Assembly (NCBI GenBank): GCA_963831685.1
Contig: CAWHRJ010000002.1
Location: forward strand, 675,188 to 739,187
Direction of reading: 5' to 3'
Length of the DNA stretch: 64,000 nt
Source: an uncultured Pseudomonadota bacterium
Lineage (GTDB): Bacteria; Myxococcota_A; Polyangia; Fen-1088
Numbering within the stretch: position 1 is the first letter of the stretch; each line of letters opens with the position of its first letter. Position numbers and translations under genes: made by a program. The notes beneath the pieces are model-generated. The model ran no database searches, was not told the origin of the DNA, and saw nothing but the letters and a program-made list of their open reading frames with translations. This document shows positions 1-64,000 of this stretch, one piece after another.

Positions 1-113
1 ACGAGAACCACTCCGACGACGAGGATCGGTTTCTTCTGCTCGGGATGAGCGGTCGTCTCGTCTCCGAAGGCAAACGCACTCGAGCGGCAACAATACGAGG
101 ACCGGAGGATCAG
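1..113 (+). pseudogene. BrnT-like (DUF497) toxin, 3' remnant cut by the window edge
   Basis: Frame 3 reads ENHSDDEDRFLLLGMSGRLVSEGKRTRAATIRGPEDQ. The HS.DEDRF...G block typical of BrnT toxins is present, but the following segment looks shortened. There is no stop codon before the brnA ATG at 114. Confidence 0.4.
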
Positions 114-374
114 ATGAAGAAGAACTACGACTTTGCCGGCGCTGTCCGGAATCCCTACGCCAAGCGCCTCAAGAAGCAGCTCACCATCAGGCTCGATGAG
201 GAGACGATCGACTACTTCCAAGGACTCTCACGGAAGATGTCTCTTCCCTACCAAACCCTCATGAACATGTACCTTCGCGACTGCGCGGAAACGCGGAAGA
301 GCCCTCATTGGGCCGCACCCTCACGTTCGCGGCGGCCCAAGGCGCTGCCGAAACCTGCGAGCAACCGCCGGTGA
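114..374 (+). CDS. brnA: BrnA-type ribbon-helix-helix antitoxin
   Basis: MKKNYDFAGAVRNPYAKRLKKQLTIRLDEETIDYFQGLSRKMSLPYQTLMNMYLRDCAE fits the BrnA pattern (NPYAK.LKKQ.TIRLD..I.YF....G.PYQTLIN.YLRDC). I prefer the internal ATG at 114 to the ORF-track start at 45. The 3' tail may be over-extended. Confidence 0.75.
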   Translation: MKKNYDFAGAVRNPYAKRLKKQLTIRLDEETIDYFQGLSRKMSLPYQTLMNMYLRDCAETRKSPHWAAPSRSRRPKALPKPASNRR

Positions 375-392
375 ACGCCTCGACCGGTTCGG

Positions 393-1790
393 CTAGGAAC
401 AGATTCCCGCCAGCGGGTCGGGGCAGGTCCCATTGCTGCCGCAGTAACCGGCGAGACAGTTCGAAGGGAACGTGCCCGCCGAGCAAGCCGCGCCGGCGCC
501 GAGGAGCGCCTTGCAGTGGGAGGTGGTCGGGTCGCAATTCGACCCGTCGACGCAGGCGCCGAACGCGTTCGTGCAGGCGGCCCCGGCCGGCAAGCGCGAC
601 TGGCAGGTTCCGCTGCCGAACTCACAGTAGGTCTTGATCCCGTCGCACTGATTGGAGCTGTCGCAGGAATCGCCGAGCCCCCCGATCGGCACGCAGACGT
701 AGCTCGCGGAGCACATCAGTCCCTGGTCCTGGTCGCAGAAGGTGTACCCGGTCGGATTGCCCATGCCCTGGAAGCTCCTTTGGGACGGTGACGCCGTTCC
801 GATGCAGGGATCGGACAGCTTGGTGGTGATGACGGCGCAGAGATGGCCGCCGTCGTTCGACCCGGTCGACCAGAAGATGTCGGGCTCGCAGGCGGCAGGG
901 CCGGATGGACCGGGTGCGCAGTCGCCGTCCATGTTGCAGGGCTGTCCGGCCGCCACGGTCCCGGTGCTCGCGGACCCAAAGACGCTCGCGCACTCCGGAA
1001 TCACGGCGAACCCGTTGGCGCCGCCGGAGAGCGTGGCGAGCCCCGCACAGAACCCCGACCCGGACGGGCGCGCCTGCAGGGCGGCGAGGCAGGCGGTCGC
1101 CGCGGTCTCGTCGAACGTGTAGGACCCCGCCGCGCTCAGGACCAGATCTTCGCACGCCAACGACGAATGACTGGCCGCGCAGCATGGGTCGACGAGGGCA
1201 CAATACGACTGGGCGAACGACTGCGCGGCGGAGGAGGCCCCGGAGCATTTCTGCTGCAGAGTCTGGCAGCTGACCGGCGACGAGGTCGCGGGGCTGGCGG
1301 TGCCGCCGTCGTTCGCCGTCAAACTGGCGCGGGTGACCGAGCCGCAGTCGGGGAGCTGCGCGGCGAGTGCTCGCGTGGCGGCCGCCTCGTCGTCGAGGCA
1401 GCTCGCGAGCTCGCTGACGGTGGCCGTGCAGTTCGCGGGCGGGGCCATGCAGGTCTGGGTGGCGCCGGCTCCGCCGTCGGGATGAAGGCACGACGTGTAG
1501 GCCGACGTGCAGGCCGCCTGCAGCTCAGCGTCGGTCATGTCCGGCGAAAAGCTGGCCGTGAGCGCCACCGTCAGGAAGGCCGCCTCGTGGCAGGCGTCCA
1601 TCTCGAGGGACGACTGCTGCGCAAACCTCATCTCGTCGTTGCACAGCTCGGTGGCCTGCGAACCGCTCAGGCTCCCGAGCGGCGTGTTTCCGGGGATCGA
1701 GGTCACGAAGACCTCTCCCGAACCGCCGCCGCACGCCGCGGGGAGAGCCCCGATCAAAATCAGACCCAACACTGTCGCTCGTCTGTCCAT
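393..1790 (-). CDS. Cys-rich secreted lipoprotein, function unknown
   Basis: 465-aa ORF with a signal peptide plus lipobox (LILIGALPAAC). It is very Cys-rich, with C-terminal Dickkopf-like spacing (CDSSNQCDG..YCE.GSGTC...CTNAFGACVDGSNCD). Confidence 0.7.
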   Translation of the reverse strand: MDRRATVLGLILIGALPAACGGGSGEVFVTSIPGNTPLGSLSGSQATELCNDEMRFAQQSSLEMDACHEAAFLTVALTASFSPDMTDAELQAACTSAYTSCLHPDGGAGATQTCMAPPANCTATVSELASCLDDEAAATRALAAQLPDCGSVTRASLTANDGGTASPATSSPVSCQTLQQKCSGASSAAQSFAQSYCALVDPCCAASHSSLACEDLVLSAAGSYTFDETAATACLAALQARPSGSGFCAGLATLSGGANGFAVIPECASVFGSASTGTVAAGQPCNMDGDCAPGPSGPAACEPDIFWSTGSNDGGHLCAVITTKLSDPCIGTASPSQRSFQGMGNPTGYTFCDQDQGLMCSASYVCVPIGGLGDSCDSSNQCDGIKTYCEFGSGTCQSRLPAGAACTNAFGACVDGSNCDPTTSHCKALLGAGAACSAGTFPSNCLAGYCGSNGTCPDPLAGICS

Positions 1791-1941
1791 GGACCCAGAC
1801 CATCAGCAAGTCCCGTGCCCGATTTTGAACTACACGGAGCCGCCGGCGCAGCGGCCACGACGCGCGCACGTGAAGGATGCGCGACACAGTGAGAACGATT
1901 CTGCACACGAAGCGGTGCGCTCGGGGGGCTCCCCGTGCGTC

Positions 1942-2742
1942 TCAGGTCTCGGCGACCACCGGGTTCGTGAGCGAGCCGATCTTCTCGATCTCCACCGTCA
2001 CCACGTCGCCGGGCTTGAGCCAGATGGGTGGCTTGCGGGCCATCCCCACGCCCGAGGGTGTCCCGGTCAGGATGACGGTCCCCGGCACCAGCGTGGTGCT
2101 GCCGCTCAGGAACTCGATGAGGCGCGGCACGTCGAAGATCATGTCGGCGGTCGTCTCATCCTGCATCCGCACGCCGTTCAAGATGGTGGCGATCTTGAGG
2201 GCGTTGGGGTCGGGAATCTCGTCGCGCGTGACGAGACAAGGGCCGAGCGGCGCGAAGGTGTCGAAGGTCTTCCCGCGGCACCACTGCCCTCCCCCGTTGC
2301 GGATCTGCCAGTCGCGCGCCGAGACGTCGTTGGCGCAGGTGTAGCCGAGCACGTAGTCGAGCGCGCGCGCGCGTGACACGTTCTTGCAGGTGCGCCCGAT
2401 CACCACCGCCAGCTCGCACTCGTAGTCGACCTCGGCGCTGGCGAGGTGGCCGGGGATCACGATCGGCGCGCCGGGATCCTGCGCGGCGTTCACCCCCTTC
2501 ATGAAGAGGATCGGGTAGTCGGGGAGCTTTGCGCCGGTCTCCTGCGCGTGGCGCCGGTAGTTGAGCCCGATGCAGAAGAAGCCCTTCGGCTCGATCGGCG
2601 CCAGCAGGCGCGCCACGTCGGCGGTCTTCTCGGTGATCGTGTGGTCAGCGAAGAGGTCGCCTTCGATCGAACGGACGCGACCGTCCTCCTGGGCTCCGTG
2701 GTGCGCCCGCCCGGCGCCGTCGAGATAACGAACGATCTTCAT
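1942..2742 (-). CDS. Fumarylacetoacetate hydrolase (FAH) family hydrolase, candidate 2,4-diketo-3-deoxy-L-fuconate hydrolase
   Basis: The last 266 aa of the 560-aa ORF, starting MKIVRYLDG, carry FAH blocks (FCIGLNYRRHA, DYECELAVVIG, GKTFDTFAPLGP, GTVILTGTPSGVG). ATG at 2742 with GGAGA upstream. ATGA overlap with the fucD stop. Confidence 0.9.
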   Translation of the reverse strand: MKIVRYLDGAGRAHHGAQEDGRVRSIEGDLFADHTITEKTADVARLLAPIEPKGFFCIGLNYRRHAQETGAKLPDYPILFMKGVNAAQDPGAPIVIPGHLASAEVDYECELAVVIGRTCKNVSRARALDYVLGYTCANDVSARDWQIRNGGGQWCRGKTFDTFAPLGPCLVTRDEIPDPNALKIATILNGVRMQDETTADMIFDVPRLIEFLSGSTTLVPGTVILTGTPSGVGMARKPPIWLKPGDVVTVEIEKIGSLTNPVVAET

Positions 2743-4081
2743 GTTGGTGAAGTCTCCTTCCAGACCGAGCCGCCAGGATAGGTGTGCGCCGCCAGCGAGG
2801 CGGGTTTCATGGTGATGCTGGCGCCGGCGGCGGTCGGCACCTGGTAGCGGCCGCCGCGGATCACGCAGGGGTCGACGAAGTGCTCGTGCAGGTGATCGAC
2901 GTACTCGATCGAGCGCCGCTCGAGCGCGCCCGACACCGCGACGTAGTCGAAGATCGAGGCGTGCTGCACGTACTCGCAGAGACCGACGCCGCCCGCGTGG
3001 GGGCAGACCGGAACGCCGAAGCGCGCGGCGAGGAGCAGCGTCGCCACCATCTCGCCCACGCCGGCCATGCGGCAAAAGTCGAGCTGGCAGAAGGCGGCGG
3101 CGCGCGCGGCGAGCAGCTGCTTCCAGACCACGCGGTTCGACACCATCTCGCCGGTGGCGACGCCGATGCCCAGCGGCTCGAGCGCGCGCGCGATCGCGGC
3201 GTGCCCCAGGATGTCGTCGGGGCTGGTCGGCTCCTCGATCCAGAGCGGCTTCGACGGCGCGAGCGCGGTCATCCAGTCGATCGCCTGGCCGACGTCCCAG
3301 CGCTGGTTGGCGTCGACCATCAGGACGCCGCCCTGGCCGATCTCCTCGCGCACCAGCGCCGCGCGCCGGATGTCGTCGGCGCGGTTCGCCCCAACTTTGA
3401 TTTTGAAGCGGGTGAACCCGGCGCCGAGCGCCGCGCGGCAGAGCCGCCGGATCTTCGTCGTCGGGGTAGCCGAGCCAGCCGACCGAGGTGGTGTACGCCG
3501 GGTAGCCGGTCTCGCGCAGCTCCGCCTCGCGCGCTGCGCGCGTCGGGACCAGGCGATCGAGCGCGCGGCGCGCCTCGTCCGGGGTGAGCGCATCGGTCAG
3601 GTAGTGCCAGTCGACGAGCTCCACGATCCGCGTCGGGTGACAGATCGGCCAGCAGCTTCCAGAGCGGCTGGCCGGCGATCTTGGCCCACAGGTCCCAGAG
3701 CGCGTTCACCACCGCCGCGCTGGCCAGCTGCATGACCCCCTTCTCGGGGCCGAGCCAGCGAAGCTGCGAATCGCCGGTGGTGATCCGCCGGGTGAGCTCG
3801 CCCGGCGCGTCGGTGAAGGCGGCGAGCGGTTGGCCGACGACCAGCGGCCGGATCGCCTCGACGCCGGCGACGACCACCTCGGTGCCGCGGCCGATGGTGA
3901 AGGTCAGTCCGTGCCCCTCGACGCTGTCCCCGCGATCGGTCCCGAGGATCACGTAGGCCGCCGAGTAGTCGGGGTCGAGATTCATCGCGTCCGAGCCATC
4001 GAGGTTGCGCGAGGTCGGGAAGCGGACGTCGACGATGCGCAGGCTGGTGATGGTGCCGGTGCGGTCGTCGAGCGGTTTCAT
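2739..4081 (-). pseudogene. fucD: L-fuconate dehydratase (enolase superfamily) with two apparent 1-nt frameshifts
   Basis: The N-terminus (ITSLRIVDVRFPTSRNLDGSDAMNLDPDYSAAYVIL...PLWKLLADLSPD) is in the 3320..4081 frame. The middle (ELVDWHYLTDALTPDEA...GYPAYTTSVGWLGYPDD) is in the 1942..3624 frame. The C-terminus (IRRLCRAALGAGFTRFKIKVGA...LWIEEPTSPDD...CPHAGGVGLCE) is in the 2739..3593 frame. The shifts lie near 3625-3632 and 3452-3456. Confidence 0.85.
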
Positions 4082-4842
4082 TTGCCCGCGCTCCAGCCGC
4101 CGTCGACCAGGAGGCTGCTCCCCATCACCATCGCCGACTCGTCGGCCGCCAGGTAAAGCGCGGCGGCGGCGATCTCCTCGGGCTTGGCCATCCGCCCGAC
4201 CAACTGCGTGCCGGCCATGTCGCGGTAGGCCTGCTCGGGATCGGGCGACTCGGCGATGCGCTTCATCGCGAACGGCGTCTCGACGCGGCCCGGGCAGATG
4301 CAGTTGAAGCGCACGCCCGTGTGCGAATGATCGAGCGTCAGCGACTTGGTCAGCCCCACGACCGCGAACTTGGTGACCGTGTAGGCCAGCCGCTGTCGCA
4401 CGGCCACCACGCCGCCGATCGAGGCCATGTTGATGACGCTCCCCGCGCCGCGCGCGATCATCGCGGGCGCGAAGGCCTTGCAGCAGTTGAAGACGCCGCG
4501 CACGTTGACCGCGTACAGACGATCGAGATCGGCGGCGGTGGTGTTCGACAGATCGCCGACGTGGCCGATCCCGGCGTTGGCGCAGAGCACGTCGAGCGGC
4601 GGCAGCCCGCCGGCCAGCGCCAGCACGGCCGCCTCGTCAGAAACGTCGACGACCGCCAGCTCGGCGCGGCCCGACGCGGCCCGGATGGCTTCGACCGTCG
4701 CGCGGCCGGCCGGCTCGTCGCGGTCGACCACGAACACGTCGGCCCCCTGCGCGGCGAAAAGCTCGGCGATCGCCCTGCCGATGCCGGAGCCGGCACCGGT
4801 CACCAGCGCGTTCTTGCCGTCGAGTCGAAAGGGCGTTGTCAT
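4078..4842 (-). CDS. Short-chain dehydrogenase/reductase, candidate 2-keto-3-deoxy-L-fuconate dehydrogenase
   Basis: 254 aa with TGAGSGIG Rossmann motif, NAG, S...YxxxK (YTVTK) and a PG..T motif. ATGA overlaps with both neighbours. Confidence 0.85.
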   Translation of the reverse strand: MTTPFRLDGKNALVTGAGSGIGRAIAELFAAQGADVFVVDRDEPAGRATVEAIRAASGRAELAVVDVSDEAAVLALAGGLPPLDVLCANAGIGHVGDLSNTTAADLDRLYAVNVRGVFNCCKAFAPAMIARGAGSVINMASIGGVVAVRQRLAYTVTKFAVVGLTKSLTLDHSHTGVRFNCICPGRVETPFAMKRIAESPDPEQAYRDMAGTQLVGRMAKPEEIAAAALYLAADESAMVMGSSLLVDGGWSAGK

Positions 4843-5699
4843 GCCAGCCGGTAAACCCTCCGTGCGTTATGGGACAGGATGGCGGCCCGCTCGTTTTCCG
4901 ACAGCGGCGCCAGAAAGTCGAGCGCCGTCTGCAACCAACGCCGGTAGTCGGCCGCCAGTTTCACCACCGGCCAGTCGCTCCCAAAAAGTAGCCGACCGGG
5001 CCCGAAGCAGCTCAGCAAATGATCGACGTACGGCTGCAGCGCCGCCGGCGTCCAGGTGGCCGGATCGGCCTCCGTCACCAGCCCGGACAGCTTACAAACG
5101 ACGTTGGGGAGCCGCGCCAGCGCGGCAACGTTCTCCCGCCACGGATCGAGGACGCCGCCGCGGATGTACGGCTTGCCCGCGTGATCGAGCACGAACGTCG
5201 TCTCGGGACAGGCGCGCACGAGCGCCGTGCAGGCGGGGAGCTGCGCGTGCCGGACACAGAGGTCGAACGTCCAGCCGCGCGCCCCGACCGCACGCACGCC
5301 GTCGATGAACGCCGGGCGCAGACAGTGCCCCGGGTCCGCGTAGTCCTGCAGGTTGTGTCGCACGCCGCGCACACGCGCCCGGCCCGCGAGCGCCGCCAGC
5401 GCCGCCTCCGTCTCGGCGCCACGGTCGACCGCCATCTGCGCGACGATCGCGGCGATGCGCGGCTCGCGGGCGGCGAGCGTCTCGACCCAATCGACTTCGT
5501 CGAGCGCGCGCGACGGATCGACGGCCGCTTCGACGAACACGATCGCGTCGGGCAACGGCGCGCCGGCTTCGCGCGCCAGCTCGACGGGCGTATGCGCGCC
5601 GGCGATCGCCGGCACGTCCGCCAGCCACGGATAGGGCAACCGCGCGCCGTCCCAGAAATGGACGTGGGCATCGACGAAGCTGGGCGCGGCGTCGCTCAC
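4839..5699 (-). CDS. Amidohydrolase_2 family protein, candidate L-fucono-1,5-lactonase
   Basis: C-terminal 286 aa of the 711-aa ORF: VSDAAPSFVDAHVHFWD (HxH metal motif) ... VLDHAGKP ... LLFGSDWPV. GTG start at 5699 in a GTGA overlap with the upstream stop. Confidence 0.85.
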   Translation of the reverse strand: MSDAAPSFVDAHVHFWDGARLPYPWLADVPAIAGAHTPVELAREAGAPLPDAIVFVEAAVDPSRALDEVDWVETLAAREPRIAAIVAQMAVDRGAETEAALAALAGRARVRGVRHNLQDYADPGHCLRPAFIDGVRAVGARGWTFDLCVRHAQLPACTALVRACPETTFVLDHAGKPYIRGGVLDPWRENVAALARLPNVVCKLSGLVTEADPATWTPAALQPYVDHLLSCFGPGRLLFGSDWPVVKLAADYRRWLQTALDFLAPLSENERAAILSHNARRVYRLA

Positions 5700-6871
5700 G
5701 CCACACCCGAAAAGGCCGAGGTGATCTCGGCGAGTCCGACGCCCAGCGCGGCGCGCGCCACGGCGTCGAGATCGGCGGGCGCGCCGAGGAAGTGCAGCGT
5801 CCGGTGGACGTGCTCGGCCGATCCGGCGGGGGCGAGCGCCAACGCCGGCGACGACGTCTCGAGCTCGTAGAACGGGCCGAACGGCGCGGCACCCGGGGTG
5901 GCTGGGCCGTCGTTGTAGGCGTTGACGACATCGCCCGCATACGGATCGCCCTGCTGCTCCCAGAGCGAGCTCATATAATCGCGCGCGCCCGTGGGCAGCG
6001 TGTAGGTCACGATGGTCAGCATCCCGCCGTCGGCGTCGTAGCTCCCCAGCGCGGGCCGGGCGCGGTGTTGCGCCAGGCCGATCTTCGCGCGGTGCTGACC
6101 GTCGGCGCGGAAGTAGATGGCGCTCTCCTTGACGAGCAGCCGATGGGGAGCCACGCGGCCGAAGTAGCGGTCGTTCACGACGGGGCCGAGGTCGGAATCG
6201 GACGCCAAGCGAAAGGGAAGAACGATCGTCGTGGCTGGCGACGGCGCGAAGGTGCCGGCGATCCAGATCGAGATGAGGCCGGTCTCGCGCCGCCAGGGCC
6301 CGCCGCCGCGGTTGGTGACGCGATTGCGCGTCTCGAAGCCGACGACGGCGACGCCACCCCGCGCCGGCACGCCGGCTTCCTTCCAGATCGCCTCGGACGG
6401 ATGGAGGCGCACCTCGCGCTCGACCTCGAGATCGAACACCGTCCCCGACGCGTTCGTGAGGCGCATCGTCTTGCGCAGCAGCGCGCGGTCGGCGGCGCTC
6501 TCGGCCAGCGCAAACGGCTCGGCGTCGATCGGCGGCGGCGTCTGCCAGTGCGCGAGATCCTGCGGCGCGCCCGGCGCGAAGAAGAGCGAGAACTGTCCCC
6601 CCTCGGGCCCCAGCCAGAACCGATCCTCGCCGCCGTAGACGTTCATGTGCGGGACCAGCTTCTCCGACGCGATCAGCGCGCGGTTGAGCCAGCCGAAGCT
6701 CGGCCCCGATTCGGATCCGGTCGGACCGCCGGTGGTGCTGGTGGCGACGCGCCCCTGCAGCGCCGGGCAGAGCGCGACGCGCGACGCGCCGTCGGCGGAG
6801 GAGAGCACGACCGTCTCGGTGTGGCGCCGCAGAAAATCGACGTCGTCGCCGAATGTCGATGGCGCGGCCAC
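5696..6871 (-). CDS. Conserved hypothetical protein, first gene of the fucose operon (possibly mutarotase-like fold)
   Basis: 391-aa ORF with no signal peptide. The block NVYGGEDRFWLGPEGGQFSLFF resembles DUF4380/DUF6786-type proteins as I remember them. Translationally coupled to the lactonase gene. Confidence 0.65.
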   Translation of the reverse strand: MAAPSTFGDDVDFLRRHTETVVLSSADGASRVALCPALQGRVATSTTGGPTGSESGPSFGWLNRALIASEKLVPHMNVYGGEDRFWLGPEGGQFSLFFAPGAPQDLAHWQTPPPIDAEPFALAESAADRALLRKTMRLTNASGTVFDLEVEREVRLHPSEAIWKEAGVPARGGVAVVGFETRNRVTNRGGGPWRRETGLISIWIAGTFAPSPATTIVLPFRLASDSDLGPVVNDRYFGRVAPHRLLVKESAIYFRADGQHRAKIGLAQHRARPALGSYDADGGMLTIVTYTLPTGARDYMSSLWEQQGDPYAGDVVNAYNDGPATPGAAPFGPFYELETSSPALALAPAGSAEHVHRTLHFLGAPADLDAVARAALGVGLAEITSAFSGVA

Positions 6872-6916
6872 GGCCGGTCTCTATCACGCCCCCATCGCGG
6901 CATCCGCGAAATCGGC

Positions 6917-6952
6917 ATATCCAGATATTCGACCGCCGGCCTAATATCCAGA
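6917..6952. promoter_or_regulatory. Candidate operator in the divergent fucose promoter region
   Basis: ATATCCAGATAT (6917-6928; arms ATATC/GATAT) and a repeated ATATCCAGA (6944-6952), just upstream of the binding-protein ATG at 6955. Confidence 0.3.
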
Positions 6953-6954
6953 CG

Positions 6955-7946
6955 ATGAAGCGGGCCCCCACCATCTATATAGGCGCGCTGGCGTGCGTGG
7001 TCGTGCTGGCCCTCGCCGGACTTCCGACGCTCGGCTGCAAGAAGCACACGACCGATGCGATCGCCGTCATCCCCAAGGGGACGACGCACGAGTTCTGGAA
7101 GTCGGTGCACGCCGGCGCCGAGAAGGCCGCGCAGGAGCTCGGCATCGCCGTCATCTGGAAGGGCCCGCTGCGCGAGGACGACCGCGAGGACCAGATCAAG
7201 GTCGTCGAGAACTTCACCAACATGCACGTCAAGGGGATCGTGCTCGCGCCGCTCGACGACACGGCGCTGGTCCCGGCGGTCACCGACGCGGTCCGCGCCG
7301 GGATCCCGGTCGTCATCTTCGACTCGAGCCTCAAGAGCGACGACCTCACCAGCTTCGTCGCCACCGACAACTACATGGGCGGCCGGTTGGCGGGCGAGCA
7401 CCTGGTATCCCTCATCGCCGGCAAGGGCAAGGTGATGATGCTCCGCTACGCCGAAGGGTCGGCCAGCACCGCAGAGCGCGAGCGCGGCTTCCTCGACGCC
7501 ATCACCTTCCACAAGGGGATCGAGGTGGTCAGCGCCAACCAGTACGGCGGCGTCACCACCGAGAGCGCGTTCGCCGCCAGCGAGAACCTGCTCGCCGCGC
7601 ACAAGGGACCCGACGGCGCGCTCGGCGTGCAGGGGATCTTCTGCCCCAACGAGTCGACGACCTTCGGCATGCTGCGCGCGCTGGAGGACGGCGGCCTCGC
7701 CGGCAAGGTGACCTTCGTCGGGTTCGACAGCTCGCCCAAGATGACCGACGCGATGGCCAAGGGGCACATGGACGCCACGGTGGTGCAGGACCCGATCAAG
7801 ATGGGCTACCTGGCGGTCAAGGCGATGGTCGACCACCTGGCGGGGCGGCCGGTCGACAAGCGGATCGACACCGGCGCCACGCTGATCACGCGCGCGACGA
7901 TGGGGACGCCCGAAGCGCAGGCGCTCTTGAACCCCGACTTCAAGAA

Positions 7947-7962
<16 letters not shown>
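6955..7962 (+). CDS. Sugar ABC transporter periplasmic binding lipoprotein (RbsB-like)
   Basis: [28 protein letters not shown] lipobox, then a periplasmic-binding fold pattern ([44 protein letters not shown]). Confidence 0.9.
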
Positions 7963-9472
<1,510 letters not shown>

Positions 9473-9476
<4 letters not shown>

Positions 9477-10516
9477 GCGCCGACGGTCACGCCGATTCTC
9501 GCGCCCCCGACTTGCACGCCCCGCGCGCCGGGCTCGCCCGCCGCCTCTGGGCCTCCCCCGTCCTCCGCAAGAACCTGGGCGCCGCCGCCGGCCTCGTCGC
9601 CGTCTTCATCCTCTTCACGATCCTCCTCGCCGCCACGCGCGGCCTCAGCTTCGCCGATCCCGACAACCTCGAGACGATCCTCCGCCAGACGACGATCGTC
9701 GCGGTCGCCGCGCTCGGCGCGACCATCGTCATCGTCTCGGGCGGCATCGACCTCTCCGTCGGCTCGATCATCGCGCTCACCACCGTCGTCATCGCCGCCT
9801 GCCTCCGCGCCGGCGCGCCCCCCACCCTCGCCGCGCTCGCCGGCCTCGTCGCCGGCCTCGCCTGCGGCGCGCTGAACGGCCTTCTGGTCACGCGCCTCCG
9901 CGTCGTCCCCTTCATCGTCACGCTCGGCACGATGCTGGTCGTCCGCGGCGTCGCCAAGGGCCTCGCCCACGACCAGAAGATCGACGCCCCGACATCCTGG
10001 CTCAACGAGCTGCTCGCCCGCCTCCCCCACGATCAGACGTCGCGCGCCTGGCTCCTCTTCCCCCCCGGCGTCTGGCTCCTGTTTCTCCTCGCCCTCGCCG
10101 TCGGCGGCCTCCTCCTCTACACGCGCTTCGGCCGCCACGTCTTCGCCGTCGGCTCCAACGAGCAGGCCGCCCGCCTCTGCGGCATCCCCGTCCCCCGCGT
10201 CAAGCTGGCCGTCTACGTCCTGGGCGGCTTCTTCGCCGGCGTCGCCGGCCTGATGCAGTTCTCCCGCCTCACCGTCGGCGATCCCACCGGCGCCAACGGC
10301 CTCGAGCTGAACGTCATCGCCGCCGTCGTCATCGGCGGCGGCAGTCTCGCGGGCGGCGAAGGCTCGGTCACCGGCGCGCTCATCGGCGCGCTCATCATGC
10401 AGGTCCTCCAATCGGGCTGCTCGCAGATGGGCTGGCCCAACTGGGTGCAGGAGATCGTCACCGGTGCCATCATCGTCGTCGCCGTCGCGCTGGATCGCTT
10501 CCGCCACCGACGCTAA
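9473..10516 (+). CDS. Sugar ABC transporter permease (RbsC/BPD_transp_2 type)
   Basis: 347 aa from MSADGH and multi-TM. GGIDLSVGS, FIVTLGTM and RFGRHVFAVGSNEQAARLCGI are characteristic blocks. Confidence 0.9.
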
Positions 10517-10693
10517 CGGGTCGTGTCGGGCGTGGGGTCTGCTGTCGAGACCTCGCGCGGCCAGAAAAACCGGTGCAACGCCGTGCAGACATGCGGGGTT
10601 CGACCATCGGAGCCCGGCTCGCCGACCGCGATGCCCCCCTTCCGACAGGCGGCCTCCCCTCCGGGATCGCGGTGATCGCACCAGGGCTGTTCC

Positions 10694-11113
10694 TTGGTCC
10701 CTTCGTCCAGCGCCGTCGTTCGAATGGCCATCGTCGTCGCTCCTTGGAAGGCGATCATACCGGAGAGCTGGTTGACGGCCCTCTACGACGGACTCCGTCG
10801 AACGCCAGCCATCGCGCTGCGAGACTCCGGTGCAGTGATAGAATCGCACGGCCACCTTTGCTTTCAGACCGGTTGGGCTCGCTACCCGACTGGAAATGCC
10901 TGCGTCCAGGGAAACTGCCGGGTCGACTCCGACTGCGGGCCCGGCGGCTTCTGTTCTCCAACGATCTTCGGTTGCCGCGCCGGGTCCTACGACTGCCACA
11001 CCCCGGCCGACACCTGCTTGAACGACAGCGACTGCGCGACGTCCGGCTTCGGCTGCGTCTACTCGCCCACGACGGGCGCGTGGGGATGCGGCTCGATCGT
11101 CTGCATCGGGTAG
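10694..11113 (+). pseudogene. 5'-truncated paralogue of the small Cys-rich secreted protein family
   Basis: The C-terminal ~85 aa (CFQTGWARYPTGNACVQGNCRVDSDCGPGGFCSP...YDCHTPADTCLNDSDCA...CVYSPTTGAWGCGSIVCIG) align with the C-termini of 24244..24909 and 25187..25840. There is no signal peptide and the N-terminal part is unrelated. Confidence 0.45.
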
Positions 11114-11232
11114 CGCCGCGGGCGGCGCGCGAAGTGCATCATGGCGAGCCCTCTCGTGAAGGTGCTGGAGCAGGCGCTGCAGGACAGGGGGCTCGAGGGC
11201 GTTTTTTTAGGTCTGCGTTAGGATTGGCTGAC

Positions 11233-11658
11233 ATGCGGCGGCTCGGTCTTGGGGTCCTCTACTTCGTTACGGCGGCGATCGCCCTGGGCGGCGTCGGCGA
11301 CCTCACGGTTCGGCACCTGTTCGACGTCCACACCCGGTACCTGACCAGCGGTGGGGGAGCCCCCGTCACGGCGGAGACCTCCTCCTTGGTCATTCACCTG
11401 ATTCACGCCCTCGGCGGCGGCCTGGTGGGCGTGGGCATCGCATCTTTCGCCCTCGTGCACTTCGCTTTGAGGCGAGGGCAGCGCTGGGCCGGGTTCACCG
11501 TGCTCGCCGCGACCTTGGCCAGCGAGGGCTCGAACGCGCTCGGGATGTATGCGGTCGGCTCCTTTTGGTACGTATCGGTCGGGTACATCGTCCTCACGCT
11601 CGTCGGCTTGGCGCTTGCGATGTCGCCCCCTGGACCCCAGCCTTCCCCGGCAACCTGA
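11233..11658 (+). CDS. Small integral membrane protein (about four TM helices)
   Basis: Tail of the chimeric 897-aa ORF, starting MRRLGLGVLYFVTAAIALGG, with hydrophobic segments throughout. Confidence 0.55.
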   Translation: MRRLGLGVLYFVTAAIALGGVGDLTVRHLFDVHTRYLTSGGGAPVTAETSSLVIHLIHALGGGLVGVGIASFALVHFALRRGQRWAGFTVLAATLASEGSNALGMYAVGSFWYVSVGYIVLTLVGLALAMSPPGPQPSPAT

Positions 11659-11668
11659 CCCGCGAACC

Positions 11669-12613
11669 ATGCGTTACCAGGACAAAGTCGTGGTCGTCAC
11701 CGGCGGCAGCAAGGGGATCGGGTTCGGGTGCGTGAAGACGTTCGTCGAGGACGGCGGCGCGGAGGTGGTCTTCTGCGCGCGCAAGGCCGACGAGGGGGAG
11801 GCGGTCGCCGCGCACCTCAACGCGCGCGGCCCCGGGCGGGCGCACTTCATCCCGTGCGACGTCAGCAAGGTCGACGAGCTCCGCGCGCTCATCGACCAGA
11901 CGGTCGCGCAGCACGGCCGCCTCGACTGCCTCATCAACAACGCCGGCTGGCACCCCGGCCACAAACCGATCGACGACTTCAGCGTCCAGGACTTCCGCAC
12001 GCTGCTGGACCTGAACCTGGTGAGCATCTTCGCCGCCTGCAAGTTCGCGTTGCCGCACCTACGCAAGACCAAGGGCAACATCATCAACATCTCCAGCCTG
12101 GTCGGGGCCATGGGGCAGTTGCATGCCACAACGTATGTGGCGACGAAGGGCGCGATCACCGCGTTCACCAAGGCGCTGGCCATCGACGAGGCCGAGCACG
12201 AGGTGCGGGTGAACTCCGTGTCGCCGGGGAACGTGTACACGCCGCTCTGGCAGGAGGCGATCGACGCGTCGGCGGATCCGGCGGCGACGCGCGCGGCGGG
12301 CGACGCGGCGCAGTTGCTCGGGCGGATGGGGACGATCGAGGAGGCGGGGCGGCTGTGTCTGTACTTGGCGGCGGAGGCGACGTTCACGACGGGGGTCGAT
12401 CACGTGCTGTCGGGGGGGGCGGAGTTGGGGTACGGGACGGAAGACGAGGCGGGGGTGAGCGCCTTGCTCAAGAACACCGCTCCCAGTCAGGTCCTGCTGG
12501 ACATCCCCCGCCGACCTCCCGAGGTGAACTCATCGGGAAGACTCCAGCCGGCTCCGAAGCGCAGGCACCGCGGCTGGCCACACGCCGCTATTGCGCGGGC
12601 AGGCTCATGCTGA
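11669..12613 (+). CDS. SDR of the HSD17B14/DHRS10 type, candidate L-fucose dehydrogenase; 3' end uncertain
   Basis: MRYQDKVVVVTGGSKGIG...GRLDCLINNAG...GNIINISSLVGAMGQ...YVATKGAITAFTKALAIDE...VRVNSVSPGN.YTPLW...GRMG...GGAELGYG is collinear, from memory, with human HSD17B14. About 55 extra C-terminal residues run into the AT-richer island. Confidence 0.75.
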   Translation: MRYQDKVVVVTGGSKGIGFGCVKTFVEDGGAEVVFCARKADEGEAVAAHLNARGPGRAHFIPCDVSKVDELRALIDQTVAQHGRLDCLINNAGWHPGHKPIDDFSVQDFRTLLDLNLVSIFAACKFALPHLRKTKGNIINISSLVGAMGQLHATTYVATKGAITAFTKALAIDEAEHEVRVNSVSPGNVYTPLWQEAIDASADPAATRAAGDAAQLLGRMGTIEEAGRLCLYLAAEATFTTGVDHVLSGGAELGYGTEDEAGVSALLKNTAPSQVLLDIPRRPPEVNSSGRLQPAPKRRHRGWPHAAIARAGSC

Positions 12614-12650
12614 CCGCCACCCTTCGTCCAGAAGTCGTTTGGCGGCTTGC

Positions 12651-13400
12651 ATGACAGCGCCTTCTCGCGCGCGATACACCAAAATCCAGCCTGGACGACG
12701 TTATAGAATCTCGTTCACCATCGATTCGGTGGCCGGGAGCTCCCCCGATGCCGCAAGAGCGATTAGAAGCATCTTCGAGACATATCGGGCCCAAACCCTC
12801 GCAAAACATACGATCGTAGAGAAGTATCTGTTCGCCTACTTCAATATTCTAAAAGGGCGGAACACCAACCTCATCTACGTCGACGGCTTCGCCGGTCGCG
12901 GAACATACGACGCAGAAGGTGGCAAGGCAGTCCCCGGCTCGCCGATCCGGGCACTTCGCTAGAATCGCTTCCCTGCCCGACCTGTCGAAGAAGGTAAGCA
13001 CGACATTCATTGAGAAGGATCCGGTCGCTCTTCGAAAAGCTCCGCGGAGCCGTCGACGACTTCCGAAAAGCAACTCCGTCGATCCGGGAGCCGCACCTTT
13101 TCAACGGCGATTTCGGCAAAGGAGATTTCGAACGTTCTCGACGGACTCGCAGACGAGGGATACACCCTCGCGCCTTCGTTCTTCTTCATCGACCCCTGTG
13201 GAGTTGATGGCGTCGACTTCTCAGTGATTGACCGCGTGCTACGAAACAACGGCGCCTGCGAAGTCTTCATCTTTTTCAACATAGAGGGTGTTTGACGCAT
13301 TCTGGGACTTAAGGACGCGATGGGTGAGACTCTTGCTCGCCTGCTCGGCTCCCGGGCACGTGCAGATGAACTCCTAGTCACCGTCGGCAGCGCCGCGATG
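12651..13400 (+). pseudogene. TcmP-like (three-Cys-motif partner protein family) gene, decayed
   Basis: KHTIVEKYLFAYFNILKGRNTNLIYVDGFAGRGTY...GSPIRAL ends at a stop at 12960. It continues in other frames (IASLPDLSKKVSTTFIEKDPV; LFEKLRGAVDDFRK; EISNVLDGLADEGYTLAPSFFFIDPCGVDGVDFSVIDRVL...CEVFIFFNIEGV*RILG), with an in-frame TGA. Confidence 0.55.
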
Positions 13401-14334
13401 GAAAAAGCCGACAAGGTTGACCCTTTGCTTCTTGATAGCCAGTGCCACAGCGGAACGGTCTCACCAGGGAAATGCACGACTCCCGTAGGACGAGCCCATT
13501 TAGCTCACGTCGCCCGAATGAGACGTTCGCCCGTTCATGATAAAGCAGGTTGGAATCATGAATTCCCAACACGGGATCGTCATTTCCTGGACGACTGAAT
13601 AGCGTCCCCAATAGTCTGAAGCGAGCAACCTCTGCTGGTGACACAGCCTGGGTCGCATCCTCCGTCTTGGGCAGAAATGCATTGACGAATCGCATGCTCT
13701 CGTCGGAGATGGGATCCTGCTTTTGGGGACCCGGTTGTAACACCTGTGGCGTCCCTCCTGGCGTTGCCGGTGCCTGCGTGCGATTAAGCTGATCAGCAGA
13801 GTCCTTCTTCTGAAGAGTGATCAGATACGCCGATATGCAGCGGCGCAACTTAGTGGCAAAGGTCGCCTCGGAAAAATCTTCGAATAGCAGCAGCTTCGTA
13901 TCGACGATCTTCTTTTTGAATGCAATTACCTTCTGTAACTGATCGCCTGGATCTCTCATAAACTGCTCATCGATGTTCTTGAAGAACAAGCTAATTTCTG
14001 GCCGCCCCTCTCGCGCACGGCGAGCGACTGAGAGCTCGAATTCCTCCTCGAACCCGGAGGCATACGCACCTGTCGTGTCGGGCGGAGTACCCCATTTCTT
14101 CCACACCATGCCAATAAATAGTTCGCATCGTTCTAGATCACGATTGATTGTCGCCTGTGGGCGACCAAAGACGGAAACGGTGTCTTCCCATCCAATCAGC
14201 TCCACTTGGTAGCCGAAGGCATTTGCAAATATCGTATTCACCTCGTCGGCAACCGTTTTGGCGATGCGTCGTTCGTCAGACAAATCACCAGGAGATGCGA
14301 GAAAGATGTTTACCAGCTTGCGACTGTCAGCCAC
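13378..14334 (-). CDS. DUF4062-like domain protein (nucleoside 2-deoxyribosyltransferase/TIR-like fold), probably 3'-truncated
   Basis: VNIFLASPGDLSDERRIAKTVADEV...GYQVELIGWED...INRDLERCELFIGMVWKKWGT...GFEEEFELS...GRPEISLFF fits the DUF4062 pattern (FISS..DL..ER......G.....E......I...L..CD.FI.I.G.RYG). Its C-terminal tail reads antisense through the tcmP remnant. Codon usage is AT-richer than the neighbours. Confidence 0.6.
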   Translation of the reverse strand: MADSRKLVNIFLASPGDLSDERRIAKTVADEVNTIFANAFGYQVELIGWEDTVSVFGRPQATINRDLERCELFIGMVWKKWGTPPDTTGAYASGFEEEFELSVARRAREGRPEISLFFKNIDEQFMRDPGDQLQKVIAFKKKIVDTKLLLFEDFSEATFATKLRRCISAYLITLQKKDSADQLNRTQAPATPGGTPQVLQPGPQKQDPISDESMRFVNAFLPKTEDATQAVSPAEVARFRLLGTLFSRPGNDDPVLGIHDSNLLYHERANVSFGRRELNGLVLRESCISLVRPFRCGTGYQEAKGQPCRLFPSRRCRR

Positions 14335-14538
14335 GCTGTCTGCTCCAGATGGTGGAGGGATCTGATCTTTGGTGGTCAGGTCCGATGAGGATCTGACAGA
14401 GGATGTGTGGGGTCAAGGGTAGGCGATCTGTCAACAAACGTGCGGGTTCGGTGGTAGCCGTTGAGATGGGCCGACCTATCTCGCGTCGGAAGGACGCTGG
14501 ACGGTGTTTGGAGAACGCCTGGCAACTCAGCGCAGGTA

Positions 14539-15011
14539 TGACCCAGCCTCCAGCCCATACCGCAGCCGCACCACCCCGCTCCCGAGCGCCTCACTCCCGA
14601 CGAACCGTAGCCGCACCTTCCCCGCCAGCCCCGCCGCCTACGGCACCTCGAACACCCCGGTCACGCCCACCGCCCCGTCAATCGCCGGCGCGACCAGCAA
14701 GCTTGATCTCGTCGACCACCCCCGCCGCCAGCAGCGAGCCGTTCACGTTGCCGCCACCCTCGACGAGCAACCGCTTGATGCCGAGCTCGCGTCCGAGCAG
14801 CTCGAACAGCGGCCGCGCCGCCATCTCATCATCCGCCGCCACGACGTACGACACGCCGTCGCCCGCCAGCTCGGCGAGGTGGGCGTCCGGCACGCCCGGG
14901 CCGAGCAGCACGACGGCGTGGTCGCCTCCGATGTCGGGCTTGGCGAAGTGCAGCTTGCCGCGGCGGTCGAAGGCGATCGCGTACGTCCCGGCGTCGCGCT
15001 TCGCGAAGTGG
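14539..15011. repeat. Direct repeat copy A (pairs with 16465-16936)
   Basis: Base-by-base comparison by eye shows scattered mismatches and one 1-nt indel over about 470 nt. Confidence 0.8.
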
Positions 15012-15031
15012 CGCCGCCGCGACCGATCCAT
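14539..15031 (-). pseudogene. RibD_C/dihydrofolate-reductase-like gene copy lacking its 5' third and frameshifted
   Basis: About 470 nt are near-identical to 16465-16936 and encode HFAKRDAGTYAIAFDR.GKLHFAKPDIGGDH.VVLLGPGVPDAHLAELAGD. An extra T near 14703 (agcaagcTTgatctc versus agcaagctgatctc) breaks the frame. Confidence 0.7.
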
Positions 15032-15034
15032 GGG

Positions 15035-16390
15035 TCACTCGTGGTGTTGCGTTGCCTCATCCGCCGAAATCTTGATGATCTGCCTCTCGCTCGGCTCGAC
15101 CCTCGCCAGCTGGCCCAGGTTCTTGCCGATGAGCACGCTGTCTCCGGCGACCCGCAGGACGCCATCCCATCGGTCGCCGAGGCCGATCTCTGAATCCTCT
15201 TGATGACGATCCGATTCCGCGCGCGATCCCGTTCCACGCGCAGGCACAAGAGACTCTCGAAGGCCCCGGAGCCGCCACCCGACATCGTCGTGAGCAAGAC
15301 ATCTATGCCCGAGGACGTACGGCCCGCGTAGGAGTAGCCGAACTCGGGCGGGCGGTCGCCGGGATCGTCGACCTTGCCTTGGTAGTAAACGTACGGGTTG
15401 TGGGTCGCCGGGGCGTTCCGGGTGGCGGCCTTGCCGAAGTAGCAATCGAGTCGATCCGCACGACCGAGATCGATCGCGACGAGGGAGCGCGGCGGTGGTT
15501 GCTCGCTGCTCATCGGCTCGGTGAGCTTCTCGATCACCTCGGGGCGGAACGGTGCGTGCACGAACGAACCGGGCAATGACGTATCCGAGTCCTTCGAGGC
15601 ACTGACACCGCTTGCTGCTGCCGTGGCGATGGCGCCGTCGAGGACAGCGATCCGTTGCCCATAGGTTTGGCGCAGACAGGCGACGTCGCCGCACTTGTCG
15701 CGCGTCCCCGTGAGCCAGCCCCGCTGTTCAGCCTTGAGGTTCTGGCCCTGGGAGCTCACCGCCAGCGCAAAGGCATAGGGAATCGCCGAGCCTTCCGTCG
15801 AGCTCGGCGGCCTGCTCGTCGCCGCAGATGAGCTTTTCGACCCTCGTCTTGGCCTCACCGCAGTCGAAGCTCGCCTGAACGCTGAGGAGCCCGAGCGCAC
15901 CCGCCAGCTTCTGATAGTCCGAATCGAGGTACTTCGCGACCGTATCCGCAATCCCACACCCTTCCGCCGTCGCGATGTTCTCTTCTGCCGTACCAGACCG
16001 GGCGCTCGACGCCTCGCATGCCTTCTGGAACGCCCTCAACCCCTCCCGCCGCGTCGCCTTCTCTTTGATGAGGATGCCCCCCAGGTTGAAACACCCGAGG
16101 CCATACCCCTTCTCGCACAGCGGACGCAGGTACTGGATGGCAGTCCGTTCGTCACCTCGTCCTTGCGCGTAGTCAACAGCGACGTTGTAGCAAGACTCAA
16201 AGGTCCCCTTTGCCTCGCAGTCTGCCTTCCAGGCTGCAAGCTCCTCCTTGCTGGCCACGTGAGCTCCAGGTGGAAGGAGGACTTCATCGGATCCTCTCGC
16301 CGATGGCGCACCGACACCCAGCACGAGTCCCGCTATGCACGCCACCCGAAAGGCGCACCAGAGCCTCTGACTGAGCCGCCTTTTGATCAT
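15035..16390 (-). pseudogene. Secreted Sel1-repeat plus DUF1311 (LprI-like) protein, two apparent frameshifts
   Basis: A signal peptide is followed by Sel1-like CYNVAVDYAQGRG..CEKGYGLGCFNLGGIL, then FDCGEAKTRVEKLICGDEQAAELDGRL. The shift lies near 15778-15785. It continues as YAFALAV...LKAEQRGWLTGTRDKCGDVACLRQTYGQRIAVL. A second shift near 15190-15195 leads to EIGLGDRWDG...ISADEATQHHE. Confidence 0.6.
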
Positions 16391-16439
16391 CGCCCTCTCT
16401 CCTCGGTCGTTCGCGGCTCCTCAATGTTACCCGAAAGAG
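16391..16439 (-). pseudogene. Remnant of a RelE/ParE toxin 3' end
   Basis: LFRVTLRSRERPRREG here compares with LLRVTLKERRTTEEMGQ at the end of 18309..18602. The nucleotide similarity also covers the RBS and the first 8 codons of the next gene (MIKRRLSQ versus MTKQWLSQ). Confidence 0.45.
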
Positions 16440-16464
16440 CCGCCTCAGGACCCACCCGTCGGCC

Positions 16465-16936
16465 TCACCCCGCCTCGACTCCATACCGTAGCCGAACCAC
16501 CCCGCTCCCAACCGCCTCACTCCCGACGAACCGTAACCGCACCTTCCCCGCCAGCCCCGCCGCCTCCGGCACCTCGAACACCCCCGTCACGCCCACCGCC
16601 CCGTCGATCGCCGGCGCGACCAGCAAGCTGATCTCGTCGACGACCCCCGCCGCCAGCAGCAACCCGTTTACGTTGCCGCCGCCCTCGACGAGCAGCCGCT
16701 TGATGCCGAGCTCGCGTCCGAGCAGCTCGAACAGCGGGCGCGCCGCCATCGCCTCGTCGGGCGCCACGACGTACGACACGCTGTCGCCCGCCAGCTCGGC
16801 GAGGTGGGCGTCCGGGACGCCCGGGCCGAGCAGCACGACGACGTGGTCGCCGCCGATGTCGGGCTTGGCGAAGTGCAGCTTGCCCGAGCGGTCGAAGGCG
16901 ATCGCGTACGTCCCGGCGTCGCGCTTCGCGAAGTGG
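16465..16936. repeat. Direct repeat copy B (pairs with 14539-15011)
   Basis: See copy A. Confidence 0.8.
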
Positions 16937-17166
16937 TGCGGGCGCGCGACCTTCTCGGGGCTCGCGGGCGGGTGCGGCGTCCCCTTGCTCATCTCCGCCA
17001 TCGTCACGCGCCCGACCAGCCAGGCGTCGCCGGCCAGCGTGCCGTGCACGTCCTCGTACACCTTCGTCCAGTCCTGGCGGTTGCCGTCCGGGCTCGCCGT
17101 CCAGCGGCTCGGGTGAATGCGGCCGTCCAGGGAAACCATCATGTGGCAGATGACGTAGGGCTTCAT
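16465..17166 (-). CDS. RibD C-terminal domain / dihydrofolate reductase family protein
   Basis: 233 aa. MKPYVICHMMVSLDGRI...LLVEGGGNVNGLLLAAGVVDEISLLVAPAIDG is the typical RibD_C pattern. Confidence 0.85.
   Translation of the reverse strand: MKPYVICHMMVSLDGRIHPSRWTASPDGNRQDWTKVYEDVHGTLAGDAWLVGRVTMAEMSKGTPHPPASPEKVARPHHFAKRDAGTYAIAFDRSGKLHFAKPDIGGDHVVVLLGPGVPDAHLAELAGDSVSYVVAPDEAMAARPLFELLGRELGIKRLLVEGGGNVNGLLLAAGVVDEISLLVAPAIDGAVGVTGVFEVPEAAGLAGKVRLRFVGSEAVGSGVVRLRYGVEAG
17073..17166. repeat. 94-nt direct repeat, copy 1 (5' end of the ribD_C-like gene)
   Basis: Near-identical to 17783-17876. Confidence 0.8.
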
Positions 17167-17774
17167 GTCGGCGGTGATAGCACCGGAGCGACCTGGCCGC
17201 AGTCGCTACGAGGAGGAGCCAGGTGGGTCAGGTCGGGGGACGCCTTGGGGCACTCGTGGTCGACGAAGACCTCAGCTTTGAAGTCGTACACCGCTGGCCG
17301 CCAATGGTTGCGAACGAAAGGAACCGAACCCTCGGGCCGTACCTGATAGAAGCGCCCGGGGTACGCCCTGAAACAGACGGGGAGTGCGTGCGTGGAGACC
17401 ATCGCTAGGTTGCCGGGAAGTGGGGTGAACATCACGGCGAACATCGAATGTTCGCCCGGAAGGATCTCCAGATAGTCCGGCTCCCTCGGCATGGCGCTTT
17501 GTCGTAGGACGATCTCCGTGCCGTCCTCGCTGGCGTTCGAGGCGGCTTGGTCGTTGCTCCATGTACCCTCGACCGGAATACCGTCCATACTCACCACGAT
17601 CGTCCGGTCTCCCTTCACGTGAGCGACCTCAGAGTCTGGACGCCGGGGTCCGCCGTAGAGGACCTGGATGCTGAAGCAACTCGAGACGGCGGCGAGGCTC
17701 AGAATGGCCGCGACGACGGGCAGTCCGGGCACACGACAGACGAGATGAGTCAGACTCCCACGGTCGCGGGCCAC
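17163..17774 (-). CDS. Lipoprotein of unknown function
   Basis: An internal GTG (VARDRGSLTHLVCRVPGLPVVAAILSLAAVSSC) gives a signal peptide plus lipobox. The stop overlaps the ribD_C-like ATG (ATGA). The ORF-track N-terminus is a duplicated ribD_C-like 5' fragment. Confidence 0.55.
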   Translation of the reverse strand: MARDRGSLTHLVCRVPGLPVVAAILSLAAVSSCFSIQVLYGGPRRPDSEVAHVKGDRTIVVSMDGIPVEGTWSNDQAASNASEDGTEIVLRQSAMPREPDYLEILPGEHSMFAVMFTPLPGNLAMVSTHALPVCFRAYPGRFYQVRPEGSVPFVRNHWRPAVYDFKAEVFVDHECPKASPDLTHLAPPRSDCGQVAPVLSPPT

Positions 17775-17782
17775 GCGACGCG

Positions 17783-17876
17783 CCTGGCGGTTGCCGTCCG
17801 GGCTCGCCGTCCAGCGGCTCGGGTGAATGCGACCGTCCAGCGAGACCATCATGTGGCAGATGACGTGCGGCTTCAT
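17783..17876 (-). pseudogene. Orphan 5' fragment (31 codons) of a ribD_C-like gene; 94-nt direct repeat copy 2
   Basis: MKPHVICHMMVSLDGRIHPSRWTASPDGNRQ compares with MKPYVICHMMVSLDGRIHPSRWTASPDGNRQ of 16465..17166. Confidence 0.7.
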
Positions 17877-18100
17877 GCGCGGGCGTTGATCCGACGGCGT
17901 GCCGCTGCGAGTGCCACCGGGCCGTCCACCATCTCGCCCCGATCGGCCTCGTCGATCGCCTCCGCGATCCCACGTTGCTGATCGGTCGATAGAGACGGCG
18001 CTACGACATCGAGGACCCCGCGAAGAACCTCCATCCGCTCGTCTGCAGGAAGCTGACGTATTTCTTCGAGAATTCTCTGCGCGCGCGTCGCTGAGCTCAC
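17873..18100 (-). CDS. Addiction-module-component-type small protein (putative antitoxin)
   Basis: 75 aa. RILEEIRQLPADERMEVLRGVLD...GIAEAIDEADRGEMVDGP resembles the 'putative addiction module component' family pattern. 4-nt overlaps on both sides. Confidence 0.55.
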   Translation of the reverse strand: MSSATRAQRILEEIRQLPADERMEVLRGVLDVVAPSLSTDQQRGIAEAIDEADRGEMVDGPVALAAARRRINARA

Positions 18101-18312
18101 GCCGCGTTGAGCGCCCGGTGCCGCTCGGTCAACGCATCCTCGAACGGCCCGAGGTCGATCCCCATCTCTCGCGCCGCCGCGAGCCCGCGGAGGATCTCCT
18201 TGGCCGCACCCGGCGAGCCGTCATAGGCGGAGATGTCCTTGGTGAGCTGGGCCGCGATCCGGTCGCGCATGTGCTCATCGATCTGTTCCTGACTGAGCCA
18301 CTGCTTGGTCAT
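18097..18312 (-). CDS. 71-aa protein downstream of the RelE/ParE toxin, putative antitoxin
   Basis: The ORF is tightly coupled (ATGA) to the toxin stop. I see no recognisable family. Confidence 0.45.
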   Translation of the reverse strand: MTKQWLSQEQIDEHMRDRIAAQLTKDISAYDGSPGAAKEILRGLAAAREMGIDLGPFEDALTERHRALNAA

Positions 18313-18602
18313 TGCCCCATCTCCTCAGTCGTCCGCCGCTCCTTCAATGTTACCCGAAGCAAGCTCACCGTGTGCTGGTGAACCGAGTACAGCACCCGGT
18401 ATCGCCCGACCTGGAGTTGCCAGGTCGCGTCCAAACACCAGGAAATCTGCCTCTCCAGCGGCCGGCGGTTCCGAACGGGGTGCTCCGCCTGGTCCCGGAG
18501 AACCAGGACGGCACTGCGGATGACCGGCCCGTCGTAGGCGGGAATCTCATCCAGGTCTCGGTCGAACTCGACGGTGTAGCGTAGCTCGTAGCGGGGAGGC
18601 AT
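18309..18602 (-). CDS. RelE/ParE family toxin
   Basis: 97 aa. YELRYTVEFDRDLDEIP...WQLQVGRYRVLYSVHQHTVSLLRV matches the RelE/ParE signature (.R.RVGdYRviY.v.....v.vl.v). Confidence 0.8.
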   Translation of the reverse strand: MPPRYELRYTVEFDRDLDEIPAYDGPVIRSAVLVLRDQAEHPVRNRRPLERQISWCLDATWQLQVGRYRVLYSVHQHTVSLLRVTLKERRTTEEMGQ

Positions 18603-18759
18603 CCAGGAGCGTTTTCGCGGTCGCTCGGAGAATGGTTGCTTGGAAAACGAACAACAACGCTCGTGGACGCGGGACGCGCACTCCAGCCGTCGAGCGATGC
18701 CCGTTCAGTCCACCCGCCGCGACCTGATATCATCGCCCGGCGAAGGAGACGCCGCTGAC

Positions 18760-19324
18760 ATGGAGATGGCGTATCGCGCGCGGTGGCAGGCGGAGATCGC
18801 GGAGATGCGGCGGGTGCTCGCCGGCCCGGCGATGAAGGAGGAGTGTAAGTGGGGCAAGCCCACCTACACGGTGGATGGGAAGAACGTCGTCATCTTGCAG
18901 GGCTTCAAGGAGTACTTCGCGCTGGGCTTCTTTCAGGGCGCCCTGCTGAAGGATCCCAAGAAGGTGCTGGTGCAGCTCGGTCAGGTGCAGGCCGGGCGGG
19001 TGATGAAGTTCACCAGCGCGAAGGAGCATCGCGGCGAAGGCGGCGACCATCAAGGCCTACGTGCGCGAGGCCATCGCCGTCGACAAGGCTGGGCTGCGGA
19101 TGAAGCCGAAGAAGACCTCGGACTATCCGGTTCCCGAGGAGCTGACGGAGCGGTTCCGAAGAGACCCGCGTTTCAAGCGCGCCTTCGAGGCGCTGACGCC
19201 GGGCCGGCAGCGGAGTTACCTCTATCACTTCGGCGCGGCCAAGCAGTCGGCGACGCGGGTGGCGCGAATCGAGAAGGCGAGGCCGGCGATCTTCGAAGGC
19301 AGAGGGTTCCTGGAGAGGCGCTAG
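18760..19324 (+). pseudogene. YdeI/DUF1801-type protein with one frameshift
   Basis: MEMAYRARWQAEIAEMRRVL...KWGKPTYTVDGKNVVILQGFKEYFALGFF..FTSAKE shifts near 19027-19030 and continues IAAKAATIKAYVREAIAVDKAGL...LTPGRQRSYLYHFGAAKQSATRVARIEKA. GAAGGAG lies upstream of the ATG. Confidence 0.7.
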
Positions 19325-19338
19325 GCTAAACTCCGCCC

Positions 19339-19872
19339 GTGCGCATCGAAGCCATCTCCGTCGGGCGGAATCCGCCCGACGAGGTCAACGTCATCGTCGA
19401 GGTCCCGGTCGGTGGCGAGCCGATCAAGTACGAGATGGACAAGAACGCCGGGACGTTGGTCGTCGACCGATTTCTCTACACGTCGATGCGCTACCCGGGA
19501 AACTACGGCTTCATTCCGCATACCCTCTCCGGCGACGGCGACCCGGTCGACGTGCTGGTCGCCAACCAGCGCGGCATCGTCCCGGGCGCCGTCATGGCGG
19601 TCCGTCCCGTCGGCGTCCTGCGCATGCAAGACGAGGCGGGCGTCGACGAGAAGATCGTCGCCGTCCCCGTGTCGCGCCTGACCCGCCGGTACGAGCAGAT
19701 CCGCAGCTACACCGACCTCCCCGAGATCACGGTCAAGCAGATCGAGCACTTCTTCGCGCACTACAAGGACCTCGAGGACGACAAGTGGGTGAAGGTTCTC
19801 GGGTGGGGCGGCGTCGACGACGCCAGGAAGGCGATCGTCGACGGGATCGCCCGCGCGAAGGGCGACCGCTAG
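19339..19872 (+). CDS. ppa: Inorganic pyrophosphatase
   Basis: 177 aa. [48 protein letters not shown] is the classic family I PPase pattern. GTG start. Confidence 0.95.
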
Positions 19873-20228
19873 AAGGGCATCAGTCCGATCCACTGCGGGT
19901 ACCAGACGGTCCACGTACCGGTCAGCGCGGGGGAGGTCAGATTGATCGTCGAGCAGGAGACGCAGCCGACGGAGATCTTGTGCCCCTTCTGCCAGGCGGC
20001 GGCGAGCATGGTGGTGTAGGCGTCGAACCCGGGGTCGGTCGAGGGGATGTACCAGGCGTAGCCACCCGATTGGAAAATCGTATAGATCGTACCGTTGGTC
20101 CCTTGGACCGTCTGCAGGTTGTAGACGGTGTCCGTGTAGCTGCCCGCGTGTGCCGGCGACGCGGACGTGCAGAGAGCGATGGCGGCGGCGATCAACGAGA
20201 ACTTCACGGCGCGAATGAACGTCTTCAT
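19869..20228 (-). CDS. Small secreted protein, unknown function
   Basis: Internal [31 protein letters not shown] (signal peptide) with AGGAGA upstream. Confidence 0.55.
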
Positions 20229-20421
20229 GGCGATCTCCTGGTGTCTCTTTGGTGGCCGCTCCGACCGATGACGAATCGCGCGGGCGACATCGGTCGCGGC
20301 CTCCGGTCGGTTGGTCGGTGCCCGCGCTTTTTTGTCTCGTCTGACAGGTGCGGGACTCCGCCAGTTCATCCACAAAATTCTTGCCGGGCGTGCGGATGAC
20401 CACGCGCTGGGGCGAAGGCCC

Positions 20422-21294
20422 CTACTTGATGGCCAGGAGCTCGACGTCGAACACCAGCGTGCCGGCGGGCTCGCCCGGTTTCGGGTGGTCGCCGTAGGCG
20501 AGGCGGGCCGGGATCCAGAACCGGACCTTGTCGCCCACGACCATGAGCTGCAGTCCCTCGGTCCAGCCCATGATGACGCCCTCGAGCGGAAAGGTCGCGG
20601 GCTGGCCGCGAGCCACGGAGCTGTCGAAGAGATCGCCGGCGGTCGTCCAGCCGGTGTAGTGCACCTCGACGGTTTCGTCCGACGTCGGGTGCGTCTTCCC
20701 CGTCCCGTGCTTGAGAAACTTGTAGGCGAGCCCGGAGTTGGTTCGCTTGGCGTCGGCGGGCGCCTCCGCGACGTCCGGTGGTGTCGGCGGCGGCGGGATC
20801 ACCTTCACGAAGCCCATCAACGCGACGTCGAAGACCAGCGGCCCGGCGGGCGCCCCCGGCCGGGCCGGCTTGTCGCCGTAGGCGAGCGCGGCCGGGATCC
20901 AGAGGCGGCGCTTCTCCCCCTTGACCATCAATTGCAGCCCCTCGGACCAACCTTTGATGACCCCGTCGAGGGGAAACCGCGCCGGCTCGCCCGTCGGGAT
21001 CGAGCTGTCGAAGGTTTTTCCGTCGGGCGTCCAGCCCGTGTACTCGACGGTCACGCGATCGCGCGGGCCGGGATGCGCCGTGCCGGTCCCCTTGACCAGG
21101 ATCTTGAAGGCGAGGCCGCTGGCGGTCTTCTTCGCGTCGGCGGGAGGCGCCGCGACGTCGGGCGGCGCGGCGGGGGCCGCCGGAGGTGGCGCCGAGGGGA
21201 GCGGCTCGATCGGCTGCGCGCCGAGACGGCCCCCGGCCGCCGCGTGAAGGAGCAGGACGGCGCCGAGGACGAACGGCAGGCGGGGAGATCTCAT
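20422..21294 (-). CDS. Secreted tandem FKBP-type peptidyl-prolyl cis-trans isomerase
   Basis: Signal peptide followed by two FKBP domains (V.V.YTGWT..G..FDSS...G.PA.FPL.GVI.GW.EGLQLMV.G.K...WIP..LAYG). Confidence 0.9.
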   Translation of the reverse strand: MRSPRLPFVLGAVLLLHAAAGGRLGAQPIEPLPSAPPPAAPAAPPDVAAPPADAKKTASGLAFKILVKGTGTAHPGPRDRVTVEYTGWTPDGKTFDSSIPTGEPARFPLDGVIKGWSEGLQLMVKGEKRRLWIPAALAYGDKPARPGAPAGPLVFDVALMGFVKVIPPPPTPPDVAEAPADAKRTNSGLAYKFLKHGTGKTHPTSDETVEVHYTGWTTAGDLFDSSVARGQPATFPLEGVIMGWTEGLQLMVVGDKVRFWIPARLAYGDHPKPGEPAGTLVFDVELLAIK

Positions 21295-21359
21295 GCCCGC
21301 CGCTTACCACGACCGCCCGCCGAGGACCATTCGGCGCCCCGGGTCCCGAAACCTCGCGA

Positions 21360-22670
21360 TCAGGGCGTGATGCGACCGATCTTGTTGGCGGCTGATTCGG
21401 TGAACCAGATGTTGCCGTCGGCACCGGCCGCGAAGAAGTACGCCGCCGCCTGGTCGGTCGGCGGCGTGAACTCGGTGAGGACGCCTTGCGGCGTCAGGCG
21501 GCCGACCTTGTAGCCGTTGCTCTCGCCGAACCAGAGGTTGCCGTCGGGGCCGGCGATGATGGAGGTCGGCCCGGCCAGATTGACCCCCTGCATGGGCCGG
21601 ATGGGAAACTCGCTGATGGTGCCGGTCGGCGTGATGCGGGCAATCCGGTCCAGATCGCCCTCGACGAACCAGATGTTTCCGTCGGGTCCGTTCGTGAGGA
21701 ACGTCGGGGCGGCGTAGGCCGAGGGGACCGAGAACTCGCCCGTGACGGTTCCCGTCTTCGTCACGCGCGCGATCTTGTTCGTGTTGGCCTCGGCGAACCA
21801 GAGGTTGCCGTCGGGTCCGGCGATGATTCCCTGGGGACCGGTGGCGGTCGAGAAGACCGGCAGCTCGGTGACCACGCCCGCCGTCGTGATGGTGGCGAGG
21901 CGATTGCCGTACTCTTCGGTGAACCAGAGGTTGCCGTCGGGACCGCTGGTGATGTCGTATGGGCCGCCGTGCAACGTCGGCACAGGCGAGAACTCCGTCA
22001 CGACGCCGGCGAGCGTGAAGCGGCCGATCCTGTTCCCGTCGACCTCGGTGAACCAGAGGTTGCCGTCGGGGCCGTTGGTGATCCGGAACGGGGTGATTGT
22101 GCTGGTCGAAATCACTGGGAACTCGGTGACGACGCCTGCCGTGGTAATTCGCGCGATCCGGTTGCCGGTCTCCTCGGTGAAATAGAGGTTGCCGTCCGGG
22201 GCCGCGACGATGCCGCCCGGGGCGCAGTTGTCCGTCGGGATTGCGAACTCGACGATGGTGCCGGAGGGCGGCCGCCCGCCCGCCCCACCGGTGCCTTGGA
22301 TGCCGCCGGCACCGCCGGTGGCGATCGTCCCGCCGCTGCCGACGATGCCGCCCGTGGCGACCGTTCCGCCGCTGCCGACGATGCCGCCCGTAGCGACGCT
22401 GCCGCCGGTGCCGGTGCCGCCGTCGACGAAGCTTCCGCCCGAGCCCGGCGCGCCGGCAGCGCCGCCGTCGCCGAGAACGACCACGCAGCGATCGGAGAGA
22501 CAGACGAGGCCGACGTCGCAGGTTCCGTTGCCGTAGCAGGTGCAGCGCTCGGCGCCCTGGCTGCAGGCGTCGGTCTGCGGGCTTCCGGATCCTCCGTGGC
22601 AGTCGACGCCGGTGCCGAGGGCCAGCCCGATGACCAGCAGCATGCGGGCGCAGCAACTTCTCGCAGGCAT
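21360..22670 (-). CDS. Secreted Vgb (virginiamycin B lyase)-like beta-propeller repeat protein
   Basis: MPARSCCARMLLVIGLALGTGVDC, then a Gly-rich linker, then about seven repeats of GPDGNLWFTE...N.I.RIT..G..TEF. Confidence 0.8.
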   Translation of the reverse strand: MPARSCCARMLLVIGLALGTGVDCHGGSGSPQTDACSQGAERCTCYGNGTCDVGLVCLSDRCVVVLGDGGAAGAPGSGGSFVDGGTGTGGSVATGGIVGSGGTVATGGIVGSGGTIATGGAGGIQGTGGAGGRPPSGTIVEFAIPTDNCAPGGIVAAPDGNLYFTEETGNRIARITTAGVVTEFPVISTSTITPFRITNGPDGNLWFTEVDGNRIGRFTLAGVVTEFSPVPTLHGGPYDITSGPDGNLWFTEEYGNRLATITTAGVVTELPVFSTATGPQGIIAGPDGNLWFAEANTNKIARVTKTGTVTGEFSVPSAYAAPTFLTNGPDGNIWFVEGDLDRIARITPTGTISEFPIRPMQGVNLAGPTSIIAGPDGNLWFGESNGYKVGRLTPQGVLTEFTPPTDQAAAYFFAAGADGNIWFTESAANKIGRITP

Positions 22671-22731
22671 GGCCCGCGACGATACATTCATCGCCTCAGG
22701 ATGCCACAAGGCATGCGCCTATAATGCGGCG

Positions 22732-24201
22732 ATGGTCGTCTCTCGTGCGCTCCGGCTGACGGCCACGGTGGCGGTGGCTTCGGTCGCGGTCTTGGGGTGC
22801 AAGGGCAGTGCAAGGCCCGCCGCCGGGCCGGAGGTCGCGGTTCCCGGCGGTGCGCACGCCGACGCCGCGGGAGCGCAATCGGCGCGGCCCTCCCCGGCGG
22901 GGATGAAGGCGCCGTTCGAGCCAAGGAGGTCGGCGTTGGCCAGGACCTTCGCCGCCGGGGTGCAGGCGTTTCGAGCGAAGAAGTACGGCGCGGCGGAGCA
23001 GCTTTTTCATCAGGTGGTCGTCGCGCGCCCGGACGACACCGCCGCGCGCTACCAGGAGCTTCGGGCGGCCGCCCACGCCGAGCCGGACGCGGATCTCCGG
23101 GAGCCCTTGCGCGCCCTGCTCTTTCGAGACTTCGTCGCTTACGACCACCGCCTCCGCACCGGCAAGGACTTCGCGCCGCTCTGGGCGTCCCCGCGCGCGA
23201 GCGCGCTAGAGGCAATCCGGGCGGCAGCGCGCGCCGCCTACGCCGACCGGCTCGCGGAAGGCGCCTTCTTCGTCGCCAGGAACCGCGCCGCCGAGTCCGG
23301 CGAGGACGACGAACCCGGGAAATCGGCCCTCGCGCTTCATCAAGAGGTGTACGCGTTCGATCCCACGAGCCGGCTCGTCCGCCGTTTGAGCGAGACCGGC
23401 GGCGACGTGGCCGGGGTGAAGGTCGATCGCGCCGGCAAGCTCCTGGTCATGCTCATCGCGAGGGAGCTCGTGCCGACCGAGGCCGAGACCACCTTGAGCT
23501 TCGCGGCGACCTCGGCGCAGACACTGTCCCTCGAGACCCTCGACGCCACGGGACCCATCGCCTTGCCAATCGGGGCGTCCGTCACGACGATCATTCTCTG
23601 CACGACCGCGAAAGCGGAAGCCCGCTGGATCGTCGGCCGAACGATCTACGCGCTCGACGCAAACAAACGGAAAGCCGTCGCGATCAGAAAGGACGACTGC
23701 GCGCCGACCACCCGGGTCTCCGTCACGCCCGAACGCGGCTCGTTCCTGCGAGGCACCGAAAGTTTCGCCGACGCCGGGGTGGTCGACCTGTCTGTCGACG
23801 GAGGGTCTCGGCCGATCAAGATCGCGGAGCTGGCGCGGTCCGCCTCCGTTGGCTGGTCACCCGGACGGTCCCGGCTCGCCTTTGCCCGCCCGCTCGATCC
23901 CTGCCGTCTCCAGGTTTCGGGTTGGCCCCGCGCCGGCATGAACAGTCTCGACGTCTGGGACCGCGCCGCCGCGCGGACGATCCGGTTGGCCACCGCGTTT
24001 TCGTTCTTCGCCTGGGACTGGATTGACGATGACCATCTCGTTTACGAAGGCGGCGGTCCCAGGGACAACAAGATCGTGGTCCACGACTTTCGCGCGCAGA
24101 CGGACGCGGTCCTCGAGGTTCCGTCGGGGGCGGGCCTCGCCGCCGTTCCCTCCTTCGATTGCGGCCCGGCCGTCGAAGAGAGCGACGACGGCGCGGAGTA
24201 G
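22732..24201 (+). CDS. Lipoprotein, TPR-like N-terminus and propeller-like C-terminus, unknown function
   Basis: MVVSRALRLTATVAVASVAVLGC lipobox. A long ORF divergent from the Vgb-like gene. Confidence 0.6.
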   Translation: MVVSRALRLTATVAVASVAVLGCKGSARPAAGPEVAVPGGAHADAAGAQSARPSPAGMKAPFEPRRSALARTFAAGVQAFRAKKYGAAEQLFHQVVVARPDDTAARYQELRAAAHAEPDADLREPLRALLFRDFVAYDHRLRTGKDFAPLWASPRASALEAIRAAARAAYADRLAEGAFFVARNRAAESGEDDEPGKSALALHQEVYAFDPTSRLVRRLSETGGDVAGVKVDRAGKLLVMLIARELVPTEAETTLSFAATSAQTLSLETLDATGPIALPIGASVTTIILCTTAKAEARWIVGRTIYALDANKRKAVAIRKDDCAPTTRVSVTPERGSFLRGTESFADAGVVDLSVDGGSRPIKIAELARSASVGWSPGRSRLAFARPLDPCRLQVSGWPRAGMNSLDVWDRAAARTIRLATAFSFFAWDWIDDDHLVYEGGGPRDNKIVVHDFRAQTDAVLEVPSGAGLAAVPSFDCGPAVEESDDGAE

Positions 24202-24243
24202 CCAGCGTGGTAAACTTGCGACCTATTCTATAGGAGGGCTTAC

Positions 24244-24909
24244 ATGCGAGCTTATCGGGGGACGTTGGGCGGCTTGGGGATTCTCGCGTTGGCCGCGGTG
24301 GTCGGGTGCACGGGCGGCCCGCCCAATGGCAGCACCGGCACTGGGGGAGCGGGCGGCGTACCGGCCATGCATCGCGCGACCGCCATGGCCTGTTCGGGGG
24401 AGCTGGCCGAGGCGGGCGCGCCGATCTCGATGCCTGACGGTGGTCCGACCGGCCCCTCCTCGACGCCGTACCCCATCGCACAGGATGGCAGTTTCATCGG
24501 CTGCAACTCGGACAGCGACTGCCCGCCCTGTCCAAACGGGCAGCGCGATCATTGCTTTGGGGAGCCGAGTCTCCCTTCGTTCCAATATTGCGCTTGCGAC
24601 CAGTGCAACAGCGATCAGGACTGCGGCGCCACCGGGGCTTGCGTTTGCAATGCAACCGGCTGGTCGAACATGCCCCTGGGAACCCGGTGTGTATCGGCCA
24701 ACTGCCGGGTCGATGCCGACTGCGGGCCCGGCGGATTCTGTTCTCCGACGCCAAACATAGAGCGGCTATGCTACTCGCCTGGCTATTACTGCCACACGGC
24801 GGCCGACCAATGCGTGAACGACACCGATTGCGGGTCCGCCGAGGTGTGCAGCTACTCGTCCGCAACGGGCGCGTGGAGCTGCACGGCGATCGCCTGCGGC
24901 GGCGGGTAA
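24244..24909 (+). CDS. Small Cys-rich secreted protein, family member 1
   Basis: Signal peptide plus lipobox (LALAAVVGC). DSDCPPCPNGQ, CNSDQDCG, CRVDADCGPGGFCSP, YYCHTAADQCVNDTDC, SSATGAWSCTAIAC. Confidence 0.7.
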   Translation: MRAYRGTLGGLGILALAAVVGCTGGPPNGSTGTGGAGGVPAMHRATAMACSGELAEAGAPISMPDGGPTGPSSTPYPIAQDGSFIGCNSDSDCPPCPNGQRDHCFGEPSLPSFQYCACDQCNSDQDCGATGACVCNATGWSNMPLGTRCVSANCRVDADCGPGGFCSPTPNIERLCYSPGYYCHTAADQCVNDTDCGSAEVCSYSSATGAWSCTAIACGGG

Positions 24910-24957
24910 CCCCTACCGCCGGCGAGGACATTCGATGCGCGGCTCGCCGCCGCGCGC

Positions 24958-25104
24958 TCAGGGCGTGAGGCGGCCGACCTGGCTACATGCTCCGCCGTCC
25001 GGGCTGGCCGATCCTCCTCCGTGGCAGCCGACGCCGGCCCCGAGGGCGAGCCCGGCGAGCCACATGAAGAGCAGCGTGGAGACCCACCAACTTCGTGCAG
25101 GCAT
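24958..25104 (-). pseudogene. Orphan 5' fragment paralogous to the Vgb-like gene N-terminus
   Basis: MPARSWWVSTLLFMWLAGLALGAGVGCHGGGSASPDGGACSQ compares with MPARSCCARMLLVIGLALGTGVDCHGGSGSPQTDACSQ of 21360..22670. It stops after about 48 codons. Confidence 0.5.
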
Positions 25105-25186
25105 AGGATTTTCACGGTACATGAACGATCGATCCATCGACCGGAAATCGGTCGCGCATCGAGGGTGATACAATCTCGAGCATAGG

Positions 25187-25840
25187 ATGGCTTACATGCA
25201 GGGTTGTCGGCGAACGTCAGGTGCTTGGGGTACTTTCGGATTCATCGCGTCGCTGGTGATCTTCGGGTGCACGGGCAACCTGCCCAATGGCACCGGTTCC
25301 GTTCCTCTGTCGGGGATTCCCACCGTGCATCGCGCGACCGCGACGGTCTGTTCGGGAGAGCTGGCCGAGGCGGGCGTTCCGACCTCGATCTATGACGGCG
25401 GTCCGACCGGCCCCACGGCGCCGGATGGCGGCGCCATCACCTGTGCCACGGACAGCGATTGCCCGCCCTGTCAAAACGGGCAGCTCGATCACTGTGTTCT
25501 CGAGTACCTCGCCACAGGCAGCAGCAACAGGTGCTTTTGCGACGAATGCAACAGCGACCAGGACTGCGGCGGCACGGCGGTTTGCGCCTGCAAGAATGCC
25601 GTCTGGCCGGGCGACCTCCTCGGGAACCTTTGCATAGGGGCCGACTGTCGGGTCGATGCCGACTGCGGCCCCGGCGGCTTCTGTTCTCCCGCACGGGGTG
25701 CTTGCGGCGGCCGGGGTTACTACTGCCACACAGCGGCCGACACCTGCCTGAACGACACCGACTGCCCAGCCGGAATCCCGTGCGACTACTCGGCCGCAAC
25801 GGGCGCCTGGAGTTGCACCACGGACGCTTGCGGCGGCTAG
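25187..25840 (+). CDS. Small Cys-rich secreted protein, family member 2
   Basis: Collinear with 24244..24909 (DSDCPPCQNGQ, CNSDQDCGG, CRVDADCGPGGFCSP, YYCHTAADTCLNDTDC, SAATGAWSCTTDAC). Both share the GGCTTACATGC start context. Confidence 0.7.
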   Translation: MAYMQGCRRTSGAWGTFGFIASLVIFGCTGNLPNGTGSVPLSGIPTVHRATATVCSGELAEAGVPTSIYDGGPTGPTAPDGGAITCATDSDCPPCQNGQLDHCVLEYLATGSSNRCFCDECNSDQDCGGTAVCACKNAVWPGDLLGNLCIGADCRVDADCGPGGFCSPARGACGGRGYYCHTAADTCLNDTDCPAGIPCDYSAATGAWSCTTDACGG

Positions 25841-25887
25841 CGCCCCGGCTCGCCCCCCCCAAGTGACGTCCCGGCTCGACGGCCCCC

Positions 25888-26391
25888 TCAGTGGGCGAGC
25901 GTGGCTTCCCACGCCTTGCAGGCGTTGAGATCGTCCACGGACTTGGCGGGCTCGAGGTCGGTCACCGCGCCGCCCGGCGCTTCCTCGCGCGCCGAGAGCA
26001 CCACCCGCACCGTCGACCCAATCCCTTCCGTCACGGTCTGCCGCTGGATGAAGTAGCGGCCGCCCGCCCGCATGCGGAGCGCGTAGGTCGTGGCGGGGAA
26101 CGACCCGGTGAGATAGACGCCGCCGGTCAGGGAGTAGTTGCTGTTGTCGCTCTGGCGGTCCAGCTCGATGACGTGGCACCCGGGGGCGAGGTCGAACCGG
26201 CCGCCCAGGCCGCCCACCTCTCGCCCGTCGATCTTGCCGATCGGGCCCATGACGTCGGCGACCCGCCTCGGGGGCAGGCGCGTCGTCTCGCCGTTCGGAT
26301 AGAGGGGAACGGCGGGCGGCTCACTGGCGAGGCAGCCGAGCGCGAGTGCCGTCGGGACCAGCAGGGACCGGAGGAGCGCGCGCGTCGTCAC
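25888..26391 (-). CDS. Lipoprotein, unknown function
   Basis: 167 aa, GTG start, LVPTALALGC lipobox. Confidence 0.6.
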   Translation of the reverse strand: MTTRALLRSLLVPTALALGCLASEPPAVPLYPNGETTRLPPRRVADVMGPIGKIDGREVGGLGGRFDLAPGCHVIELDRQSDNSNYSLTGGVYLTGSFPATTYALRMRAGGRYFIQRQTVTEGIGSTVRVVLSAREEAPGGAVTDLEPAKSVDDLNACKAWEATLAH

Positions 26392-26395
26392 CCGT

Positions 26396-27024
26396 CTAGA
26401 GTGCGCCGAACGAATGGATCAGCGCAACCTGCTCGCCGGGGCCGTGGACGCCTTCGATGAGGATCCCTTCGACGTCGGCGGTCTTCGAGGGGCCCGTGCA
26501 GAAGATGACGTTCGGGTCGCCGCCGAGCGCGGCGATGGCGCTGGCCACGTCGGGCAGGATGCGGGCGGGCGCGACGACGGCGACGTGGATCCAGGGGGCC
26601 AGCGCGCCGAGGCGGGTTGCGGTGGTGGCGTCGTCGAGGATCAGGGAGCCGGTCTCGGCGATGGCGCCGCGCGCGCGGGTGATGCCGAAGCGGTAGTCGT
26701 CGATGCGGCCGCGGTCGAGCGCGGTCTCGAGCGTGAGGCCGCCGCCGAGCGCGCGACGTCAGCCAGCCGGCGAGCGCCGGGTCGCAGTAGCCGTGCGTCG
26801 CGCCCTGCTCCTTCAGCCACGCGCCCAGCGCAGCGGGATCGGTGAAGAAGCGGCCGCGCACCGACTCGAGCCGCTCGCGAAAGCGCGAGACGAGGTCGCC
26901 GGGCGCGCGGGCGCCGAGCGTCAACGCCACGTCGGGCGCGTACTCGCGGGAGCGGCTGCTTGTCCGCCACGCCGGCGAGCGCCGTCTTCACGCGATCGAA
27001 GATCAGCCGGCGCGCGTCGCTCAT
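26396..27024 (-). pseudogene. lutC: LutC (LUD domain) L-lactate utilisation protein, two frameshifts
   Basis: MSDARRLIFDRVKTALAG..., then ...LVSRFRERLESVRGRFF...CDPALAGWL, then ALGGGLTLETALDRGRIDDYRFGITRARGAIAETGSLILD...VIFCTGPSKTADVEGILIEGVHGPGE. The three segments are in three frames, with shifts near 26940 and 26760. Confidence 0.8.
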
Positions 27025-28446
27025 GACGGCGTCGCTGGCGTCGCCCGGCTTCGCCTGGCGCCTCTGCTGCGCCGAGCCACTTGCGGAAGGCGCCGCCGCG
27101 CCAGGGCGGCAGCGTGTGGTTCTGGTTCCAGACGCGCAGCGCGCGCGGGCGCAGCGGGCCCGGAATCAATCCCAGCAGCTTCCCGGCCAAAAGCGCGCGG
27201 CGCCAGGAGGCCGGGCGCGAGGCGAGGCGTGCGAACGAGGCCATCGACGGCGACGCGCCGGCCGGGCGCGCGCCGGCGCGCTTGCCGCGGTCGCGCAGGC
27301 GCAGCAGCAGATCGGGGATCGGGATGTTGACCGGGCAGACCTCGTTGCAGGCGCCGCACAGGCTGGAGGCGCTTGCGGCAGGTCGGCCAGCTCCGAAGTC
27401 GATCCCCGGCGAGCAGCGGCGTCAGCACCGCGCCGACCGGCCCGGAGTAGACGCCGCGGTAGGCGTGGCCGCTCGCCTGCCGGTAGACCGGGCAGACGTT
27501 CAGGCAGGCGCCGCAGCGAATGCAGCGCAGGATCTCGCGGTAGTCCCCGCCGAGGACGCGCGTGCGGCCGTTGTCGAGGAAGATGACGTGCATCTCGTCG
27601 GGGCCGTCGAGCTGGCCGGCGGCGCGCGGGCCGGCAGATGAACTCGGTGTAGACCGACAGCTGCTGCCCGGTCGCCGAGCGCGCCAGCAGGTTGAGGAAG
27701 CACGCCGAGGTCGCGATCGCGCGGGACGAGCTTCTCGATCCCGCACGAGCGCGATGTGACAGCCGGTGGCCGCCAGGCAGAAGCGCGAGTTGCCCTCGTT
27801 GGTCACCAGCACCAGGCGCCCGCTCTCGGCGGAGACGAAGTTGGCGCCGGTGATGCCGACGTCGGCCGCGAGGTACTTGCGGCGCAGGTACTCGCGCGCG
27901 CGGCGGGTGATGACCTCGGGCGTGTCGTCGTAGGCGCCGAGGCCGTGCCCCTCGAAGGTGCGCGCCATCTCGCGCCGGTCGCGGTGCATGATCGGCTTGA
28001 CGATGTGGCTCGGCTTGTCGGCGTCGAGCTGCACGACGAACTCGCCGAGATCGGTCTCGATCGACTCGATTCCGTGCCGCTCGAGAAATGCCCCCAGCTC
28101 GATCTCCTCGGTCGCCATGCTCTTGGTCTTGACGACGCGCTTGGCGCCGCGCCCCTCGAGGATCGCCGAGCACGGTCCGGCGGCCTCCTCGGCGTCCGCG
28201 GCGAAGTGCACCTTGGCGCCGTTCGCGCTGCAGGCGCGCCTCGGCGCGTTCCAGGTAGACGTCCAGGTGATCGAGCGCGTGCTGCTTGATGTCGCCGGCC
28301 AGGCGGCGCAGCGCATCGGGATCGGCGAAGTCGCGCGTGAGCGTCTTGATCCGCTTGTCGTACTCGGCCTTGCTGCCGAGTCGGACGGCGTTCCGGCGCC
28401 CCTGACTCTGCCCCGCAGCGAAGGCGTCGATGGGCTCCTCGCTCAC
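27021..28446 (-). pseudogene. lutB: LutB (4Fe-4S iron-sulfur) L-lactate utilisation protein, at least five frameshifts
   Basis: GTG start in a GTGA overlap with the lutA stop. The segments DIKQHALDHLDVYLERAE / NGAKVHFAADAEEA...GANFVSAESGRLVLVTNEGNSRFC / GIEKLVPRDRDLGVL / LNLLARSATGQQLSVYTEFI / MHVIFLDNGRT..CIRCGACLNVCPVY...GPVGAVLTPLL / SSLCGACNEVCPVNIPIPDLLL alternate between frames. The shifts lie near 28235, 27745, 27700, 27640 and 27404-27407. Confidence 0.8.
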
Positions 28447-29227
28447 GCGCGGACCTCGGCGCGCGACTGGAGCGCGTCGCGCAGCACCTGCGCCAGATGC
28501 AACGTGCGCAGCGGCCGCCCGGCCTTCTCGGCCAGCCCGGCGACGTGCATGAGACAGCTCGAGTCGCCGGAGACCAGCACGTCGGCCCGGGCCTCCAGGA
28601 CGTGCTCGATCTTCAAGGTCCCGATCGCGCGCGAAATCTTCGGGAACGCGACCGAGAACGTCCCGCCGAACCCGCAACACTGCTCCCCCTCACCGAATCT
28701 CGACGACCTCGACGCCCTCGATCGATCGCAGCAGTGCCAGCGCCCCCTCGGCGTAGGCCGTCCCGCGCGAGTGGCACGAGCGGTGAAACGCGACCCGCAT
28801 TGGCAGCTTCCCCGGCCAGCGCGAGACGCCGAGGTGGCGCACCACGAAGTCCCCCAGCTCCCACGTCCGCTGCCCGAGCGCGCCGACCTCCGCGCTGTCT
28901 GCCTCGCCCTCGAACAGCAGCAGCGCGCCGTGCGACACCATCCGCGCGCACGATCCCGACGGGACCACCACCGGCGCCGCGTCGCCGAACACCCGCAGCC
29001 CGTGACGCGCGACCGTCCGCGCCGCCGGCCAGTCGCCGCTGTTGAACGCCGGCTGCCCGCAACAGGTCTGGTCCTCGGGGAACGTCGACCTCGCACCCGA
29101 GGTGCTCCAGCACCTCCACCGTCGCCCGCGCCACGTCGTCGAAGAACGCGTCGCAAAGACAGGTCGCCATCAACTGGACGCGCGGCGGGCTCACGTCGGC
29201 GACGTTAACCAGCGCCGAGAACAACAT
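28443..29227 (-). pseudogene. lutA: LutA (CCG-domain Fe-S oxidoreductase) L-lactate utilisation protein, two frameshifts
   Basis: VQLMATCLCDAFFDDVARATVEVLEHLGCEVD / EDQTCCGQPAFNSGDW...VVPSGSCARMV...HRSCHSRG / EQCCGFGGTFSVAFP...SGDSSCLMH. The shifts are at the GGGG run 29077-29080 and the CCCCC run 28686-28690. Confidence 0.8.
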
Positions 29228-29248
29228 GCAAGGGCCTTGCCGCTCTCT

Positions 29249-29275
29249 GCATACATGGGTATGCTCGAAGTATGC
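29249..29275. promoter_or_regulatory. Candidate vapBC operator
   Basis: Inverted repeat GCATAC-atgg-GTATGC (29249-29264) plus a third GTATGC half-site (29270-29275) overlapping the vapB ATG. Confidence 0.35.
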
Positions 29276-29556
29276 GTAGGATTACGATCAGCCTGGATGA
29301 CGAGCTTGCGCGCCTGGCTGAGGCGGAAGTCCGGGCGGGACGCGCCCCTTCTGTGAGCGCTTGGATCGCGGATGCGATCCGCACGAAGGCGCGCGCCCGA
29401 GCCGAGCTCATCGCCGACTTCGAAGAGCTCGAACGTCGCGACCCGACGCCTCCTGAAATAATCGAGTCGACAGCGCGTGCGCTCGGGTTGCCTCGCAGTG
29501 TCGTTCTGAAAGCTCTCGGTCGCCGTGGTCGCGGTGGCGGCCGGCGGGCGGCGTGA
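29272..29556 (+). CDS. vapB: Ribbon-helix-helix antitoxin (VapB-like)
   Basis: The MRRITISLDDELARLAE N-terminus is RHH-like. GTGA overlap with the PIN gene. Confidence 0.7.
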   Translation: MRRITISLDDELARLAEAEVRAGRAPSVSAWIADAIRTKARARAELIADFEELERRDPTPPEIIESTARALGLPRSVVLKALGRRGRGGGRRAA

Positions 29557-29933
29557 CGAGCACCGTTCTGGACGCGGGCGCCTTGATCGCGCTCGAGCGA
29601 GGCGCCGCCAGCGTCCGTCCGTACGTTTTACTGGCTCGTCTCGCCGAGACGACGCTCGTCACCAGCGCGGCGGTGGTTGCCCAGGTCTGGCGAGGCGGCA
29701 GCCGGCAGGCACGGCTTACCCGCTTCCTCAACAGCGACCTCGTCACCGAGATCCCGCTCGACCCCGATGCGGCGCGCCGGATTGGCGTCCTGGCGGCGGC
29801 GGTCGGTTCGCGCGACGTCGTCGACGGACACGTCGCGCTCCTGGCGCTCGATCGCAACGCAGTCGTGCTCTCCAGCGATCCCGACGACATCGCCCGCTGG
29901 GGCGTGTCGGACGAGCGGATCGTCCGCTGTTGA
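29553..29933 (+). CDS. vapC: PIN-domain toxin (VapC-like)
   Basis: 126 aa. VLDAGALIALERG ... DGHVALLA ... VLSSDPDD carries the acidic PIN residues. Confidence 0.8.
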   Translation: MTSTVLDAGALIALERGAASVRPYVLLARLAETTLVTSAAVVAQVWRGGSRQARLTRFLNSDLVTEIPLDPDAARRIGVLAAAVGSRDVVDGHVALLALDRNAVVLSSDPDDIARWGVSDERIVRC

Positions 29934-29971
29934 ACGGCGGCGGCACTTGCGGCGCGCCTCAGGGCGCGGCT

Positions 29972-30181
29972 TTAGCCGCCGCCCCTGCTGGCCAGCCGCC
30001 TGAGTGCCTCGTTCACGGATTCCGATGTCGGAAACTTCTCGGCAACGTCCGGATCGAGGAGGACCACATTCGTCCCCTGCCGGTAGCGCTCAACATACTT
30101 ACCACGTACCCCACCCGTGAGGTCGTACTCAGGCAGCAGCTCGTCGTCTTCGTCGTCAGGCTTCATACTGCTCTCGCTCAT
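29972..30181 (-). CDS. BrnA-like antitoxin partner of the decayed BrnT
   Basis: 69 aa. LPEYDLTGGVRGKYVERYRQGTNVVLLDPDVAEKFPTSESVNEALRRL is a pattern I recognise from small antitoxins encoded after BrnT/DUF497 toxins. Confidence 0.6.
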   Translation of the reverse strand: MSESSMKPDDEDDELLPEYDLTGGVRGKYVERYRQGTNVVLLDPDVAEKFPTSESVNEALRRLASRGGG

Positions 30182-30425
30182 GACGAGTCATGACTCTAGC
30201 ATCGATGATCCGCGTCGTCCCGTCGCGGTCCGTATGAACACCGCGAGCAGGCGACCTCGACGGCTCAACCCAAACTGGACCATCCGTTCCTCAGCCCACG
30301 AGTGCCTCGGATCGGTGAATCGTGACAGAAAGCGGATCGTCGAAGACGGTGGACGCTTCGGCGAAGGACACGCCGTGCTTGGCCAGGTTTCGCGCTGCCT
30401 TCTCGGCGTCCCATTCGAATCGCAT
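30156..30425 (-). pseudogene. brnT: BrnT (DUF497) toxin with two frameshifts
   Basis: MRFEWDAEKAARNLAKHGVSFAEASTVFDDPLSVTI, then a shift to EERMVQFGLSRRGRLLAV, then a shift to HTDRDGTTRIIDARVMTRHEREQYEA. The start lies 3 nt after the yfbM-like stop. Confidence 0.7.
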
Positions 30426-30428
30426 CAC

Positions 30429-30923
30429 CTAACTCAGGTACAGGATCATCGAGTCACCCGCTCCTGCCGCTTCAGCGAAGAAGGTGCGCAGGGCTTCGTA
30501 ATAACCTACGACGTACCCTCTCCCTTCGGCTGACCATCCCTCTGGGTAGATTTCGGCGTTGGCGAACTTGTCCGCGTCGAATCCAGACCACAGCTGCTCA
30601 CCCGAGATGCCGCTCAGGGCTCTTGAGACCGCCTGAACATCGTGGGCCGAGAGGCCCCGCGCCGGACCGTACCCAACGTCTTCATCACCAAGCTCTATGC
30701 CACCCATGACCGCGTTCTGGAGCGGTGGTTTCCCTTCCCAAGGGTCGCCCGTGAGCAGGAACTGGATTGCATGCCACGCCTTATCGATATCCAGGTGCTT
30801 CCCATGGGGACGCTCGCCGTTCCCGTCATCAGGGTGCAGGAGCTCCAGGATATCGGACGGATCTTCACGAAGCCGCGCAAGCTGCACCTCGGGGATTCGC
30901 AGGTAGTTGCCGATCATCGACAT
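30429..30923 (-). CDS. YfbM/DUF1877 family protein
   Basis: 164 aa. MSMIGNYLRIPEVQLARL...LDIDKAWHAIQFLLTG... is the typical DUF1877 opening. The ATG lies 8 nt after the attC-like site E. Confidence 0.7.
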   Translation of the reverse strand: MSMIGNYLRIPEVQLARLREDPSDILELLHPDDGNGERPHGKHLDIDKAWHAIQFLLTGDPWEGKPPLQNAVMGGIELGDEDVGYGPARGLSAHDVQAVSRALSGISGEQLWSGFDADKFANAEIYPEGWSAEGRGYVVGYYEALRTFFAEAAGAGDSMILYLS

Positions 30924-30931
30924 GGTCGTCC

Positions 30932-30993
30932 GCCCAACGTTATCGCGTTCAGCGGCCTGGCGCAGCCCCGTCCGCTGGAACGCGTGGTTCGAC
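30932..30993 (-). repeat. attC-like structured repeat E (62 nt)
   Basis: Minus strand: GTCGAAC CAC GCGTTCCAGCGG ACGGGGCTGCGCCAGG CCGCTGAACGC GATAAC GTTGGGC. Confidence 0.6.
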
Positions 30994-31986
30994 AGCGCCT
31001 CCGTCGGCGTGAGCGTCCGAGTCGAAGGTCAGGCTCGACCGACGCACCCACGTCCGTTGCGGCTCGCACCCGAGCTCCGCGACCGCCGGATTCTTCAACA
31101 ACCGAAGCCATTCCCTTTCGGGGACCTCCTCCACTTCCACTCCCTCCACGTCGACCCGAGCGGTACCCCAGCGGATTCCCCCAGGCGACGCGTGAATTGA
31201 AGCACCCGCCTTCAGCGTAGCCACGCGTCTCGTGGCATCCGTCGCCAGCGAGTACACGCCACAACATCCAATCCCACCAACCCCCGTCAAGGCGAGGTAG
31301 CCGACCGTCCCCACCCTTCGCATGTCGGTCGAGGGCGTCCATCCCTGCGCGCGACCTGTACCAGCTTCCCACGCGATCCTGACCCATCCACGACGTCGCT
31401 CGAGGATATCGAAGGTCACCGAGTCGGGCTGAAGGCTGAGGTGCGCCGCATCGGGTTTCGGTGCCTCGTACACGGCGAGGCTCCTTCTTCGTGCGCGCGC
31501 CATCCCGATAGCTGCGACGTTGGGTTCGTGTAGTGGCGCGTGACCTTTGGTCGGGCGGCCGACAAGGAGAACGTCGCAGGGAATGCGGACGTCTTTCGCG
31601 ACGAGCTCCGTACCCAGCGGTATCGACGCCCGCATGACGCCGTTGCGACATCGCAAATCAGAGAGCCTGACAGTCTCATTGACGAAGAGCATTCCGCGCT
31701 CGACAGAGACAGGTTTCCGTAGATGGTGGACGACACTCCCCGGTGCCTCGACCGTGATCGCGGAGCCCATTGTCTCGACCGTGGGTGTAGATCGATCAGA
31801 GAACGTCACACGAACTTTGACCGGATCGGCAAACTCCAGGTCGAAGGGTTCGATGTCGCCCAGAAGGAGCGTCAGTTCGTCGCTTTCGCCCTCCGTGACA
31901 CACCCTGACCCAGCTTGCGCCGGCGCCACCGCCCATCCCAGGACGCCGGTGACGACACCCACCAGAATCGCCGGCCTACCCCGCAC
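30949..31986 (-). CDS. Secreted protein, unknown function (cassette 5)
   Basis: 345-aa ORF, GTG start, signal peptide (ILVGVVTGVLGWAVAPAQA). The stop lies inside repeat E. Confidence 0.5.
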   Translation of the reverse strand: MRGRPAILVGVVTGVLGWAVAPAQAGSGCVTEGESDELTLLLGDIEPFDLEFADPVKVRVTFSDRSTPTVETMGSAITVEAPGSVVHHLRKPVSVERGMLFVNETVRLSDLRCRNGVMRASIPLGTELVAKDVRIPCDVLLVGRPTKGHAPLHEPNVAAIGMARARRRSLAVYEAPKPDAAHLSLQPDSVTFDILERRRGWVRIAWEAGTGRAQGWTPSTDMRRVGTVGYLALTGVGGIGCCGVYSLATDATRRVATLKAGASIHASPGGIRWGTARVDVEGVEVEEVPEREWLRLLKNPAVAELGCEPQRTWVRRSSLTFDSDAHADGGAVEPRVPADGAAPGR

Positions 31987-32026
31987 CTACGAATAGACAA
32001 CCGGCACCCTCTCCCGTTCCCTGTCT

Positions 32027-32091
32027 GTCGAACGCGTTGTGTTCAGCGACGGGCCGGTCGCCGGCCCGTCGGCCGCAACGGGTTGTTGGCC
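32027..32091 (-). repeat. attC-like structured repeat D (65 nt, most divergent)
   Basis: Minus strand: GGCCAAC AACCCGTTGCGGCCGACGGGCCGG CGA CCGGCCCGTCGCTGAACACAACGC GTTCGAC. Confidence 0.45.
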
Positions 32092-32226
32092 GGGCCGCCG
32101 GCCGGGCCCGGTTGGCTTCCGCCGAGGATGATCCTCTTGTCACCGAAGGACGCCACGAGCTCGAGCTGTCCACCGAGGGCGGCGATGTACGCAAGGCTGA
32201 CGCCGACCGCCGGCACAGCGGCTCGC

Positions 32227-33225
32227 TCAGGGCGAGACCTTCCACAGCTGCTGGAAGGTCTGCAGGTAGAGGCTCCCGTCCTCCGCTGCGGCCATCGAAC
32301 AGAACACGAAGCTCAGCGGGTCGTACTGTGCTGCCTTTGCGTCGGCAAGCGAAGGCGTCGTCTCGACGAGCGTGGCGTCTGCCTTGTCGGTCGTGCCGTC
32401 GGCAAGATGATAGATCCGGGTCACGCACTCGGGGCAATCGTTGATCACGATGTAGAAACCGCCCTTTGGATCGCGCGCCGTGCAGATGACGGTGGGAGTG
32501 AATCCCGTGAACGTTGCGACGCCCGAGCCATCCACGTTCCCGTGATAGAGCGGTGAACCGTTGCAGCCAGGCTGATACAAGAACACGCCCGTTGGCGCCG
32601 CGCTCAGACCTTGCAGGGCGCAGTTCTCGGCGTTTTCGAGCAGCGCATTCGGATAGACGAGCATCTGGCTCGTCGAAGAGGCGGTGTACAGACCACCGAC
32701 GTTGACGATGGCGACGCGCTCCGCGGAGATGACGGAGAGTCGGGCCACGTCAATGCTCGAGACGTCGATCCAGGGCTGGGCTACGTGGGCCGACGACGAT
32801 CGAACGACGACCGCGACGGCGGTGCCCGTGGAGGGGGACCCGCTCAGCGCGACGTACAGCAGACCGTCCGGTCCCCTGTCGAGGTCGGTGATCCGGTTCG
32901 TCACCGTGGGTGGCGTCCCGGCAGCCGCCTCTTCGAGGGTCAGGTACGTACTGACGTTCACGCCGTCAATCAACCACACGTTCTCGGTGTCCTCGAAGTA
33001 GACACGGTTCTGAGCGTCCACGGCCATGCCCCCCACGCGTTGCCGCCCACTCCACGGAGCGTTGTCGACGACCATCGTCAGCGTGCGTGGTCCCGAGCCC
33101 GCCTCGCCGCCCCGATCGACCCCGGCATCGACCCGAGCCGCGGGCGACCCTGAACAGCCCAGCTCACCGGCGAGTGCCGACACGATGAGAGGCAGGACGA
33201 TGGACCGCATGGCTCCGGAGTGCAT
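32227..33225 (-). CDS. Secreted lipoprotein, propeller-like, unknown function (cassette 4)
   Basis: 332 aa. MRSIVLPLIVSALAGELGC lipobox. The ATG lies 7 nt after repeat C. Confidence 0.6.
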   Translation of the reverse strand: MHSGAMRSIVLPLIVSALAGELGCSGSPAARVDAGVDRGGEAGSGPRTLTMVVDNAPWSGRQRVGGMAVDAQNRVYFEDTENVWLIDGVNVSTYLTLEEAAAGTPPTVTNRITDLDRGPDGLLYVALSGSPSTGTAVAVVVRSSSAHVAQPWIDVSSIDVARLSVISAERVAIVNVGGLYTASSTSQMLVYPNALLENAENCALQGLSAAPTGVFLYQPGCNGSPLYHGNVDGSGVATFTGFTPTVICTARDPKGGFYIVINDCPECVTRIYHLADGTTDKADATLVETTPSLADAKAAQYDPLSFVFCSMAAAEDGSLYLQTFQQLWKVSP

Positions 33226-33232
33226 CGCCGTC

Positions 33233-33294
33233 CGTCAACGTTATCGCGTTCAGCGGTGGGGCGCAGCCCCGTCCGCTGCAACGCGCGGTTGGAC
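33233..33294 (-). repeat. attC-like structured repeat C (62 nt)
   Basis: Minus strand: GTCCAAC CGC GCGTTGCAGCGG ACGGGGCTGCGCCCCA CCGCTGAACGC GATAAC GTTGACG. Confidence 0.6.
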
Positions 33295-33714
33295 AGCGCC
33301 TCGTCGCTGACGAGGCACGATGAAGAAGGCCGTCGCAATTACGATTATCGCAATGCCGATGGACGCAAAACAGGGTAGTCCGCTCGACAAGGCTGCCGCA
33401 GTGTATGCATGTGCAGCGAGTGCGCGCGGAGGATCGTACTCGCCGCAGTAACTGAAGTAGGCATAAGGCGGCAGGGCGAGAAGGGGAACAAGGATCAGTG
33501 GGCGTCGCTCATGGGATGCGGCCGCGTAGCCACACGCCACCGCCACGAGAAAAGCCGGAAGAATCCATAGGACGCTCAAGACGCCCCAAGGCAACCAGAT
33601 CTCGAGAGCTCGCCCCGCGTGAGACTGGGCAGCCCATCGAGCGGCGCCGTTACACGCGACACCCAGCGCAAGAAATATCCCAGTTACCGCTACGAGTGTT
33701 CCGCCCCTCCTCAT
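33250..33714 (-). CDS. Small multi-TM membrane protein (cassette 3)
   Basis: MRRGGTLVAVTGIFLALGVAC... about four hydrophobic helices. The ATG at 33714 lies 6 nt after repeat B. The ORF-track N-terminal extension is rejected. Confidence 0.55.
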   Translation of the reverse strand: MRRGGTLVAVTGIFLALGVACNGAARWAAQSHAGRALEIWLPWGVLSVLWILPAFLVAVACGYAAASHERRPLILVPLLALPPYAYFSYCGEYDPPRALAAHAYTAAALSSGLPCFASIGIAIIVIATAFFIVPRQRRGAVQPRVAADGAAPHR

Positions 33715-33720
33715 CCGTCT

Positions 33721-33782
33721 GTCCAACGTTATGGCGTTGAGCGGCGGGGCGAAGCCCCGTCCGCGCCAACGCCGGGTTGGGC
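33721..33782 (-). repeat. attC-like structured repeat B (62 nt)
   Basis: Minus strand: GCCCAAC CCG GCGTTGGCGCGG ACGGGGCTTCGCCCCG CCGCTCAACGC CATAAC GTTGGAC. Confidence 0.6.
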
Positions 33783-34181
33783 AGCTTGACCGCGACGCCG
33801 CTCCAGTCGAAGGCCCTTTACCGCCAAAGCCACCAGGGCGAGCGAGCTGGCCAGGCCGGCGATTCCAACTGCCGTGGCCGAAGCGAACAGCAAGAAGATC
33901 AGTGCCCAAAGGCCGTTCAGGCTGATACAGGCCCACCAAAGTGCGGTCGGGTCCTTCCAAGATGTCGTCCCGAATCCCCGCCGAAGCAATCCGATGTACA
34001 CGACCCAGCCCAGTCCGAAGACGGCCAGGTATGCGACGACGCCACCTATACCCTCGCGTAAAGCGGCCGGGATCTGCGCCGCCAAAAGGATCGCCCAACC
34101 CGTGCCGATGATCGCTGCGATTGCCGCCAGCGTCCGCGAGAGCCGCTCGTCACGATCCGGGATCCAAAGGTCGGTGTCCAT
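33729..34181 (-). CDS. Small multi-TM membrane protein (cassette 2)
   Basis: MDTDLWIPDRDERLSRTLAAIAAIIGTGWAILLAA... about four helices. The ATG at 34181 lies 9 nt after repeat A. Confidence 0.55.
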   Translation of the reverse strand: MDTDLWIPDRDERLSRTLAAIAAIIGTGWAILLAAQIPAALREGIGGVVAYLAVFGLGWVVYIGLLRRGFGTTSWKDPTALWWACISLNGLWALIFLLFASATAVGIAGLASSLALVALAVKGLRLERRRGQAAQPGVGADGASPRRSTP

Positions 34182-34190
34182 CGCCTGTCT

Positions 34191-34252
34191 GCCCAACGTC
34201 GTGGCGTTAACCCGCGGGCCGCAGGCCCGTCGGGTTCAACGCCGGGTTAGCC
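34191..34252 (-). repeat. attC-like structured repeat A (62 nt)
   Basis: Minus strand: GGCTAAC CCG GCGTTGAACCCG ACGGGCCTGCGGCCCG CGGGTTAACGC CACGAC GTTGGGC. The TAA stop of the SMI1 gene sits inside GGCTAAC. Confidence 0.6.
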
Positions 34253-34702
34253 AGCCTTCCCGTATAGGGCCTGGTCACCAGAGAGCACCATCTGGACAAA
34301 GTCGGTGAATGTTTCGGCGATCGGAACGGGAGTACCGTTCGCCACCAGAACAACTTCCATCCGATCGGGCGTCTCGGCAGAGAATCGCGCTCCATAGGCC
34401 CAACACCAATACGAATGGTCGGCGAAGACCACGGTGTTCGCAAGATGTCCCTGTGCGTACTGCGGCGCTTCTTCTTCAACCCGTCGCCACTTGTCGAGGG
34501 ACCAGAGCGTGATGAGGCCATGATCGACGTCGGTCATATCCGCCGTCCCGTTCATGCGTTCGTAGAACGCCCGCGCATCCGCCGGCAAGGTGATGCCTAG
34601 TCTCCGTTCAGTCGACGCGACCTCGTCAGGGCTGCATGGCCGGTTGCGCTGGGCGTCCACGAACGAGGCGACCGCATCTGCGAGTTCGTGTGGCGTTCGC
34701 AT
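34247..34702 (-). CDS. SMI1/KNR4 (SUKH-1) family protein (cassette 1)
   Basis: MRTPHELADAVASFV...VASTERRLGITLPADARAFYERMNG...LWSLDKW...VVFADHSYWCWAYG is the typical SUKH-1 pattern. The ATG at 34702 lies 6 nt after GTTAGCC. Confidence 0.8.
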   Translation of the reverse strand: MRTPHELADAVASFVDAQRNRPCSPDEVASTERRLGITLPADARAFYERMNGTADMTDVDHGLITLWSLDKWRRVEEEAPQYAQGHLANTVVFADHSYWCWAYGARFSAETPDRMEVVLVANGTPVPIAETFTDFVQMVLSGDQALYGKAG

Positions 34703-34708
34703 TGGTCT

Positions 34709-34727
34709 GGCTAACTTTGTATTAACC
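34709..34727 (-). promoter_or_regulatory. attI-like core site preceding cassette 1
   Basis: Minus strand GGTTAATACAAAGTTAGCC. Compare, from memory, the attI1 core CTAAAACAAAGTTAGGC. Confidence 0.35.
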
Positions 34728-34937
34728 AGCAATCTCCCGCTGCCCTAGATTTTTCGCAAGCAGTGACATTGGTCCGTGGGGATGCTGGCAGGCGAGCTCG
34801 GAGCGCAACGATGTCAGACGGTTTCGCAACGCCGGCCCCAAGACGGGCGGGCAACGTAGCCGCGGCCCGGTCTGTATAATCTGCGAAGAGAACCTGTGAC
34901 GCGGGCTACGGGTCGCGGTCGGAGGTCGGACCGCGCG

Positions 34938-37883
34938 TTAGAACTTCACGTCGACGGCGTTGCCGTTGTAGCTAACGCTCTTGTCGGCCTTGGGGGTGAA
35001 CGAGAAACCGACGGGCTTGTCCTTAGCGACCAGCACCACGTCGAAGGTGTGTTGCGGGGGCATTCCCGGGAACGCACCCTCGCGCTTGCCGATGGTGAGG
35101 GTGCGGGTGGCGTCGGTCCAGTGGAGGGGGACGCGCGCGAAGGCGCCGTTTTCGTAGCCGTAGCTCTGGCCGTCGTCCTCGTACAGGGTGAACGTGCCGT
35201 CGGCGCCGGCGTAGACCCACAGGGTGATCGGGTCGGCGGGCTTCTCGTCGGTGTACATGAGCTCGGGGCCGGTCGGGATGATTGAACCGGCGCGGACGTG
35301 GACGGGGATCGAATCGTAGGGCGCCGAGACGTCGATCGACTGACCGCCGGCCGCGGTGCCGCCGGTCCAGAAGTCGTACCAGGCGGGGGCGGTCGGCAGG
35401 TAGACGGTGCGGCTGCGCGCCCGGTAGGTGGTCACCGGGCTCACGAGCAGCGCCGGGCCGAACATGAACTGGTCGCTGACGTCGCGCGCCTTGGTGTCGG
35501 CGCGGAAGTCCATCACCAGCGGGCGCATGATTGTCCCGCCCGCCTGCGTGACGTCGCCGGCCAGCGAATAGAGGTATGGCAGCAGGCGGTAGCGGACGCG
35601 GTCGAACTTCAGCTCGGCTTTGTAGGCGGGGCTCGATTCGCCGCCGAACTCCCACATCTCGCGCTTGGGCGCCTCGCCGTGCACGCGCAAGAGCGGCACG
35701 AAGGTGCCGAACTGGAACCAGCGCGTGTTTAGCTCGCGCCATTCTTCGGTGTCCTCGGCGCTCGGGTGCGCCGTCGCGAAGCGCTCGGGGACGGAGAAGC
35801 CGCCGATGTCCATCGACCAGTACGGGACGCCCGATACCGAGAGGCCGAGGCCGGCCGGGATCTGCGAGCGCAGCGCCGTCCAGGTCGAGGAGATGTCGCC
35901 CGACCAGACCGCGGCGCCGTAGTGCTGCTGCCCGGCGAACGCCGAGCGGGTGAGGATGAAGACGCGCTGATCGGGCGCCACGCCGCGCTGCCCCTCGTAG
36001 ACCGACTTGCTGTTGACCAGCGAGTAGGCGTTGAGCATGCGCGCCCCGGAGCCGAGCGCGGTCGGGTTCATGTGCGTCCGCTGGCCGTCGAGCGTCGGCG
36101 TCGGCAAGAGGTCCGGCTCGGGCGCGTCCAGCCACCAGGCGTCGACGTGCTTGCTGAAGATGTTCGTGTTCATCTGCGACCAGAACAGCTTCCCGGCCTC
36201 CGGGTTGAACGCGTCGTAGAAGGTGTACGGGTAGCCGCCGTCGCCCACCCAGTCGCGCAGCCCCTCCGCCAGGTTGAGGTGGTAGAGAAAACCCAGCGTG
36301 CGCATCGCCTCGAAGTTCTTCGTGCCGGGGTAGTACTTGCCCCACACCGAGATCATGAGGTGCGCGTGCTTGAAGTGGACCTCGCGCACCCACTTGTCCG
36401 GGTCGGGGAAGCGCGCCGGATCGAACTCGTCCGAGCCCCAGGCGTTCTCCTTCCAGTAGAACCAGTCCTGCACGATGGTGTCGAAGGGGATACCGCGCTT
36501 GCGGAAACCGTCGACGACGTCGAGGCTCTGCTTGGAGGTCTCGTAGCGCTGCCGGCTCTGCCAGAGCCCGAGCGTCCAGCGCGGGATCATCGGCGCCGGC
36601 CCGGTGACGCGCCGGTAGCCGGCGACGACGCCGTCCAGCTCGGGGCCGTAGACGAAGTAGTAGTCGATGCCGTCGCCGACCTCCGACCAGAGCGAGGTGG
36701 TGGGCGGCGTGGTCGCGTTCGCGTGGGGAGCAGCGAGCTCTGCTCGCTGCGTACCATCGCGGGGGGCTCCGGGACCCTCTGAGGGTCCCGCGTTGATTGG
36801 CGGCTTCCACAAGAGCTGCACCGTCTCCATGTTCTGGTCCTTGCTCCACTCGAGCCGGATCTTCGCGCGGTGGCCGGCGTCGAGCCGCACGCGCGCGACC
36901 TCCTTCCAGGGCAGCCACCCCTGGCGCCAGTGGTTGATGACCAGGTTGTCGTCGATCCACATCTTGATGCCGCTGTTCGAGAAGGTCTGGAACTGGTAGT
37001 CGCCGGTCACCGGCGGATCGACCTCGCCCGTCCAGCGCACGCTGGCGTTCCCCTCGGGGAGCCCGGCGAAGATGAGCGCGTTCGGCTTCTTCTCCTTGCT
37101 CGACAGCGCCAGGTCGATCACGCGATCGACCCGCTCGCCGTAGAGGTGCTTGAAGTCGGCGCCCTTGTAGAACTGCGCGGTGAACCCGCCCGGTTGGCCC
37201 TTGGCATCGAAGAGGCGGTCGGCCGGGATCGGCTCCCAGGGGCGCAGGTCACCGAAGCGCGTGAACGAGGTGTTGTCCCACAGGACGCCCCACCCCCGGC
37301 TCGACACCAGGAACGGAATGACGATGGTGCCGTTGTGCTGCCAGAGATCCAGGTCGTACCCCTTGATGTCGAGGAGCCCGATCTGGTTCTCGCCGAGCCC
37401 GTACAGCGCCTCGCCGTCGGCCGGCGCCCACTCCTGCCGCACGTGCTGCGTGTTCTCGCCCATCACCGTCGCCGGCATGAGCGTCCGGCCGCTCTCCTCC
37501 AGCAGCGGCGCGCCGCTCGGGTCGAGGAAGGAGACCCGGCCGCTGGCCAGATCGACGCGCGCCTTGAGCTTCGCGGTGGAGAGCGTCGCGGCGCCGCCCG
37601 CCTCGACGAAGTCGAACGGCGCGCCCTCACACTTCTTGGGCTGCGCGGCCAGGCTCTTGCGAACGAAGAACGACTCGTTCTTTGCGTAGGCGACGCGCAC
37701 GACATCGGCGGCGCAGATCTCCAGCTTCAGGAGCGCGTCGCCGAAACGCACGACCACACCGTCGGCCACGCGCTGAACCGACGTCGCCGGGCCGGGCCCG
37801 CAGGCCGATGGACCGGCGCCCTGCGGACCGGCGCACCCGACGATAGCGGCAGACAACACGACCAGGCAAACGGTTCGACGCAC
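34938..37883 (-). CDS. GH31 alpha-xylosidase-type glycoside hydrolase with PA14 insertion, lipoprotein
   Basis: Uninterrupted ORF. A GTG at 37883 is preceded by GAGGAGG and gives MRRTVCLVVLSAAIVGC. PA14-like block (GDYQFQTFSNSGIKMWIDDNLVINHW). GH31 blocks (DAWWLDAPEPD, PYWSMDIGGF, RWFQFGTFVPLLRVHG). Confidence 0.9.
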   Translation of the reverse strand: MRRTVCLVVLSAAIVGCAGPQGAGPSACGPGPATSVQRVADGVVVRFGDALLKLEICAADVVRVAYAKNESFFVRKSLAAQPKKCEGAPFDFVEAGGAATLSTAKLKARVDLASGRVSFLDPSGAPLLEESGRTLMPATVMGENTQHVRQEWAPADGEALYGLGENQIGLLDIKGYDLDLWQHNGTIVIPFLVSSRGWGVLWDNTSFTRFGDLRPWEPIPADRLFDAKGQPGGFTAQFYKGADFKHLYGERVDRVIDLALSSKEKKPNALIFAGLPEGNASVRWTGEVDPPVTGDYQFQTFSNSGIKMWIDDNLVINHWRQGWLPWKEVARVRLDAGHRAKIRLEWSKDQNMETVQLLWKPPINAGPSEGPGAPRDGTQRAELAAPHANATTPPTTSLWSEVGDGIDYYFVYGPELDGVVAGYRRVTGPAPMIPRWTLGLWQSRQRYETSKQSLDVVDGFRKRGIPFDTIVQDWFYWKENAWGSDEFDPARFPDPDKWVREVHFKHAHLMISVWGKYYPGTKNFEAMRTLGFLYHLNLAEGLRDWVGDGGYPYTFYDAFNPEAGKLFWSQMNTNIFSKHVDAWWLDAPEPDLLPTPTLDGQRTHMNPTALGSGARMLNAYSLVNSKSVYEGQRGVAPDQRVFILTRSAFAGQQHYGAAVWSGDISSTWTALRSQIPAGLGLSVSGVPYWSMDIGGFSVPERFATAHPSAEDTEEWRELNTRWFQFGTFVPLLRVHGEAPKREMWEFGGESSPAYKAELKFDRVRYRLLPYLYSLAGDVTQAGGTIMRPLVMDFRADTKARDVSDQFMFGPALLVSPVTTYRARSRTVYLPTAPAWYDFWTGGTAAGGQSIDVSAPYDSIPVHVRAGSIIPTGPELMYTDEKPADPITLWVYAGADGTFTLYEDDGQSYGYENGAFARVPLHWTDATRTLTIGKREGAFPGMPPQHTFDVVLVAKDKPVGFSFTPKADKSVSYNGNAVDVKF

Positions 37884-37987
37884 GGGAGCCTCCTCGAAGG
37901 GCCGCGATATTTCCACGACCGCCGGTCATTGGCTACAACTTCCAGGTATTCCCCGCGCGCGGCGCAGCAGGGTACACTCGCGCGCCC

Positions 37988-39439
37988 ATGCTCCCACGGG
38001 CCTCCTCCGTGGCGCCGACGGTGGCGCTGGCGATGTTGCTGTCATCCGGCTGTCTCCGCCCCGGCGGATCGACAGTCGCGGTCGCCGCCCGCACCCGCCC
38101 CTCGCCCAGCAAGCCGCTGGTCGGTCTCCAGCGTGACTTCGTCGACCTGCGCTTCGGAATGTTCCTCCACTTCGGGATCCTCACCTACACGGGCTCGTGG
38201 TCGAAGCCGAACCTCGACATCAAGCTGTTCAATCCGGTCGGTCTCGATCCCGGCCAGTGGGCCGACGCCGCCGTCTCCGCGCACATGAGGTACGGCGTGC
38301 TCACCACGCACCACCACGACGGCTTCGCGCTCTGGCCCAGCAAGGCGAGCGACTTCAACGTCGGCCACATCCCCTGGCGCGGCGGAAAAGGCGACGTCGT
38401 GCGCGAGTTCGTCGACGCGTTCCGCAAGCGGGGCCTGGCGACGGGGCTCTACTATTCGATCTGGGACACCACCGAGGGGGTCGCGGCCGGGGAGCTGACG
38501 CCCGCGAAGCGCGCCTACGTGAAGACGCAGCTCACCGAGCTGCTGACCAACTACGGTCCGATCGCCATCCTGGTCATCGACGGCTGGTCCTGGCAGATGG
38601 GACACAACGCCGTCGCCTACCAGGAGATCCGTGACCTGGTGAAGTCGCTGCAGCCGGATTGCCTGCTGACCGATCACACCCACCTCGCCGACCCGTGGGA
38701 CGTCGACGTCGTGAACTTCGAGGAGCCGCGCGGCGGCTCTGCGCCCGACGGCAACACCTACCCGGCCCAGCAAGAACAGAAGGTCAACGCCGGCGGAGGC
38801 AACGACTGGTTCTGGGCGCCCGACGTGGGCGGCCTGATGACCCTCGACGAGATCGCCCGCAAGCACCTCGCCGATCTCGAGCCGAAGTGGACCAACTTCC
38901 TGCTCAACTGTCCGCCCAACCGCGACGGCAAGCTCCCCGCGGAGATCGTGAAGCTCCTCCACGACGTCGGCGCGGCCTGGACGCCAAACGCCGCGCGCCC
39001 GCCCCTGCCGGCGCAGCCGCCCCAGAACGAGCTCCCCTACACGCCCGAGTCGGCGACGGCGCAGAGCGGCAACGCCGACGCCGCCATCGACGGCAAGAAC
39101 GACACCGACTTCATCAGCATGTGGGAGCCGACCGGCGCGCTGCCGCAATCGATCACGCTCGATCTCGGGCACGTCGAGCCCGACGTCGGCTGGCTGGGCG
39201 TCGTCCCCCGCTATCACCACGAGAAGAGCAGCACCGACGGCAACGTCACGTCGTACCGGATCCTGACCAGCACCGAGGGGGTCGACTTCCACGAGGCGAC
39301 GTCCGGAACCTGGCCCGCCGACGGCCGGATGAAACAGACCGCCTTCGGCCCCACGCCCGCGCGCTACGTGCGCTTCGAGATCCGCGCCGCCAACGGCAAA
39401 CCCGCAGTCACGGAAGTCACCGTCGGCGCCCGTCCTTAG
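37988..39439 (+). CDS. GH29 alpha-L-fucosidase with C-terminal F5/8 type C (discoidin/CBM32-like) domain, lipoprotein
   Basis: LRFGMFLHFGILTY, GVLTTHHHDGFALWPS, YYSIWD and IDGWSW are GH29 blocks. The C-terminus AIDGKNDTDFISMWEP...YVRFEI is discoidin-like. Confidence 0.9.
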   Translation: MLPRASSVAPTVALAMLLSSGCLRPGGSTVAVAARTRPSPSKPLVGLQRDFVDLRFGMFLHFGILTYTGSWSKPNLDIKLFNPVGLDPGQWADAAVSAHMRYGVLTTHHHDGFALWPSKASDFNVGHIPWRGGKGDVVREFVDAFRKRGLATGLYYSIWDTTEGVAAGELTPAKRAYVKTQLTELLTNYGPIAILVIDGWSWQMGHNAVAYQEIRDLVKSLQPDCLLTDHTHLADPWDVDVVNFEEPRGGSAPDGNTYPAQQEQKVNAGGGNDWFWAPDVGGLMTLDEIARKHLADLEPKWTNFLLNCPPNRDGKLPAEIVKLLHDVGAAWTPNAARPPLPAQPPQNELPYTPESATAQSGNADAAIDGKNDTDFISMWEPTGALPQSITLDLGHVEPDVGWLGVVPRYHHEKSSTDGNVTSYRILTSTEGVDFHEATSGTWPADGRMKQTAFGPTPARYVRFEIRAANGKPAVTEVTVGARP

Positions 39440-39447
39440 GAGACCCG

Positions 39448-41076
39448 ATGCGCACAATCTGGATCTGTTTGCTCACGCTCGCGGCCCTGCTCGCCGGCGT
39501 CACCGCCCGCGCCGCCGACGATCCGAAGCACGCCCTGCCGCGCATCGTCCATCCGGACGGCCGCTACGCGCTGCTCGTCGACGGTGCGCCGTTCTTGGTC
39601 CTCGGCGCGCAGGTGAACAACTCGAGCGCCTGGCCCGCCGTGCTGCCCGAGGTCTGGCCCGCCATCAAGGCCATCCACGCCAACACCGTCGAGATGCCGG
39701 TTTACTGGGAGCAGTTCGAGCCCAAGCCCGGCGCCTTCGACTACACCGTGGTCGACACGCTCGTCGCGCAGAGCCGCAAGAACGGCGTCCGCTTGATCCT
39801 CCTCTGGTTCGCGACCTGGAAAAACAACGGACCGGCCTACGTGCCGCTCTGGCTCAAACAGGACGCCAAGCGATTCGCGCGCATGCAGACCGCGGACGGG
39901 CGCCCGATCGGGTCGATCTCCCCGTTCTCCCCCGAGATGCTGGAGGCCGACAAGCGTGCGTTCGCCGCGCTCATGCGCCACCTCAAGAAGACCGACGGCC
40001 AGCACACAGTCATCATGGTGCAGGTGGAGAACGAGTCCGGCACCTGGGGCGCCGTCCGCGACTACTCGCCGGCCGCTCGCCAGGCGTTCGAGGGCCCCGT
40101 ACCGAGGGAGGTCGTGCAGGCGATGGACGCGCCGGCTCTTCCCGTTTCCCGCGCCACCTGGACCGACATCTTCGGCAAGAACGCCGACGAGTTCTTTCAT
40201 GCCTGGGCGGTGGCCCGCTACGTCGGCGAGGTGGCCGCCGCCGGCAAGGCCGAGTATCCGCTGCCGCTCTACGCGAACGCCGCGCTCCGCGATCCGATCT
40301 CGCCGGGACCGACCGTCAAATGGGAGAGCGGCGGCCCGACCGACGACGTGCTGCCGATCTGGAAGGCGGCCGCGCCCGCGCTCGATCTCCTGGCGCCGGA
40401 CATCTACATGGACGACTACGCCAAGGTCGACAAGGTGATGGAGCTCTACGGGCGCCCGGACAACCCGCTCTTCATCCCCGAGATCTCGAACGCGCCGCAG
40501 TACGCGCGCTTCTTCTTCCTCGCGCTCGGCCACGAGACGCTGGGGTTTGCGCCGTTCGGGATCGACTTCACGAAGTACGTGAACTTTCCCCTCGGCGCCA
40601 AGAAGATGAACGAGGAGACGCTGGCGCCGTTCGCGCTCAACTACGCGCTCGTCGGCCCGATGATGCGCGAGCTCGCCCGCCTCGGCTTCGAGGGAAAGGT
40701 TCACGGCGTGGCCGAAAAGAAAGGGACGCCCGCGCAGAGCCTGGAAGTTGGCGCCTGGAAAGTCGACGTCCGCTACGGCCTGCCGCAGTTCGGCTTCGGC
40801 AATAACCCGCCCGGGAACCCCGAGCCCGTCGGCGGCGCGTTCGTTGCCCAGCTCGCCGACAACCAGTTCCTGGTGGCCGGCTTCCACTGCCGCCTCGATT
40901 TCCAGACCGCCGCCACCGCGCCCAAGAAGCAGCGCGACTACGTCCGCGTCGAGGAGGGGACCTACGAGGACGGCAAGTTCAAGTTCCGCCGCCTCTGGAA
41001 CGGCGACCAGACCGACTGGGGCCTCAACTTCACCTCGGACCCCGTGGTCCTGCGCGTGACGCTGGGGACGTACTGA
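39448..41076 (+). CDS. GH35-type beta-galactosidase (with DUF5597-like C-terminal domain), secreted
   Basis: Internal ATG after GGAGA. Signal peptide MRTIWICLLTLAALLAGVTARA. NTVEMPVYWEQFEPKPGAFDY...LILLWFATWKNN...VIMVQVENESG. Confidence 0.8.
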   Translation: MRTIWICLLTLAALLAGVTARAADDPKHALPRIVHPDGRYALLVDGAPFLVLGAQVNNSSAWPAVLPEVWPAIKAIHANTVEMPVYWEQFEPKPGAFDYTVVDTLVAQSRKNGVRLILLWFATWKNNGPAYVPLWLKQDAKRFARMQTADGRPIGSISPFSPEMLEADKRAFAALMRHLKKTDGQHTVIMVQVENESGTWGAVRDYSPAARQAFEGPVPREVVQAMDAPALPVSRATWTDIFGKNADEFFHAWAVARYVGEVAAAGKAEYPLPLYANAALRDPISPGPTVKWESGGPTDDVLPIWKAAAPALDLLAPDIYMDDYAKVDKVMELYGRPDNPLFIPEISNAPQYARFFFLALGHETLGFAPFGIDFTKYVNFPLGAKKMNEETLAPFALNYALVGPMMRELARLGFEGKVHGVAEKKGTPAQSLEVGAWKVDVRYGLPQFGFGNNPPGNPEPVGGAFVAQLADNQFLVAGFHCRLDFQTAATAPKKQRDYVRVEEGTYEDGKFKFRRLWNGDQTDWGLNFTSDPVVLRVTLGTY

Positions 41077-41080
41077 CCAG

Positions 41081-41542
41081 CTACGCCGCCTTGCGGTGTC
41101 TGGCGAGCTGTTCGGCACTCTTCCAGAGATGCTCGAGCTCGCGAATGCGGCCCTCGACGTCACTCGCGAGCGTTCCGAGATGAGCCACCAGCTCCGCGCT
41201 CGGTTCGCTTCGGCCCCGAGATACCTTGGAGAGGTACCCTTCGGAGAGACCGAGCAACTGTTCGAGACGGCGCATCGAGAGCTTCTGCTTCTGAATCTTT
41301 CGAATGGACGCCTCCCATAGCTGGCGAAGCACGTCCCGGTAGACTTTCTCGAGACCGGCGTCCAATGCGCTGGCGGTTGCGCGGTCCATCCATTCAGTCC
41401 CGCAATTGTTGCAAGTCGGAATCTTGAGCTCCGCCGGGATCTCCAGCTCCAGATTCTTGTAGTTTCCGCGGCGTCCCGACTTCGCGAGAGGACGGACCTC
41501 GCCCACCCCGCACTCACGACATCGACGAATGACGTTGCTCAT
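41081..41542 (-). CDS. mqsA: MqsA-type antitoxin (N-terminal zinc ribbon plus C-terminal HTH)
   Basis: MSNVIRRCRECGVGEV...IPTCNNCGTEW (CxxC...CxxC), then LLGLSEGYLSKVSRGRSEPS (XRE HTH). GAGGAGG lies upstream of the ATG at 41542. Confidence 0.8.
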   Translation of the reverse strand: MSNVIRRCRECGVGEVRPLAKSGRRGNYKNLELEIPAELKIPTCNNCGTEWMDRATASALDAGLEKVYRDVLRQLWEASIRKIQKQKLSMRRLEQLLGLSEGYLSKVSRGRSEPSAELVAHLGTLASDVEGRIRELEHLWKSAEQLARHRKAA

Positions 41543-41556
41543 GTCCTGCGACCTCC

Positions 41557-41892
41557 TCACGGCTTCAACATTCCTTTGTTCGTTCGCAACGGCCTCTCCA
41601 AGGGATGGAATGAGACGACGGCAACCTCGGGAATCGTCTCGTCAATACAGAGCTTGAGCATCCACCCCCCACCCGCGCGGGAGATGCCGTAGACGTCGAG
41701 GATGTCGGTCTGCTCGCTTCGATACGCATAGTCGCGTTCGGTGAGTGCGGCCAGCGTCGCCTGAGCGGCGTCGAAGGCTTCGGTATAGGTAGAGAAGAAT
41801 GCACTCGCCCGCCCCTTCTGGACGAAGATGGCACCCCGGGCCGCGAGAGTCTTTACCCGGTCGAGGGGCCAGTAAGGCTTCTTCGCCTTCAC
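41557..41892 (-). CDS. mqsR: MqsR-type toxin
   Basis: KPYWPLDRVKTLAARGAIFV...LTERDYAYRSEQ...DVYGISRAGGGWMLKLCIDE..EVAVVSFH is collinear with E. coli MqsR as I remember it. I prefer the GTG at 41892, which leaves both palindromes upstream. Confidence 0.7.
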   Translation of the reverse strand: MKAKKPYWPLDRVKTLAARGAIFVQKGRASAFFSTYTEAFDAAQATLAALTERDYAYRSEQTDILDVYGISRAGGGWMLKLCIDETIPEVAVVSFHPLERPLRTNKGMLKP

Positions 41893-41907
41893 CTGATTGA
41901 CTTTAGC

Positions 41908-41952
41908 ATGGGAGTAACTCCCATGCCAGGCGACAATGGGAGCTACTCCCAT
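41908..41952. promoter_or_regulatory. Twin 17-bp palindromes, candidate MqsA operators
   Basis: ATGGGAGTAACTCCCAT (41908-41924) and ATGGGAGCTACTCCCAT (41936-41952), 28 bp centre to centre, between the CE20-like stop and the mqsR start. Confidence 0.55.
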
Positions 41953-41973
41953 CCGTCGCCGACAGGGTTCCGG

Positions 41974-43947
41974 TCAGTTCCCGTCGGTCCGGAACGGCGA
42001 CGCGGGCAACCCGGCCTTGTTGAACAGATTGCCGTCGGGAACGTTGGCCCAGCCGTAGCGGACGGCGACGGGTTGGGCGACGTCCGAGCTGGTGACGACC
42101 ACCGTCTTGCCGCGGATCTCCGCCCTGGCCGGGTGAAACGCGCCGTCGGCACCGGCCACGGTGAAGCCCTTGAGCGGACTGCCCTTCGCGATGAGGCCGC
42201 CGCCCATGTGGGTGAAGGTCAGCGTCGCCTTGCTGCCCTTGACCTTCAGCGCATCGAACACCGGGCCCGAGTACTCGAGCTTTTCCCCGTACGCGAGCGC
42301 GCGCGCCGCCAGCGCGAGGCGGGCGCCCACGGCCTGCTTGTGCGGGGGGTGGATGTCCTTGGCGTCGCCGATGTCGATCGTCACCGCCATCGCCGTCCCC
42401 GGCGTGTGCAGCCAGGTGGCGAGCTGGGCGTCGCGGAGCTCGGGCGTCATGTCGGCGTGGGGCGCGATCTGGACGAAGAGGAACGGGAAGTCCGCGCCCC
42501 AGGCGCGCCGCCAGTCGGCGATCAGCGCGGGGAAGAGCGCGCGGTACTGCTGGGCGCGTTGGACGTTGGCCTCGCCCTGGTACCAGACGACGCCGCGGAT
42601 CGCGTACGGCACCAGCGGCGCGATCATCGCGTTGTAAAGGATCGTCGGCGAGTTGATGTCGCCGATGACGCCCGTCGGGGGCTGCGGCGCGCCCTGCAGG
42701 TTCATCCCGATGCGGTACTGCCACGGGCCCGCCAGCGGGACCAGCTTCAGGGCGGGCCCGAGCGACGCGGTCTGCAATCCCACGCCCGGCCTCCCCTTGA
42801 ACACGAGCTGCAGCTTCTCCTCGCCCCAGATGCCGCCCCCGCCGCCGGTGTCGAGCACGCGCACGGCAACGACGTTGCGGCCGGGTTTGAGCACGCCGGC
42901 AGGGACAGCGTACCTCCGGACGACGTTGTAGCCGACCGTGCCCCCGAGCTTCACGCCGTTGACCCAGGTGGTGTCGATGTCGTCGACCATGCCGAGCTGC
43001 AGCTCGGCGGCGGCGTTCGCGGCCTTGGCGGGGAGATTGAAGCTCTTGCGGAACCAGACGACGCCGTTGAGATCCGGCTCGCCCGCGTCCTCCCACAGCG
43101 TCGGCAGCGTCATCGTCTTCCAGTCGGCCGCGTCGAGCGCCGGATCGCTCCAGAGCTTGCCCGCGACCGAGCCGGTGTCGTTGGCCGCGAACCAGATCTC
43201 CAGCTTCGCCTCATACGCGCGCCGCGCGGCCTCCGGATCGGCGATCAGCGTCTTGATCTCCGCGCCCACGTCGGCGAAGTCCGGCAGCGTGCGCAGCCCC
43301 GCCTCGCTGGTCCAGGCCTCCGCCGGCGTGCCGCCCCACGAGCTGTGAATGATGCCGATCGGGAGGTGGCGCGCGCGCTCGAGATCGCGGGCGAAGAAGT
43401 AACCGACGGCCGTGAAGTCCTTGACCGTGTCGGGCGAGCAGACGGTCCACGCGCCCTTCACGGTCGCCAGCGGCGTCAGCGACTTCACCTGTTCGACGCC
43501 GAAGTGACGGATCTGCGGGTGCGTCGCCGCGGCGACCTCCTTCTCCCAGTCGTCGATCGGCTGCTGCCCGGCGCGCAGGCCGAGCTGCCGCTCCATGTTC
43601 GACTGCCCGCCCGCGATCCAGACCTCGCCGACGAGAATGTCGGAGAGGACGAGCTTGTTCTTCCCCGAGATCGTCAGCGTCTCTGGCCCGCCGGCTTTGA
43701 GCGGCGCGAGGCGCACCAGCCACTTGCCGTCGGTGCCGGCCGTCGACGACACAGTCTGGCCGGCGATCTCGACGGTGACGGCCTCGCCCGGATCCGCCGT
43801 CCCCCAGATCGGAACGTTCGTTCCCTGCTGCAGGACCGCGTGATCGGCGAAGAGCGGGTTGGGGACGACCGCGGCACGAACGGGCGACGACAGCCAGGCG
43901 GTCGCGAGCGAGGCGGCGAGCAGCGAACCAAAAGCGTTGAGCTTCAC
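41974..43947 (-). CDS. Sialate-O-acetylesterase-like SGNH esterase with inserted domain (CE20-type candidate xyloglucan acetylesterase), secreted
   Basis: 657 aa. Signal peptide; GEVWIAGGQSNME (GxSN catalytic block); HSSWGGTPAEAW; VVWYQGEAN. Confidence 0.8.
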   Translation of the reverse strand: MKLNAFGSLLAASLATAWLSSPVRAAVVPNPLFADHAVLQQGTNVPIWGTADPGEAVTVEIAGQTVSSTAGTDGKWLVRLAPLKAGGPETLTISGKNKLVLSDILVGEVWIAGGQSNMERQLGLRAGQQPIDDWEKEVAAATHPQIRHFGVEQVKSLTPLATVKGAWTVCSPDTVKDFTAVGYFFARDLERARHLPIGIIHSSWGGTPAEAWTSEAGLRTLPDFADVGAEIKTLIADPEAARRAYEAKLEIWFAANDTGSVAGKLWSDPALDAADWKTMTLPTLWEDAGEPDLNGVVWFRKSFNLPAKAANAAAELQLGMVDDIDTTWVNGVKLGGTVGYNVVRRYAVPAGVLKPGRNVVAVRVLDTGGGGGIWGEEKLQLVFKGRPGVGLQTASLGPALKLVPLAGPWQYRIGMNLQGAPQPPTGVIGDINSPTILYNAMIAPLVPYAIRGVVWYQGEANVQRAQQYRALFPALIADWRRAWGADFPFLFVQIAPHADMTPELRDAQLATWLHTPGTAMAVTIDIGDAKDIHPPHKQAVGARLALAARALAYGEKLEYSGPVFDALKVKGSKATLTFTHMGGGLIAKGSPLKGFTVAGADGAFHPARAEIRGKTVVVTSSDVAQPVAVRYGWANVPDGNLFNKAGLPASPFRTDGN

Positions 43948-43976
43948 CGCATCCCTATACTACACGTTACCCACGC

Positions 43977-44312
43977 ATGAACCTGGCACGCGCGACGCTG
44001 ATCCTCTCGGCAACGGCTGGGCTCGTCGCTTCAACCGGCTGCACCCCGTCGACCTGCGGCTGCGTCGTCCCGGACACCGGCGCGCCTGCGGCAAAACCGA
44101 TCGCAGCCGCCGCATCCCCCCTCGCGCCGGCCGTGGACCCGGCGCCGTCCGTGCCGCACGCCCCGCTGCCCGACCACTTCCCCGCCGGCAAGCGGCTGCG
44201 CGTGCGCGTCGACGGCGGCACGCTCTCCCAGAACGGCCAGACGCTCGCCTGGGACGCCCACGGGTACTACGAGATCGCACTCGACGCCGGCTCGCTGATG
44301 CTCGGGCCGTGA
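43977..44312 (+). CDS. Small lipoprotein, unknown function
   Basis: MNLARATLILSATAGLVASTGC lipobox, 111 aa. Confidence 0.45.
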   Translation: MNLARATLILSATAGLVASTGCTPSTCGCVVPDTGAPAAKPIAAAASPLAPAVDPAPSVPHAPLPDHFPAGKRLRVRVDGGTLSQNGQTLAWDAHGYYEIALDAGSLMLGP

Positions 44313-44331
44313 CAGCCAGCGTCGGCGTCGC

Positions 44332-45378
44332 CTACTGCATGAAGGTGATGTCGTCGATGTTGAAGGTGACCGTCGCCGGGACGGGGATGTAGACGCCCGC
44401 GTCGGCGGCCTTGCTGGGATCCGCAATGAACGCCAGCGGCACCGACCACCCAAGCCCGGTGATGTTGTTCCCGTTGGGCGTCACCGACGCCGTCCCGGAC
44501 GTGCCGGGCGTGAAGTCCGACCAGAGGATCGACACTTGCGTCCAGTCGGTGGTGATCGGGATGTTGTCCTTCTCGGCCGGCTTGCAAGTGTCCGCGGTGC
44601 CCGGGCAGATGCCGCCCATCGCCGCGTTCATCGAATTCGGCAGGTCGGTGCTGTCCATCGAGAGGGTGAACGAGAAGGTGCCCGTCCCCGACGTGCCGCG
44701 CACCCAGAACGAGATCCCCTTGTACGCCGACGCGTCGGCGCAGCCCATCCAGATGCCGCCGCCCATCCCCCACATCGTGGCAGACAGGGTCTCGCCCGCC
44801 GCCCAGGTGCTCGGCGGATGCCCGCCCACCATGGAGAGCGTCGGCGCCGTACTTCCCGTGGCCTCCGGATACTGGAAGAACCCGGCATAGGCCGTTCCCG
44901 TGTTCACGGTCGTCGTGCCGAAGCCCGTGGAATAGTTGTCGGCGGTCATCGTCCCCATGCCGGTGTAGTTCTCGAAGTTCATGAAGACGGGCGTCATGAT
45001 CGTGGTCTTCGTGGCGCACTCTTTCACGGCGGGGGCGCCGGCGGCGCCGCCCGTGCCGGTGCTTCCGCCGCTCGACGTGCTCGCGCCGCCCGAGCCCGTG
45101 TTGCCGCCGCTCGACGTGCTCGAACCGCCCGAGCCCGTGTTGCCGCCGCTCGACGTGCTCGAACCGCCCGAGCCCGTGTTGCCGCCCGAGCCGCTGCCGT
45201 TCCCGCCCGAGCCCGTCGAACCGCCCGACGACGACCCACCGCTCCCCTGGTTGCCGCCGCTGGCGCTGTTGTTGCCGCCGGAGCCGCTGGTCCCGTTGCC
45301 TCCCCCCTGCGCGCACCCTGCCCCAACCAACAACGCCAACGCCGACACTCCGAGAACGAAACGTGACTTCGTGTTCAT
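44332..45378 (-). CDS. Lipoprotein: Gly/Ser/Thr linker plus non-catalytic carbohydrate-binding-module-like domain
   Basis: LLVGAGC lipobox, about 100 aa of GSGGNTGSGGSSTSS repeats, then a beta-sandwich-like domain (ISFWVRGTSGTGTFSFTL...WTQVSILWSDF...VTFNIDDITF). Confidence 0.65.
   Translation of the reverse strand: MNTKSRFVLGVSALALLVGAGCAQGGGNGTSGSGGNNSASGGNQGSGGSSSGGSTGSGGNGSGSGGNTGSGGSSTSSGGNTGSGGSSTSSGGNTGSGGASTSSGGSTGTGGAAGAPAVKECATKTTIMTPVFMNFENYTGMGTMTADNYSTGFGTTTVNTGTAYAGFFQYPEATGSTAPTLSMVGGHPPSTWAAGETLSATMWGMGGGIWMGCADASAYKGISFWVRGTSGTGTFSFTLSMDSTDLPNSMNAAMGGICPGTADTCKPAEKDNIPITTDWTQVSILWSDFTPGTSGTASVTPNGNNITGLGWSVPLAFIADPSKAADAGVYIPVPATVTFNIDDITFMQ
45062..45180. repeat. 39-bp tandem repeat (three copies) encoding the GNTGSGGSSTSSG linker
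   Basis: tgccgccgctcgacgtgctcgaaccgcccgagcccgtgt is repeated head to tail. Confidence 0.8.
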
Positions 45379-45403
45379 GACAGCTCCAGTGAGGAAGTGA
45401 GAC

Positions 45404-46897
45404 CTATTGAATGCGGCAGTAGTAACCGGTGGTGTCCAGCTCGCCGGTGCCGGTGAAGATCTCCGTGCCGGACTGGACGCTGGTGATGTACTTCGACGAC
45501 GACAGCCAGCCGCGCGACACGAGATCGCCGGTGAAGTCCTTGATGTTGACCACGGCGCTGGTGGCGTTCTGCGTCCGGACGTACGAGAAGACGTTCCAGG
45601 TCGTCGACCCGCGGTAGAGATCCCAGCTGGCCGAGTCGATGGTGACGGTCGCCTGCTTGGTCCCCACGGGGCCGGCGCCGTTCAAGACGTCGAGCCAGAT
45701 CATCATCTCGTCGGTCGGGTTGTCGTTGCTCCCCGGCATCATGATCGAGTGGATGAAGACGTCGTACGCGACCTCGGCCGAGCCGCCCGTGTTGGTGAAG
45801 GTGAAGCTCCAGCCGCAGTTCAGCTTGCTGCCCGACGAGATCTGCAGCGGCAGACCGCTGCTGGTCAGCTTCCAGCCGAACTGCCAGCCGAGCACCGAGC
45901 TGGCGTATGACTTCACCTTGTTGCTGGTCCCGGTCCAGTTCCAGCTGGTCCCCCAGCCGATCAGATCCCCCTGCTGGCAGGTCGACCAGATCGACTGCGT
46001 CCCCGAACCGGTGCTGGCGCCCCACTGGTTGTTGTTGATCCAGTACTTGCCGAGCGTGATCGAAGCGTTGGCTGCCGACGACGTGTTGGCCTTCGAGGCG
46101 GGCGTGCAGGAGAGGCTGTTCGGATCGAGGCAGGCCCCGAACAGGCACTGCGTGCCGCTGCCGCAGACCGTGCCGCACTTGCCGCAGTTCTTCGCGTCGG
46201 TGTTCATGTTGGTGCAGGCGCCGCTGCAGGCGGTCTGGCCCGACGGACAGGTGCAGACGCCACTCGCGCAGGTAGCGCCCGTCGCGCAAGCGTTGCCGCA
46301 GGTGCCGCAGTTGACGGTGCTGGACATGACGTCCTTGCAGGCGCCGCCGCAGTCCCCCTGCCCCGTCGAACAGATGCAGGCGCTCTGCCAGCAGGACTGA
46401 TCGGAACGGCAGGCCTTGCCGCAGCCGCCGCAGTTCGTCTGGCTGCCCGTCGTGTCGACGCACGAGGTGCCGCACAACATGAGCGTGCCGGCGCAGGTCC
46501 CCGAGGTGCCGCCGCTGCCCGTCGAGCCTCCCTTGCCCGTCGCGCCGCCGGTACCGGGCGAGCCGCCGCTCGCCGCGCCGCCGCTGCCGGTCGTCCCGCC
46601 GCTGCCGCCGCTCGCCGGCGAGCCACCGCTGCCGGTGGTCCCGCCGCTGCCGCCGCTGCCGGTCGAGCCGCCGCTGCCGCTGGTCACGATACCACCGCCG
46701 GATCCGGTGCTGCCGCCCGAGGCGCTGCCCCCGCCGCTGCCAGTGTCGCCGCCCGAGCCGGACCCGACGGCGCCGCCGCTCCCCGTCCCCGAACCGCCTC
46801 CCTGGCCGCTGCTCCCGCCGTCGGTGCTCGCGCAGGAGAATGACGCCAGGGCCAGAAGCGCCACGAACGACGTTCCTTTGATGCCGGACAGCGTCAT
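45404..46897 (-). CDS. GH12 endo-beta-1,4-glucanase/xyloglucanase with Gly/Ser linker and NCG.CG Cys-rich repeats, lipoprotein
   Basis: The C-terminal domain carries INNNQWG, WGTSWNW, AYDVFIH, TDEMMIWL and SVQSGTEIFTG, which is the GH12 pattern. Confidence 0.85.
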   Translation of the reverse strand: MTLSGIKGTSFVALLALASFSCASTDGGSSGQGGGSGTGSGGAVGSGSGGDTGSGGGSASGGSTGSGGGIVTSGSGGSTGSGGSGGTTGSGGSPASGGSGGTTGSGGAASGGSPGTGGATGKGGSTGSGGTSGTCAGTLMLCGTSCVDTTGSQTNCGGCGKACRSDQSCWQSACICSTGQGDCGGACKDVMSSTVNCGTCGNACATGATCASGVCTCPSGQTACSGACTNMNTDAKNCGKCGTVCGSGTQCLFGACLDPNSLSCTPASKANTSSAANASITLGKYWINNNQWGASTGSGTQSIWSTCQQGDLIGWGTSWNWTGTSNKVKSYASSVLGWQFGWKLTSSGLPLQISSGSKLNCGWSFTFTNTGGSAEVAYDVFIHSIMMPGSNDNPTDEMMIWLDVLNGAGPVGTKQATVTIDSASWDLYRGSTTWNVFSYVRTQNATSAVVNIKDFTGDLVSRGWLSSSKYITSVQSGTEIFTGTGELDTTGYYCRIQ

Positions 46898-46942
46898 TGC
46901 GGAAATCCGACTATAGGCTGAAAGCGGGAACGATACCAGGCG

Positions 46943-46959
46943 CGCCGCGACACGCGGCG
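46943..46959 (-). terminator. Hairpin downstream of the GH5 gene
   Basis: CGCCGCG-aca-CGCGGCG, 7-bp stem, no clear U-tract. Confidence 0.25.
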
Positions 46960-46963
46960 ACCC

Positions 46964-48157
46964 CTACTTTCCGCCGTCGACGTGAACCGGAGGGGCGCTG
47001 TTCTTGAGCGACTGCGCGAGATCGCCGGTCATTGTAATTGGAGCGAGGCGCGAGACGTCCGTCCCGGTGTCCCAGAGGACCGGCACCATCTTTCTCGAAA
47101 TCGACGCGTTCAAAACCGCCGACATCCAGCGGATGCGCGACGCCGACTCCTTCTTCTTGGTCACGCCGAACTCGCCGATGAACGCTGGGATGTCGTTCTT
47201 CGTGCAGAAGCCCTTCATGTCGTCGAAGAGACCTTCCAGCTGCTTGACCTCCTCGGGCGTCCCCCAGCTGGGCATCATCTTCCCCCAGGGGGCGTCCTCT
47301 TCGAGACCGCAGAACTGATACGGCGTGTAGTAGTGCACCGAGATGAAGAGCCGCCCGGGCACGGTGTCCTTTGGCAGCTTGTACGCGGGGGCGCAGGTCT
47401 TCTTGAAGTCGGTGGCATAGCCGGTGACGATCAGCAGGCGCTTGGCGTTGTTCCCGCCGGTCTTGCGGACGGTGTCGATGAACAGCTGGTTCACGCGGGT
47501 CAGCGTCGCGTAGGCCTTGTCCTCGGAGCCCTCGCCGCTGAAGTTGGTCTCCTCGTTGAGCGCCTCGAAGATCAGCTTCTCGTTCTTGCCCGCGAAGAAC
47601 GTCGAGATCTGTTCCCAGTACGACCGGAACTTCTTCTCCGCGTCGGGGCTGAAGGTGTCGGGGCGGGGATACTTCTCCTTCACGTCGGAGTCGATCCAGC
47701 CGCCGTCCCAGTGGATGTCGAGCGCGCAGAACATGCCGGCGCGCGTGATCCAGTCGACGACCTCGGCGACGCGGCTCATCTTGTCGGGCGTGATGACGCC
47801 CTCGTCGGCGTAGGTGTTCCAGGCCACCGGCAAGCGGACAGTGTTGAACCCCAGCTTGGCCAGACCGTCGACGAAATCTTTGGTGATGAGCGGGTTCCCC
47901 CACCCGGTCTCCCAGATGGTCGTGTTGTCCAGCGTGTTGCCGATGTTGATGCCGGGGGTCATGAGGGGAACCGCCGCCCAGGCGTCGAGCTCGGTCATCT
48001 TCTCGAGCGGCGGCGGCGACGCGGTCGCGCTGTTGTGGGCGGCGGGGACCGCGTCGGCCGAGTTGAGCGGCGGCGGCCGCAGGCAGGCCAGCGAAATAGC
48101 GCCACAAAGGGCGATCGCCAGCCAGCTGGCTGACGAGGACAAGATCGTTTCGCGCAT
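46964..48157 (-). CDS. GH5 endoglucanase (xyloglucanase-type candidate), secreted
   Basis: GINIGNTLD...GFNTVRLPVAW...LIFEALNEE...VHYYTPYQF. I prefer the ATG at 48157 to the TTG at 48184. Confidence 0.9.
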   Translation of the reverse strand: MRETILSSSASWLAIALCGAISLACLRPPPLNSADAVPAAHNSATASPPPLEKMTELDAWAAVPLMTPGINIGNTLDNTTIWETGWGNPLITKDFVDGLAKLGFNTVRLPVAWNTYADEGVITPDKMSRVAEVVDWITRAGMFCALDIHWDGGWIDSDVKEKYPRPDTFSPDAEKKFRSYWEQISTFFAGKNEKLIFEALNEETNFSGEGSEDKAYATLTRVNQLFIDTVRKTGGNNAKRLLIVTGYATDFKKTCAPAYKLPKDTVPGRLFISVHYYTPYQFCGLEEDAPWGKMMPSWGTPEEVKQLEGLFDDMKGFCTKNDIPAFIGEFGVTKKKESASRIRWMSAVLNASISRKMVPVLWDTGTDVSRLAPITMTGDLAQSLKNSAPPVHVDGGK

Positions 48158-48180
48158 GGTGGTCTCGTGGGCGAGGCGGT

Positions 48181-49893
48181 TCAAGGCATCCGGTCCCGGT
48201 TGATGCCGGTGGGCGTTCTATCTGTGTCTTCGAAGCCGAACGAGTTGAAGGCTGCCAGCGTGGGGAACGCGGCGGCGGCCGGCGCCTGCGCATAGAGGCC
48301 GACCATGGTCCCGATGAAGCCGCCGGTTACCTCTGTCGCGAGGAGGCGCGTCTCGGCCGTGCCGAGCGGCACGAGGGGCGGCGCCGGCTTGCGCTGGGCG
48401 ACGTCGAGGACGGGCCCCCACCAGAACGTGTAGCGCGTCGGCTCGGCTCTGATCACCAGGACCAGCGGCGCGCTGCCCGGCGCGGGCGTGGAGGCCGTCA
48501 CCGTCGAGAGCTGGCTGCCCACCGTCTGCCGCACGAACACCTCGCGCCCGGCACCACCACGGCGCACGCCGAGCTCATAGTGCGCGTGCGGCGACCGGTA
48601 GAGCACCAGCCCGGCCTCTTCGCCTGCCCGGCCGGGAGAAAAGTCGATCGTCACCGAATAGCCGCCGCGGAGCAGCGACTGTGGGCGACCGACGAACGTC
48701 GGCGAGGTGCCCTTCTCCTGGTCGAGCGTCACCGGCGTCGGGTGAAGAGTCAGCCAACCGCGCCGCTCGGTCGTCGAGTAGCTGGCGCGCACCGGGTTGC
48801 GCAAGAAGCTCCAGGCCGATCCGAGCGTCGGCCCATCAAACCTGTCCATCACCACGGGCGATTCTTCCTGCGGCCCGTCATCCGGCAGGCCCTGCCCACG
48901 CATGTCGAGGGCGATCGGTTTGCCGTCGTTGACGACCGGCCAGCCCTGCGCGTCCCAGCGCACTGGGGCCAGGAAGGTCTCGCGTCCCAGGTGGTGCCAG
49001 TAGTAGCCGCCTTGCGGGCGGATCCCGAGGAACACCATCCACCAGTTCCCCTCGCCGTCCTGGACGAGATCGGCGTGGCCCGTGGCCTGGACGGGCACGC
49101 TCATCGGCGTCTCGCGGTGGGTGAGGATCGGATTTCGCGGACAGGGCTCGAACGGCCCCCACGGCGAGCTTGCCCGCGCGATCGTCACCATGTGGCCGTA
49201 CTCCGTCCCCCCCTCGGAGATCATCAGGTAGTAGCGCCCGGCGATCTTGTAGAGGTGCGGCCCCTCGGGATAGCGCCCGCCCGTCCCCTTCCAGACGATG
49301 CGCGGCTGCGTGAGCAGCTTGCCGGTGCCGACGTCGATCTCCGTCGCGTAGATCCCGGGCTCGATCCCCGTCGAGGTCAGGTAGACCTTGCCGTCGTCGT
49401 CGAAGAGAAGACTCGGATCGATCCCGCCGCCCGGCACGTGCAGCCAGACCGGCTCCGACCAGGGTCCCGCCGGATCCTTCGCCGTCACGAAGAAGCTCCC
49501 GCCGTGCGAGACGTTGGTGGTGATCATGTAAAAGATGCCGGCGTGGTAGCGGATGGTGGGGGCGAAGATCCCGCCCGACGGTCCGGCCGTACCCAGCGGC
49601 AGCTGCGAGTCGCGCGTCAGCACGTGGCCGAGCGACTCCCAGTGCACGAGATCGCGGCTACGATGGATCGGCACGCCGGGGAAGAACTCGAACGAGCTGT
49701 TGACGAGATAGAACCAGGCGCCCACGCGAACGATGCTGGGGTCCGGGTAGAAGCCGGGGAGGACCGGGTTGCGGTAGCTCGAGATGCGCGGCGCCGACGG
49801 CGCCGTGTCGGCAGCGACCGGCGCGCCGGCGCCCGCCGCGACCGCGAGCAGCACGACGGCGAGGCGGTTGGCGAGGCTATTGGGGATCGCCAT
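48181..49893 (-). CDS. GH43 beta-xylosidase/alpha-L-arabinofuranosidase with C-terminal lectin-like domain, secreted
   Basis: MAIPNSLANRLAVVLLAVAAGAGA signal peptide. NPVLPGFYPDPSIVRVG..FYLVNSSF..FPG.PI..S.DLVHW, EGPHLYK, EGGTEYGH. Confidence 0.9.
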   Translation of the reverse strand: MAIPNSLANRLAVVLLAVAAGAGAPVAADTAPSAPRISSYRNPVLPGFYPDPSIVRVGAWFYLVNSSFEFFPGVPIHRSRDLVHWESLGHVLTRDSQLPLGTAGPSGGIFAPTIRYHAGIFYMITTNVSHGGSFFVTAKDPAGPWSEPVWLHVPGGGIDPSLLFDDDGKVYLTSTGIEPGIYATEIDVGTGKLLTQPRIVWKGTGGRYPEGPHLYKIAGRYYLMISEGGTEYGHMVTIARASSPWGPFEPCPRNPILTHRETPMSVPVQATGHADLVQDGEGNWWMVFLGIRPQGGYYWHHLGRETFLAPVRWDAQGWPVVNDGKPIALDMRGQGLPDDGPQEESPVVMDRFDGPTLGSAWSFLRNPVRASYSTTERRGWLTLHPTPVTLDQEKGTSPTFVGRPQSLLRGGYSVTIDFSPGRAGEEAGLVLYRSPHAHYELGVRRGGAGREVFVRQTVGSQLSTVTASTPAPGSAPLVLVIRAEPTRYTFWWGPVLDVAQRKPAPPLVPLGTAETRLLATEVTGGFIGTMVGLYAQAPAAAAFPTLAAFNSFGFEDTDRTPTGINRDRMP

Positions 49894-52186
49894 AGAACGT
49901 GCCGCGGCCGTGCGTCCCGACGTAGACGCGACCGAACTTCTTGGGGTCGCCGGTGATCTGCAGGACCAGGCCCCACTGGTGCTGGTCGTCGTTGATGCGC
50001 AGCCATGTGACGCCGCCGTCGGTCGAGCGGAAGAACCCGCGCTGGCCGTCGACCGTCCCGACCAGGTAGAGCGCCGGCTTCTTCGCGCGCGGTGCCGCCT
50101 TGCCGAAGCCGAAGGCGTGGATTTGCTCGACGGCGGGCATCCGCATGAAAGCGTGGATCTGCCCGACGGCGGGCATGCGAGCGAGTTCCTTCCCCACCGC
50201 AGCCGAATAGTAGAGGCCGTCGTAGGCGGCGAGCCACAGATCGCCCTCGCGGCCGGGCGTCGTGTAGAGCCGATCCTGGCCGCCGCGGTCGTCGCCGCGA
50301 TCGGTGCGGTTGTCCTTGCCGCCGCCAGCGCGCTTGGGGAGACCGCCCGGCAGCTCAAGCGGCTTTTCTGTGAAATGAAGGCCGCCGTCGGTGCTGTCGT
50401 AGAGCTTCCCCTCGAAGAGGGCCATCGCGTAGAAGCGCTTGCCGTTCACGCGATCGGCGACCACGCGCGTCCGCGTGGGGAGGCCCTCGCAGGCCGTCCA
50501 GGTCGCGCCCTTGTCCGACGTGACGTACGGGACATCGTCGCGCGGCGTCCAGACCCAGATCTTGCCGTCGGTCGAGACCGCGATGTCCCCCTCGCTCGCC
50601 TTCTCGCTGGGCAGTGTCGCCGGCTCGTGCCAGCTCTTGCCGCCGTCCGTCGAGTAGCCGAGGTTCTTTTCCTTCTCCGGGTGGCGCGCGCGGCCGACGC
50701 GAACGATCACGCTGGGGTTCTTCTCGCCGCCGCTGACATCCTTGGTGTTGCCGAGGAACGGCGGCTTGGGGTTTCCGTCGGGGGCCGGCCTGTCGAGGTC
50801 CCTGTGCACGAACCCCGAGTAGTCGCCGATGGCGGTGACCAGCTGGGCCCCTTTCGACGGGCTAAAGAGCGCCAGCGCCACCGTCTCCTCGATGCCGGGG
50901 CTCATGACGGTCCAGTGGGTCGGGACGTTCTTGTCGACGTTGGTGAGGTCGAACGTCTCCCATCCGCCGTATCCGGTGGTGAACATCGCGTGGTCCGGGT
51001 TCGAGGGATCGATCTCGACGTCGAACAGCCAGTGGATGTCGGTGTCCTTGACGTACGGCGCGCGCGAATAGTCGTAGACGCCGCCCCCTTCGAACACCCG
51101 TTTCCAGCTCGCCCCGCCGTCGGTGCTGCGGAAGATCTCCTCGCCCTTCGGGCGGTAGAACGAGCTGGCGATCAGGATCTTGGGATCGTGCGCGTCGACG
51201 GCGACGGCGCCGTAGCCGAACTTGCGCGCGTTCTCCTTCGCGTCGGGGCTCGGCTTGTCGGGCGTGATGTCCGTCCAGACGCCGGTGCGGGTGGCGAGCT
51301 TCCAGACCGCGCCGTCGGTCATCGGCATCGGACCCGGATCCGTCCCGTAGCTCAGGAACAGCGTCCCGTCGGAGGCGAGGACCGCGTGGTTCGGACGGTA
51401 CCTGCTGGGCTGGCCGGGAACGGGCTTCCAGCTCACGCCCGCGTCGTCGCTGCGGAGGAGTCCAGGTCGGCCCATCACCGACACGCCGGCGTAGAGCCTC
51501 TTGCTCGGGCTCCCCTTGGCGCCGCTCGCCGGATCGAAGACGACGAAGACGATGCTGCTGCGGCCGCCGCCGCTCCAGGCCGGCAGCTTGGCCTCGTCGG
51601 GCGGCAACTTCAGAACGTCGGCCGGGAACGTCGCCACCTTGCTCCAGGTCACCGCGCCGTCGCTGCTCTTCCAGAGCCCCGCGTGGCGCGTGCCGAGGAA
51701 GAGGACGCGGCCGTCGTTGGGATCGACCGCCATTCGCTCGCCGTTGCCGCGCCCGGCCTCGTTCCCGCCGAACTTGATCGGCACGTTGGTGCGCGCGAAC
51801 GTGTGCCCCTGATCCGAGGAGCGCAGGATCGCGCCGTCAGGAACCTCGGGCGCCGTGTACGTGCCGCAGGCCAGGTAGACCTTGCCCGGATCCGATGGAT
51901 CGACGGCGATGCTCTCGACGCCCATGAGGTTGAGATCGGCGTAGGGAACCCAGTCGAGCATCGGCTCCCAGCGATGGGTCTTCGCGTCCCGGCGGTAGGC
52001 GCCGCCGATGTCCGTGCGCGCGTAGAGGACGTCCTTGGCCGTCGGGTGAAACACGAACCCGTCGACGAACCCGCCGCCGACGATCTGGACGCTCTTCCAG
52101 GTGTAGGGGACCGCGGCGGGCGGCGCAGCCAGCGCCGGGACCGAGCAGAAGGCCAGCAACAGGAAGGCAGAACGGGGTGTGCTCAT
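49877..52186 (-). CDS. GH74 xyloglucanase, secreted
   Basis: MSTPRSAFLLLAFCSVPALAA, then YTWKSVQIVGGGFVDGFVFHP...YARTDIGGAYRRD...W.PMLDW and repeated BNR-like S.DGG.SW blocks. Confidence 0.9.
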   Translation of the reverse strand: MSTPRSAFLLLAFCSVPALAAPPAAVPYTWKSVQIVGGGFVDGFVFHPTAKDVLYARTDIGGAYRRDAKTHRWEPMLDWVPYADLNLMGVESIAVDPSDPGKVYLACGTYTAPEVPDGAILRSSDQGHTFARTNVPIKFGGNEAGRGNGERMAVDPNDGRVLFLGTRHAGLWKSSDGAVTWSKVATFPADVLKLPPDEAKLPAWSGGGRSSIVFVVFDPASGAKGSPSKRLYAGVSVMGRPGLLRSDDAGVSWKPVPGQPSRYRPNHAVLASDGTLFLSYGTDPGPMPMTDGAVWKLATRTGVWTDITPDKPSPDAKENARKFGYGAVAVDAHDPKILIASSFYRPKGEEIFRSTDGGASWKRVFEGGGVYDYSRAPYVKDTDIHWLFDVEIDPSNPDHAMFTTGYGGWETFDLTNVDKNVPTHWTVMSPGIEETVALALFSPSKGAQLVTAIGDYSGFVHRDLDRPAPDGNPKPPFLGNTKDVSGGEKNPSVIVRVGRARHPEKEKNLGYSTDGGKSWHEPATLPSEKASEGDIAVSTDGKIWVWTPRDDVPYVTSDKGATWTACEGLPTRTRVVADRVNGKRFYAMALFEGKLYDSTDGGLHFTEKPLELPGGLPKRAGGGKDNRTDRGDDRGGQDRLYTTPGREGDLWLAAYDGLYYSAAVGKELARMPAVGQIHAFMRMPAVEQIHAFGFGKAAPRAKKPALYLVGTVDGQRGFFRSTDGGVTWLRINDDQHQWGLVLQITGDPKKFGRVYVGTHGRGTFYGDPQ

Positions 52187-52213
52187 GGGTCGAGGGTCCC
52201 CAACAGAGCACAG

Positions 52214-52225
52214 GTTTCCGGAAAC
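52214..52225. promoter_or_regulatory. Perfect palindrome GTTTCCGGAAAC upstream of GH74
   Basis: 28 nt upstream of the GH74 ATG. Related to 59443-59454. Confidence 0.35.
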
Positions 52226-52292
52226 ATACAAATGGAGAGATGCCGGGGCCAGACTCGCCCGCATCCGCCGTCCGCCGGCGCGCCCCTCGGCG

Positions 52293-53039
52293 CTAGAACC
52301 GGGCGCCGACGCCCAGCGCGACGCGCACGTACTGCGAGCGGGAGTCGCGCTTCGTCCCCAAGATGGAGACCGACTGGTAACCGAGCTGGTAGCCGGCCCC
52401 CACATTGATGAAGATCCGGTCCGACATGTCCATGGCGGCGCCGCCGCCCAACGCCAGGACGAGGCCCTTGCTCGTGCCCGCGCCGGGATGGAGGATCTGC
52501 GAGTAGCCAGGAAGGGCTTCGCCGTAGAGCGTGATCCCGTCGACGAGCGGGAACGCATACTGCACACGCGCCATGAAGTCGTACTCGGTCGAGGAGGCCG
52601 GTAGAGCGATACCGTTCCCGGCCGGGTTGGTCTTGTAGTTGACGCCGTAGATCACCTGCGGCGCGATCCCGAGGTGGAGGCCGGCGATGACCCGGTAGGT
52701 GGCCGACAGGCCGACGCCATAGGCGAACCGGGCGTCAGCCGTCGCGTCCATCGCGCCGTTCGGCGTCTTGAGCTGCCCGCGGCCCATGGGAAGGAACGCC
52801 AGGCCGACCTCGATCCGCCTGGGCGGCTGCTCCTCGGGAGCGGGCGGAGCCACCACGCCCACCGTTCCAGCGGGCGCCGGCGGCGGGGGAGAGGGCGAGG
52901 GAACCGCGGCGGGAAACGGGTCGACCCCGGACGGCGGAGCCGCGGGGGAGGGCGGCGGCGCGGGCACCGCCTCCTCCGCGCGGGCCCCGGCCCCGAATGC
53001 GATCACCATCAGACCAACCAGTATGCTTGCTTTGCGCAT
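52293..53039 (-). CDS. Small outer-membrane beta-barrel protein (OMP_b-brl type)
   Basis: Signal peptide MRKASILVGLMVIAFGAGARA, a Pro/Ala-rich spacer, alternating beta-strand pattern, C-terminal ...ALGVGARF. Confidence 0.7.
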   Translation of the reverse strand: MRKASILVGLMVIAFGAGARAEEAVPAPPPSPAAPPSGVDPFPAAVPSPSPPPPAPAGTVGVVAPPAPEEQPPRRIEVGLAFLPMGRGQLKTPNGAMDATADARFAYGVGLSATYRVIAGLHLGIAPQVIYGVNYKTNPAGNGIALPASSTEYDFMARVQYAFPLVDGITLYGEALPGYSQILHPGAGTSKGLVLALGGGAAMDMSDRIFINVGAGYQLGYQSVSILGTKRDSRSQYVRVALGVGARF

Positions 53040-53062
53040 CGTTTTCTCTCGTCTCGGCGCCG

Positions 53063-54577
53063 CTAGAAGTAGAACGAAAACCGCAGTCGAACGCTGTACG
53101 TCTCGTCGTCGAACTCCGTCGGCGGGTTGCTGTTGGCCAGGAACCAGTGCCCGCGCGAGTAAGCGCCGACCACCTTGATGTAGAGCTGCTGGAACACCAC
53201 ATACTGAACGGCCACGAAGCTTTGCCACAACCACCAGTGGTCGACGACGCCCGGAATGACGATGGCTTGCTGGTCCTCGTTCCGGGTGTAGAGGCCGCCG
53301 ATGCCGAAGAGGAGCGGGTGCCTGTCGCTCCCGTTCGAGAAGTTCGCGAAGCCCCCATAGCTCGTGCGCGTGAGGCTTGCCGTCAGGAGCTCTTTCCCGA
53401 GGTTGTTGATGTTGACGACCGTCCCCTGCGCGGCGTTGAGGCCGAACTCGACGTGGGGATTGAAGACGAACTGGATCGCGCCGCCGACCCCCTTGGCGGT
53501 GTAGTCCGTTTCGTCGGTGGCCGCCTGGCCGGTGATGTGCTGGTACTCGACGCCCCCCTTCAGCTTGAGCCAACCGAAATCGAGGATGGCGACCGGACGC
53601 GTCGCGTACGCGGGATTGCTCAGGCTTCCGGCCATGGCCAGAAGCTCGAAACGAAGGAACGGCAGCGGATAATAGTGAAGGGCGAAGTTGCCGGCGGCAC
53701 CCGACGGGCGATACTGATTGTCGTCGAGGCCGTAGAACTTGATCGGATACGCTTTCTCACCCTGGCCGACGGCGCCGTCACGCTCGAACGTCAGGTAGTC
53801 CAGGCCCATGCCGAGATGGAAGACCTCCCACCCCTCGAAGCGGCCGACCTGAAAATCCCATCGGTTCCACTGGCCGATCCGCAGCCAGAGATCGTCGGTG
53901 TCGGCGCCGCCCGTCTGCGACCGCTGGATGCTCTGATTCTCGGTGCCGACCAGCTCGACCTGTCCCTGGACGAAATAGTTGTCGAACGAGTAGGTCGGCG
54001 TCACCCGGAGCAGCATGCGTCCCTGCTGCGTCCAGTAGGCGACCTTGCTTTGCTCGAGCGAGGGGTTCGGCCCCCAGGGGAAAAACTTTTCGTACCCCGT
54101 GTCGAGCCATCCCCATCCGGAGAGGCCAATCACGAACCGGTCGCGGCCCGACTTGGCCGGCAGGTAGGGCCACTGCAGACCGTGGAAGGTGAGCCACAAG
54201 GAGCCGTACTTGAGACCGCGCGTCTGCGGCTCCGGGTAGGCCGACCCTGGCAGACGCTGGACGCCAACCTCGGTGACCGGCGGCGCCTCGACCGCAGGCT
54301 CGGGAGGTGGCGGGATCGATCCGGAGATCGCGGTGGCCTCACGTGCCGGCGCGGGCGACGCGGCGGGGCTGGGCGTCACGGGGACCGACACGATGACCAC
54401 GGCTGCCGGCGCCGGCGTGGCGGGCGCGGCCGGCGGCGAAGCGGGCGCCGCCGCTCCCGCCGGGGCGTCGGCAGGCGCCCCAGCACCGGCGGCAAAGGCG
54501 GTCGACGCTGCGGGTGCGAGTGCGAAGCTGGTCAGAACAACGACGAGGGTTTTGGTCGAGCGGACAGATGTTCTCAT
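53063..54577 (-). CDS. Large outer-membrane beta-barrel, porin-like
   Basis: Signal peptide (VVVLTSFALAPAASTAFA), a Pro/Ala-rich spacer, a long amphipathic-strand region, C-terminal ...RLRFSFYF. The ATG overlaps the GH3 stop (ATGA). Confidence 0.7.
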   Translation of the reverse strand: MRTSVRSTKTLVVVLTSFALAPAASTAFAAGAGAPADAPAGAAAPASPPAAPATPAPAAVVIVSVPVTPSPAASPAPAREATAISGSIPPPPEPAVEAPPVTEVGVQRLPGSAYPEPQTRGLKYGSLWLTFHGLQWPYLPAKSGRDRFVIGLSGWGWLDTGYEKFFPWGPNPSLEQSKVAYWTQQGRMLLRVTPTYSFDNYFVQGQVELVGTENQSIQRSQTGGADTDDLWLRIGQWNRWDFQVGRFEGWEVFHLGMGLDYLTFERDGAVGQGEKAYPIKFYGLDDNQYRPSGAAGNFALHYYPLPFLRFELLAMAGSLSNPAYATRPVAILDFGWLKLKGGVEYQHITGQAATDETDYTAKGVGGAIQFVFNPHVEFGLNAAQGTVVNINNLGKELLTASLTRTSYGGFANFSNGSDRHPLLFGIGGLYTRNEDQQAIVIPGVVDHWWLWQSFVAVQYVVFQQLYIKVVGAYSRGHWFLANSNPPTEFDDETYSVRLRFSFYF

Positions 54578-57162
54578 TGAGTCGATCCGGCGGGGGTGAC
54601 GGTATATCCGTTGACATTGACCATTCCGGTCAACGGGAGATTCGTTGAGCTGCCGCCCACCATGATCTTGACGGGGCCGGACTGCACAACCCAAGAACCG
54701 GACTGCCCCGTCGAGTCGGTCGGGTCAATCTGGAAGTAGTCGAGGTCCGATAGTCGGACCGGAATCGTGACCTGCTTCGTCTCGCCCGCCGCCAGGCTGA
54801 CCCGCGCGAAGCCCTTGAGCTCCTTGGCCGGGCGGCGCGCGGTGGTGTTGTTCGGGAACGAGACGAAGACCATGGCGATCTCGTCACCGGGAACCATCCC
54901 GGTGTTGGTGATGTTGACGACCACCGGCAACACGCCCCCCTGGCCCATCGCCGTGCACCCGAGCTGCAGGTTGCTGTACTGGAAGCTCGTGTAGCTGAGC
55001 CCGTAACCGAACGGGAAGGTCCCTTGTGACGGCGTCAGCGCGATCGCCTTGTTGTCGAACCAGCGGTAACCAACGAAGTAGTGGAAGACCGTGCTGCCCC
55101 CGCTGTTGCTGTTGCCGGCGCCGTTGAACGTGTCGTAGTCGTCGAGGTGCGCCCAGGTGAAAGGCAGCTTGCCGCCGAAGTCGTAGGAAACGCCGTTGAC
55201 CTGGCCCCACAGGAGATCGCCCAGCGCCTCGCCGCCGCGCTGGCCCGGGTACCAGGCCATAACCACCGCGGAGGCCGCCGGAAGCGCGGTGACCCAGGGC
55301 ATGTCGATCACGCTCCCACCCTCGAGCACGACCACCATCGGCTTGCCCATCGCCGCCACGCTTCTAATGAGCGCCTCCTGGACGCCTTGGTACGCAGAAT
55401 CGGTCTGCTTGGCGTCGAGGTAGAGGAACTTCCGATCGCCCGCCCCCGTGTACTCCTCCCCCTCGTCCTCCGGGGTGAGGCCGGCCACGACGACCACGAA
55501 ATCGGCGTCGGACGGGACGTCCGCCGCGGTGTTCCCCGCGACGACCGTAACCCCCGACGGGGCCGCCGCCTGGATGCCGGCGAAGGGGCCCACCGACTTC
55601 TTGGGATCAAGATCGGGAAAGACGCGGCTCGAACCAAGGTCGCCGCCGCGCACGTCCCTGGCGAAGTCGATCGTCCCACCAGTCGGCTGGTCGGGCGAAC
55701 CGTTGTTGGTCTTGTAGGGGACCTTGGCCCCTACGACGGCGACCTTCTGGACGGCCGGGCTGATGGGGAGGGCTCCCATGTCGTTCTTGAGCAGGACCAT
55801 GCTCTCGAGCGCCGCCTTGTTGGCCAGCGCGAGGTGGGTGTAGTCGCAACTGATCCTGCTGTTCGAGTAGACCGTGACTGGCTTCCCCAGCCCGGTGAGC
55901 CCGCTGGTCGGGTCGGCGTTGAAGCGGAACTTCTCGTAGAGGACCCGTCGGGCCGCCGCGTCGATCTGTCCCTGATTTATTGAGCCCGCATGGATGAGGC
56001 TCTGGAGCTGTCCGTAGTAGAGGCCCCAGGGGAGCTCGACGTCGAGCCCGGCGTTGAGCGCCTTGATGGCATTGGTGTTGAGCGTGCTGGTGTCGGGGAC
56101 GCTGGTATCACCGGGCATGGCCCACCAGTCGGACAGGATGAATCCCTTGAACCCGAAGTCGTTGCGCAGCACGTCCGTCAGGGTGTGGGTGTTCTCCGTC
56201 GACTTGGTCATGTTGACCTCGTTGTACGAGGCCATGACCGACGACACCCCGGAGTCCTGCACCACCATCCGGAAGTGACGCCCATAGATCTCGCGCAGCG
56301 TCTGCTCGTCTTCCATCTGCGAGTTGTTGGTCGAGCGGTGGTCTTCGATGTCGTACCCCATGAAGTGCTTGGCGTTGGCGGCGACGTGTTGCTGCACGCC
56401 GACCACCAGCGCGGAGGCGAGGCGGCCAATCTGGTACGGATCCTCGCCGTACGTCTCCTGCGCGCGCCCCCACAGCGGGTGGCGGAGCAGGTTCATGCAG
56501 GGCGCCAGCAGCAGCGTCTGCCCGGCGGCCTGCATCTCGTCACCGATCGCCTCGCCGACGGCGGCCTCGAGATCCAGGTCGAAAGCGGCGCCGCGCGCCA
56601 TGCTGACCGGGAACGCCGTCGAGTAGCCGACGTGCTGGCCGTTCACGAAGTCGGCCGTGGCGAAGACACCGTCGAGGTCCTCGCCCAGGTTCATGCCGCG
56701 CGAGGCGTCCCGGTACCGAAAGCCGCGGATACCGGTCGACGTGTCCTGGCTGCGCTGGATGTCGTTGAACTGGATCCCCCCGTTGATGATGTAGGGCATC
56801 CCGTACATCTGGAATGTCTCGTCTTCCAGGTTGATGTTCCCCATCGTCTTGTCGACCTTGGCCTGGATGGTCGGATCGTTGTACCCGTAGCCCTGCGAGT
56901 ACTTGTCGATCGCGTTGGGGTTCGTTCCCGCATCGGCGGACCCGGCGCAGAGGGCGACCACCGGGACGGCGTTCTCCGCGTCGCCGGTGGCCTGGACGGT
57001 GCTGACGATGTTCACGCCGGCGTCGGGAGACAGCGAACAGGTGGTCGGCACGGCGCCGCCGCCGTCCCCCGTGAGCCCCTTCGGCAACGGAAGCGAGCAG
57101 GCCGACGCGCCGAGCAGCACAATCAGGACCAGCCAAAGTCTGAGCAACTTCAAGTTCTGCAT
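54574..57162 (-). CDS. GH3 beta-glucosidase, lipoprotein
   Basis: MQNLKLLRLWLVLIVLLGASAC. GH3 blocks: LLRHPLWGRAQETYGEDP, KHFMGYD, GFKGFILSDWWAM (nucleophile Asp). C-terminal fibronectin-like domain. Confidence 0.9.
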   Translation of the reverse strand: MQNLKLLRLWLVLIVLLGASACSLPLPKGLTGDGGGAVPTTCSLSPDAGVNIVSTVQATGDAENAVPVVALCAGSADAGTNPNAIDKYSQGYGYNDPTIQAKVDKTMGNINLEDETFQMYGMPYIINGGIQFNDIQRSQDTSTGIRGFRYRDASRGMNLGEDLDGVFATADFVNGQHVGYSTAFPVSMARGAAFDLDLEAAVGEAIGDEMQAAGQTLLLAPCMNLLRHPLWGRAQETYGEDPYQIGRLASALVVGVQQHVAANAKHFMGYDIEDHRSTNNSQMEDEQTLREIYGRHFRMVVQDSGVSSVMASYNEVNMTKSTENTHTLTDVLRNDFGFKGFILSDWWAMPGDTSVPDTSTLNTNAIKALNAGLDVELPWGLYYGQLQSLIHAGSINQGQIDAAARRVLYEKFRFNADPTSGLTGLGKPVTVYSNSRISCDYTHLALANKAALESMVLLKNDMGALPISPAVQKVAVVGAKVPYKTNNGSPDQPTGGTIDFARDVRGGDLGSSRVFPDLDPKKSVGPFAGIQAAAPSGVTVVAGNTAADVPSDADFVVVVAGLTPEDEGEEYTGAGDRKFLYLDAKQTDSAYQGVQEALIRSVAAMGKPMVVVLEGGSVIDMPWVTALPAASAVVMAWYPGQRGGEALGDLLWGQVNGVSYDFGGKLPFTWAHLDDYDTFNGAGNSNSGGSTVFHYFVGYRWFDNKAIALTPSQGTFPFGYGLSYTSFQYSNLQLGCTAMGQGGVLPVVVNITNTGMVPGDEIAMVFVSFPNNTTARRPAKELKGFARVSLAAGETKQVTIPVRLSDLDYFQIDPTDSTGQSGSWVVQSGPVKIMVGGSSTNLPLTGMVNVNGYTVTPAGSTQ

Positions 57163-57503
57163 GTGGACTCCCAAGTGCCTCTTTCTCAAGCCCGCCCGTG
57201 CCGAGGTCGAAACCGAACTGGTCGATCGTCAGGCGGATTTGTATCACGGGTCATGGATGAAGCAACGCCCTGATTGTTTACCGACGCGTGAATTCGATGC
57301 CGTGGTCGCCCGGACCTGCCACCGTCGGTGCGACCGATCGACATCCACCCGGGGCTGGCTCCCGACGGGCCGGTCGGCGCCGGATTATCGGAAATTAAAT
57401 CGGGGGCCTCGCCGCAATGGACCGCAACGAAGCCCCCGACCCCCGACTCTCTATTGTCGCGCTATTGGCGCTTTTGTTTATCCAATTTTGACGACTGCGC
57501 TCA

Positions 57504-59403
57504 TTACGGGCCCGGGACGAAGACCGTCGCCCAGCCGCTGCTGGGCATCGAGAACGAGTACTTCGCGCCCTTGATGGAGACCACGTACGCGCTGTTGGCC
57601 GAGCCGGAGTTGTACATGACCGCCACCTCGCTGCCGTCCGGGTTCTTGAAGGCGATCGCGTCGCCGCCGCTGGTGCCGACGACCGTCGCGCCGACCTGGG
57701 TGTACTGCGAGCAGTGGCGGAAGACGTAGTAGGCCGGCGTCGCGATCAGCGCCTTCGACGAGGTGTTCACGGTCAGCAGCGCGTCCTGTGCCCACTGCCG
57801 GGTCGTGTCGTTCCCCTTGCCGCCGGTGTCGAGAATCATGTTCCAGGCGTTGTACGAGGTGACCTTGCCCTTGGTGATCGCGTCGCGGATGTAGCCCCAG
57901 GACTCGACACCGTAGGCCTGATCGTTGGGCGCCGGCTCCACGTACTTCGGAGACCCCGACGGGTTCCAGGGGTAGTTACCGCATTTGTGCTCGGTCGCCC
58001 AGACCGGAAGGCTGCCGGTCATGAAGGTCGACGGGCTGACGCCGCTGGTCTTTCCCTCGTAGAGGTCCAGCATCCCCCACTGCAGGCCCATGACCTTGGG
58101 GATCGCCTTTGCCGACGAGTCGGCCTCCACGCCCTGGACCACCTTCAGATCGAAGCTGGTCGAGCCGTTGTCGCCGTTCGACATCGTGCCGAGCATGATC
58201 TTGGTGCTACCGGAGCTGGGGAACGCCGTCGCCAGCGCCCCCTTTTCAAAGCTGACGTAGTCCGCCGTGTTCCACAGGCAAGACGGGTAGCCCTGCGCGT
58301 AGTTCGGCTCGTTCTGCGGCGCGATGTAGTCGATCGGGATGCTCATCCCGCTATACGCCGAGACCCACTTCGACAGATAAGTGGCGAGGGCCGTCAGGTT
58401 GGCGCTGGTCGCGTTCATGCAGCCGCCGTCGAAATTGGTGCTGCCGACCTTCGCGCACGAGGTGCCGTTGCTGTTGCTGCCGCTGAACGTCTTCATCCAG
58501 GTGGGCGGCGTCCAGGGGCTGGCCCAGAAGCGGAGCTTGCTGTTCACCTTCTGCGCCGCCTGCACGTAGGGGATCAGGTACTTCATGTCCTGGCTGATCG
58601 AGAAGCTCGAGAGGCTGGTGTCGCCCGAGGTCTCGTCGTCCGTGTAGCGCGAGATCGCGTAGTCGCTGGCGCCGATCGGGATGCGCCCGATGGCGAAGTG
58701 GGCCGCGTCGGCACCGAACAGCAGGTCGAGGGCCTTGTTCTGGTCGGCCGTGCTGAGCATCGCCAGGTAGTTCGCCGCCCATCTCGTTGAAGGCGCCTCC
58801 GAAGCCCTCCCAGTTCGAACTAATCGTCGTGCCGTCGTTGACGGTCACGGTCGCGCTGGCGGTCGAGGTCGCCAGCGTCCCGGTCACCCAGTAGGTGCTG
58901 GCGCCGGTCGAGCCGTTCGAGGTCACGACCAGCGGCTGCGAGGAGGTGCTGCCGCCCGTCCCGGTCGAGCCGCCCGTGCTGGTGCCGCCCGACCCGGTCG
59001 TGCCGCCCGTGGTCGTGCCGCCGGTGCCGGTGTTCCCGCCGCTGGCGGTCGAGCCGCCGGTGCTGCTGCCGCCCGAGCCGGTGTTGCCGCCCGACGCGCT
59101 GTTGCCGCCCGAGCCGGTGTTGCCGCCCGACGCGCTGTTGCCGCCCGAGCCGGTGCTGCCACCGCTGCTCACGGAGCCGCCGGTCCCGGTGTTGCCGCCG
59201 CTCGACGAGCCGCCGCTGCCGGTGTCGCCGCCGGTCCCGGTGATGACGATCATGCCGCCGGTGCCGGTGTCACCACCGCTGCCGGATGAGTTCCCGCCGC
59301 TGCCATTCGAGCCTCCGCTGCCACCACCCTGCCCCTGTTGGGCGCAGGCGGTGAAAAGGAACGCGAGGCTAAGTCCGGTGATGGATAGGCGTGCTGTCTT
59401 CAT
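57504..59403 (-). pseudogene. GH30 glycoside hydrolase with Gly/Ser linker, lipoprotein; one apparent frameshift
   Basis: MKTARLSITGLSLAFLFTAC, linker, ...NWEGFGGAFNEMG, then a shift near 58773-58780 to NYLAMLSTADQNKALDLLFG...IGASDY...YIAPQNEP...WATEH. Confidence 0.8.
59065..59160. repeat. 36-bp tandem repeat encoding the SGGNSASGGNTG linker
   Basis: gttgccgcccgagccggtgttgccgcccgacgcgct is repeated about 2.6 times. Confidence 0.75.
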
Positions 59404-59442
59404 GATCCCCACCATTCCCGCTGGCCGCCAAACTGATCTCTG

Positions 59443-59461
59443 CTTTCCGGAAACGTTTCTG
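59443..59461. promoter_or_regulatory. Composite palindrome cTTTCCGGAAACGTTTCtg upstream of GH30
   Basis: Overlapping TTTCCGGAAA and GAAACGTTTC palindromes lie 40 nt upstream of the GH30 ATG. The AAACGTTT core resembles LacI-family operators. Confidence 0.35.
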
Positions 59462-59557
59462 AGCAGGTCACGCGACAAGGCAAACAGGTGGGGCATTGGA
59501 GGACTCTGCACCACCGCAAGCGCGCGTGTCTTCGCATATTTCGCGGGATTCTCATAT

Positions 59558-59612
59558 CTGGCGAGCATCTCCTGGCCTGTCGCGTCTGGCGAGCATCTCT
59601 TGGCCTGTCGCG
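59558..59612. repeat. 27-bp direct tandem repeat (two copies)
   Basis: CTGGCGAGCATCTCCTGGCCTGTCGCG (59558-59584), then T, then CTGGCGAGCATCTCTTGGCCTGTCGCG (59586-59612). Confidence 0.85.
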
Positions 59613-59671
59613 CGATGCGCGCGCGCCGTCGGGCTCAGCCGGGTGCGAAATTGATCTCCGGCGCGTACCGG

Positions 59672-60673
59672 TTACTTCACCGACGACGCGCGCGCGTCAC
59701 GCGTCGCTTCCATGCCCTGGGCCTGGGCCTGCAGGTTGATCTCCTGCTCCACCACGTAGAGCGGGCGGCGCTTCACCTCCTCGTAGATGCGCCCCACGTA
59801 CTCGCCAAGGATTCCCGTCATGAGCAGCTGCGCCGACGATCCGAGGCCGACCACGATCATGAGCGTCGTCCACCCGCGCACGACGCCACCGAAGAACTTC
59901 GAGTAAAGCGCCCACCCGACGCCGCCCATCGCGACGACGCCGGCCAGGATCCCCAGCCAGGTGGCCATCCGCAACGGGACGATCGAAAAGGAAGTGATCC
60001 CGTCGACGGCGAAGTGGAGCATTTTGCGAAAGGGGAACTTGGTCTCGCCGGCGAACCGCGCCGGCCGATCGTAGGTGACGGCCGTCTGGCGAAAGCCGAC
60101 CCACCAGACGAGGCCGCGCACGAACCGGTGACGCTCGCGCAGGGCGCACAGCGTCCGCACGACCGAGCGGCTCATGAGCCGGAAGTCCCCCGCGTCGACG
60201 GGGATCGCGGCGCCCCCCAGCATCACGCGCAGCAGGCGATAGAACAGGGCGGCGCTCAGCTTCTTGAACACGGTCTCGCCGTGGCGCTGCGCGCGGACCC
60301 CGAACACCACGTCGAACCCTTCCCGCCAGCGGGCGACCATCTGGCGGACCACCTCGGGCGGATCTTGCAGATCGGCGTCCATCACCACCACCGCCTCGCC
60401 GTTCGCGCGATCGAGCCCGGCCGTGATCGCCATCTGGTGGCCGAAGTTGCGCGAGAGCGAGATGACCTTGTAGCGCGGTTCGGCCGCAGCCAGCTCGGTG
60501 AGCAGCGCCAGCGATCGATCCTTCGAGCCGTCGTCGACGAAGATGACCTCCCAGGATTCGCCGACGCCGCTCCCCACGTCGGCCAGGAACGCGCGCAGGC
60601 GGCGGTCGAGCTCCGGGATGATCGCTTCCTCGTTGAAGATGGGAAGAACCAACGAAAGGATCGGACCCGTCAT
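59672..60673 (-). CDS. GT2 polyprenol-phosphate glycosyltransferase (ArnC/GtrB/DPM1-like)
   Basis: LSLVLPIFNEE...VIFVDDGSKD...SRNFGHQ.A...VVVMDADLQDPPE, plus two C-terminal TM helices. Confidence 0.9.
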   Translation of the reverse strand: MTGPILSLVLPIFNEEAIIPELDRRLRAFLADVGSGVGESWEVIFVDDGSKDRSLALLTELAAAEPRYKVISLSRNFGHQMAITAGLDRANGEAVVVMDADLQDPPEVVRQMVARWREGFDVVFGVRAQRHGETVFKKLSAALFYRLLRVMLGGAAIPVDAGDFRLMSRSVVRTLCALRERHRFVRGLVWWVGFRQTAVTYDRPARFAGETKFPFRKMLHFAVDGITSFSIVPLRMATWLGILAGVVAMGGVGWALYSKFFGGVVRGWTTLMIVVGLGSSAQLLMTGILGEYVGRIYEEVKRRPLYVVEQEINLQAQAQGMEATRDARASSVK

Positions 60674-60706
60674 CGGCCCTGTATATCATCAGGCTCGAAC
60701 GCCGGC

Positions 60707-62335
60707 ATGCCTGCGCCCAGCCCAACAGAGCCGCGTTCGCGGAGATTCCAGGCGTTGTTGCTGGCGGTCTTCGCCCTGGGCGTGGTGCTGCGTGCGCCGA
60801 CGTTCCTGCGGCCCCTGCTCTCCGACGACGAGGCGATCTACGCGACGACGGCGGACGCGCTCGCGCGCGGCGACCAGCTTTACCGCGACGTCGTCGACCA
60901 CAAGCCGCCGCTCATCTACCATCTCTACCGGGCCGGCTTCGCGCTCGCCGGGCCGTACGACACGCAGGGGGCGCACCTGCTGGTCGTCCTCTCCGTGCTG
61001 CTGACGGCCGGCCTGCTCTTCTCGATCGCCTCGGGCGAGCGGGCGGCGCGCGGCGAGGGACTGGCCGCCGCGGGGCTGTTCCTGATCTTCTCGACGACCT
61101 GGCACGACTACGACGCGCTGGCGGCCAATTGCGAGCTCTTCCTGTTGTTGCCGCAGGCGCTCGGCGCCTGGCTGCTCCTGCGCGATCTTCGCGCCCCGGC
61201 GCGCGGCGCGCGCGGCTGGGCCCGTCATCTGGCGATCGGCGCGCTCATCGGAACGTCGGCGCTCCTCAAGTATCAGGGGCTCACCTTCCTCGGCGCGTCG
61301 ATCGGCATGCTGCTCTGGTGGTCGCTCCGCGGGCGCGCGCCGAGGTCGTGGGTCGCCTCCCGCGCCCTCTGCCAGGTCGCGGGCGCGCTGGCGCCGGCGG
61401 CGCTCTACGTCCTGCGCTGCCGCGCCGCGGGCAACGCCGCGGACGCGATCTACTGGCTCAGGTTCAACTTCTCCTACGTGGGTGCCGGTCTGACCGGCTT
61501 CGAGGCGCTCGGGCGCGGCCTGCGGCGGACGGGCCTCGTCGGCGGCGCCGCGCTGGTCCCCTACGCGCTCGGGATCTGGGGCGCGGTCACGGCCGCGCGG
61601 GACCTCGCACGCAGCCTGGGCCACCGGACCCAAGGCACACCGGACGACGCGCCGGGCAGTGTGGAGGTCCCCGCGACGCCGGCAGTGCTGGGCCTCCTCT
61701 GGCTGGCAACCTCCGCCCTCGCGCTCTCCGCCGGCGGGCGCTTCTTCGGCCACTACTTCCACCTGATCCTGCCGCCGCTCTGCCTGCTGGCGGCGCCCGG
61801 GTTCGTGCGCCTCTGGCAGACAGGAGGCGCGCGCCGGCTCGCGCTGGCTGTGCTGTGCGCCCTCCCCGCCCTGCTCTTCTTCGCGCTCGGCTCTTTCGCG
61901 CGGCCGCTCGCCGCCCGGCTCGACGAAAGCGAGCCGCCGTACGCGGAGATCGCCGCCCGCATCGACCGCCTCACCGCGGCCGACGAGCGGATCTTCGTCT
62001 GGGGGAATTCGCCCCAGCTCTACGTCCTCGCCCGCCGGCCGATGGGCGCCCGGTTCTCGTCGGCCAACTTCGTCACCGGCGAGAGCCCGGGAACGCCGAC
62101 CGAGACGGGCGCGCGGAACGCCGACGCCAACCAGGATCCGGTCCGCTGGCAGATGCTGTTCGACGATCTCGAGCGGCGCCGTCCCGCGCTGCTCGTCGAC
62201 GCCGCGGCCGCCGGCTGGGACGGCTACGGCAAGTACCCGCTCGCCCGCTATCCGCGGTTGCGCGGCTACGTCGACGCCCACTACCGGCCCGTCGAGGTGA
62301 GCGCGGGCGTCGTCCTCTACCGCCGGCTGCCCTGA
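60707..62335 (+). CDS. ArnT/PMT-like (GT39/GT83-type) polytopic membrane glycosyltransferase
   Basis: C-terminal 542 aa of the 1146-aa ORF, starting MPAPSPTEPRS. Early DDEAIY motif in the first loop, HKPPLIY, many TM helices and a soluble C-terminal domain. Confidence 0.75.
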   Translation: MPAPSPTEPRSRRFQALLLAVFALGVVLRAPTFLRPLLSDDEAIYATTADALARGDQLYRDVVDHKPPLIYHLYRAGFALAGPYDTQGAHLLVVLSVLLTAGLLFSIASGERAARGEGLAAAGLFLIFSTTWHDYDALAANCELFLLLPQALGAWLLLRDLRAPARGARGWARHLAIGALIGTSALLKYQGLTFLGASIGMLLWWSLRGRAPRSWVASRALCQVAGALAPAALYVLRCRAAGNAADAIYWLRFNFSYVGAGLTGFEALGRGLRRTGLVGGAALVPYALGIWGAVTAARDLARSLGHRTQGTPDDAPGSVEVPATPAVLGLLWLATSALALSAGGRFFGHYFHLILPPLCLLAAPGFVRLWQTGGARRLALAVLCALPALLFFALGSFARPLAARLDESEPPYAEIAARIDRLTAADERIFVWGNSPQLYVLARRPMGARFSSANFVTGESPGTPTETGARNADANQDPVRWQMLFDDLERRRPALLVDAAAAGWDGYGKYPLARYPRLRGYVDAHYRPVEVSAGVVLYRRLP

Positions 62336-62360
62336 GGCCGCGGCCGCGCCGGGCGGCGGC

Positions 62361-63284
62361 TCAGCCGGGTGCCGCGGGTCCCGTCGCGCGGGACGAGCGG
62401 ACCAGATAGACGCCGGTCGCGACGACGGCGACCGGAATGACGTGGGTCAGGTGGTAGGCAAGCGCGTAGGAGACGGCGACGTCGCGCGGGGTGCCGCACA
62501 TGACCAGCGCCATCACCGCGCCGGCCTCGAAGGTTCCGAAGTTTCCCGGCAGCGTCGGGATCGCGATGGCGGCGTTGATCCCGATCAGCGTCAGCAAGGC
62601 GGTGGCGAAGCTCGGCGTGAGATGGAAGGCGCTCTGGAACAGCACCAGCATCACGAGCTCGCTCGCCCATCCGAGCAACGAGAGAGCGACCATGGCCGCC
62701 ACCCGGCGCGGGGTGGAGGCCGCGAGCCCGGCCGCGAGCGCGCGCTTCACGCGCGGCCACCGGCCGAGGCGGGGCACGAGAACGCGGCCGGTCGCGAGCA
62801 GGGCCGCGTAGGCGGCGACCGCCGCCCCGGAGAGTCCCATCGCCACCGTCCGCAGCTTGGTCGTGAGCGCGGCGACGAAGATGAGGATGGCGAAGGCGAG
62901 CGCCTCGGCGCCGCGCTCGGCCCAGGTGCAGGCGTAGTCGACCGCGAGCTGCCCCTGCTGCCGGCGCAAGCGCGACGCGCGCACCAGATCGCCGCTGCCG
63001 AACCCGATCGCGGCGTTGGCCAGCAACCCCTCGACGGTGGCGGCCAGCACCTGACGAAACGGCGGCGGTGCGACGAGGGCCAGCCGCCAACGTGCGGCCT
63101 TGATCGGCAGGAAGACGGCGAGGTTGAGCAGGATCGTCGCCGTCACCGCCCAGGGCGCGTTCGGCGAGACACGGACCGCCCAGGGTTTCTCGCGCGAGAG
63201 AACGCCGGCCAGCAGGCAGAGCGGAATCAGCCGCAGGGCGATGCCCACCCGCGCGCGGGTCTTCGCCGTCGTCTTTCCCTGCAT
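62361..63284 (-). CDS. UPF0104 / lysylphosphatidylglycerol-synthase-TM-region-like (flippase-like) membrane protein
   Basis: 307 aa, multi-TM. LPGNFGTFEAG near the C-terminus is typical of this family. Confidence 0.7.
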   Translation of the reverse strand: MQGKTTAKTRARVGIALRLIPLCLLAGVLSREKPWAVRVSPNAPWAVTATILLNLAVFLPIKAARWRLALVAPPPFRQVLAATVEGLLANAAIGFGSGDLVRASRLRRQQGQLAVDYACTWAERGAEALAFAILIFVAALTTKLRTVAMGLSGAAVAAYAALLATGRVLVPRLGRWPRVKRALAAGLAASTPRRVAAMVALSLLGWASELVMLVLFQSAFHLTPSFATALLTLIGINAAIAIPTLPGNFGTFEAGAVMALVMCGTPRDVAVSYALAYHLTHVIPVAVVATGVYLVRSSRATGPAAPG

Positions 63285-63287
63285 TGG

Positions 63288-64000
63288 TCAGGCGGCGGCG
63301 TGCGAACGCCAGCGGGGCCGCTCGGCCGGCTTCCGGGCGACGCGCTGGAAGACGTCGAGGATGCGCCCGCCGACCTTCTCCCAGTCGAACGCGTCGGCGA
63401 TGACGCGCCCGCGCGCGATGCGCTCGCGCTGATCCCGCCGCAAGGTCTCGCTGACGGCTGCGGCGAAGGCGTCGACGTTGTCCTCTTTGGCCATGACCAC
63501 GTTGGACCAATGCTCGCCCGCGTTGCCGGTGCCGAGGCCCGGGAGCGCCACCACCGGCAGGCCGGCGGCGAACGCCTCCAGCACCATGATCGAGAATCCG
63601 ACCGCCCGGGCCGGCAGCAGGAACGCCGAGGCCGAGGCGAGCAGCTCTGGCCGCTGGTCGAAGACCGCGCCCAGGAACTCCACCCGATCGCGGAGCGCCG
63701 GCGCGACCTGCGCCTCGAGCGCGGCACGCATCGGGCCATCGCCAGCCATCAGCAACCGGACATCGGGAAAGGTGGGCCCGATCCGGTTGAACGCCTCGAT
63801 CGCCACCTCGGGCCCGTTGCGCGACTCGAGCCGACCGAGAAAGACGATGTTGCGCGTCCCCGGCCGCAGGTAGCGGGCGCTCGGCGCCGCGCGCCAGTAG
63901 CCGACGTCGACGCCGTTCGGGATGATGGTCGGCTGGAAATCGGCGTACCGGCGCCAAGCATGCGAGGTCGCCTCCGAGACCGCGATGACCGCGGTGGCGC
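63288..64000 (-). CDS. GT4-type glycosyltransferase, 5' end beyond the window
   Basis: ...IIPNGVD...VFLGRLESRNGPEVAIEAFNRI...LLMAGDGP...VEFLG...SASAFLLPA..VGFSIMVLEAFAAGLPVVA is the GT-B C-terminal domain pattern. The same frame continues to position 64000. Confidence 0.8.
   Translation of the reverse strand, partial: ATAVIAVSEATSHAWRRYADFQPTIIPNGVDVGYWRAAPSARYLRPGTRNIVFLGRLESRNGPEVAIEAFNRIGPTFPDVRLLMAGDGPMRAALEAQVAPALRDRVEFLGAVFDQRPELLASASAFLLPARAVGFSIMVLEAFAAGLPVVALPGLGTGNAGEHWSNVVMAKEDNVDAFAAAVSETLRRDQRERIARGRVIADAFDWEKVGGRILDVFQRVARKPAERPRWRSHAAA

Follow-up and report, generated by a model that had tools for sequence, protein, structure and literature searches.

Patchy frameshifts in a highly contiguous metagenome-derived genome as probable local consensus errors

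The clustered frameshifts in the window (the whole 64,000-nucleotide stretch analysed here) very probably arose as local errors in the consensus of a long-read-type metagenome assembly (probability roughly 0.88, from sequence comparison), because the indels are private to this assembly, patchy genome-wide, present in essential genes, unaccompanied by extra substitutions, and situated elsewhere in a sister assembly. In the organism itself, the genes that look broken are most likely intact. The genome would be a MAG built from long reads, its contiguity and low completeness being typical of such MAGs, in which about 8% of the consensus, in patches of 0.2-12 kb, was apparently never properly corrected and the remainder is essentially clean. 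Uncorrected patches would carry some 3-6 small indels per kb, mainly 1-bp insertions outside homopolymers, and may reflect a local shortage of reads, either low long-read depth or stretches unreached by short-read polishing. The lutCBA operon, an ABC-transporter ATPase gene and fucD would then fall by chance in three dirty patches, and the glycoside-hydrolase block in clean sequence.

Assembly context and approach

The window's genome comprises 6.3 Mb in 17 contigs at 73.7% completeness, that is, high contiguity with poor completeness. Few contigs and low completeness likewise mark several congeners, namely G000, G009 (5 contigs, 68%) and G018 (9 contigs, 79%), the last being the closest relative. 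Indel-laden long-read MAGs are known for this combination; indel frameshifts in assemblies and MAGs from Nanopore or PacBio long reads truncate ORFs, inflate pseudogene counts and lower CheckM completeness, an effect that is stronger at low coverage (PMC8103633; PMC9262707; proovframe, bioRxiv 10.1101/2021.08.23.457338). Another congener, G006, can be taken as Illumina-derived because a contig end carries TruSeq adapter.

For polarisation, window DNA was aligned to syntenic loci in the congeners G018, G004 and G006, and strict polarisation denotes window-private 1-2 bp indels within the 20.1 kb covered by all three. The relatives' locus DNA was rebuilt exactly from six-frame translations, with stops as X, and verified against alignment A1. 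Reading frames were also followed with a home-made frame tracker (Viterbi decoding of codon log-odds), its background gauged on 95 kb only. Searches by tblastn with every stop-to-stop ORF of the relatives were too noisy, because off-frame ORFs match too in a 70% GC genome, and tracker-defined genes were used instead. Raw DNA gap lists at 75-85% identity (44-50 kb) include numerous alignment gaps that cancel each other out and leave the frame unshifted, and protein-level chaining showed the genes at 44-50 kb to be intact despite them.

Frameshifts in the window

The sequence-only reading had described frameshifts clustered in a few genes and had proposed a comparison with orthologous loci of close relatives. 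Both the frameshifts and their clustering are present in the sequence: 22 indels of 1-2 bp are strictly polarised as private to this assembly and absent from the relatives' loci, and frame tracking adds further events beyond these. The tracker counts 20 events in 64 kb (3.1 per 10 kb). At the window's own rate, the lut operon (2.8 kb) would contain seven or more tracker events with a probability of 4e-5, and 26.9 kb would contain none with a probability of 2e-4, so the clustering goes beyond chance. Uniform homopolymer error, which had been judged an inadequate explanation, does fail to account for events that are patchy and mostly outside homopolymers. The short G/C runs offered as context for several shifts did not prove to be the main setting, only 5 of the 17 polarised insertions touching any run of at least two bases. 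With 17 insertions to 5 deletions, these indels do not show the classical Nanopore pattern of homopolymer runs and dominant deletions that was looked for among them. Insertion bias is closer to PacBio CLR-type or raw-read error than to Nanopore homopolymer deletions.

In the lut operon, all three genes (minus strand) are broken. The two frameshifts claimed for lutC (26405..27030; orthologue with a LUD domain) are 1-bp insertions at 26753-26759 and 26946, seen in both DNA and protein alignment, and the LutC proteins of G004 and G006 align over three frames of the window gene. For lutB (27031..28445; orthologue with LUD and 4Fe-4S domains) at least five had been counted; 11 polarised indels were found, at 27373 (+2), 27393 (-2), 27399, 27556 (-1), 27562, 27635, 27699, 27743, 28164, 28181 (-1) and 28227, some of which offset each other within 6-20 nt. 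The two shifts reported in lutA (28446..29242; orthologue with CCG domains) correspond to 1-bp insertions at 28696 and 29077-29087, to which a third at ~29199, polarised against two relatives, is added.

The fucD-like gene of the enolase-superfamily dehydratases (2742..4153, minus strand; orthologue with MR_MLE_N/C domains) bears 1-bp insertions at 3456 and 3633, both private against all three relatives and equal in number to the two shifts originally read there; the G006 protein aligns over three frames. Five frame changes, as many as had been claimed, were recovered by DNA alignment, protein alignment and tracker in the ABC-transporter ATPase gene (7962..9473, plus strand; orthologue with two ABC_tran domains): net -1 at ~8284-8300, +1 at 8527, and -1 at 8772, 8931-8934 and 9295-9305. 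Those at 8527, 8931-8934 and 9295-9305 are strictly polarised against three relatives, and the tracker switches at 8282, 8528, 8777, 8962 and 9297.

Further genes carry single events. A short-chain dehydrogenase (SDR) gene (11669..12456, plus strand; adh_short domain), absent from the original list of broken genes, has a 1-bp insertion at 12434, near its 3' end, against all three relatives. The single shifts assigned to RibD_C-like copy A (14542..15034, minus strand), a YdeI/OmdA-family gene (18742..19321, plus strand; OmdA domain) and a GH30 gene (57513..58995, minus strand; Glyco_hydro_30 domains) were all borne out as 1-bp insertions. That at 14704 in copy A is private against G018, G004 and G006. 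Those at 19026 in the ydeI-like gene (against G018 and G006) and at 58777 in GH30 (G004 protein in two frames, also against G018 DNA) are each polarised by one fragmented Illumina-type relative, with G018 agreeing.

Three genes are described from the window itself. The TcmP-like gene (12528..13595, plus strand), in a lower-GC island whose locus no relative covers, is frame-split with an in-frame stop, as had been noted: it occupies at least three frames, positions 2-61 and 106-166 of the TIGR04474 profile fall in different frames, and the stop lies at 13293-13295. The gene initially named Sel1/DUF1311-like (15056..16141, minus strand), also without a relative, shows tracker switches only (15199 and 15798), and its fragments gave no Pfam or NCBIfam profile match. 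The same profile collections gave no match for the BrnT/BrnA-like fragments, likewise without a relative for polarisation, and the frameshifts originally read in this gene and in the Sel1/DUF1311-like gene are thus putative.

The sequence-only reading had also seen more than 20 kb of undisrupted long ORFs. About 27 kb, mainly glycoside hydrolases, is without frameshifts. In the block at 34944..57138, which holds GH31, GH29, GH35, a SASA-type esterase, GH12, GH5, GH43, GH74-like, GH3 and other genes, each gene forms a single in-frame HSP against proteins of the fragmented relatives, with zero tracker events. A second intact block of four genes (59690..64000) likewise gives single in-frame HSPs; its sole tracker event, at 62399, is probably a false call, because it coincides with a gene boundary where the overlap is 36 nt.

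Substitutional decay, reported as absent from the broken genes, is indeed not apparent. Per kb, lutCBA has 17.8 window-private substitutions, the ABC gene 22.8 and fucD 25.8, compared with ~24 in clean neighbours; the range is 10.5-25.8 per kb in broken genes and 20.8-28.6 in clean ones. Only one in-frame stop was seen, that of the TcmP-like island gene.

Genome-wide pattern and reciprocity in relatives

Across the whole genome the tracker records 2,144 frameshift-like events (3.4 per 10 kb), and these are far from evenly distributed. In 2-kb coding bins the variance-to-mean ratio is 3.7, with 72% of bins empty and up to 12 events in one. A total of 226 patches (median length 1.8 kb), making up 8.3% of the genome, hold 81% of the events, and density is 3.3 per kb within patches versus 0.7 per 10 kb elsewhere, where 264 singletons occur. 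The patches are physical blocks that extend across several adjacent genes and whole operons. At 124-136 kb of contig C11, Pfam profiles of EF-Tu domain 3, L4, L6 and L18 run on across different frames. The genes for L4, L6, L18 and S8 (rplD, rplF, rplR, rpsH) are single-copy in the assembly and lie within patches; tuf is duplicated, and one of its two copies is affected, a patch beginning inside it. Another patch spans efp, secD/F and a recJ-like gene. A regex motif search for the L3 gene gave no usable match. The breakage is thus genome-wide and blind to function, with rplD, rplF, rplR, rpsH, tuf, efp and secDF all frame-split.

The relatives provide both a control and a reciprocal case. Syntenic DNA of the fragmented congeners, of which one (G006) is Illumina-derived, yields 3 tracker events in 95.2 kb versus 20 in the 64-kb window (P = 1e-4), a tenfold lower rate that sets the detector background at 0.3 per 10 kb. 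G018, itself a few-contig, low-completeness assembly, has 31 tracker events in 70.5 kb. Its GH31, esterase, GH5, GH43 and GH74 orthologues, all intact in the window, are frameshifted, and its lut operon carries only ~3 private indels.

A driver of the patches intrinsic to the sequence was sought in repeats and GC, and neither accounts for them. GC is not appreciably correlated with event density (rho = 0.05; patches 70.6% GC, controls 69.7%). Of the 226 patches, 19 have a further copy elsewhere in the genome (minimum 80% identity across a minimum of 200 bp), as do 18 of 226 matched control segments.

Alternative explanations

Three explanations had been offered with the original observation, and locally low coverage or poor polishing is the one that fits the two-class genome pattern of dirty patches amid sequence close to the tracker's background, the affected ribosomal protein genes and the different genes broken in G018. 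Genuine, very recent pseudogenes, arising once L-lactate use, the breakdown of fucose and a single ABC importer came under relaxed selection, are highly improbable. The indels are truly in the deposited sequence and private to this lineage, and lutC, lutB and lutA form a single functional unit, as such a loss would have it; the same type of cluster nevertheless occurs in single-copy rplD, rplF, rplR and rpsH and in efp and secDF, and some 2,100 events lie in patches that run across neighbouring genes and operons. Essential genes are not spared, losses do not track function, and substitutions and stops do not build up with the indels. Spontaneous bacterial mutation produces roughly ten substitutions per indel, so that 17 indels would predict upwards of 100 substitutions across 2.8 kb, and no excess of private substitutions is found. 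Relaxed selection on specific functions is contradicted further by G018, where different genes are broken. Collapse of paralogues or repeats, in which indels would have entered the consensus when reads from divergent copies were combined, is less probable still. In its favour, ABC ATPases have many paralogues, with weak DNA matches of 65-66% elsewhere, and one of the two tuf copies contains the start of a patch; yet patches are no richer in second copies than controls, neither lutCBA nor the ribosomal protein genes have a further copy, and the extra substitutions that merging would also bring are not observed.

A mixed situation deserves more weight and is possible, if clearly a minority prospect: the dense patches would be artefactual, whereas one or more of the isolated events would truly inactivate a gene. 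This could apply to the TcmP-like gene and its stop, GH30 58777, ydeI 19026, RibD_C copy A 14704 and SDR 12434. Density outside patches is about double the detector background; loss of RibD_C copy A would be tolerable because a second copy is intact at 16468-17196; and the TcmP-like gene combines a lower-GC island with a stop codon. The isolated events in genes of that island (TcmP-like, BrnT-like) could be real. The singletons nonetheless resemble patch errors, being 1-bp insertions mostly outside runs, and residual low-density error is expected in any assembly of this kind. Strain microdiversity, a sub-type of artefact in which haplotypes of co-existing strains were mixed during consensus or polishing and so made indels, is unlikely. 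Patchiness without a sequence-intrinsic correlate would suit it, and the literature counts it among the influences on MAG quality (PMC9262707), but diversity is usually lowest in ribosomal protein operons and the patches have no excess of private substitutions. Least plausible of all, the patches might be real: in the population, or in a lineage including G018, small insertions would arise in local bursts, each within a tract of 1-10 kb. Error-prone repair synthesis after double-strand breaks is one conceivable cause; such tracts would have entered the MAG consensus from cells that were non-viable or heterogeneous, and a particular polymerase would have left insertion bias with near-absent substitutions as its mark.

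Significance and comparison with known systems

If the frameshifts are consensus errors, they bear on annotation quality, not on biology. With ~8% of sequence apparently uncorrected both here and in one or more representatives of congeners (G018), pseudogene calls from such genomes should not be trusted, among them any claim of lost lactate utilisation or a broken fucose pathway, and gene counts, completeness estimates and any frameshift-based finding are equally unreliable. Because these genomes are species representatives, truncated and chimeric ORFs spread into protein databases. Similar cases can be triaged without reads by a genome-wide frame tracker, inspection of ribosomal protein genes and comparison of what is broken in a sister assembly.

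Pseudogene-rich reductive genomes, such as those of Mycobacterium leprae and recently host-restricted symbionts, keep essential translation genes intact; their pseudogenes also gain substitutions, stops and deletions, decay tracks function, and close relatives share some losses. The present genome resembles them in its many frameshifted genes with still recognisable homology, and differs in that translation genes are hit, decay is absent, the damage lies in physical patches, and the losses in G018 are different. Programmed ribosomal frameshifting and phase variation, in which a single gene is likewise read in two frames, depend on one slippery site or one repeat tract at a fixed place in each gene, whereas here up to 11 indels per gene occupy unrelated, mostly non-repetitive sites. 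The closest likeness is to indel errors of long-read assembly: indels only, split ORFs with clean flanking peptide, thousands of events per genome with housekeeping and marker genes included, low completeness with very few contigs, and orthologous sites without events in fragmented congeners, one of them Illumina-derived. Even so, the events here are extremely patchy rather than evenly spread, and, unlike the homopolymer indels stressed in the cited Nanopore work, they are insertion-biased and mostly outside homopolymers.

Window-Private Indels

The clustered frameshifts in this stretch are very probably an assembly artefact, a reading to which we give a probability of nearly nine in ten, although a minority of isolated events may be real, especially that in the TcmP-like island gene. 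The comparison used syntenic DNA of the closest relative, G018 (few contigs, low completeness, 85-95% identical), and of three fragmented congeners, G004, G006 and G015, rebuilt from six-frame translations (stops rendered as X); no locus kept more than one ambiguous position, and the rebuilt DNA was verified against the alignment A1. Over the 20.1 kb in which the window aligns with G018, G004 and G006 alike, blastn gave 22 strictly polarised 1-2 bp indels private to the window. Window-private indels lie in fucD (3456, 3633), the ABC ATPase (8527, ~8931, ~9300, with in addition a net -1 at 8284-8300 and -1 at 8772), RibD_C copy A (14704), lutC (~26753, 26946), lutB (eleven events from 27373 to 28227) and lutA (28696, ~29080, and ~29199, the last against two relatives). 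The short-chain dehydrogenase (SDR) gene at 11669-12456 has a 1-bp insertion towards its 3' end, at 12434, which is seen against all three relatives and had escaped the sequence-only reading. The events in ydeI (19026) and GH30 (58777) are each polarised by one fragmented, Illumina-type relative, with G018 in agreement. The TcmP-like gene is interrupted: its matches to TIGR04474 positions 2-61 and 106-166 fall in different frames, and an in-frame stop is present. For the Sel1/DUF1311-like and BrnT-like genes, where the frameshifts are putative, Pfam and NCBIfam searches of the fragments gave no hit. The clustering exceeds chance in the lut operon (P = 4e-5), as does the event-free 27 kb (P = 2e-4). 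In the intervals 34.9-57.1 kb and 59.7-64 kb, every gene is single-frame against proteins of the fragmented relatives, including, per Pfam, GH31, GH29, GH35, a SASA esterase, GH12, GH5, GH43, a GH74-like gene and GH3. Comparison with orthologous loci thus bears out what had been claimed from the sequence by itself, namely that frameshifts cluster in a few genes while long glycoside hydrolase ORFs are undisrupted.

Other features of the window deserve mention. Compared with G018, G004 and G006, GH31 has 66-75 bp inserted in frame at 36696-36800; the extra segment, about residues 375-410 of the translation, lies on the N-terminal side of the catalytic TIM barrel and looks like a real length polymorphism. 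Islands of lower GC (59-65%) and weak coding signal at 12.6-14.4 kb and 29.2-34.9 kb hold the TcmP-like gene, an RHH/PIN-like pair (29209-29930) and BrnA/BrnT-like fragments (~29972-30460); they are absent from all relatives examined.

Genome-Wide Distribution

Frame was followed across the genome with a seven-state Viterbi tracker using codon log-odds from 761 of its long ORFs, a frameshift being called where two adjoining coding segments on one strand differ in frame and the frame of the upstream one remains open for >30 nt into the downstream one. Its switch points in the window match the alignment-derived indels. Its 2,144 events amount to 3.4 per 10 kb; with 3.1 per 10 kb, the window has an event density typical of the genome. 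Over-dispersion is strong, with a variance-to-mean ratio of 3.7 among 2-kb coding bins, 72% of them empty and a maximum of 12 events per bin. Some 226 patches (median 1.8 kb, maximum 12 kb), occupying 8.3% of the genome, hold 81% of the events, at 3.3 per kb within patches versus 0.7 per 10 kb outside. Among contigs the density per 10 kb varies between 0 and 5.6 events; C1, C5, C12 and C9 have 0-1.9, whereas the remaining contigs have 2.2-5.6. GC is lower in C5, C9 and C12 (67-68%) and coding fraction in C9 and C12, and these low-density contigs may represent replicons of higher copy number or may have another origin and have been binned with the genome.

Patches also reach essential genes. 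The genes rpoB and rpoC are clean. Over C11:125.7-134 kb, a stretch that begins in the 3' portion of the neighbouring tuf copy and takes in the S10/spc cluster of ribosomal protein genes, the frame changes every 50-500 nt. Of two tuf copies, that at C11:104043-105259 is intact and that at 124808-126036 is frameshifted from domain 3 onward, where this 9-kb error patch begins; by Pfam, profile positions 1-43 and 71-105 of EF-Tu domain 3 lie in different frames, Ribosomal_L4 runs across three frames, and L6 and L18 occupy two each. No second copy of L4, L6, L18 or S8 was found in the assembly. A further patch spans efp, secD, secF and a recJ-like gene. An organism with these genes inactivated would not be viable, so at least these patches must be errors, and in appearance they are the same as those in the window. 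In the same cluster (L031:2040-2400; C11:126040-126400), the S10 ORF ends at locus position 2366 and the L4 profile starts ~30 nt later, leaving no space for rplC (L3), although genes are usually ordered S10-L3-L4, and L3 was not located.

Relatives as Controls

As a control, G004, G006 and G015 DNA gave 3 tracker events in 95.2 kb. G018 gave 31 in 70.5 kb (loci L011-L014, G018:C4:464001-534500), especially at locus positions 45-57.5 kb. Two unnamed genes and GH31, the esterase, GH5 and GH43, all intact in the window, have orthologues in G018 that run across two to four frames, and its GH74 orthologue switches frame about nine times. Private indels in the G018 lut operon number only about three. 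Since G018 and the window are broken in different genes, it is the assembly, not the biology of the lineage, that determines which genes are broken. G018 should be treated as equally unreliable, with its own frameshift patches in other genes.

A TruSeq adapter at the start of contig C136 shows that G006 is an Illumina assembly. This untrimmed read-2 adapter, GTGACTGGAGTTCAGACGTGTGCTCTTCCGATCT (L015:13-46), stands in the public assembly and yields the spurious peptide VTGVQTCALPI. G006 also has a 1-bp difference of its own in RibD_C copy B (equivalent to window 16694; C136 ~20700), which breaks that gene into two ORFs; in the window, G004 and G018 the copy is whole.

Origin of the Patches

Three causes had been proposed from the sequence: recent relaxed selection, low coverage or poor polishing, and collapsed paralogous reads. 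Relaxed selection should leave substitutional decay. Spontaneous mutation brings roughly ten substitutions per indel, so that 17 real indels within 2.8 kb would be expected to add >100 substitutions. Private substitutions, counted at sites where G018, G004 and G006 share a base that the window lacks, number per kb 24.5 in lutC, 18.9 in lutB, 10.5 in lutA, 22.8 in the ABC ATPase and 25.8 in fucD, against 20.8-28.6 in clean neighbours, so that the broken genes show no excess over the clean ones. Collapsed paralogues would require second copies of the patches elsewhere in the genome, which exist for 19 of 226 patches and 18 of 226 controls; paralogy was accordingly rejected as a driver, as was GC (70.6% versus 69.7%; rho = 0.05). 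Only the second proposal, coverage that is low locally or polishing that is poor, fits; relaxed selection and collapsed paralogues do not.

The window occupies C2:675188-739187, and the genome as a whole has 6.3 Mb in 17 contigs at 70% GC, and a completeness of only 73.7%. Other few-contig congeners are oddly incomplete too (G009, 5 contigs, 68%; G018, 9 contigs, 79%), whereas those in 190-1,000 contigs reach 82-95%. High contiguity with low marker completeness is a known signature of long-read MAGs with indel-split genes (PMC8103633; PMC9262707; bioRxiv 10.1101/2021.08.23.457338); frameshift correction has raised completeness from 85% to 94-95% (PMC8103633), and low-coverage bins need short-read polishing (PMC9262707). 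By their spectrum the errors look rather like insertion-prone raw long-read error, which would have persisted wherever consensus or polishing support was missing. A Poisson depth of 5-6x would leave ~8% at <=2x, like the dirty fraction, which serves as a consistency check only. The errors comprise 17 insertions and 5 deletions (binomial P = 0.017), with only 5 of the 17 insertions touching runs of >=2 bases, and the private indels of G018 are mostly insertions as well. The window errors, insertion-biased and mostly outside runs, thus differ from the classical Nanopore pattern of homopolymer deletions.

Follow-up and report, generated by a model that had tools for sequence, protein, structure and literature searches.

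The minus-strand interval 34925-29971 of the window, the whole 64-kb stretch of DNA analyzed here, is very probably what remains of a chromosomal integron after loss of the integrase gene, as judged from sequence comparison; the host is a soil myxobacterium of the class Polyangia (Myxococcota). The initial annotation had proposed a same-strand cassette array resembling a cluster of attC sites lacking an integrase (CALIN), a reading that is supported in that the attC sites appear genuine and the window is without an integrase. The array is real but ordinary; the element type has already been described as CALIN. What would be left in the window, directly after the GH31 stop codon, is the last ~19 nt of intI, followed by an intact attI, four intact cassettes, a fusion of two cassettes, and a terminal segment with a truncated attC (Table 1).

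Table 1. Features of the array and its flanks, in window positions. R1 and R2 are scores in bits with the two covariance models defined in the text; E-values are rough because calibration was shortened.
Feature	Positions	Strand	Description	R1	R2 (E)
GH31 alpha-xylosidase gene	34938..37916	-	conserved upstream flank, co-oriented with the array		
intI scar (putative)	34866..34925	-	last ~19 nt of intI, stop TAG 34908-34906, plus conserved downstream block		
attI (putative)	34715..34790	-	conserved 76-nt block ending GGTTAATACAAAG; crossover between G34715 and T34714		
Cassette 1	34197..34714	-	starts TTAGCC; SMI1_KNR4 (SUKH-1) ORF 34702-34247; ends with attC A		
attC A	34191..34252	-	62 nt; fold energy -21.9 kcal/mol, z -3.8	82.6	53.1 (1.1e-12)
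Cassette 2	33727..34196	-	ORF 34181-33729, predicted membrane protein, reads into attC B		
attC B	33721..33782	-	62 nt	85.1	52.9 (1.3e-12)
Cassette 3	33239..33726	-	ORF 33714-33250, predicted membrane protein		
attC C	33233..33294	-	62 nt	80	42.8 (1.1e-9)
"Cassette 4"	32033..33238	-	apparent deletion fusion of two cassettes		
attC D	32027..32091	-	65 nt	55.2	26.3 (6.6e-5)
Cassette 5	30938..32032	-	345-aa ORF 31986-30949		
attC E	30932..30993	-	62 nt	80.1	46.3 (1e-10)
Terminal segment	29971..30937	-	no attC; DUF1877 30923-30429, broken brnT from 30428, brnA 30181-29972, truncated R'' box GGCTAAA 29977-29971		
vapB-like antitoxin and PIN (VapC-like) toxin genes	29272..29933	+	convergent with the array; PIN domain PF01850		

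Organization of the cassette array

In established integron biology, a cassette would enter in circular form. The tyrosine recombinase IntI, cutting between G and TT, would recombine the hairpin folded from the bottom strand of its attC with either attI or a second attC. Because of this G|TT crossover, each arrayed attC would be a hybrid, with R'', L'', L', and the G derived from one cassette and TTRRRY from the next. Such a crossover leaves as its footprint an R'' box that is the exact reverse complement of the start box of its own cassette, and this footprint is observed in all four intact cassettes: GGCTAAC with GTTAGCC in cassette 1, where the junction is that with attI, GCCCAAC with GTTGGGC in cassette 2, GTCCAAC with GTTGGAC in cassette 3, and GTCGAAC with GTTCGAC in cassette 5. 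Across the repeat family, 68 of 97 consecutive pairs have the variable 4 nt of R'' as the reverse complement of the upstream R'; the adjacent R' matches in 15 of 97, and random pairing gives 12%.

The initial annotation divided the array into six gene blocks. Four of these are intact cassettes, and the other two are a deletion fusion and a terminal segment that lacks an attC. The cassette 1 ORF belongs to Pfam PF09346 (E 2.6e-11), and the cassette is 93.6% identical over 531 nt to positions 468-998 of L027 (L labels denote loci in other genomes), where the copy is flanked by two attC sites in a different context. The identity is bounded by GTTAGCC and ..ACGTT, and in the window it begins exactly at the attI crossover. 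The ORFs of cassettes 2, 3, and 5 gave no family match in a Pfam search.

The region designated cassette 4, recognized here as an apparent deletion fusion, begins with a 332-aa ORF (33225-32227) whose own attC is missing. Its second part comprises attC D and a 3' fragment (32216-32043) of the HTH antitoxin gene of a BrnT-type toxin-antitoxin cassette, the translation of which matches the antitoxin C-terminus in intact toxin-antitoxin cassettes of L022 (2962-2255) and L017. The R'' box, GGCCAAC, mismatches the start GTTGACG, as would follow from the joining of two different cassettes. In the terminal segment, the DUF1877 gene matches PF08974 (E 2.5e-44), and the BrnT_toxin match of the broken brnT is confined to the first 35 of the 77 profile positions. 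Neither covariance model finds an attC in this segment; in L049, a BrnA homolog is followed by a full attC beginning GGCTAAT. The last cassette has lost its attC, a feature also newly recognized here. Toxin-antitoxin cassettes and ORFs without a family match are typical cassette cargo.

The GC content of the array is 60-66%, compared with 68-75% in the flanks. No promoter was detected; the cassettes presumably have none of their own, and their transcription probably depends on read-through from the GH31 gene or on a weak promoter within the conserved block that follows intI.

Probable loss of the integrase and differences in cassette content

As initially reported, the 64-kb window contains no integrase, nor any detectable relative of a tyrosine recombinase (best tblastn E 0.77 with an IntI1 query that is 100% identical to annotated intI1). 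A scar of intI, newly recognized here, starts 12 nt past the GH31 stop codon (34940-34938). Aligned with the terminal part of intI and the sequence that follows it in complete relatives, the scar scores 42 (L032) and 36 (L022), whereas 300 dinucleotide shuffles give maxima of 31 and 27, none reaching the observed scores. The conserved block of the scar corresponds to the sequence just 3' of intI in these relatives; the coding remnant alone (~30 nt) does not align significantly. Since the last ~19 nt of intI abut the GH31 gene, the integrase gene appears to have been deleted. The relative L045 carries the same scar at this junction, and an intact intI at this locus occurs in none of the 83 GH31 loci examined. 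Homologs of the GH31 gene are 94-63% identical, several named Polyangia by source, and the gene is syntenic in L045, L046, and L047.

The 76 nt upstream of cassette 1 appear to constitute a conserved attI, which was likewise not previously recognized. Homologous sequence occupies the interval from intI to the first cassette in the complete integrons L022 and L032, and L005 and L045 carry it as well. The 15-mer core of the block occurs only once in the window (0 chance matches expected). Retention of both attI and the scar points to integrase loss from an integron, not to a stray attC cluster.

Comparison with L045 provides a further new result: a close relative with the same scar and attI carries wholly different cassettes. 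The two loci have both flanks in common at 88-91% identity, and between the attI G|TT and lutA, L045 contains at least seven cassettes unrelated to those of the window. In relatives, cassette content differs exactly at G|TT, the junction-precise variation expected of cassettes. Cassettes could now be excised or inserted only by an integrase from another part of the genome, and the chances that such events still occur at this array are about even.

It is also quite possible that the array is a frozen relic in which no site-specific recombination followed the intI deletion, the difference from L045 having arisen by independent decay or by homologous replacement of the entire array, for example with incoming DNA recombining via attI, conserved attC sites, or the flanks. 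Consistent with a relic are the 64 kb without an integrase and several signs of decay, namely the deletion fusion, the truncated terminal attC, the broken brnT, and frameshifted lutABC genes beside the array; in Xanthomonas, intI inactivation is reported to yield stable arrays (bioRxiv 10.1101/2025.06.18.660453). In addition, the strain-variable region passes the last attC and takes in the vapB/PIN stretch, which is absent from L045, homology resuming only at window position 29209, so that site-specific recombination alone is insufficient to explain it. A relic does not, however, readily account for two strains with a common scar and attI and no common cassette. The first cassette of each strain abuts the attI G|TT exactly and has a matching R'', as an attI x attC insertion would produce. 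Moreover, the divergence of attI (~90% identity) equals that of the flanks, so that attI was inherited together with them. Polyangia-group MAGs often contain several arrays, some with an intact intI, making integrases acting in trans plausible.

It is very unlikely that the array is instead the distal part of a complete integron split by a rearrangement, with the integrase and true attI lying outside the window, even though the inspected DNA is limited to 64 kb and rearrangement is listed as one origin of CALINs by Cury et al. (PMC4889954). The head of the array bears the attI block, which in complete relatives directly follows intI, and the window keeps the last intI codons and the stop codon, which would place the break inside intI and not inside the array.

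Assignment of the repeats as attC sites

The five minus-strand repeats lie exactly where the initial annotation placed them, with the lengths it gave (four of 62 nt and one of 65 nt), and their terminal heptamers read as quoted there. The TAA stop codon of the SMI1_KNR4 gene (34249-34247) sits within GGCTAAC, and the next ORF starts 9, 6, 7, and 8 nt past the R' box at junctions A, B, C, and E, again in agreement, and 40 nt past it at junction D. The R' boxes of attC C (GTTGACG) and attC D (GTTCGAC) deviate from GTTRRRY. Each site folds into an imperfect hairpin, with DNA-fold z-scores of -1.8 to -4.5. The single unpaired base described after GCGTT in sites A, B, C, and E is present in A, C, and E; site B has a 2x1 internal loop, and site D folds differently at the hairpin base. 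On the bottom strand, the second extrahelical base is C in sites A-D and the usual G in site E. It is C in 127 of 130 sites of the repeat family, and a C at this position works in assays (PMC3053210).

Covariance models were compared in both directions. R1 was built from the five window sites only, and R2 from only seven class 1 attC sites of clinical plasmids (those of aadA2, dfrB1, ereA2, blaOXA-2, aac(6')-IIc, lnu(F), and dfrA14); the columns and structure of R2 were laid out by R1, making it independent in sequence content and not in alignment frame. In the 64-kb window, R2 recovers exactly the five sites, on the correct strand and at full length (26-53 bits, E 1e-12 to 7e-5), compared with 12.5 bits (E 0.62) for the best other match. 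Reciprocally, the top seven matches of R1 in 75 kb of class 1 integron plasmids are exactly the seven class 1 attC sites. R1 finds no further copy of the repeat in the window, the next best match (21.9 bits) being the reverse strand of site B, and a repeat search also recovers the family; the recurrence of the sites far exceeds chance expectation.

Outside the window, a 22-base pattern of the repeat matches 38 genome stretches, most of them from Polyangia MAGs. Of the 37 loci represented when the best 150 hits are aligned, 29 have the sites in same-strand arrays, with a median spacing of 670 nt and site lengths of 43-155 nt. Among the aligned family hits, compensatory changes occur in 22 of 25 pairs, and pairing reaches 97% in the inner helices and 83% in the R''/R' helix, the lower value there being expected because attC sites are hybrids. 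Four arrays of the family adjoin integron integrases scoring 315-469 bits on TIGR02249 (cutoff 265 bits). The IntI proteins of the complete relatives are 50-54% identical to IntI1. In these relatives (L016, L022, L032, and L037), intI is co-oriented with the cassettes and points toward them, and the intact layout is intI, attI ~220 bp past the intI stop, and then the cassettes, all on a single strand.

Both covariance-model tests, the integrase association, the R''/R' complementarity, and the reuse of cassette 1 bear out the assignment of the five repeats as genuine integron attC sites. That they are ordinary intergenic hairpins (REP/BIME-like elements or transcription terminators) resembling attC by chance is extremely improbable: they are GC-rich imperfect palindromes after stop codons with no family match in Rfam, yet they are clustered in one orientation within a 3.3-kb part of the window, none is followed by a T-tract, 1.04 Mb of related Polyangia DNA contains just two matches, clustered together, the class 1 model recognizes them, their family adjoins integrases in other genomes, and the R''/R' footprint would be left unexplained.

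Comparison with known integrons

Similar to CALINs (Cury et al. 2016, PMC4889954), the window array has five attC sites, the reported average, and cassettes mostly of unknown function without resistance genes. In that study, a recognizable intI pseudogene lay near only 5% of the CALINs, and attI was not searchable in most (PMC4889954); in contrast, the window has an attI identified by homology and a ~19-nt intI scar, which would fix the origin of the array as integrase loss. The sedentary integrons of Xanthomonas, downstream of ilvD (bioRxiv 10.1101/2025.06.18.660453), likewise occupy a fixed locus common to related strains, have an inactivated integrase, and carry mostly uncharacterized cassettes that vary among strains. 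They differ in that the Xanthomonas intI is mutated rather than almost wholly deleted, and their arrays are reported to be stabilized by intI loss, whereas the two scar-sharing strains here have no cassette in common. The complete relatives of the window family also differ from them in having intI co-oriented with the cassettes.

The window sites resemble class 1 attC sites (59-base elements; aadA2, dfrB1, aac(6')-IIc) in the order R''-L''...L'-R', a bulge at position 16, an asymmetric spacer, a length of 57-70 nt, and cross-detection by covariance models. The top-strand bulge is C (bottom G) in class 1 sites and G in four of five window sites and 127 of 130 family sites. The window stems are far GC-richer, and the family includes a conserved form of ~155 nt.

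Like attI1 of class 1 integrons, the putative attI lies directly upstream of the first cassette, with an imperfect inverted repeat around the crossover. Its core, ...TAATACAAAG|TTAGCC, resembles the attI1 core, ...TAAAACAAAG|TTAGGC; outside the core the sequences are dissimilar. The putative attI of the complete relatives is downstream of a co-oriented intI, whereas attI1 is upstream of a divergent intI. Compared by orientation alone, intI in L016, L022, L032, and L037, on the same strand and directed toward the cassettes, resembles that of the "inverted integrase" integrons (PMC3575428).

Assignment of the repeats as attC sites

The five repeats, designated sites A–E, lie on the minus strand, each at the 3′ end of one of cassettes 1–5. 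A direct reading of that strand reproduces the positions, the heptamers, and the lengths (four of 62 nt and one of 65 nt) reported in the initial annotation, and the five aligned repeats have a mean column identity of 80%. As had been described, the TAA stop codon of the SMI1_KNR4 gene falls within GGCTAAC, and at junctions A, B, C, and E the next ORF starts 6–9 nt past the 3′ box. The proposed imperfect hairpins are formed at all sites (DNA-fold z of −1.8 to −4.5), but site B contains a 2 × 1 internal loop in place of the single bulge that had been claimed for it. The GC content of the array is 60–66%, against a background of 68–75%.

The terminal boxes depart in part from consensus. Two R″ boxes, GCCCAAC and GTCCAAC, match RYYYAAC exactly, GTCGAAC is off by one, and GGCTAAC and GGCCAAC carry a G at position 2; AAC is present in all five. 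The R′ boxes of sites A, B, and E fit GTTRRRY and those of C and D do not, with GTT present in all five. Such deviations are normal, since a strict RYYYAAC...GTTRRRY regular expression regains the true attC in just 2 of 12 real class 1 cassettes. A match to consensus was not used as a criterion for attC, and the class 1 sites were delimited through a covariance model.

A covariance model built from the five window sites (R1), run unfiltered over the 64 kb, finds no copy beyond the five; the next match, at 21.9 bits, is the opposite strand of site B. For the reciprocal test, R1 was run over 75 kb of clinical and environmental plasmid sequence surrounding five class 1 integrons. The top seven matches are precisely the attC sites of aadA2, dfrB1, ereA2, blaOXA-2, aac(6′)-IIc, lnu(F), and dfrA14; each is full length and shares its strand with the cassettes. 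The search with an attC model that had been suggested as a check was carried out with a surrogate built from these seven sites (R2), which matches exactly the five window sites at 53, 53, 46, 43, and 26 bits (E values of 1e-12 to 7e-5, next-best match in the window E = 0.62; the column layout of R2 is derived from R1 and its E values are rough). Rfam (gathering thresholds) and tRNA scans of the 64-kb window gave no match.

The repeat is not confined to this genome. A 22-base repeat pattern was found in 38 stretches of GTDB genomes, mostly soil MAGs of Polyangia/Myxococcales, with a few from Planctomycetota, Acidobacteriota, Burkholderiales, and others. In these stretches R1 locates 130 same-strand sites, 43–155 nt in length, and 29 loci carry arrays of at least two sites with a median spacing of 670 nt, on one strand only except at one locus. 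An alignment of 149 distinct R1 matches (A2) has 97% pairing in the inner helices and compensatory changes at 22 of 25 pairs, values that shuffled and slid controls come nowhere near. The fold has the features of attC, among them a bulged base (model position 16) and a spacer that is asymmetric, with 2–3 nt facing 5 nt. Four of the arrays (L016, L022, L032, and L037) are headed by proteins 50–54% identical to IntI1 that score 315–469 bits on the NCBIfam model TIGR02249 “integron integrase” (cutoff 265). A recombinase in L014, considered as a fifth integrase (33% identity to IntI1), was dropped because it is Xer-like and scores 149 bits on the same model. The intI genes of the complete relatives lie on the cassette strand and read toward the cassettes, an arrangement described for the “inverted integrase” group (PMC3575428). 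Integrons in Myxococcota have been mentioned before (PMC9668308).

The cassette boundaries bear a footprint of recombination. Because the IntI cut falls between the G and the TT of R′, the TTRRRY downstream of an attC is part of the next cassette, and each R″ is expected to complement the R′ with which its cassette opens. Across the family, the four variable bases of R″ are perfectly matched to the upstream R′ in 68 of 97 consecutive pairs, as opposed to 15 of 97 when R″ is compared with its physically adjacent R′ and 12% when pairs are drawn at random. In the window all 7 bases match in cassettes 2, 3, and 5, and GGCTAAC of cassette 1 matches GTTAGCC, so that the rule holds in 4/4 intact cassettes, with site D as the sole exception. 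Taken with the model tests, several largely independent lines of evidence drawn from sequence comparison support the assignment of the five repeats as integron attC sites. A flipped site orientation, considered because the bulged top-strand base is G rather than C, was rejected on three grounds: the bulge sits on the canonical arm, the cassettes have canonical boundaries (the ORF precedes attC and the crossover is at the 3′ box), and the strand in use is the only one matched by the class 1 model.

Within the fold, a bulged top-strand G follows the GTT of L″ (A2 column 27) in four of the five window sites and 127/130 family sites; site E differs. On the recombining bottom strand this makes the second extrahelical base C, where all class 1 sites found here have the usual G. 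Sites with C at this position are recombined efficiently by several integrases (PMC3053210), and the integrases of this family may be co-adapted to it. A long form of attC, ~155 nt, also recurs, with a conserved central insert of ~95 nt (...GAACGCC...CGCGACGCCGCGGGCTG.CGCCCGCGGCTCCTCGCGGCCGTGGTACG...) that is kept across unrelated cassettes and genomes.

Positions of features in the window and in related loci
Feature	Sequence	Position
intI scar	window	34925-34866 (-)
attI	window	34790-34715 (-)
GTTAGCC matched by R″ of cassette 1	window	34715-34709
Shared cassette	window	34715-34185
Shared cassette	L027	468-998
attC A	window	34252-34191 (-)
attC B	window	33782-33721 (-)
attC C	window	33294-33233 (-)
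attC D	window	32091-32027 (-)
attC E	window	30993-30932 (-)
Bulged G	window	34237, 33767, 33279, 32076
Corresponding base, site E	window	30978
AGACAGG/GGACGR motif	window	34197-34185, 33727-33716, 32033-32022, 30938-30930
57-codon ORF entering attC D	window	32216-32043
Broken brnT	window	30182-30428 (-)
GGCTAAA	window	29977-29971
lutA, lutB, lutC	window	26402-29194 (-)
Second orphan attI	L005	4058-4116
Stretch downstream of GH31 ortholog	L049	12886-14175
Long attC	L045	12461-12612, 12903-13056, 14312-14466, 14734-14890
Long attC	L027	3472-3625
Long attC	L018	7208-7360
Long attC	L019	3006-3159
Long attC	L036	6649-6802
Long attC	L003	7423-7572
Long attC	L009	5556-5710
Long attC	L022	1124-1277
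9-/18-nt periodic repeats	window	22260-22460, 45040-45310, 46480-46800, 58940-59330
~129-nt tandem units	window	21360-22240
460-nt duplication	window	14541-15003, 16467-16928
Cys-rich module	window	10913-11109, 24700-24902, 25643-25836

attI and the integrase scar at the head of the array

Cassette 1 is preceded by a conserved block, GCTTGCGAAAAATCTAGGGCAGCGGGAGATTGCTGGTTAATACAAAG|TT, that in the complete integrons L022 and L032 (intI, attI, and cassettes) is found between the integrase stop codon and the first cassette; it is also present in L005 and in L045, the closest relative by the GH31 flank. The core of the block is single-copy in the window, and its alignment scores far above shuffles. 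On homology and crossover position, this block is assigned as the attI of the array. Farther upstream, 12 nt past the stop codon of a co-oriented GH31 alpha-xylosidase gene, begins a scar to which the final ~19 nt of intI, the intI stop codon, and the conserved block that follows can be aligned, with scores of 42 and 36; shuffled sequences reached at most 31 and 27. Taken by itself, the ~30-nt coding remnant of intI does not differ significantly from shuffles, and it is identified by its unbroken connection to the conserved block downstream.

The absence of an integrase, noted in the initial annotation, is borne out: tblastn with IntI1 over the 64 kb gave a best E value of 0.77, and the array is at least 29 kb from either window end. 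Since no relative of the tyrosine recombinases is detectable in the window, intI appears to have been deleted almost completely; where a complete integron has a functional intI adjoining the array, ~19 nt of the 3′ end are left. The locus also agrees with the earlier description as CALIN-like. By the criteria applied (at least two attC on one strand, no more than 4 kb apart, and no integron integrase nearby), its five minus-strand sites within 3.3 kb fit the published definition (PMC4889954). Integrase loss has been proposed as one origin of CALINs, and intI pseudogenes were found near just 15 of 279 (Cury et al., PMC4889954). Whereas those CALINs are mostly without a nearby integrase remnant, the origin of the window array is legible, which makes it a well-resolved case of CALIN birth, with the integrase almost wholly deleted and attI and cassettes left.

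A scan of 29800-35000 returned no sigma-70 consensus promoter, a search that may not fit myxobacterial promoters, and a terminator scan of the array region gave nothing usable. The conserved block after intI contains GTCACA-16 nt-TATACA, a weak promoter candidate only. Expression is less firmly placed than the recombination steps and might come from GH31 read-through or from this candidate. Most cassettes, both in the window and in related arrays, have the motif AGACAGG/GGACGR directly after R′ and shortly before the start codon; it may be a shared ribosome-binding or translation-coupling signal carried on the cassette 5′ end.

L005, on a 1.1-Mb MAG contig, carries another orphan attI that matches the attI core exactly over a 20-mer and has no integron integrase within 4 kb on its upstream side. 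Such platforms without an integrase may have arisen repeatedly in this group.

Possible cassette turnover at the GH31 locus

Homologs of the GH31 protein are up to 94% identical, several of them named Polyangia by their source. In L045, homology to the window runs through GH31, the scar, and attI to window position 34707 and returns at lutA (29209). The intervening 4.5 kb hold at least seven unrelated cassettes, several with ~155-nt attC and each obeying the footprint rule; the first is joined at GGTTAATAGAAAG|TTGGAC. In this comparison, of a kind that the initial annotation had suggested as a check, the content of the locus thus differs between the window and L045 exactly at the recombination junction. 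In L046 and L047 (84–85% identity), homology ends at the GH31 stop codon and no attC is found. The three contigs with the closest GH31 and 80 metagenome loci (1.04 Mb) yielded no intact intI between GH31 and attI, no IntI, and no attI except that of L045.

A cassette common to two arrays was also found. The window and L027 are 93.6% identical from exactly GTTAGCC to ...ACGTT; the 5′ neighbor of the shared cassette is another attC in L027 and attI in the window. By the route established for integrons, cassettes would have entered as circles, IntI recombining the folded bottom strand of attC with attI, so that cassette 1 would be the latest arrival. Excision would proceed by recombination between two attC sites.

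The deletion of intI at this locus would predate the divergence of the window strain and L045. Both have the scar and attI but not a single shared cassette, which points to turnover after integrase loss, and their first cassettes are joined precisely at the attI G|TT. For these reasons the orphan attI could still be functional, a “satellite” platform served in trans that gains and loses cassettes via an integrase encoded elsewhere, a reading given slightly less than an even chance. About equally probable as such activity in trans is replacement of the whole array by homologous recombination, followed by decay; it is favored by the erosion of the window array and by a precedent in Xanthomonas (bioRxiv 10.1101/2025.06.18.660453), and it has to be set against the precise attI junctions of the two strains. 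A dispersed repeat of the REP/BIME type was rejected, since R1 finds zero other copies in the window and the 1.04 Mb of GH31 loci contain just two matches, which are clustered.

These two matches are a decayed pair directly downstream of GH31 in L049. The stretch follows a GH31 ortholog of 81% identity, has no attI, and comprises in order a gene with a TIR-domain-like product start, a decayed attC (R′ GTCATGA), a brnA homolog, and a full attC. The same locus-bound integron may be represented here in a more advanced state of decay.

The integron reading of the initial annotation is supported, and what makes the locus interesting is chiefly its orphan attI and the difference between the two strains. 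No new kind of system is revealed. The analysis documents a soil Polyangia family of attC and attI with a co-oriented integrase, an extrahelical C rather than G, and cassettes common to arrays. Two strains with a common scar and no common cassette are a concrete, testable case for servicing in trans, which bears on the true size of the mobilizable cassette reservoir of soil.

Cassette contents, decay, and other repeats

Matches among the cassette proteins are to SMI1_KNR4, DUF1877, and BrnT. The other cassette proteins have no Pfam match, and NCBIfam and PADLOC gave no match for any cassette protein; no defense function is therefore claimed. The 57-codon ORF that enters attC D encodes the C-terminal piece of an HTH antitoxin; the BrnT-type toxin-antitoxin cassette to which this antitoxin belongs is intact in L022 and L017. 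A deletion has thus joined the 332-residue cassette, now without its attC, to the tail of the toxin-antitoxin cassette, which accounts for the departure of site D from the footprint rule. Past attC E, the array goes on with DUF1877, a broken brnT, and brnA and lacks a further attC. The BrnA homolog of L049 has a complete attC behind it that starts GGCTAAT, of which the window keeps just GGCTAAA; the distal end of the array is eroded.

The first 45 codons of the broken brnT match BrnT_toxin positions 1–35, its C-terminal part (RIIDARVMTRHEREQYEA) is in another frame, and the brnA antitoxin gene downstream is intact. A truncated 44-residue BrnT is present too in an independent Logan contig. Beside the array, lutA, lutB, and lutC are each split over three frames relative to the L045 orthologs, through either real operon decay or assembly indel errors in a stretch of 70–76% GC; the latter would call for caution on other frameshift calls, such as that of brnT.

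Several other repeats occur in the window. Long, degenerate 9-/18-nt periodic repeats, rich in GCC/GCCGCC (families D1–D6, D10, D11, and D14), probably code for low-complexity, glycine-rich stretches in several large secreted proteins. Six to seven ~129-nt tandem units with a conserved ...GAACCAGAGGTTGCCGTCGGG... motif (families D5, D8, D12, and D13) look like a minus-strand gene for a beta-propeller-type repeat protein. Families D7, D16, and D18–D20 correspond to a 460-nt duplication of 93–94% identity, its copies 1.9 kb apart, and to a Cys-rich module (CxxDxDC...C) present in three copies in paralogous genes.

What the first reader, a model, noticed from the sequence alone, without database searches (positions are those of the whole stretch)
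30429..34702. Cassette cargo looks like a collection of orphan immunity and TA genes
**What the sequence shows**
The cassettes carry, in order:
- an SMI1/KNR4 (SUKH-1) protein;
- two unrelated small four-helix membrane proteins;
- two secreted or lipoproteins of unknown function;
- a YfbM/DUF1877 protein fused in one cassette with a brnT(pseudo)-brnA pair.

No cognate toxin domains or secretion-system genes are adjacent.

**Interpretation**
SUKH-family proteins are established immunity proteins of polymorphic toxin systems, and small membrane proteins are common immunity factors. An integron-like recombination platform stockpiling orphan immunity genes would parallel the recombinase-associated acquired interbacterial defence islands described in Bacteroidales. 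As far as I know this has not been described for a GC-rich Myxococcota-type genome.
Basis: inference. Interest (0 to 1): 0.7.

Follow-up and report, generated by a model that had tools for sequence, protein, structure and literature searches.

The report
Integron cassette array with mixed cargo
This is an ordinary integron gene-cassette array that has lost its integrase, in a soil myxobacterium (Polyangia-type) genome; one of its six cargo genes looks like an orphan toxin-immunity gene and two units are toxin-antitoxin modules, but the rest are of unknown function, so it is not a dedicated immunity-gene store.

Summary
The gene list is correct. Pfam confirms SMI1/KNR4 (44.6 bits) and DUF1877 (151.7 bits). 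brnT gives 95 bits once two frameshifts are repaired.

The platform is a real integron array: five attC sites, all on the minus strand, and an attI-like junction. There is no integrase anywhere in the 64-kb window. The same attC type sits next to true integron integrases in Polyangia MAGs. A syntenic MAG has different cassettes at the same junction.

The "immunity stockpile" reading is only partly supported:
- **Immunity family:** one of six cassettes (SUKH-1) belongs to a known immunity family. In the ten contexts examined, its relatives lie among small unrelated genes, five of them confirmed attC arrays, never beside a toxin.
- **DUF1877:** its high-confidence model matches only YfbM, a protein of unknown function.
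- **Other cassettes:** the two membrane proteins and two lipoprotein-like proteins stay unassigned.
- **Census:** of 227 cassette ORFs with this attC type, about 2% fall in immunity families and roughly 9% in toxin-antitoxin families. At most about a third match any Pfam family.

Verdict: a new member of a known kind (a CALIN-type array) with typical mixed cargo. Orphan-immunity cassettes are a real but minor component.

The parts
34715..34937 (-). attI-like region between the GH31 stop codon and the first cassette; the recombination junction is ...GGTTAATACAAAG|TT at 34715/34714
   Evidence: Homologous to the stretch between the intI stop and the first cassette in L049, and to the syntenic L030. 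The junction is identical in all three, and the sequence after G|TT differs in each.
34197..34714 (-). Cassette 1 (518 nt): SMI1/KNR4 (SUKH-1) protein, ORF 34702-34247, cytoplasmic, 151 aa
   Evidence: Pfam PF09346, 44.6 bits. Nucleotide homology to L001 starts at 34715, one base upstream of the boundary. A 95% identical cassette occurs in L059.
34188..34262 (-). attC1
   Evidence: Covariance model R1, 92.0 bits. Bottom-strand hairpin -21.9 kcal/mol, z = -3.0.
33727..34196 (-). Cassette 2 (470 nt): 150-aa protein with three to four predicted transmembrane helices, ORF 34181-33729, which reads into attC2
   Evidence: Hydropathy. No family above threshold. One weak relative, 34% identical, in array L092.
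33718..33792 (-). attC2
   Evidence: R1, 94.2 bits. Hairpin -28.1 kcal/mol, z = -5.3.
33239..33726 (-). Cassette 3 (488 nt): 154-aa protein with four hydrophobic segments, ORF 33714-33250, which reads into attC3
   Evidence: Hydropathy. No family. No relative in about 185 related loci.
33231..33304 (-). attC3
   Evidence: R1, 86.3 bits.
32033..33238 (-). Cassette 4 (1206 nt): 332-aa lipoprotein-like, mostly beta protein, ORF 33225-32227
   Evidence: Signal peptide plus Cys24. Weak hit to the designed beta-propeller Pizza6, E = 5e-5. Sub-threshold TEN_NHL hit. The AlphaFold single-sequence model is unusable, pLDDT 36.
32024..32101 (-). attC4 (4-nt longer loop)
   Evidence: R1, 57.8 bits.
30938..32032 (-). 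Cassette 5 (1095 nt): 345-aa secreted or lipoprotein, ORF 31986-30949 (GTG start), which reads into attC5
   Evidence: Rare family: 58 representatives among 1.84 billion. Conserved Cys29, Cys137, Cys242 and Cys307. Only weak bacterial SH3 signals. The closest relative is also an attC-bounded cassette.
30929..31003 (-). attC5 (last attC of the array)
   Evidence: R1, 88.0 bits.
30429..30923 (-). DUF1877/YfbM-family gene, 164 aa; it has no attC of its own downstream
   Evidence: PF08974, 151.7 bits. AlphaFold pLDDT 92.7; the only PDB match is YfbM 1RYL. Homology with the 85% identical copy in L008 covers the ORF plus a few upstream bases only, 30931-30431.
30162..30428 (-). brnT with two +/-1 frameshifts (pseudogene, or assembly indels)
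   Evidence: Three-frame translations. The repaired protein scores 95.2 bits to BrnT_toxin.
29972..30181 (-). 69-aa putative antitoxin partner of BrnT (not a Pfam BrnA)
   Evidence: No profile hit. Homologues 55-63% identical lie directly downstream of BrnT in L018 and L165.
29272..29933 (+). vapB (RHH) and vapC (PIN) toxin-antitoxin pair, opposite strand, at the attC-less end of the array
   Evidence: RHH_1, 22.4 bits; PIN, 34.1 bits. GC3 of 0.67 and 0.84 against 0.90-0.94 in host genes.

Best explanation
The region is a chromosomal integron cassette array that has kept its attI site but lost its integrase; IntegronFinder would call it a CALIN. It sits between a GH31 glycosidase gene and lutABC in a Polyangia-type (Myxococcota) genome.

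Five promoterless cassettes, each ending in a folded attC site, were inserted one by one at the G|TT junction of attI. The enzyme must have been an IntI integrase encoded elsewhere, acting in trans (inferred). A sixth unit (DUF1877 + brnT + antitoxin) has lost its attC sites.

The cargo is the usual mix for sedentary chromosomal integrons:
- Mostly rare genes of unknown function, here small membrane and secreted proteins.
- Toxin-antitoxin modules (BrnT/antitoxin, VapBC), which probably stabilise the array against deletion.
- One SUKH-1 cassette, which most likely acts as an orphan immunity protein against a nuclease- or deaminase-type polymorphic toxin made by competitors. This is inferred from the family only.

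Expression probably comes from read-through from GH31 or from a promoter in attI (inferred, not shown).
For: **Shown**
- Five co-oriented attC sites at 58-94 bits; the next best unrelated site in the window scores 18.5 bits. They have attC-like hairpins and compensatory changes in 5 of 26 pairs.
- Cassette boundaries fall at GTT.
- The same attC type flanks proteins that pass the integron-integrase model TIGR02249, at 451 and 302 bits. IntI homologues lie near arrays in 10 or more loci.
- The 220 nt upstream of cassette 1 are homologous to the intI-proximal attI region of L049.
- L030 shares the GH29-GH31-attI synteny but carries different cassettes from the G|TT onward.
- There is no IntI homologue in the window.
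- Cassette GC3 is 0.61-0.81 against 0.90-0.94 for host genes.
- The SMI1 and DUF1877 genes occur at 85-95% identity in other metagenomic contexts. Homology stops within a base of the SMI1 cassette start and within a few bases of the DUF1877 ORF ends.
- Census of 227 cassette ORFs: BrnT x9, HTH_37 x6, PIN x2, Zeta x2, ParE, HicA, CopG and BrnA, against SMI1 x2, WapI-like x1 and Imm-NTF2-2 x1. Most ORFs have no Pfam hit.

**From the literature**
- SUKH is the most widespread immunity superfamily of polymorphic toxin systems (PMC3482391, read).
Against: - No integrase lies within 29 kb on either side, so present-day activity is unproven.
- The last unit lacks attC sites and brnT is frameshifted, which could mean the array is decaying.
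- No toxin partner is known for the SUKH cassette, and no experiment supports immunity.
- Four of six cargo proteins remain functionally blank, so the 'typical mixed cargo' label rests partly on ignorance.
- The promoter scan found nothing, but it uses an E. coli-type consensus.
Confidence: 0.75

Rival explanations
1. One reading: the array is a dedicated stockpile of orphan immunity genes, an integron-borne counterpart of Bacteroidales rAID-1 or of heterogeneous polyimmunity loci. The small membrane proteins and lipoproteins would be immunity factors against membrane- or cell-wall-targeting toxins.
For: - SUKH-1 is confirmed.
- Other immunity-type families occur as cassettes in arrays with this attC type or beside this subfamily: a second SMI1 and WapI-like, Imm-NTF2-2, Imm33-like next to the closest C5 relative, SUFU in the gene run that holds an SMI1 relative, and SdpI.
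- Envelope-located proteins are the expected location for immunity to envelope toxins (general knowledge).
- rAID-1 authors themselves noted integron-like repeats (bioRxiv 10.1101/471110).
Against: - Only 1 of 6 cassettes is in a known immunity family.
- The unbiased census gives 4 of 227 (about 2%) immunity families.
- No relative of the SUKH cassette is next to a toxin in ten contexts.
- DUF1877 matches only YfbM.
- C2-C5 have no detectable similarity to any immunity family.
- C4 and C5, at 332 and 345 aa, are large for immunity proteins.
Confidence: 0.15
2. The cassettes are anti-phage defence genes, as shown recently for cassettes of Vibrio and mobile integrons. The toxin-antitoxin pairs would act by abortive infection.
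For: - Integron cassettes of unknown function can encode phage defence (bioRxiv 10.1101/2024.07.02.601719, listed).
- Toxin-antitoxin modules are present.
- One OLD-like TOPRIM/AAA cassette and HNH and Mrr cassettes occur in the wider pool.
Against: - None of the nine proteins in the array hits any of the 5027 PADLOC models.
- SUKH, DUF1877 and the secreted proteins have no known defence role.
Confidence: 0.07
3. The array is an inert relic: a decapitated integron that is decaying and whose genes are no longer selected.
For: - No intI in 64 kb.
- brnT is frameshifted.
- The terminal attC is missing.
- The neighbouring lutA and lutB (and possibly lutC) genes also appear frameshifted.
Against: - All six cargo ORFs and vapBC are intact.
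- The five attC sites keep high scores and stable hairpins.
- The syntenic L030 has entirely different cassettes at the same attI, so turnover continued after the GH31-attI arrangement arose.
- A 95% identical SMI1 cassette in another MAG suggests recent exchange.
- The frameshifts may be assembly errors.
Confidence: 0.15

Closest known systems
CALIN / sedentary chromosomal integron cassette arrays (IntegronFinder classification, PMC4889954)
   Same: - Tandem, co-oriented attC sites with R''/L''/L'/R' architecture, and single-ORF promoterless cassettes of 0.47-1.2 kb.
- Lower GC than the host.
- Cargo mostly unknown, plus toxin-antitoxin modules.
- No integrase nearby.
   Different: - It keeps an attI-like region that is homologous to the intI-proximal region of a related complete integron.
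- It sits at a chromosomal site shared with another species that carries different cassettes.
- In relatives the integrase points the same way as the cassettes, not divergently as in class 1 integrons.
Recombinase-associated acquired interbacterial defence (rAID-1) clusters of Bacteroidales (bioRxiv 10.1101/471110)
   Same: - An array of small genes separated by repeated intergenic sequences.
- Skewed GC content.
- At least one orphan immunity-type gene with no toxin nearby.
   Different: - rAID-1 has a conserved adjacent XerD-family recombinase, and its genes are largely homologues of T6SS and other immunity genes.
- Here there is no recombinase in 64 kb, the repeats are true attC sites served by IntI, and only about 2% of the wider cassette pool (1 of 6 here) falls in immunity families.
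Heterogeneous polyimmunity loci of polymorphic toxin systems (Zhang et al. 2012, PMC3482391)
   Same: - A SUKH-family gene lies among unrelated small genes without a cognate toxin.
- SUKH and SuFu genes lie about 4 kb apart in the gene run of L075, where two attC or attC-like sites were found.
   Different: - Polyimmunity loci are defined by being dominated by immunity families, and they are not bounded by attC sites.
- This array is dominated by unassigned genes.
Toxin-antitoxin cassettes in chromosomal integrons (e.g. Vibrio superintegron; own knowledge)
   Same: - BrnT/antitoxin and VapBC lie inside or at the edge of the array.
- BrnT is the commonest recognisable cassette family in this attC type, with about 30 copies in about 185 loci.
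   Different: - brnT here is frameshifted and fused behind DUF1877 with no attC between them.
- The antitoxin is not a canonical Pfam BrnA.

Membership tests
Integron (complete) | Integron integrase gene (intI) next to the array | tested here: not met
   tblastn with the IntI of L073 (TIGR02249, 451 bits) finds nothing in the 64-kb window. The flanking genes are GH31 and lutABC.
Integron (complete) | attI primary recombination site | tested here: met
   By homology only. Region 34715-34937 aligns with the intI-proximal region of L049, and the ...GGTTAATACAAAG|TT junction is identical. Recombination activity was not tested.
Integron cassette array / CALIN | Two or more attC sites: co-oriented, imperfect palindromes with R''...R' (GTTRRRY) boxes, spaced by single ORFs, and no intI within 4 kb | tested here: met
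   Five sites at 58-94 bits, all on the minus strand, with 470-1206 nt between crossover points. Hairpins and covariation support them. The same attC type is linked to IntI elsewhere.
Integron cassette array / CALIN | attC sites are recombined by IntI (bottom-strand recombination) | not testable with these tools
   This needs an excision or insertion assay.
SUKH-1 (SMI1/KNR4) immunity proteins of polymorphic toxin systems | Sequence membership in the SMI1_KNR4 family | tested here: met
   PF09346, 44.6 bits against a cut-off of 25.4, covering profile positions 1-124 of 125.
SUKH-1 (SMI1/KNR4) immunity proteins of polymorphic toxin systems | Genomic linkage to a toxin domain, in this locus or for close relatives | tested here: not met
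   No toxin next to it here. None in ten contexts of relatives at 26-96% identity: L001, L002-4, the P0003 contig, L026, L059, L075, L077 and L078.
SUKH-1 (SMI1/KNR4) immunity proteins of polymorphic toxin systems | Neutralises a cognate toxin | not testable with these tools
   Needs a co-expression or competition assay.
rAID-1 (recombinase-associated acquired interbacterial defence) | Conserved adjacent XerD-family tyrosine recombinase | tested here: not met
   No tyrosine recombinase of the IntI/Xer type was detected in the window with the IntI query. The adjacent genes are GH31 and lutA.
rAID-1 (recombinase-associated acquired interbacterial defence) | Cargo largely homologous to known or predicted immunity genes | tested here: not met
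   1 of 6 here. 4 of 227 in arrays with the same attC type.
DUF1877 / YfbM family | Sequence and fold match to YfbM | tested here: met
   PF08974, 151.7 bits. Model pLDDT 92.7, Foldseek hit to 1RYL with E = 2.8e-8 and TM 0.71-0.74. The family has no known function.
BrnT/BrnA type II toxin-antitoxin | Intact BrnT toxin domain | tested here: not met
   The domain is recognisable (95.2 bits) only after two frameshifts are repaired. An assembly error is not excluded.
BrnT/BrnA type II toxin-antitoxin | BrnA antitoxin domain (PF14384) downstream | tested here: not met
   The 69-aa protein has no Pfam hit at E <= 0.1. It is nevertheless the conserved downstream partner of BrnT in L018 and L165, so it works like an antitoxin partner but is not a Pfam BrnA.
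VapBC type II toxin-antitoxin | RHH antitoxin followed by an overlapping PIN toxin | tested here: met
   RHH_1, 22.4 bits; PIN, 34.1 bits. The ORFs overlap by 4 nt, 29272-29556 and 29553-29933.

The most novel reading that the evidence does not exclude
In soil Polyangia, integron cassettes would be a route by which orphan polymorphic-toxin immunity genes (SUKH-1, SuFu, Imm33-like, Imm-NTF2, WapI-like, SdpI-like) move between lineages. Arrays that have lost their integrase but kept attI, fixed at a conserved chromosomal site, would keep exchanging such cassettes through an integrase acting in trans. Some of the unassigned small membrane and lipoprotein cassettes would then be new immunity families against envelope-targeting toxins used in myxobacterial kin discrimination and predation.
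Probability: 0.2. Interest if true: 0.6.

Novelty: new member of a known kind. Interest (0 to 1): 0.33.

Why it matters
Mostly it sets the record straight. The locus is a standard integron cassette array, and its cargo profile is what chromosomal integrons usually carry: unknowns plus toxin-antitoxin modules.

Two points have modest value for specialists.

- **Immunity genes as cassettes.** Polymorphic-toxin immunity families do occur as mobile single-gene cassettes in Polyangia arrays, with 85-95% identical copies across metagenomes. I did not find this stated in the open-access literature searched. It suggests integrons could spread interbacterial immunity as well as antibiotic and phage resistance.
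- **Turnover without a local integrase.** An attI-bearing array with no integrase sits at the same chromosomal site in two species, with entirely different cassettes. That is a natural case for studying cassette turnover by an integrase acting in trans.

Tried and rejected
- **Source genome.** Exact look-up of the window's DUF1877 protein and of its 100% identical cluster representative failed, so the source genome was not identified.
- **DUF1877 as a hidden SUKH relative.** Profile-profile comparison gives probability 0.2%. Rejected.
- **DUF1877 tied to toxin-antitoxin modules.** In L008 it is also followed by an antitoxin-like gene. However, homology ends at the stop codon and the Polyangiaceae copy is solitary. 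Treated as coincidence of cassette neighbourhood.
- **C2 and C3 as one family.** The only similarity is a 49-aa stretch at E = 2e-4, which I attribute to the attC-encoded tail. Rejected.
- **Small multi-TM proteins as a hallmark of these arrays.** Only 9 of 106 ORFs qualify. Not remarkable.
- **Structure of C4.** The single-sequence AlphaFold model has pLDDT 36 and is unusable.
- **C5.** PDB sequence and profile searches, plus a Pfam scan of 30 family members, gave only weak SH3-like signals.
- **Defence systems.** PADLOC gave no hit.
- **Plasmids.** Only a 57-nt brnT match was found.
- **Promoters.** The scan found none.
- **Literature.** Searches for integron plus SUKH, KNR4, immunity protein or DUF1877 found nothing directly relevant.

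Full report
**What is there**

All cargo genes between 29.97 and 34.70 kb lie on the minus strand. The region has 61-65% GC against 68-74% in the flanks. Cargo GC3 is 0.61-0.81 against 0.90-0.94 in neighbouring host genes.

A 67-nt repeat follows five of the genes. Aligned, the copies show the anatomy of integron attC sites:
- An R'' ...AAC box pairing with an R' GTTRRRY box.
- An unpaired spacer.
- An L''/L' stem with bulged bases.
- A short variable loop.

Five of the 26 predicted pairs carry compensatory changes. Four of the five bottom strands fold clearly better than shuffled controls (z = -2.3 to -5.3); attC5 does not (z = -0.55).

A covariance model built from the five copies finds exactly these five sites in the 64-kb window, at 58-94 bits. 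The next best unrelated site scores 18.5 bits.

Crossover points (G|TT) define five cassettes of 518, 470, 488, 1206 and 1095 nt. After the fifth attC comes a unit without attC sites: DUF1877, a brnT remnant and a small antitoxin-like gene. An intact vapBC pair follows on the other strand.

| Unit | Result |
|---|---|
| C1 | SMI1_KNR4, 44.6 bits (cut-off 25.4) |
| C6 | DUF1877, 151.7 bits |
| brnT | Two +/-1 frameshifts; repaired protein 95.2 bits to BrnT_toxin |
| 69-aa 'BrnA' | No profile hit; homologues directly follow BrnT in L018 and L165 |
| C2, C3 | C3 has four hydrophobic segments. C2 has three hydropathy peaks plus a fourth read by eye. No family, not related to each other |
| C4 | Signal peptide and an early cysteine |
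| C5 | Signal peptide; the early cysteine (Cys29) is nearly invariant in its family |

The flanks are lutABC, GH31 and GH29, so no toxin or secretion gene is adjacent.

One caveat applies. A GC3 frame plot shows frame switches in lutB and lutA, and possibly lutC. Metagenomic relatives come from ENA assemblies whose contig names suggest long-read data. The brnT 'pseudogene' may therefore be an assembly artefact.

**The platform is a true integron array without its integrase**

An attC pattern scan of one genome per species returned 63 loci. About 40 of them carry model-confirmed attC sites, mostly in Polyangia or Myxococcales MAGs, and many hold arrays of 5-10 sites.

Next to such arrays lie proteins that pass the curated integron-integrase model TIGR02249:
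- L073, 451 bits (cut-off 265).
- L049, a partial gene, 302 bits.

IntI homologues occur in at least ten loci. In L073 and L049 the integrase points the same way as the cassettes. The window itself contains no IntI homologue.

The 220 nt between the GH31 stop codon and the first cassette align with the stretch between the intI stop and the first cassette in L049. All end in the same ...GGTTAATACAAAG|TT junction. Locus L030, from another MAG, shares GH29-GH31 synteny at 80-85% nucleotide identity and the same junction. From the G|TT onward it carries different cassettes.

So this is an attI-bearing, integrase-less array at a conserved chromosomal site, and its cassettes have turned over. I infer that an integrase acting in trans did this.

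**Are the cargo genes orphan immunity genes?**

*SUKH-1 (C1).* SUKH is the most widespread immunity superfamily of polymorphic toxin systems (PMC3482391), so immunity is the most likely function.

This subfamily is rare: 6 relatives in a word-indexed search of 5.8 billion proteins, and 43 with a profile. In every context examined it lies among small unrelated genes, and no toxin was seen beside it:

| Locus | Context |
|---|---|
| L001 | attC sites on both sides |
| L002-L004 | attC array with an IS110-family transposase upstream |
| JGI contig with P0003 | Run of small genes, including one with an SdpI domain |
| L026 | 26-31% identical copy, a cassette |
| L059 | 95% identical copy, a cassette in a nine-attC array |
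| L078 | Five attC sites |
| L077 | Beside a protein of the integron-cassette family Hfx_Cass5 |
| L075 | Preceded by an attC 3' end, in a long run of small genes that also holds a SUFU protein |

Nucleotide homology with L001 begins within a base of the cassette boundary. C1 is therefore a mobile, orphan, immunity-type cassette. The link to a toxin rests on the family alone.

*DUF1877 (C6).*
- A deep alignment gives a confident model (pLDDT 92.7). Its only structural neighbour is E. coli YfbM, of unknown function.
- It is unrelated to SUKH.
- An 85% identical copy shares only the ORF and a few upstream bases.
- A 71% identical Polyangiaceae copy is a solitary chromosomal gene with no attC.
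- Nothing ties it to immunity or to toxin-antitoxin function.

*C2-C5.*
- There are no family, defence-system or structural assignments.
- C5 belongs to a rare family with 58 representatives among 1.84 billion.
- The nearest relative of C5 is again a cassette ending in an attC, in an array that also holds an Imm33-like cassette.

**Census of the cassette pool**

I extracted 225 attC-bounded cassettes from loci returned by the genome and metagenome scans: 89 from the genome scan, 136 from the first 100 metagenome loci. I scanned 227 of their ORFs against Pfam.

- **Toxin-antitoxin families are the most frequent recognisable class, at roughly 9%:** BrnT x9, HTH_37 x6, PIN x2, Zeta x2, and ParE, HicA, CopG and BrnA once each.
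- **Polymorphic-toxin immunity families are about 2%:** SMI1_KNR4 x2, WapI-like x1, Imm-NTF2-2 x1.
- **The rest:** insertion sequences and scattered enzymes. Fewer than 90 family hits were listed across the 227 ORFs, several on the same proteins, so at most about a third match any Pfam family.

This is the cargo profile usually reported for sedentary chromosomal integrons. It does not describe an immunity island.

**Verdict**

The comparison with rAID-1 is one of appearance only. The defining recombinase and the immunity-dominated cargo are both absent.

The array is a new member of a known kind. Two modestly interesting side results remain: immunity-type genes travel as integron cassettes in soil Polyangia, and an attI-bearing array without an integrase shows cassette turnover at a conserved locus.

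Noticed in passing
window 34715-34937 (-); L030:4917-5112; L049:7160-7347: An attI-like region with an identical ...GGTTAATACAAAG|TT junction follows the GH31 stop codon in the window and in a syntenic MAG. In L049 it follows an intI gene. The window and L030 carry completely different cassettes after the junction, which implies cassette turnover at an attI that has no integrase in cis.
   Followed up: partly
window 26400-29200 (-): lutB and lutA each show one GC3-frame switch inside an otherwise continuous coding region, and lutC possibly another. GH31, GH29 and other long genes nearby show none. These are either decaying genes or local assembly indels. This bears on whether brnT is truly a pseudogene.
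   Followed up: partly
window 33729-33790, 33250-33300, 30949-31000 (-): The ORFs of cassettes 2, 3 and 5 read through most of their attC site and stop in the ATAAC just before R'. Unrelated proteins therefore share attC-encoded C-terminal tails (..AQPGVGADGASPRR, ..VQPRVAADGAAPHR, ..VEPRVPADGAAPGR). Similar attC-derived tails are visible in the cassette DNA of L030 and L049, read by eye.
   Followed up: no
about 185 related loci (e.g. L036, L106, L186 with three copies each): BrnT is by far the commonest recognisable cassette gene in arrays with this attC type, with about 30 tblastn copies and often several per array. A 69-aa partner with no Pfam match, homologous to the window's 'BrnA', follows BrnT in L018 and L165.
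   Followed up: partly
L073:2386-3423 and L049:7348-7959: The integron integrases of these Polyangia-type integrons are transcribed in the same direction as the cassettes, not divergently as in class 1 integrons.
   Followed up: no
L002:1-924, L003:2-1402: An IS110/IS1111-family transposase lies directly upstream of, and divergent from, the SMI1 cassette in three metagenomic contigs. IS66 and IS3 elements also sit inside other arrays.
   Followed up: no
L008:894-1574 and window 29972-30428: In both the window and the 85% identical metagenomic copy, DUF1877 is followed by a toxin-antitoxin-like unit whose toxin part looks missing or damaged: brnT here, and an HI1420-type antitoxin preceded by about 300 nt of non-coding sequence in L008. 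The DNA homology ends at the DUF1877 stop codon.
   Followed up: partly
window 13001-14000: GC content drops to 0.54 in a genome of about 0.69. This may be another foreign insert.
   Followed up: no

Follow-up and report, generated by a model that had tools for sequence, protein, structure and literature searches.

An intact attI site heads an integrase-less cassette array in an uncultured Polyangia bacterium and was probably served in trans

Introduction

CALINs outnumber complete integrons in bacterial genomes, are defined regardless of attI, which is unknown for most integrons, and in 95% of cases are without intI pseudogenes (PMC4889954). Cury et al. 2016 left four possible origins of CALINs unresolved, integrase loss among them, and both the origin and the activity of CALINs are open questions, partly because attI sites are known for few integron classes (PMC4889954). 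We encountered such an array in a 64,000-nt stretch of DNA (the window; positions 675188-739187 of contig C2) from an uncultured Polyangia bacterium. A GH31 glycoside hydrolase gene stands there in front of the first cassette, where an intI gene would be expected, and a reading of the sequence alone had noticed an attI1-like core between the two. The sequence-only reading took the array for one whose integrase had been deleted or one mobilised in trans. Is the site an attI, what became of intI, and has the array continued to acquire cassettes?

The window belongs to a 6.3-Mb, 17-contig assembly (G000), a metagenome-assembled genome (MAG) with 74% completeness and 4.4% contamination, and the comparison set comprised 25 genomes of the same uncultured Polyangia genus. 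The junctions, and the linkage of C2 with the integrase-bearing contig C9, were read from the assembly alone; as C2 and C9 are separate contigs of a MAG, we infer their co-presence in one cell.

Results

We first describe the array and its flanks. The GH31 gene (34938-37916, minus strand; 992 aa; Pfam PF01055, PF21365, PF13802 and PA14) ends in TAA at 34940-34938, and its orthologues in seven genomes of the genus, 80-86% identical, stop at the identical position. A stretch of 235 nt (34703-34937) separates it from the start codon of an SMI1/KNR4 gene (Pfam PF09346; ATG at 34702, stop at 34249-34247), which together with its attC makes up cassette 1 (34197-34714, minus strand). The identities proposed earlier for both genes were borne out by Pfam. 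Cassettes 2-5 (30932-34196, minus strand) encode two small membrane and two secreted proteins without a Pfam match. Past the last attC, a terminal stretch on the same strand (29978-30931) holds a DUF1877 gene (Pfam PF08974), a brnT pseudogene and a brnA-like gene, and no closing attC was found in it. The frameshifted brnT and the brnA-like gene are followed at the array end (29272-30427) by vapBC on the opposite strand (29272-29933, plus). Since brnA and vapBC are conserved beside GH31 in genomes G002 and G006, they represent the flank of the locus rather than cassettes.

The five attC-like sites reported from the sequence (34252-34191, 33782-33721, 33294-33233, 32091-32027 and 30993-30932, minus strand) were confirmed by layout and folding. 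They are 62-65 nt long, share the form RYYYAAC...GTTRRRY with R''/L''/L'/R' boxes and point in one orientation, and their bottom strands fold as bulged hairpins (-15 to -25 kcal/mol, z -1.8 to -4.5), as in complete integrons. The array is a CALIN by the operational definition: its five attC sites share a strand and intI is missing for 4 kb around them, while the genome has complete integrons in other places. An Rfam scan of the window returned no family, and no attC model fired; we therefore built a Hidden Markov Model (HMM) from these five sites and searched G000 with it. The search revealed arrays directly downstream of both intI genes of the genome as well as several integrase-less arrays, and the arrays in G000 are located at contig ends. 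No match to the HMM fell between 34260 and 34937. In the intact integrons found by this search (on C9 and C4), intI, attI and cassettes follow one another on one strand; by this co-directional order, GH31 fills the intI slot at the window locus. We found neither a sigma-70 promoter nor an intrinsic terminator in 34500-35100 and could name no Pc there, so that read-through from GH31 is the simplest guess, and transcription of the cassettes probably depends on it.

Next, we examined how the array begins. Between 34500 and 35100, the minus strand contains ...GCTGGTTAATACAAAGTTAGCCAGACCAATG ahead of the cassette 1 ATG at 34702, and re-reading it upheld the arrangement GGTTAATACAAAGTTAGCC-agacca-ATG, with GTT at 34715-34713 and ATG at 34702-34700. 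The candidate attI covers 51 nt at 34763-34713 (minus strand), reads CTGCTTGCGAAAAATCTAGGGCAGCGGGAGATTGCTGGTTAATACAAAG|TT as left arm and crossover triplet, and ends in GGTTAATACAAAG|TT, which places the crossover between G34715 and T34714. An alignment to the intI-proximal region of a chromosomal integron had been proposed as a check. On C9, the sequence from the intI stop to the first cassette (...CTGCTTGCCGAAAAGTTTAGGCTGCGAGAAGCTGCGGGTTAATACAAAGTT|CGACAG) aligns with 34763-34713, and the window block is homologous to this post-intI site; their 15-nt core, GGTTAATACAAAGTT, agrees without a mismatch.

The block occurs four times in G000. A DNA search across the genus recovered 14 copies in nine of the 25 genomes, and a fifteenth, degenerate copy after GH31 in G002 was detected separately, giving 15 copies in 10 genomes. 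Four of them lie directly downstream of an intI gene of one type, here called type A (G000:C9, G006:C320, G017:C436 and G005:C180); no intI lies within 5 kb of the remaining 11. In the alignment of all 15 copies, column identity is about 0.9 across GCTTGCCGAAA..TT..GGCAGCGAGA.ACTGC.GGTTAATACAAAGTT and 0.3-0.5 on either side. Conservation ends exactly at GTT, to the right of which follows RRRY+(A/G)GAC, the tail of the genus's attC sites. On this alignment, the pattern is the structure expected for an attI/attC hybrid junction. The 62 nt before cassette 1 are unfolded (-2.7 kcal/mol, z +0.9), in agreement with the earlier remark that this site, unlike the five attC sites, has no hairpin partner. 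The block thus stands at the array head, with a conserved left arm running to G|TT and a right arm derived from an attC R' box, and the same sequence adjoins the cognate intI in intact integrons. Judged by these features, 34713-34763 is a bona fide attI of an integron family native to this Polyangia genus. That IntI would bind it and recombine it with attC at G|TT is suggested indirectly by an identical cassette in the C9 array, whose boundary of identity falls at G|TT, described below.

Mutated attI cores occur among the intI-less copies of G002, G003 and G018. A copy on contig C8 of G000 (locus L032, 237092-237239) carries GTA at the crossover, where GTT is expected, together with an internal deletion, and is probably a dead platform. 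It sits behind a fragment resembling a tRNA 3' end (GGTTCGAATCC...CCA), for which an ARAGORN scan of 13 loci made no tRNA call.

We then compared the site with attI1, using as reference an actual class 1 integron, NZ_MT077883 (...GCCCTAAAACAAAGTT|; in longer form ...GATGTTACGCAGCAGGGCAGTCGCCCTAAAACAAAGTT|). The 17-mer given in the sequence-only reading, said to match at 15 of 17 positions, in fact matches at 14. The likeness is confined to the left arm at the crossover, which is nearly equal in the two sites (window TAAAACAAAG|TT, attI1 TAATACAAAG|TT), agreeing at 11 of 12 positions in register with the crossover; sequence beyond this core is unrelated. The core exceeds chance: base composition predicts 0.065 occurrences of TAANACAAAGTT in the 6.3 Mb of G000, and three are present, each of them at the head of a cassette array. 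Local alignment of attI1 with four attI copies recovered the 12-nt core alone, at p ~0.01 by shuffling, a value that does not count the register.

Further parallels are a similar conserved length (~50-65 bp) and cognate integrases that are 52-55% identical (type A IntI against IntI1). In class 1 integrons, intI is divergent from the cassettes, whereas in this genus it lies upstream on the same strand. At roughly the place of attI1 DR1 (GTTACGCAGCAG), the genus attI has GTTTAGG(C)AGCG; as this part of the block varies between copies, it is a weak lead only, and the resemblance was lost under gap penalties in local alignment. By sequence, L/R boxes, DR1, DR2 and integrase partner, the window site falls outside attI1 and, on the sequence comparison, is a separate attI family with an attI1-like core. 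Given the left-arm match and an IntI1-like type A integrase with the catalytic residues, common ancestry of the two cores is plausible.

Two CGTTGCG direct repeats further upstream (34804-34831, minus strand) had been likened to the accessory, integrase-binding repeats of attI sites. The pair is present (34810-34804, and (C)GTTGCG at 34831-34825), but the comparison does not hold. It lies outside the conserved blocks; C9 has AGTGCC and CGTTTGT in its place, and neither G001 nor C8 has the repeats. Moreover, when the 235-nt region is shuffled by dinucleotides, a pair of 7-mers within 40 nt turns up in 37% of the outcomes. To judge by conservation, these are not integrase-binding repeats.

A whole-genome search for integrases, also suggested earlier, identified two full-length IntI genes in G000 above the curated cut-off of TIGR02249, both away from the window (C9:85051-85992 and C4:2009962-2010867). 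TIGR02249 had no match near C2:705-711k or within ~650 kb on C2, tblastn with IntI across the 15-kb window locus had none either, and the window locus is not a complete integron, which would have intI within 4 kb of attI and array. The C9 gene (type A) scores 449 bits with TIGR02249 and contains no stops, and its product aligns without gaps to IntI1 at 52% identity with the catalytic R, K, H-x-x-R, H and Y present; from its sequence, this integrase looks active. The type A proteins at the four intI-linked attI copies are 87-100% identical to it. The C4 enzyme (type B) is 67% identical, and its own site differs, GGAGAATAG[G/T]AGTT|.

The distribution of the two types across the genus merits separate mention. 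Three arrays in G001 are headed by type A attI, yet its assembly, 89% complete, yielded a type B intI and no other. Either these sites are used by the type B enzyme, or their cognate gene has been lost or did not make it into the assembly. A core-genome segment upstream of the C9 type A intI (C9:80000-82950) is orthologous to the segment upstream of type B intI in G001 (C2:74513-77442) and G004 (C188:42956-45916), indicating one chromosomal locus that carries different integrase types by species.

To trace the fate of intI at the window locus, we compared the sequence behind GH31 with the intI-linked copies. The earlier statement that no recombinase-like frame precedes the GH31 stop stands as far as a frame is concerned, but a putative 21-nt remnant of the intI 3' end, stop included, is present at 34906-34926 (minus strand). 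It begins 11 nt past the GH31 stop, is collinear with the four intI-linked copies and comprises the last ~7 codons and stop (ACC TCC GAC CGC GAC CCG TAG). The window reads ACCTCCGACCGCGACCCGTAG (34926-34906) where C9 reads CCCCTCGACCGCCCGCCGTAG, and type A IntI ends in ...SPLDRPP*. Upstream of a second conserved block, 17 of 26 positions match the intI-linked copies, against ~29% expected in this composition. The sequence evidence for an intI tail is suggestive.

This second block, block 2 (GTCACAGGTTCTCTTCGCAGATTATACAGACCGG; 34867-34900, minus strand), directly follows the intI stop in intact integrons. Its consensus, GTCACAG..CTCTTCG..TTAGACAGACC (GTCACAGATnCTCTTCGnnnnTTAGACAGACC), is shared by all four intI-linked and by five intI-less copies; occurrences include G000:C9:86006-86040 and loci L024, L026 and L032. 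Elsewhere the block holds an R'-like GTTAGAC-AGAC, which is degenerate in the window (ATTATAC). We considered this GTTAGAC as the left end of a mobile, attI-carrying "giant cassette" and rejected the idea, as intI-less copies retain sequence upstream of the GTT. Block 2 might be a promoter or an additional integrase site.

The age of the loss was approached through related genomes, where the earlier reading had advised looking for intI at this junction. They show the GH31-attI junction without intI: in G001, block 2 and attI lie directly behind the GH31 orthologue (85% amino-acid identity), and G002 has a degenerate attI core 20 nt past the stop of GH31. The right flank is also kept, with brnA ~600 nt after the GH31 stop in G002 (88% amino-acid identity) and vapBC ~960 nt after it in G006. 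Because different species retain these flanks, the platform at GH31 is old, and the loss of intI most likely predates the split of G000 and G001. Downstream of the GH31 orthologues of G004, G010 and G011, the DNA is unrelated or rearranged and holds no array, so that a single ancient deletion requires later losses or rearrangements in those lineages. A clean empty site was not found among the GH31 orthologues; G006 has GH31, 960 nt and vapBC, without attI.

No recognisable intI body was found at any of the 11 intI-less attI copies (L021-L032, L040). The breakpoints at these copies are either no more than ~30 nt away from the intI stop or inside the 190-nt spacer, though intI is a target five times larger, and their placement near the stop may be non-random.

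Finally, we asked whether cassettes had changed at intI-less loci. Synteny between G000 and G001, at 80-85% nucleotide identity, runs as far as the GH31 stop; past it the attI block and the attC repeats are all that the two have in common, and none of the cassettes is shared. Three pairs of intI-less loci are common to species (the GH31 locus in G000/G001, G001_C7b/G021 and G001_C7a/G004). Identity in these pairs is 65-81% in the left flank, 86-90% in the attI block and 52-57% in the first 450 nt after GTT, and the spacer upstream of the attI block shows 48-52% in two of the three; unrelated sequence aligned in the same way gives 52.5 +/- 2.6%. With the attI block at 86-90% and the sequence after GTT at the random level, these results indicate that attI is kept while cassettes turn over.

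Cassette 1 provides a recent case. Its protein has an identical copy on C9 (151 of 151 residues), encoded in the third cassette of the intI-linked array. A 537-nt DNA match to C9:87114-87649 is 99.4% identical, and all three differences lie outside the cassette; the interior is 100% identical to C9:87117-87637, and neither flank of the cassette corresponds between the two places. To its left, the window reads GGTTAATACAAAG|TTAGCCAGACC and C9, where an attC precedes, GCTGAACGGCAAAACG|TTAGCCAGACC, so that identity starts at G|TT; on the right it ends at the R' box GTTGGGC. Read from these boundaries, the pattern is the signature of an attC x attC excision followed by an attI x attC insertion, with the newest cassette next to attI in the integrase-less array. 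As the SMI1 copies are identical while the intI-less junction is shared with species 15-20% diverged, the insertion would be much younger than the intI loss, and an integrase would thus have acted in trans.

Core-genome DNA upstream of the C9 intI is 80-90% identical to relatives, like the flanks of the window; it reaches 87% to G001 and G004, and the GH31 region 85%. This equal divergence argues that C9 and C2 come from the same kind of genome. Further cassettes are common to arrays within G000 at 96-99% identity, which suggests that the system is active.

Among other repeated cassettes, the first one on C9 (86189-86711, ~520 nt) has at least eight repeats at 97-99.6% identity in the same array (C9:90000-107200). 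A 1.3-kb cassette occurs at C9:94440-95742, C9:1595-2897 and C4:2014646-2015948 with 96-97% identity. These positions lie in the type A array, in another array, at the opposite end of C9, and in the type B integron on C4, indicating that cassettes move between arrays of different integrases. The C9 array also holds a second SMI1/KNR4 cassette (93989-94438), 45% identical to cassette 1.

Discussion

We consider it quite probable that the window array is headed by a genuine attI whose intI was deleted, that the type A integrase serves it in trans, and that its SMI1 cassette was copied from C9. Both halves of the sequence-only reading find a place in this account. Deletion is supported by the homologous attI on C9, the putative intI tail and the shared GH31-attI junction, and mobilisation in trans by the two IntI genes elsewhere and by the identical C9 cassette with its boundary at G|TT. 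The intI gene would have been lost in an ancestor shared with at least two other species, leaving attI intact and, directly behind the stop codon of GH31, ~21 nt of the intI 3' end. From C9, the type A integrase would then bind the double-stranded window attI in trans and recombine it, at G|TT (34715|34714), with an excised cassette's attC in its folded bottom-strand form, placing new cassettes at the head of the array. The SMI1 cassette would be a copy of the third C9 cassette inserted in this way. The type B integrase on C4 could be the acting enzyme instead.

Alternatively, the attI could be genuine but a dead relic, with cassette differences that predate the intI loss or stem from homologous recombination or gene conversion between arrays. 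Such decay is seen in intI-less copies, in the GTA of the C8 copy and in the mutated cores of G002, G003 and G018, and G001 carries three type A attI copies with only a type B intI found. The 15-nt core of the window is, however, identical to that of intI-linked copies, and a 100% identical SMI1 cassette behind a junction shared at 15-20% GH31 divergence points to an insertion far younger than the loss. Homologous recombination, moreover, cannot make a G|TT junction between an attI arm and an attC-flanked cassette, and we regard the relic as unlikely. We think it somewhat less likely again that binning or strain mixture misleads us, C9 and C2 deriving from different strains or cells, the array's own cell lacking a cognate integrase and the cassette having moved between cells. 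A MAG with 4.4% contamination and arrays at contig ends invites this doubt, but the core DNA of C9 is as diverged from relatives as the window is (87% vs 85%) and the attC families on the two contigs are alike. Even so, an integrase must have acted on an attI without a neighbouring intI.

The block might also be a promoter, operator or leader preceding arrays, with a chance likeness to attI1. Recombination and IntI binding are deduced here by sequence comparison, and local alignment with attI1 yields only the 12-nt core (p ~0.01, register ignored), which leaves some room for this view. Against it, conservation stops at the GTT that opens each first cassette, the block is directly downstream of intI in four genomes, the boundary of cassette identity falls on its GTT, no sigma-70 motif was found, and within the genome the core is confined to array heads. 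A regulatory element is therefore very improbable.

Compared with CALINs generally, the window locus has an identified, intact attI with a sign of use, plus a putative intI tail that points to an origin by integrase loss. The ilvD-linked chromosomal integrons of Xanthomonas, with decayed intI and CALINs at conserved loci whose attI sites were not examined, resemble it in that several species have inherited an array at a fixed chromosomal locus where the integrase no longer functions (PMC12444791). Inactivated Xanthomonas platforms tend to frozen cassette content, for example in pv. citri, whereas content at the window locus has fully turned over between species; in addition, the window intI appears to have been lost nearly down to its stop codon instead of decaying into a pseudogene, and one cassette seems freshly copied from an active integron. 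Cassettes at non-classical attG genome sites likewise lie away from any intI and owe their insertion to an integrase whose gene is in another place (10.1101/2022.09.11.507474). The target in the window differs, being a conserved 51-nt attI homologous to the intI-linked one rather than an attG site. The standard attI x attC assay places intI1 and attI1 on separate plasmids and supplies IntI in trans (PMC9892861). The mechanism would be alike, as attI needs IntI only in trans; there it is a laboratory set-up, here a natural and long-lived genome architecture.

A limited literature search turned up no account of one integrase serving several attI-headed arrays that lack an intI of their own. New here are a defined attI family for these integrons, a CALIN that carries this attI intact beside a putative intI scar, and probable natural evidence of continued cassette capture at an integrase-less array. 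Laboratories use attI with IntI in trans as a matter of course, which makes this an incremental advance and not a revolutionary one.

In a broader reading, to which we give an even chance, the integron of this genus is a distributed system in which one integrase locus serves several intI-less, attI-headed "satellite" arrays at fixed loci, inherited across species and still acquiring cassettes. Satellites would outnumber integrase-linked sites (11 of the 15 attI copies), and the 51-nt attI would be under purifying selection while the spacer drifts to random. That intI was repeatedly lost, at independent loci, down to its final ~20-30 nt might point to a specific route by which satellites are made. 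With defined sequences, the hypothesis of CALINs as functional platforms served in trans becomes directly testable, and we suggest attI homologues at CALIN heads as a way to sort CALINs by origin. If the distributed system is real, many CALINs would be working platforms, not debris.
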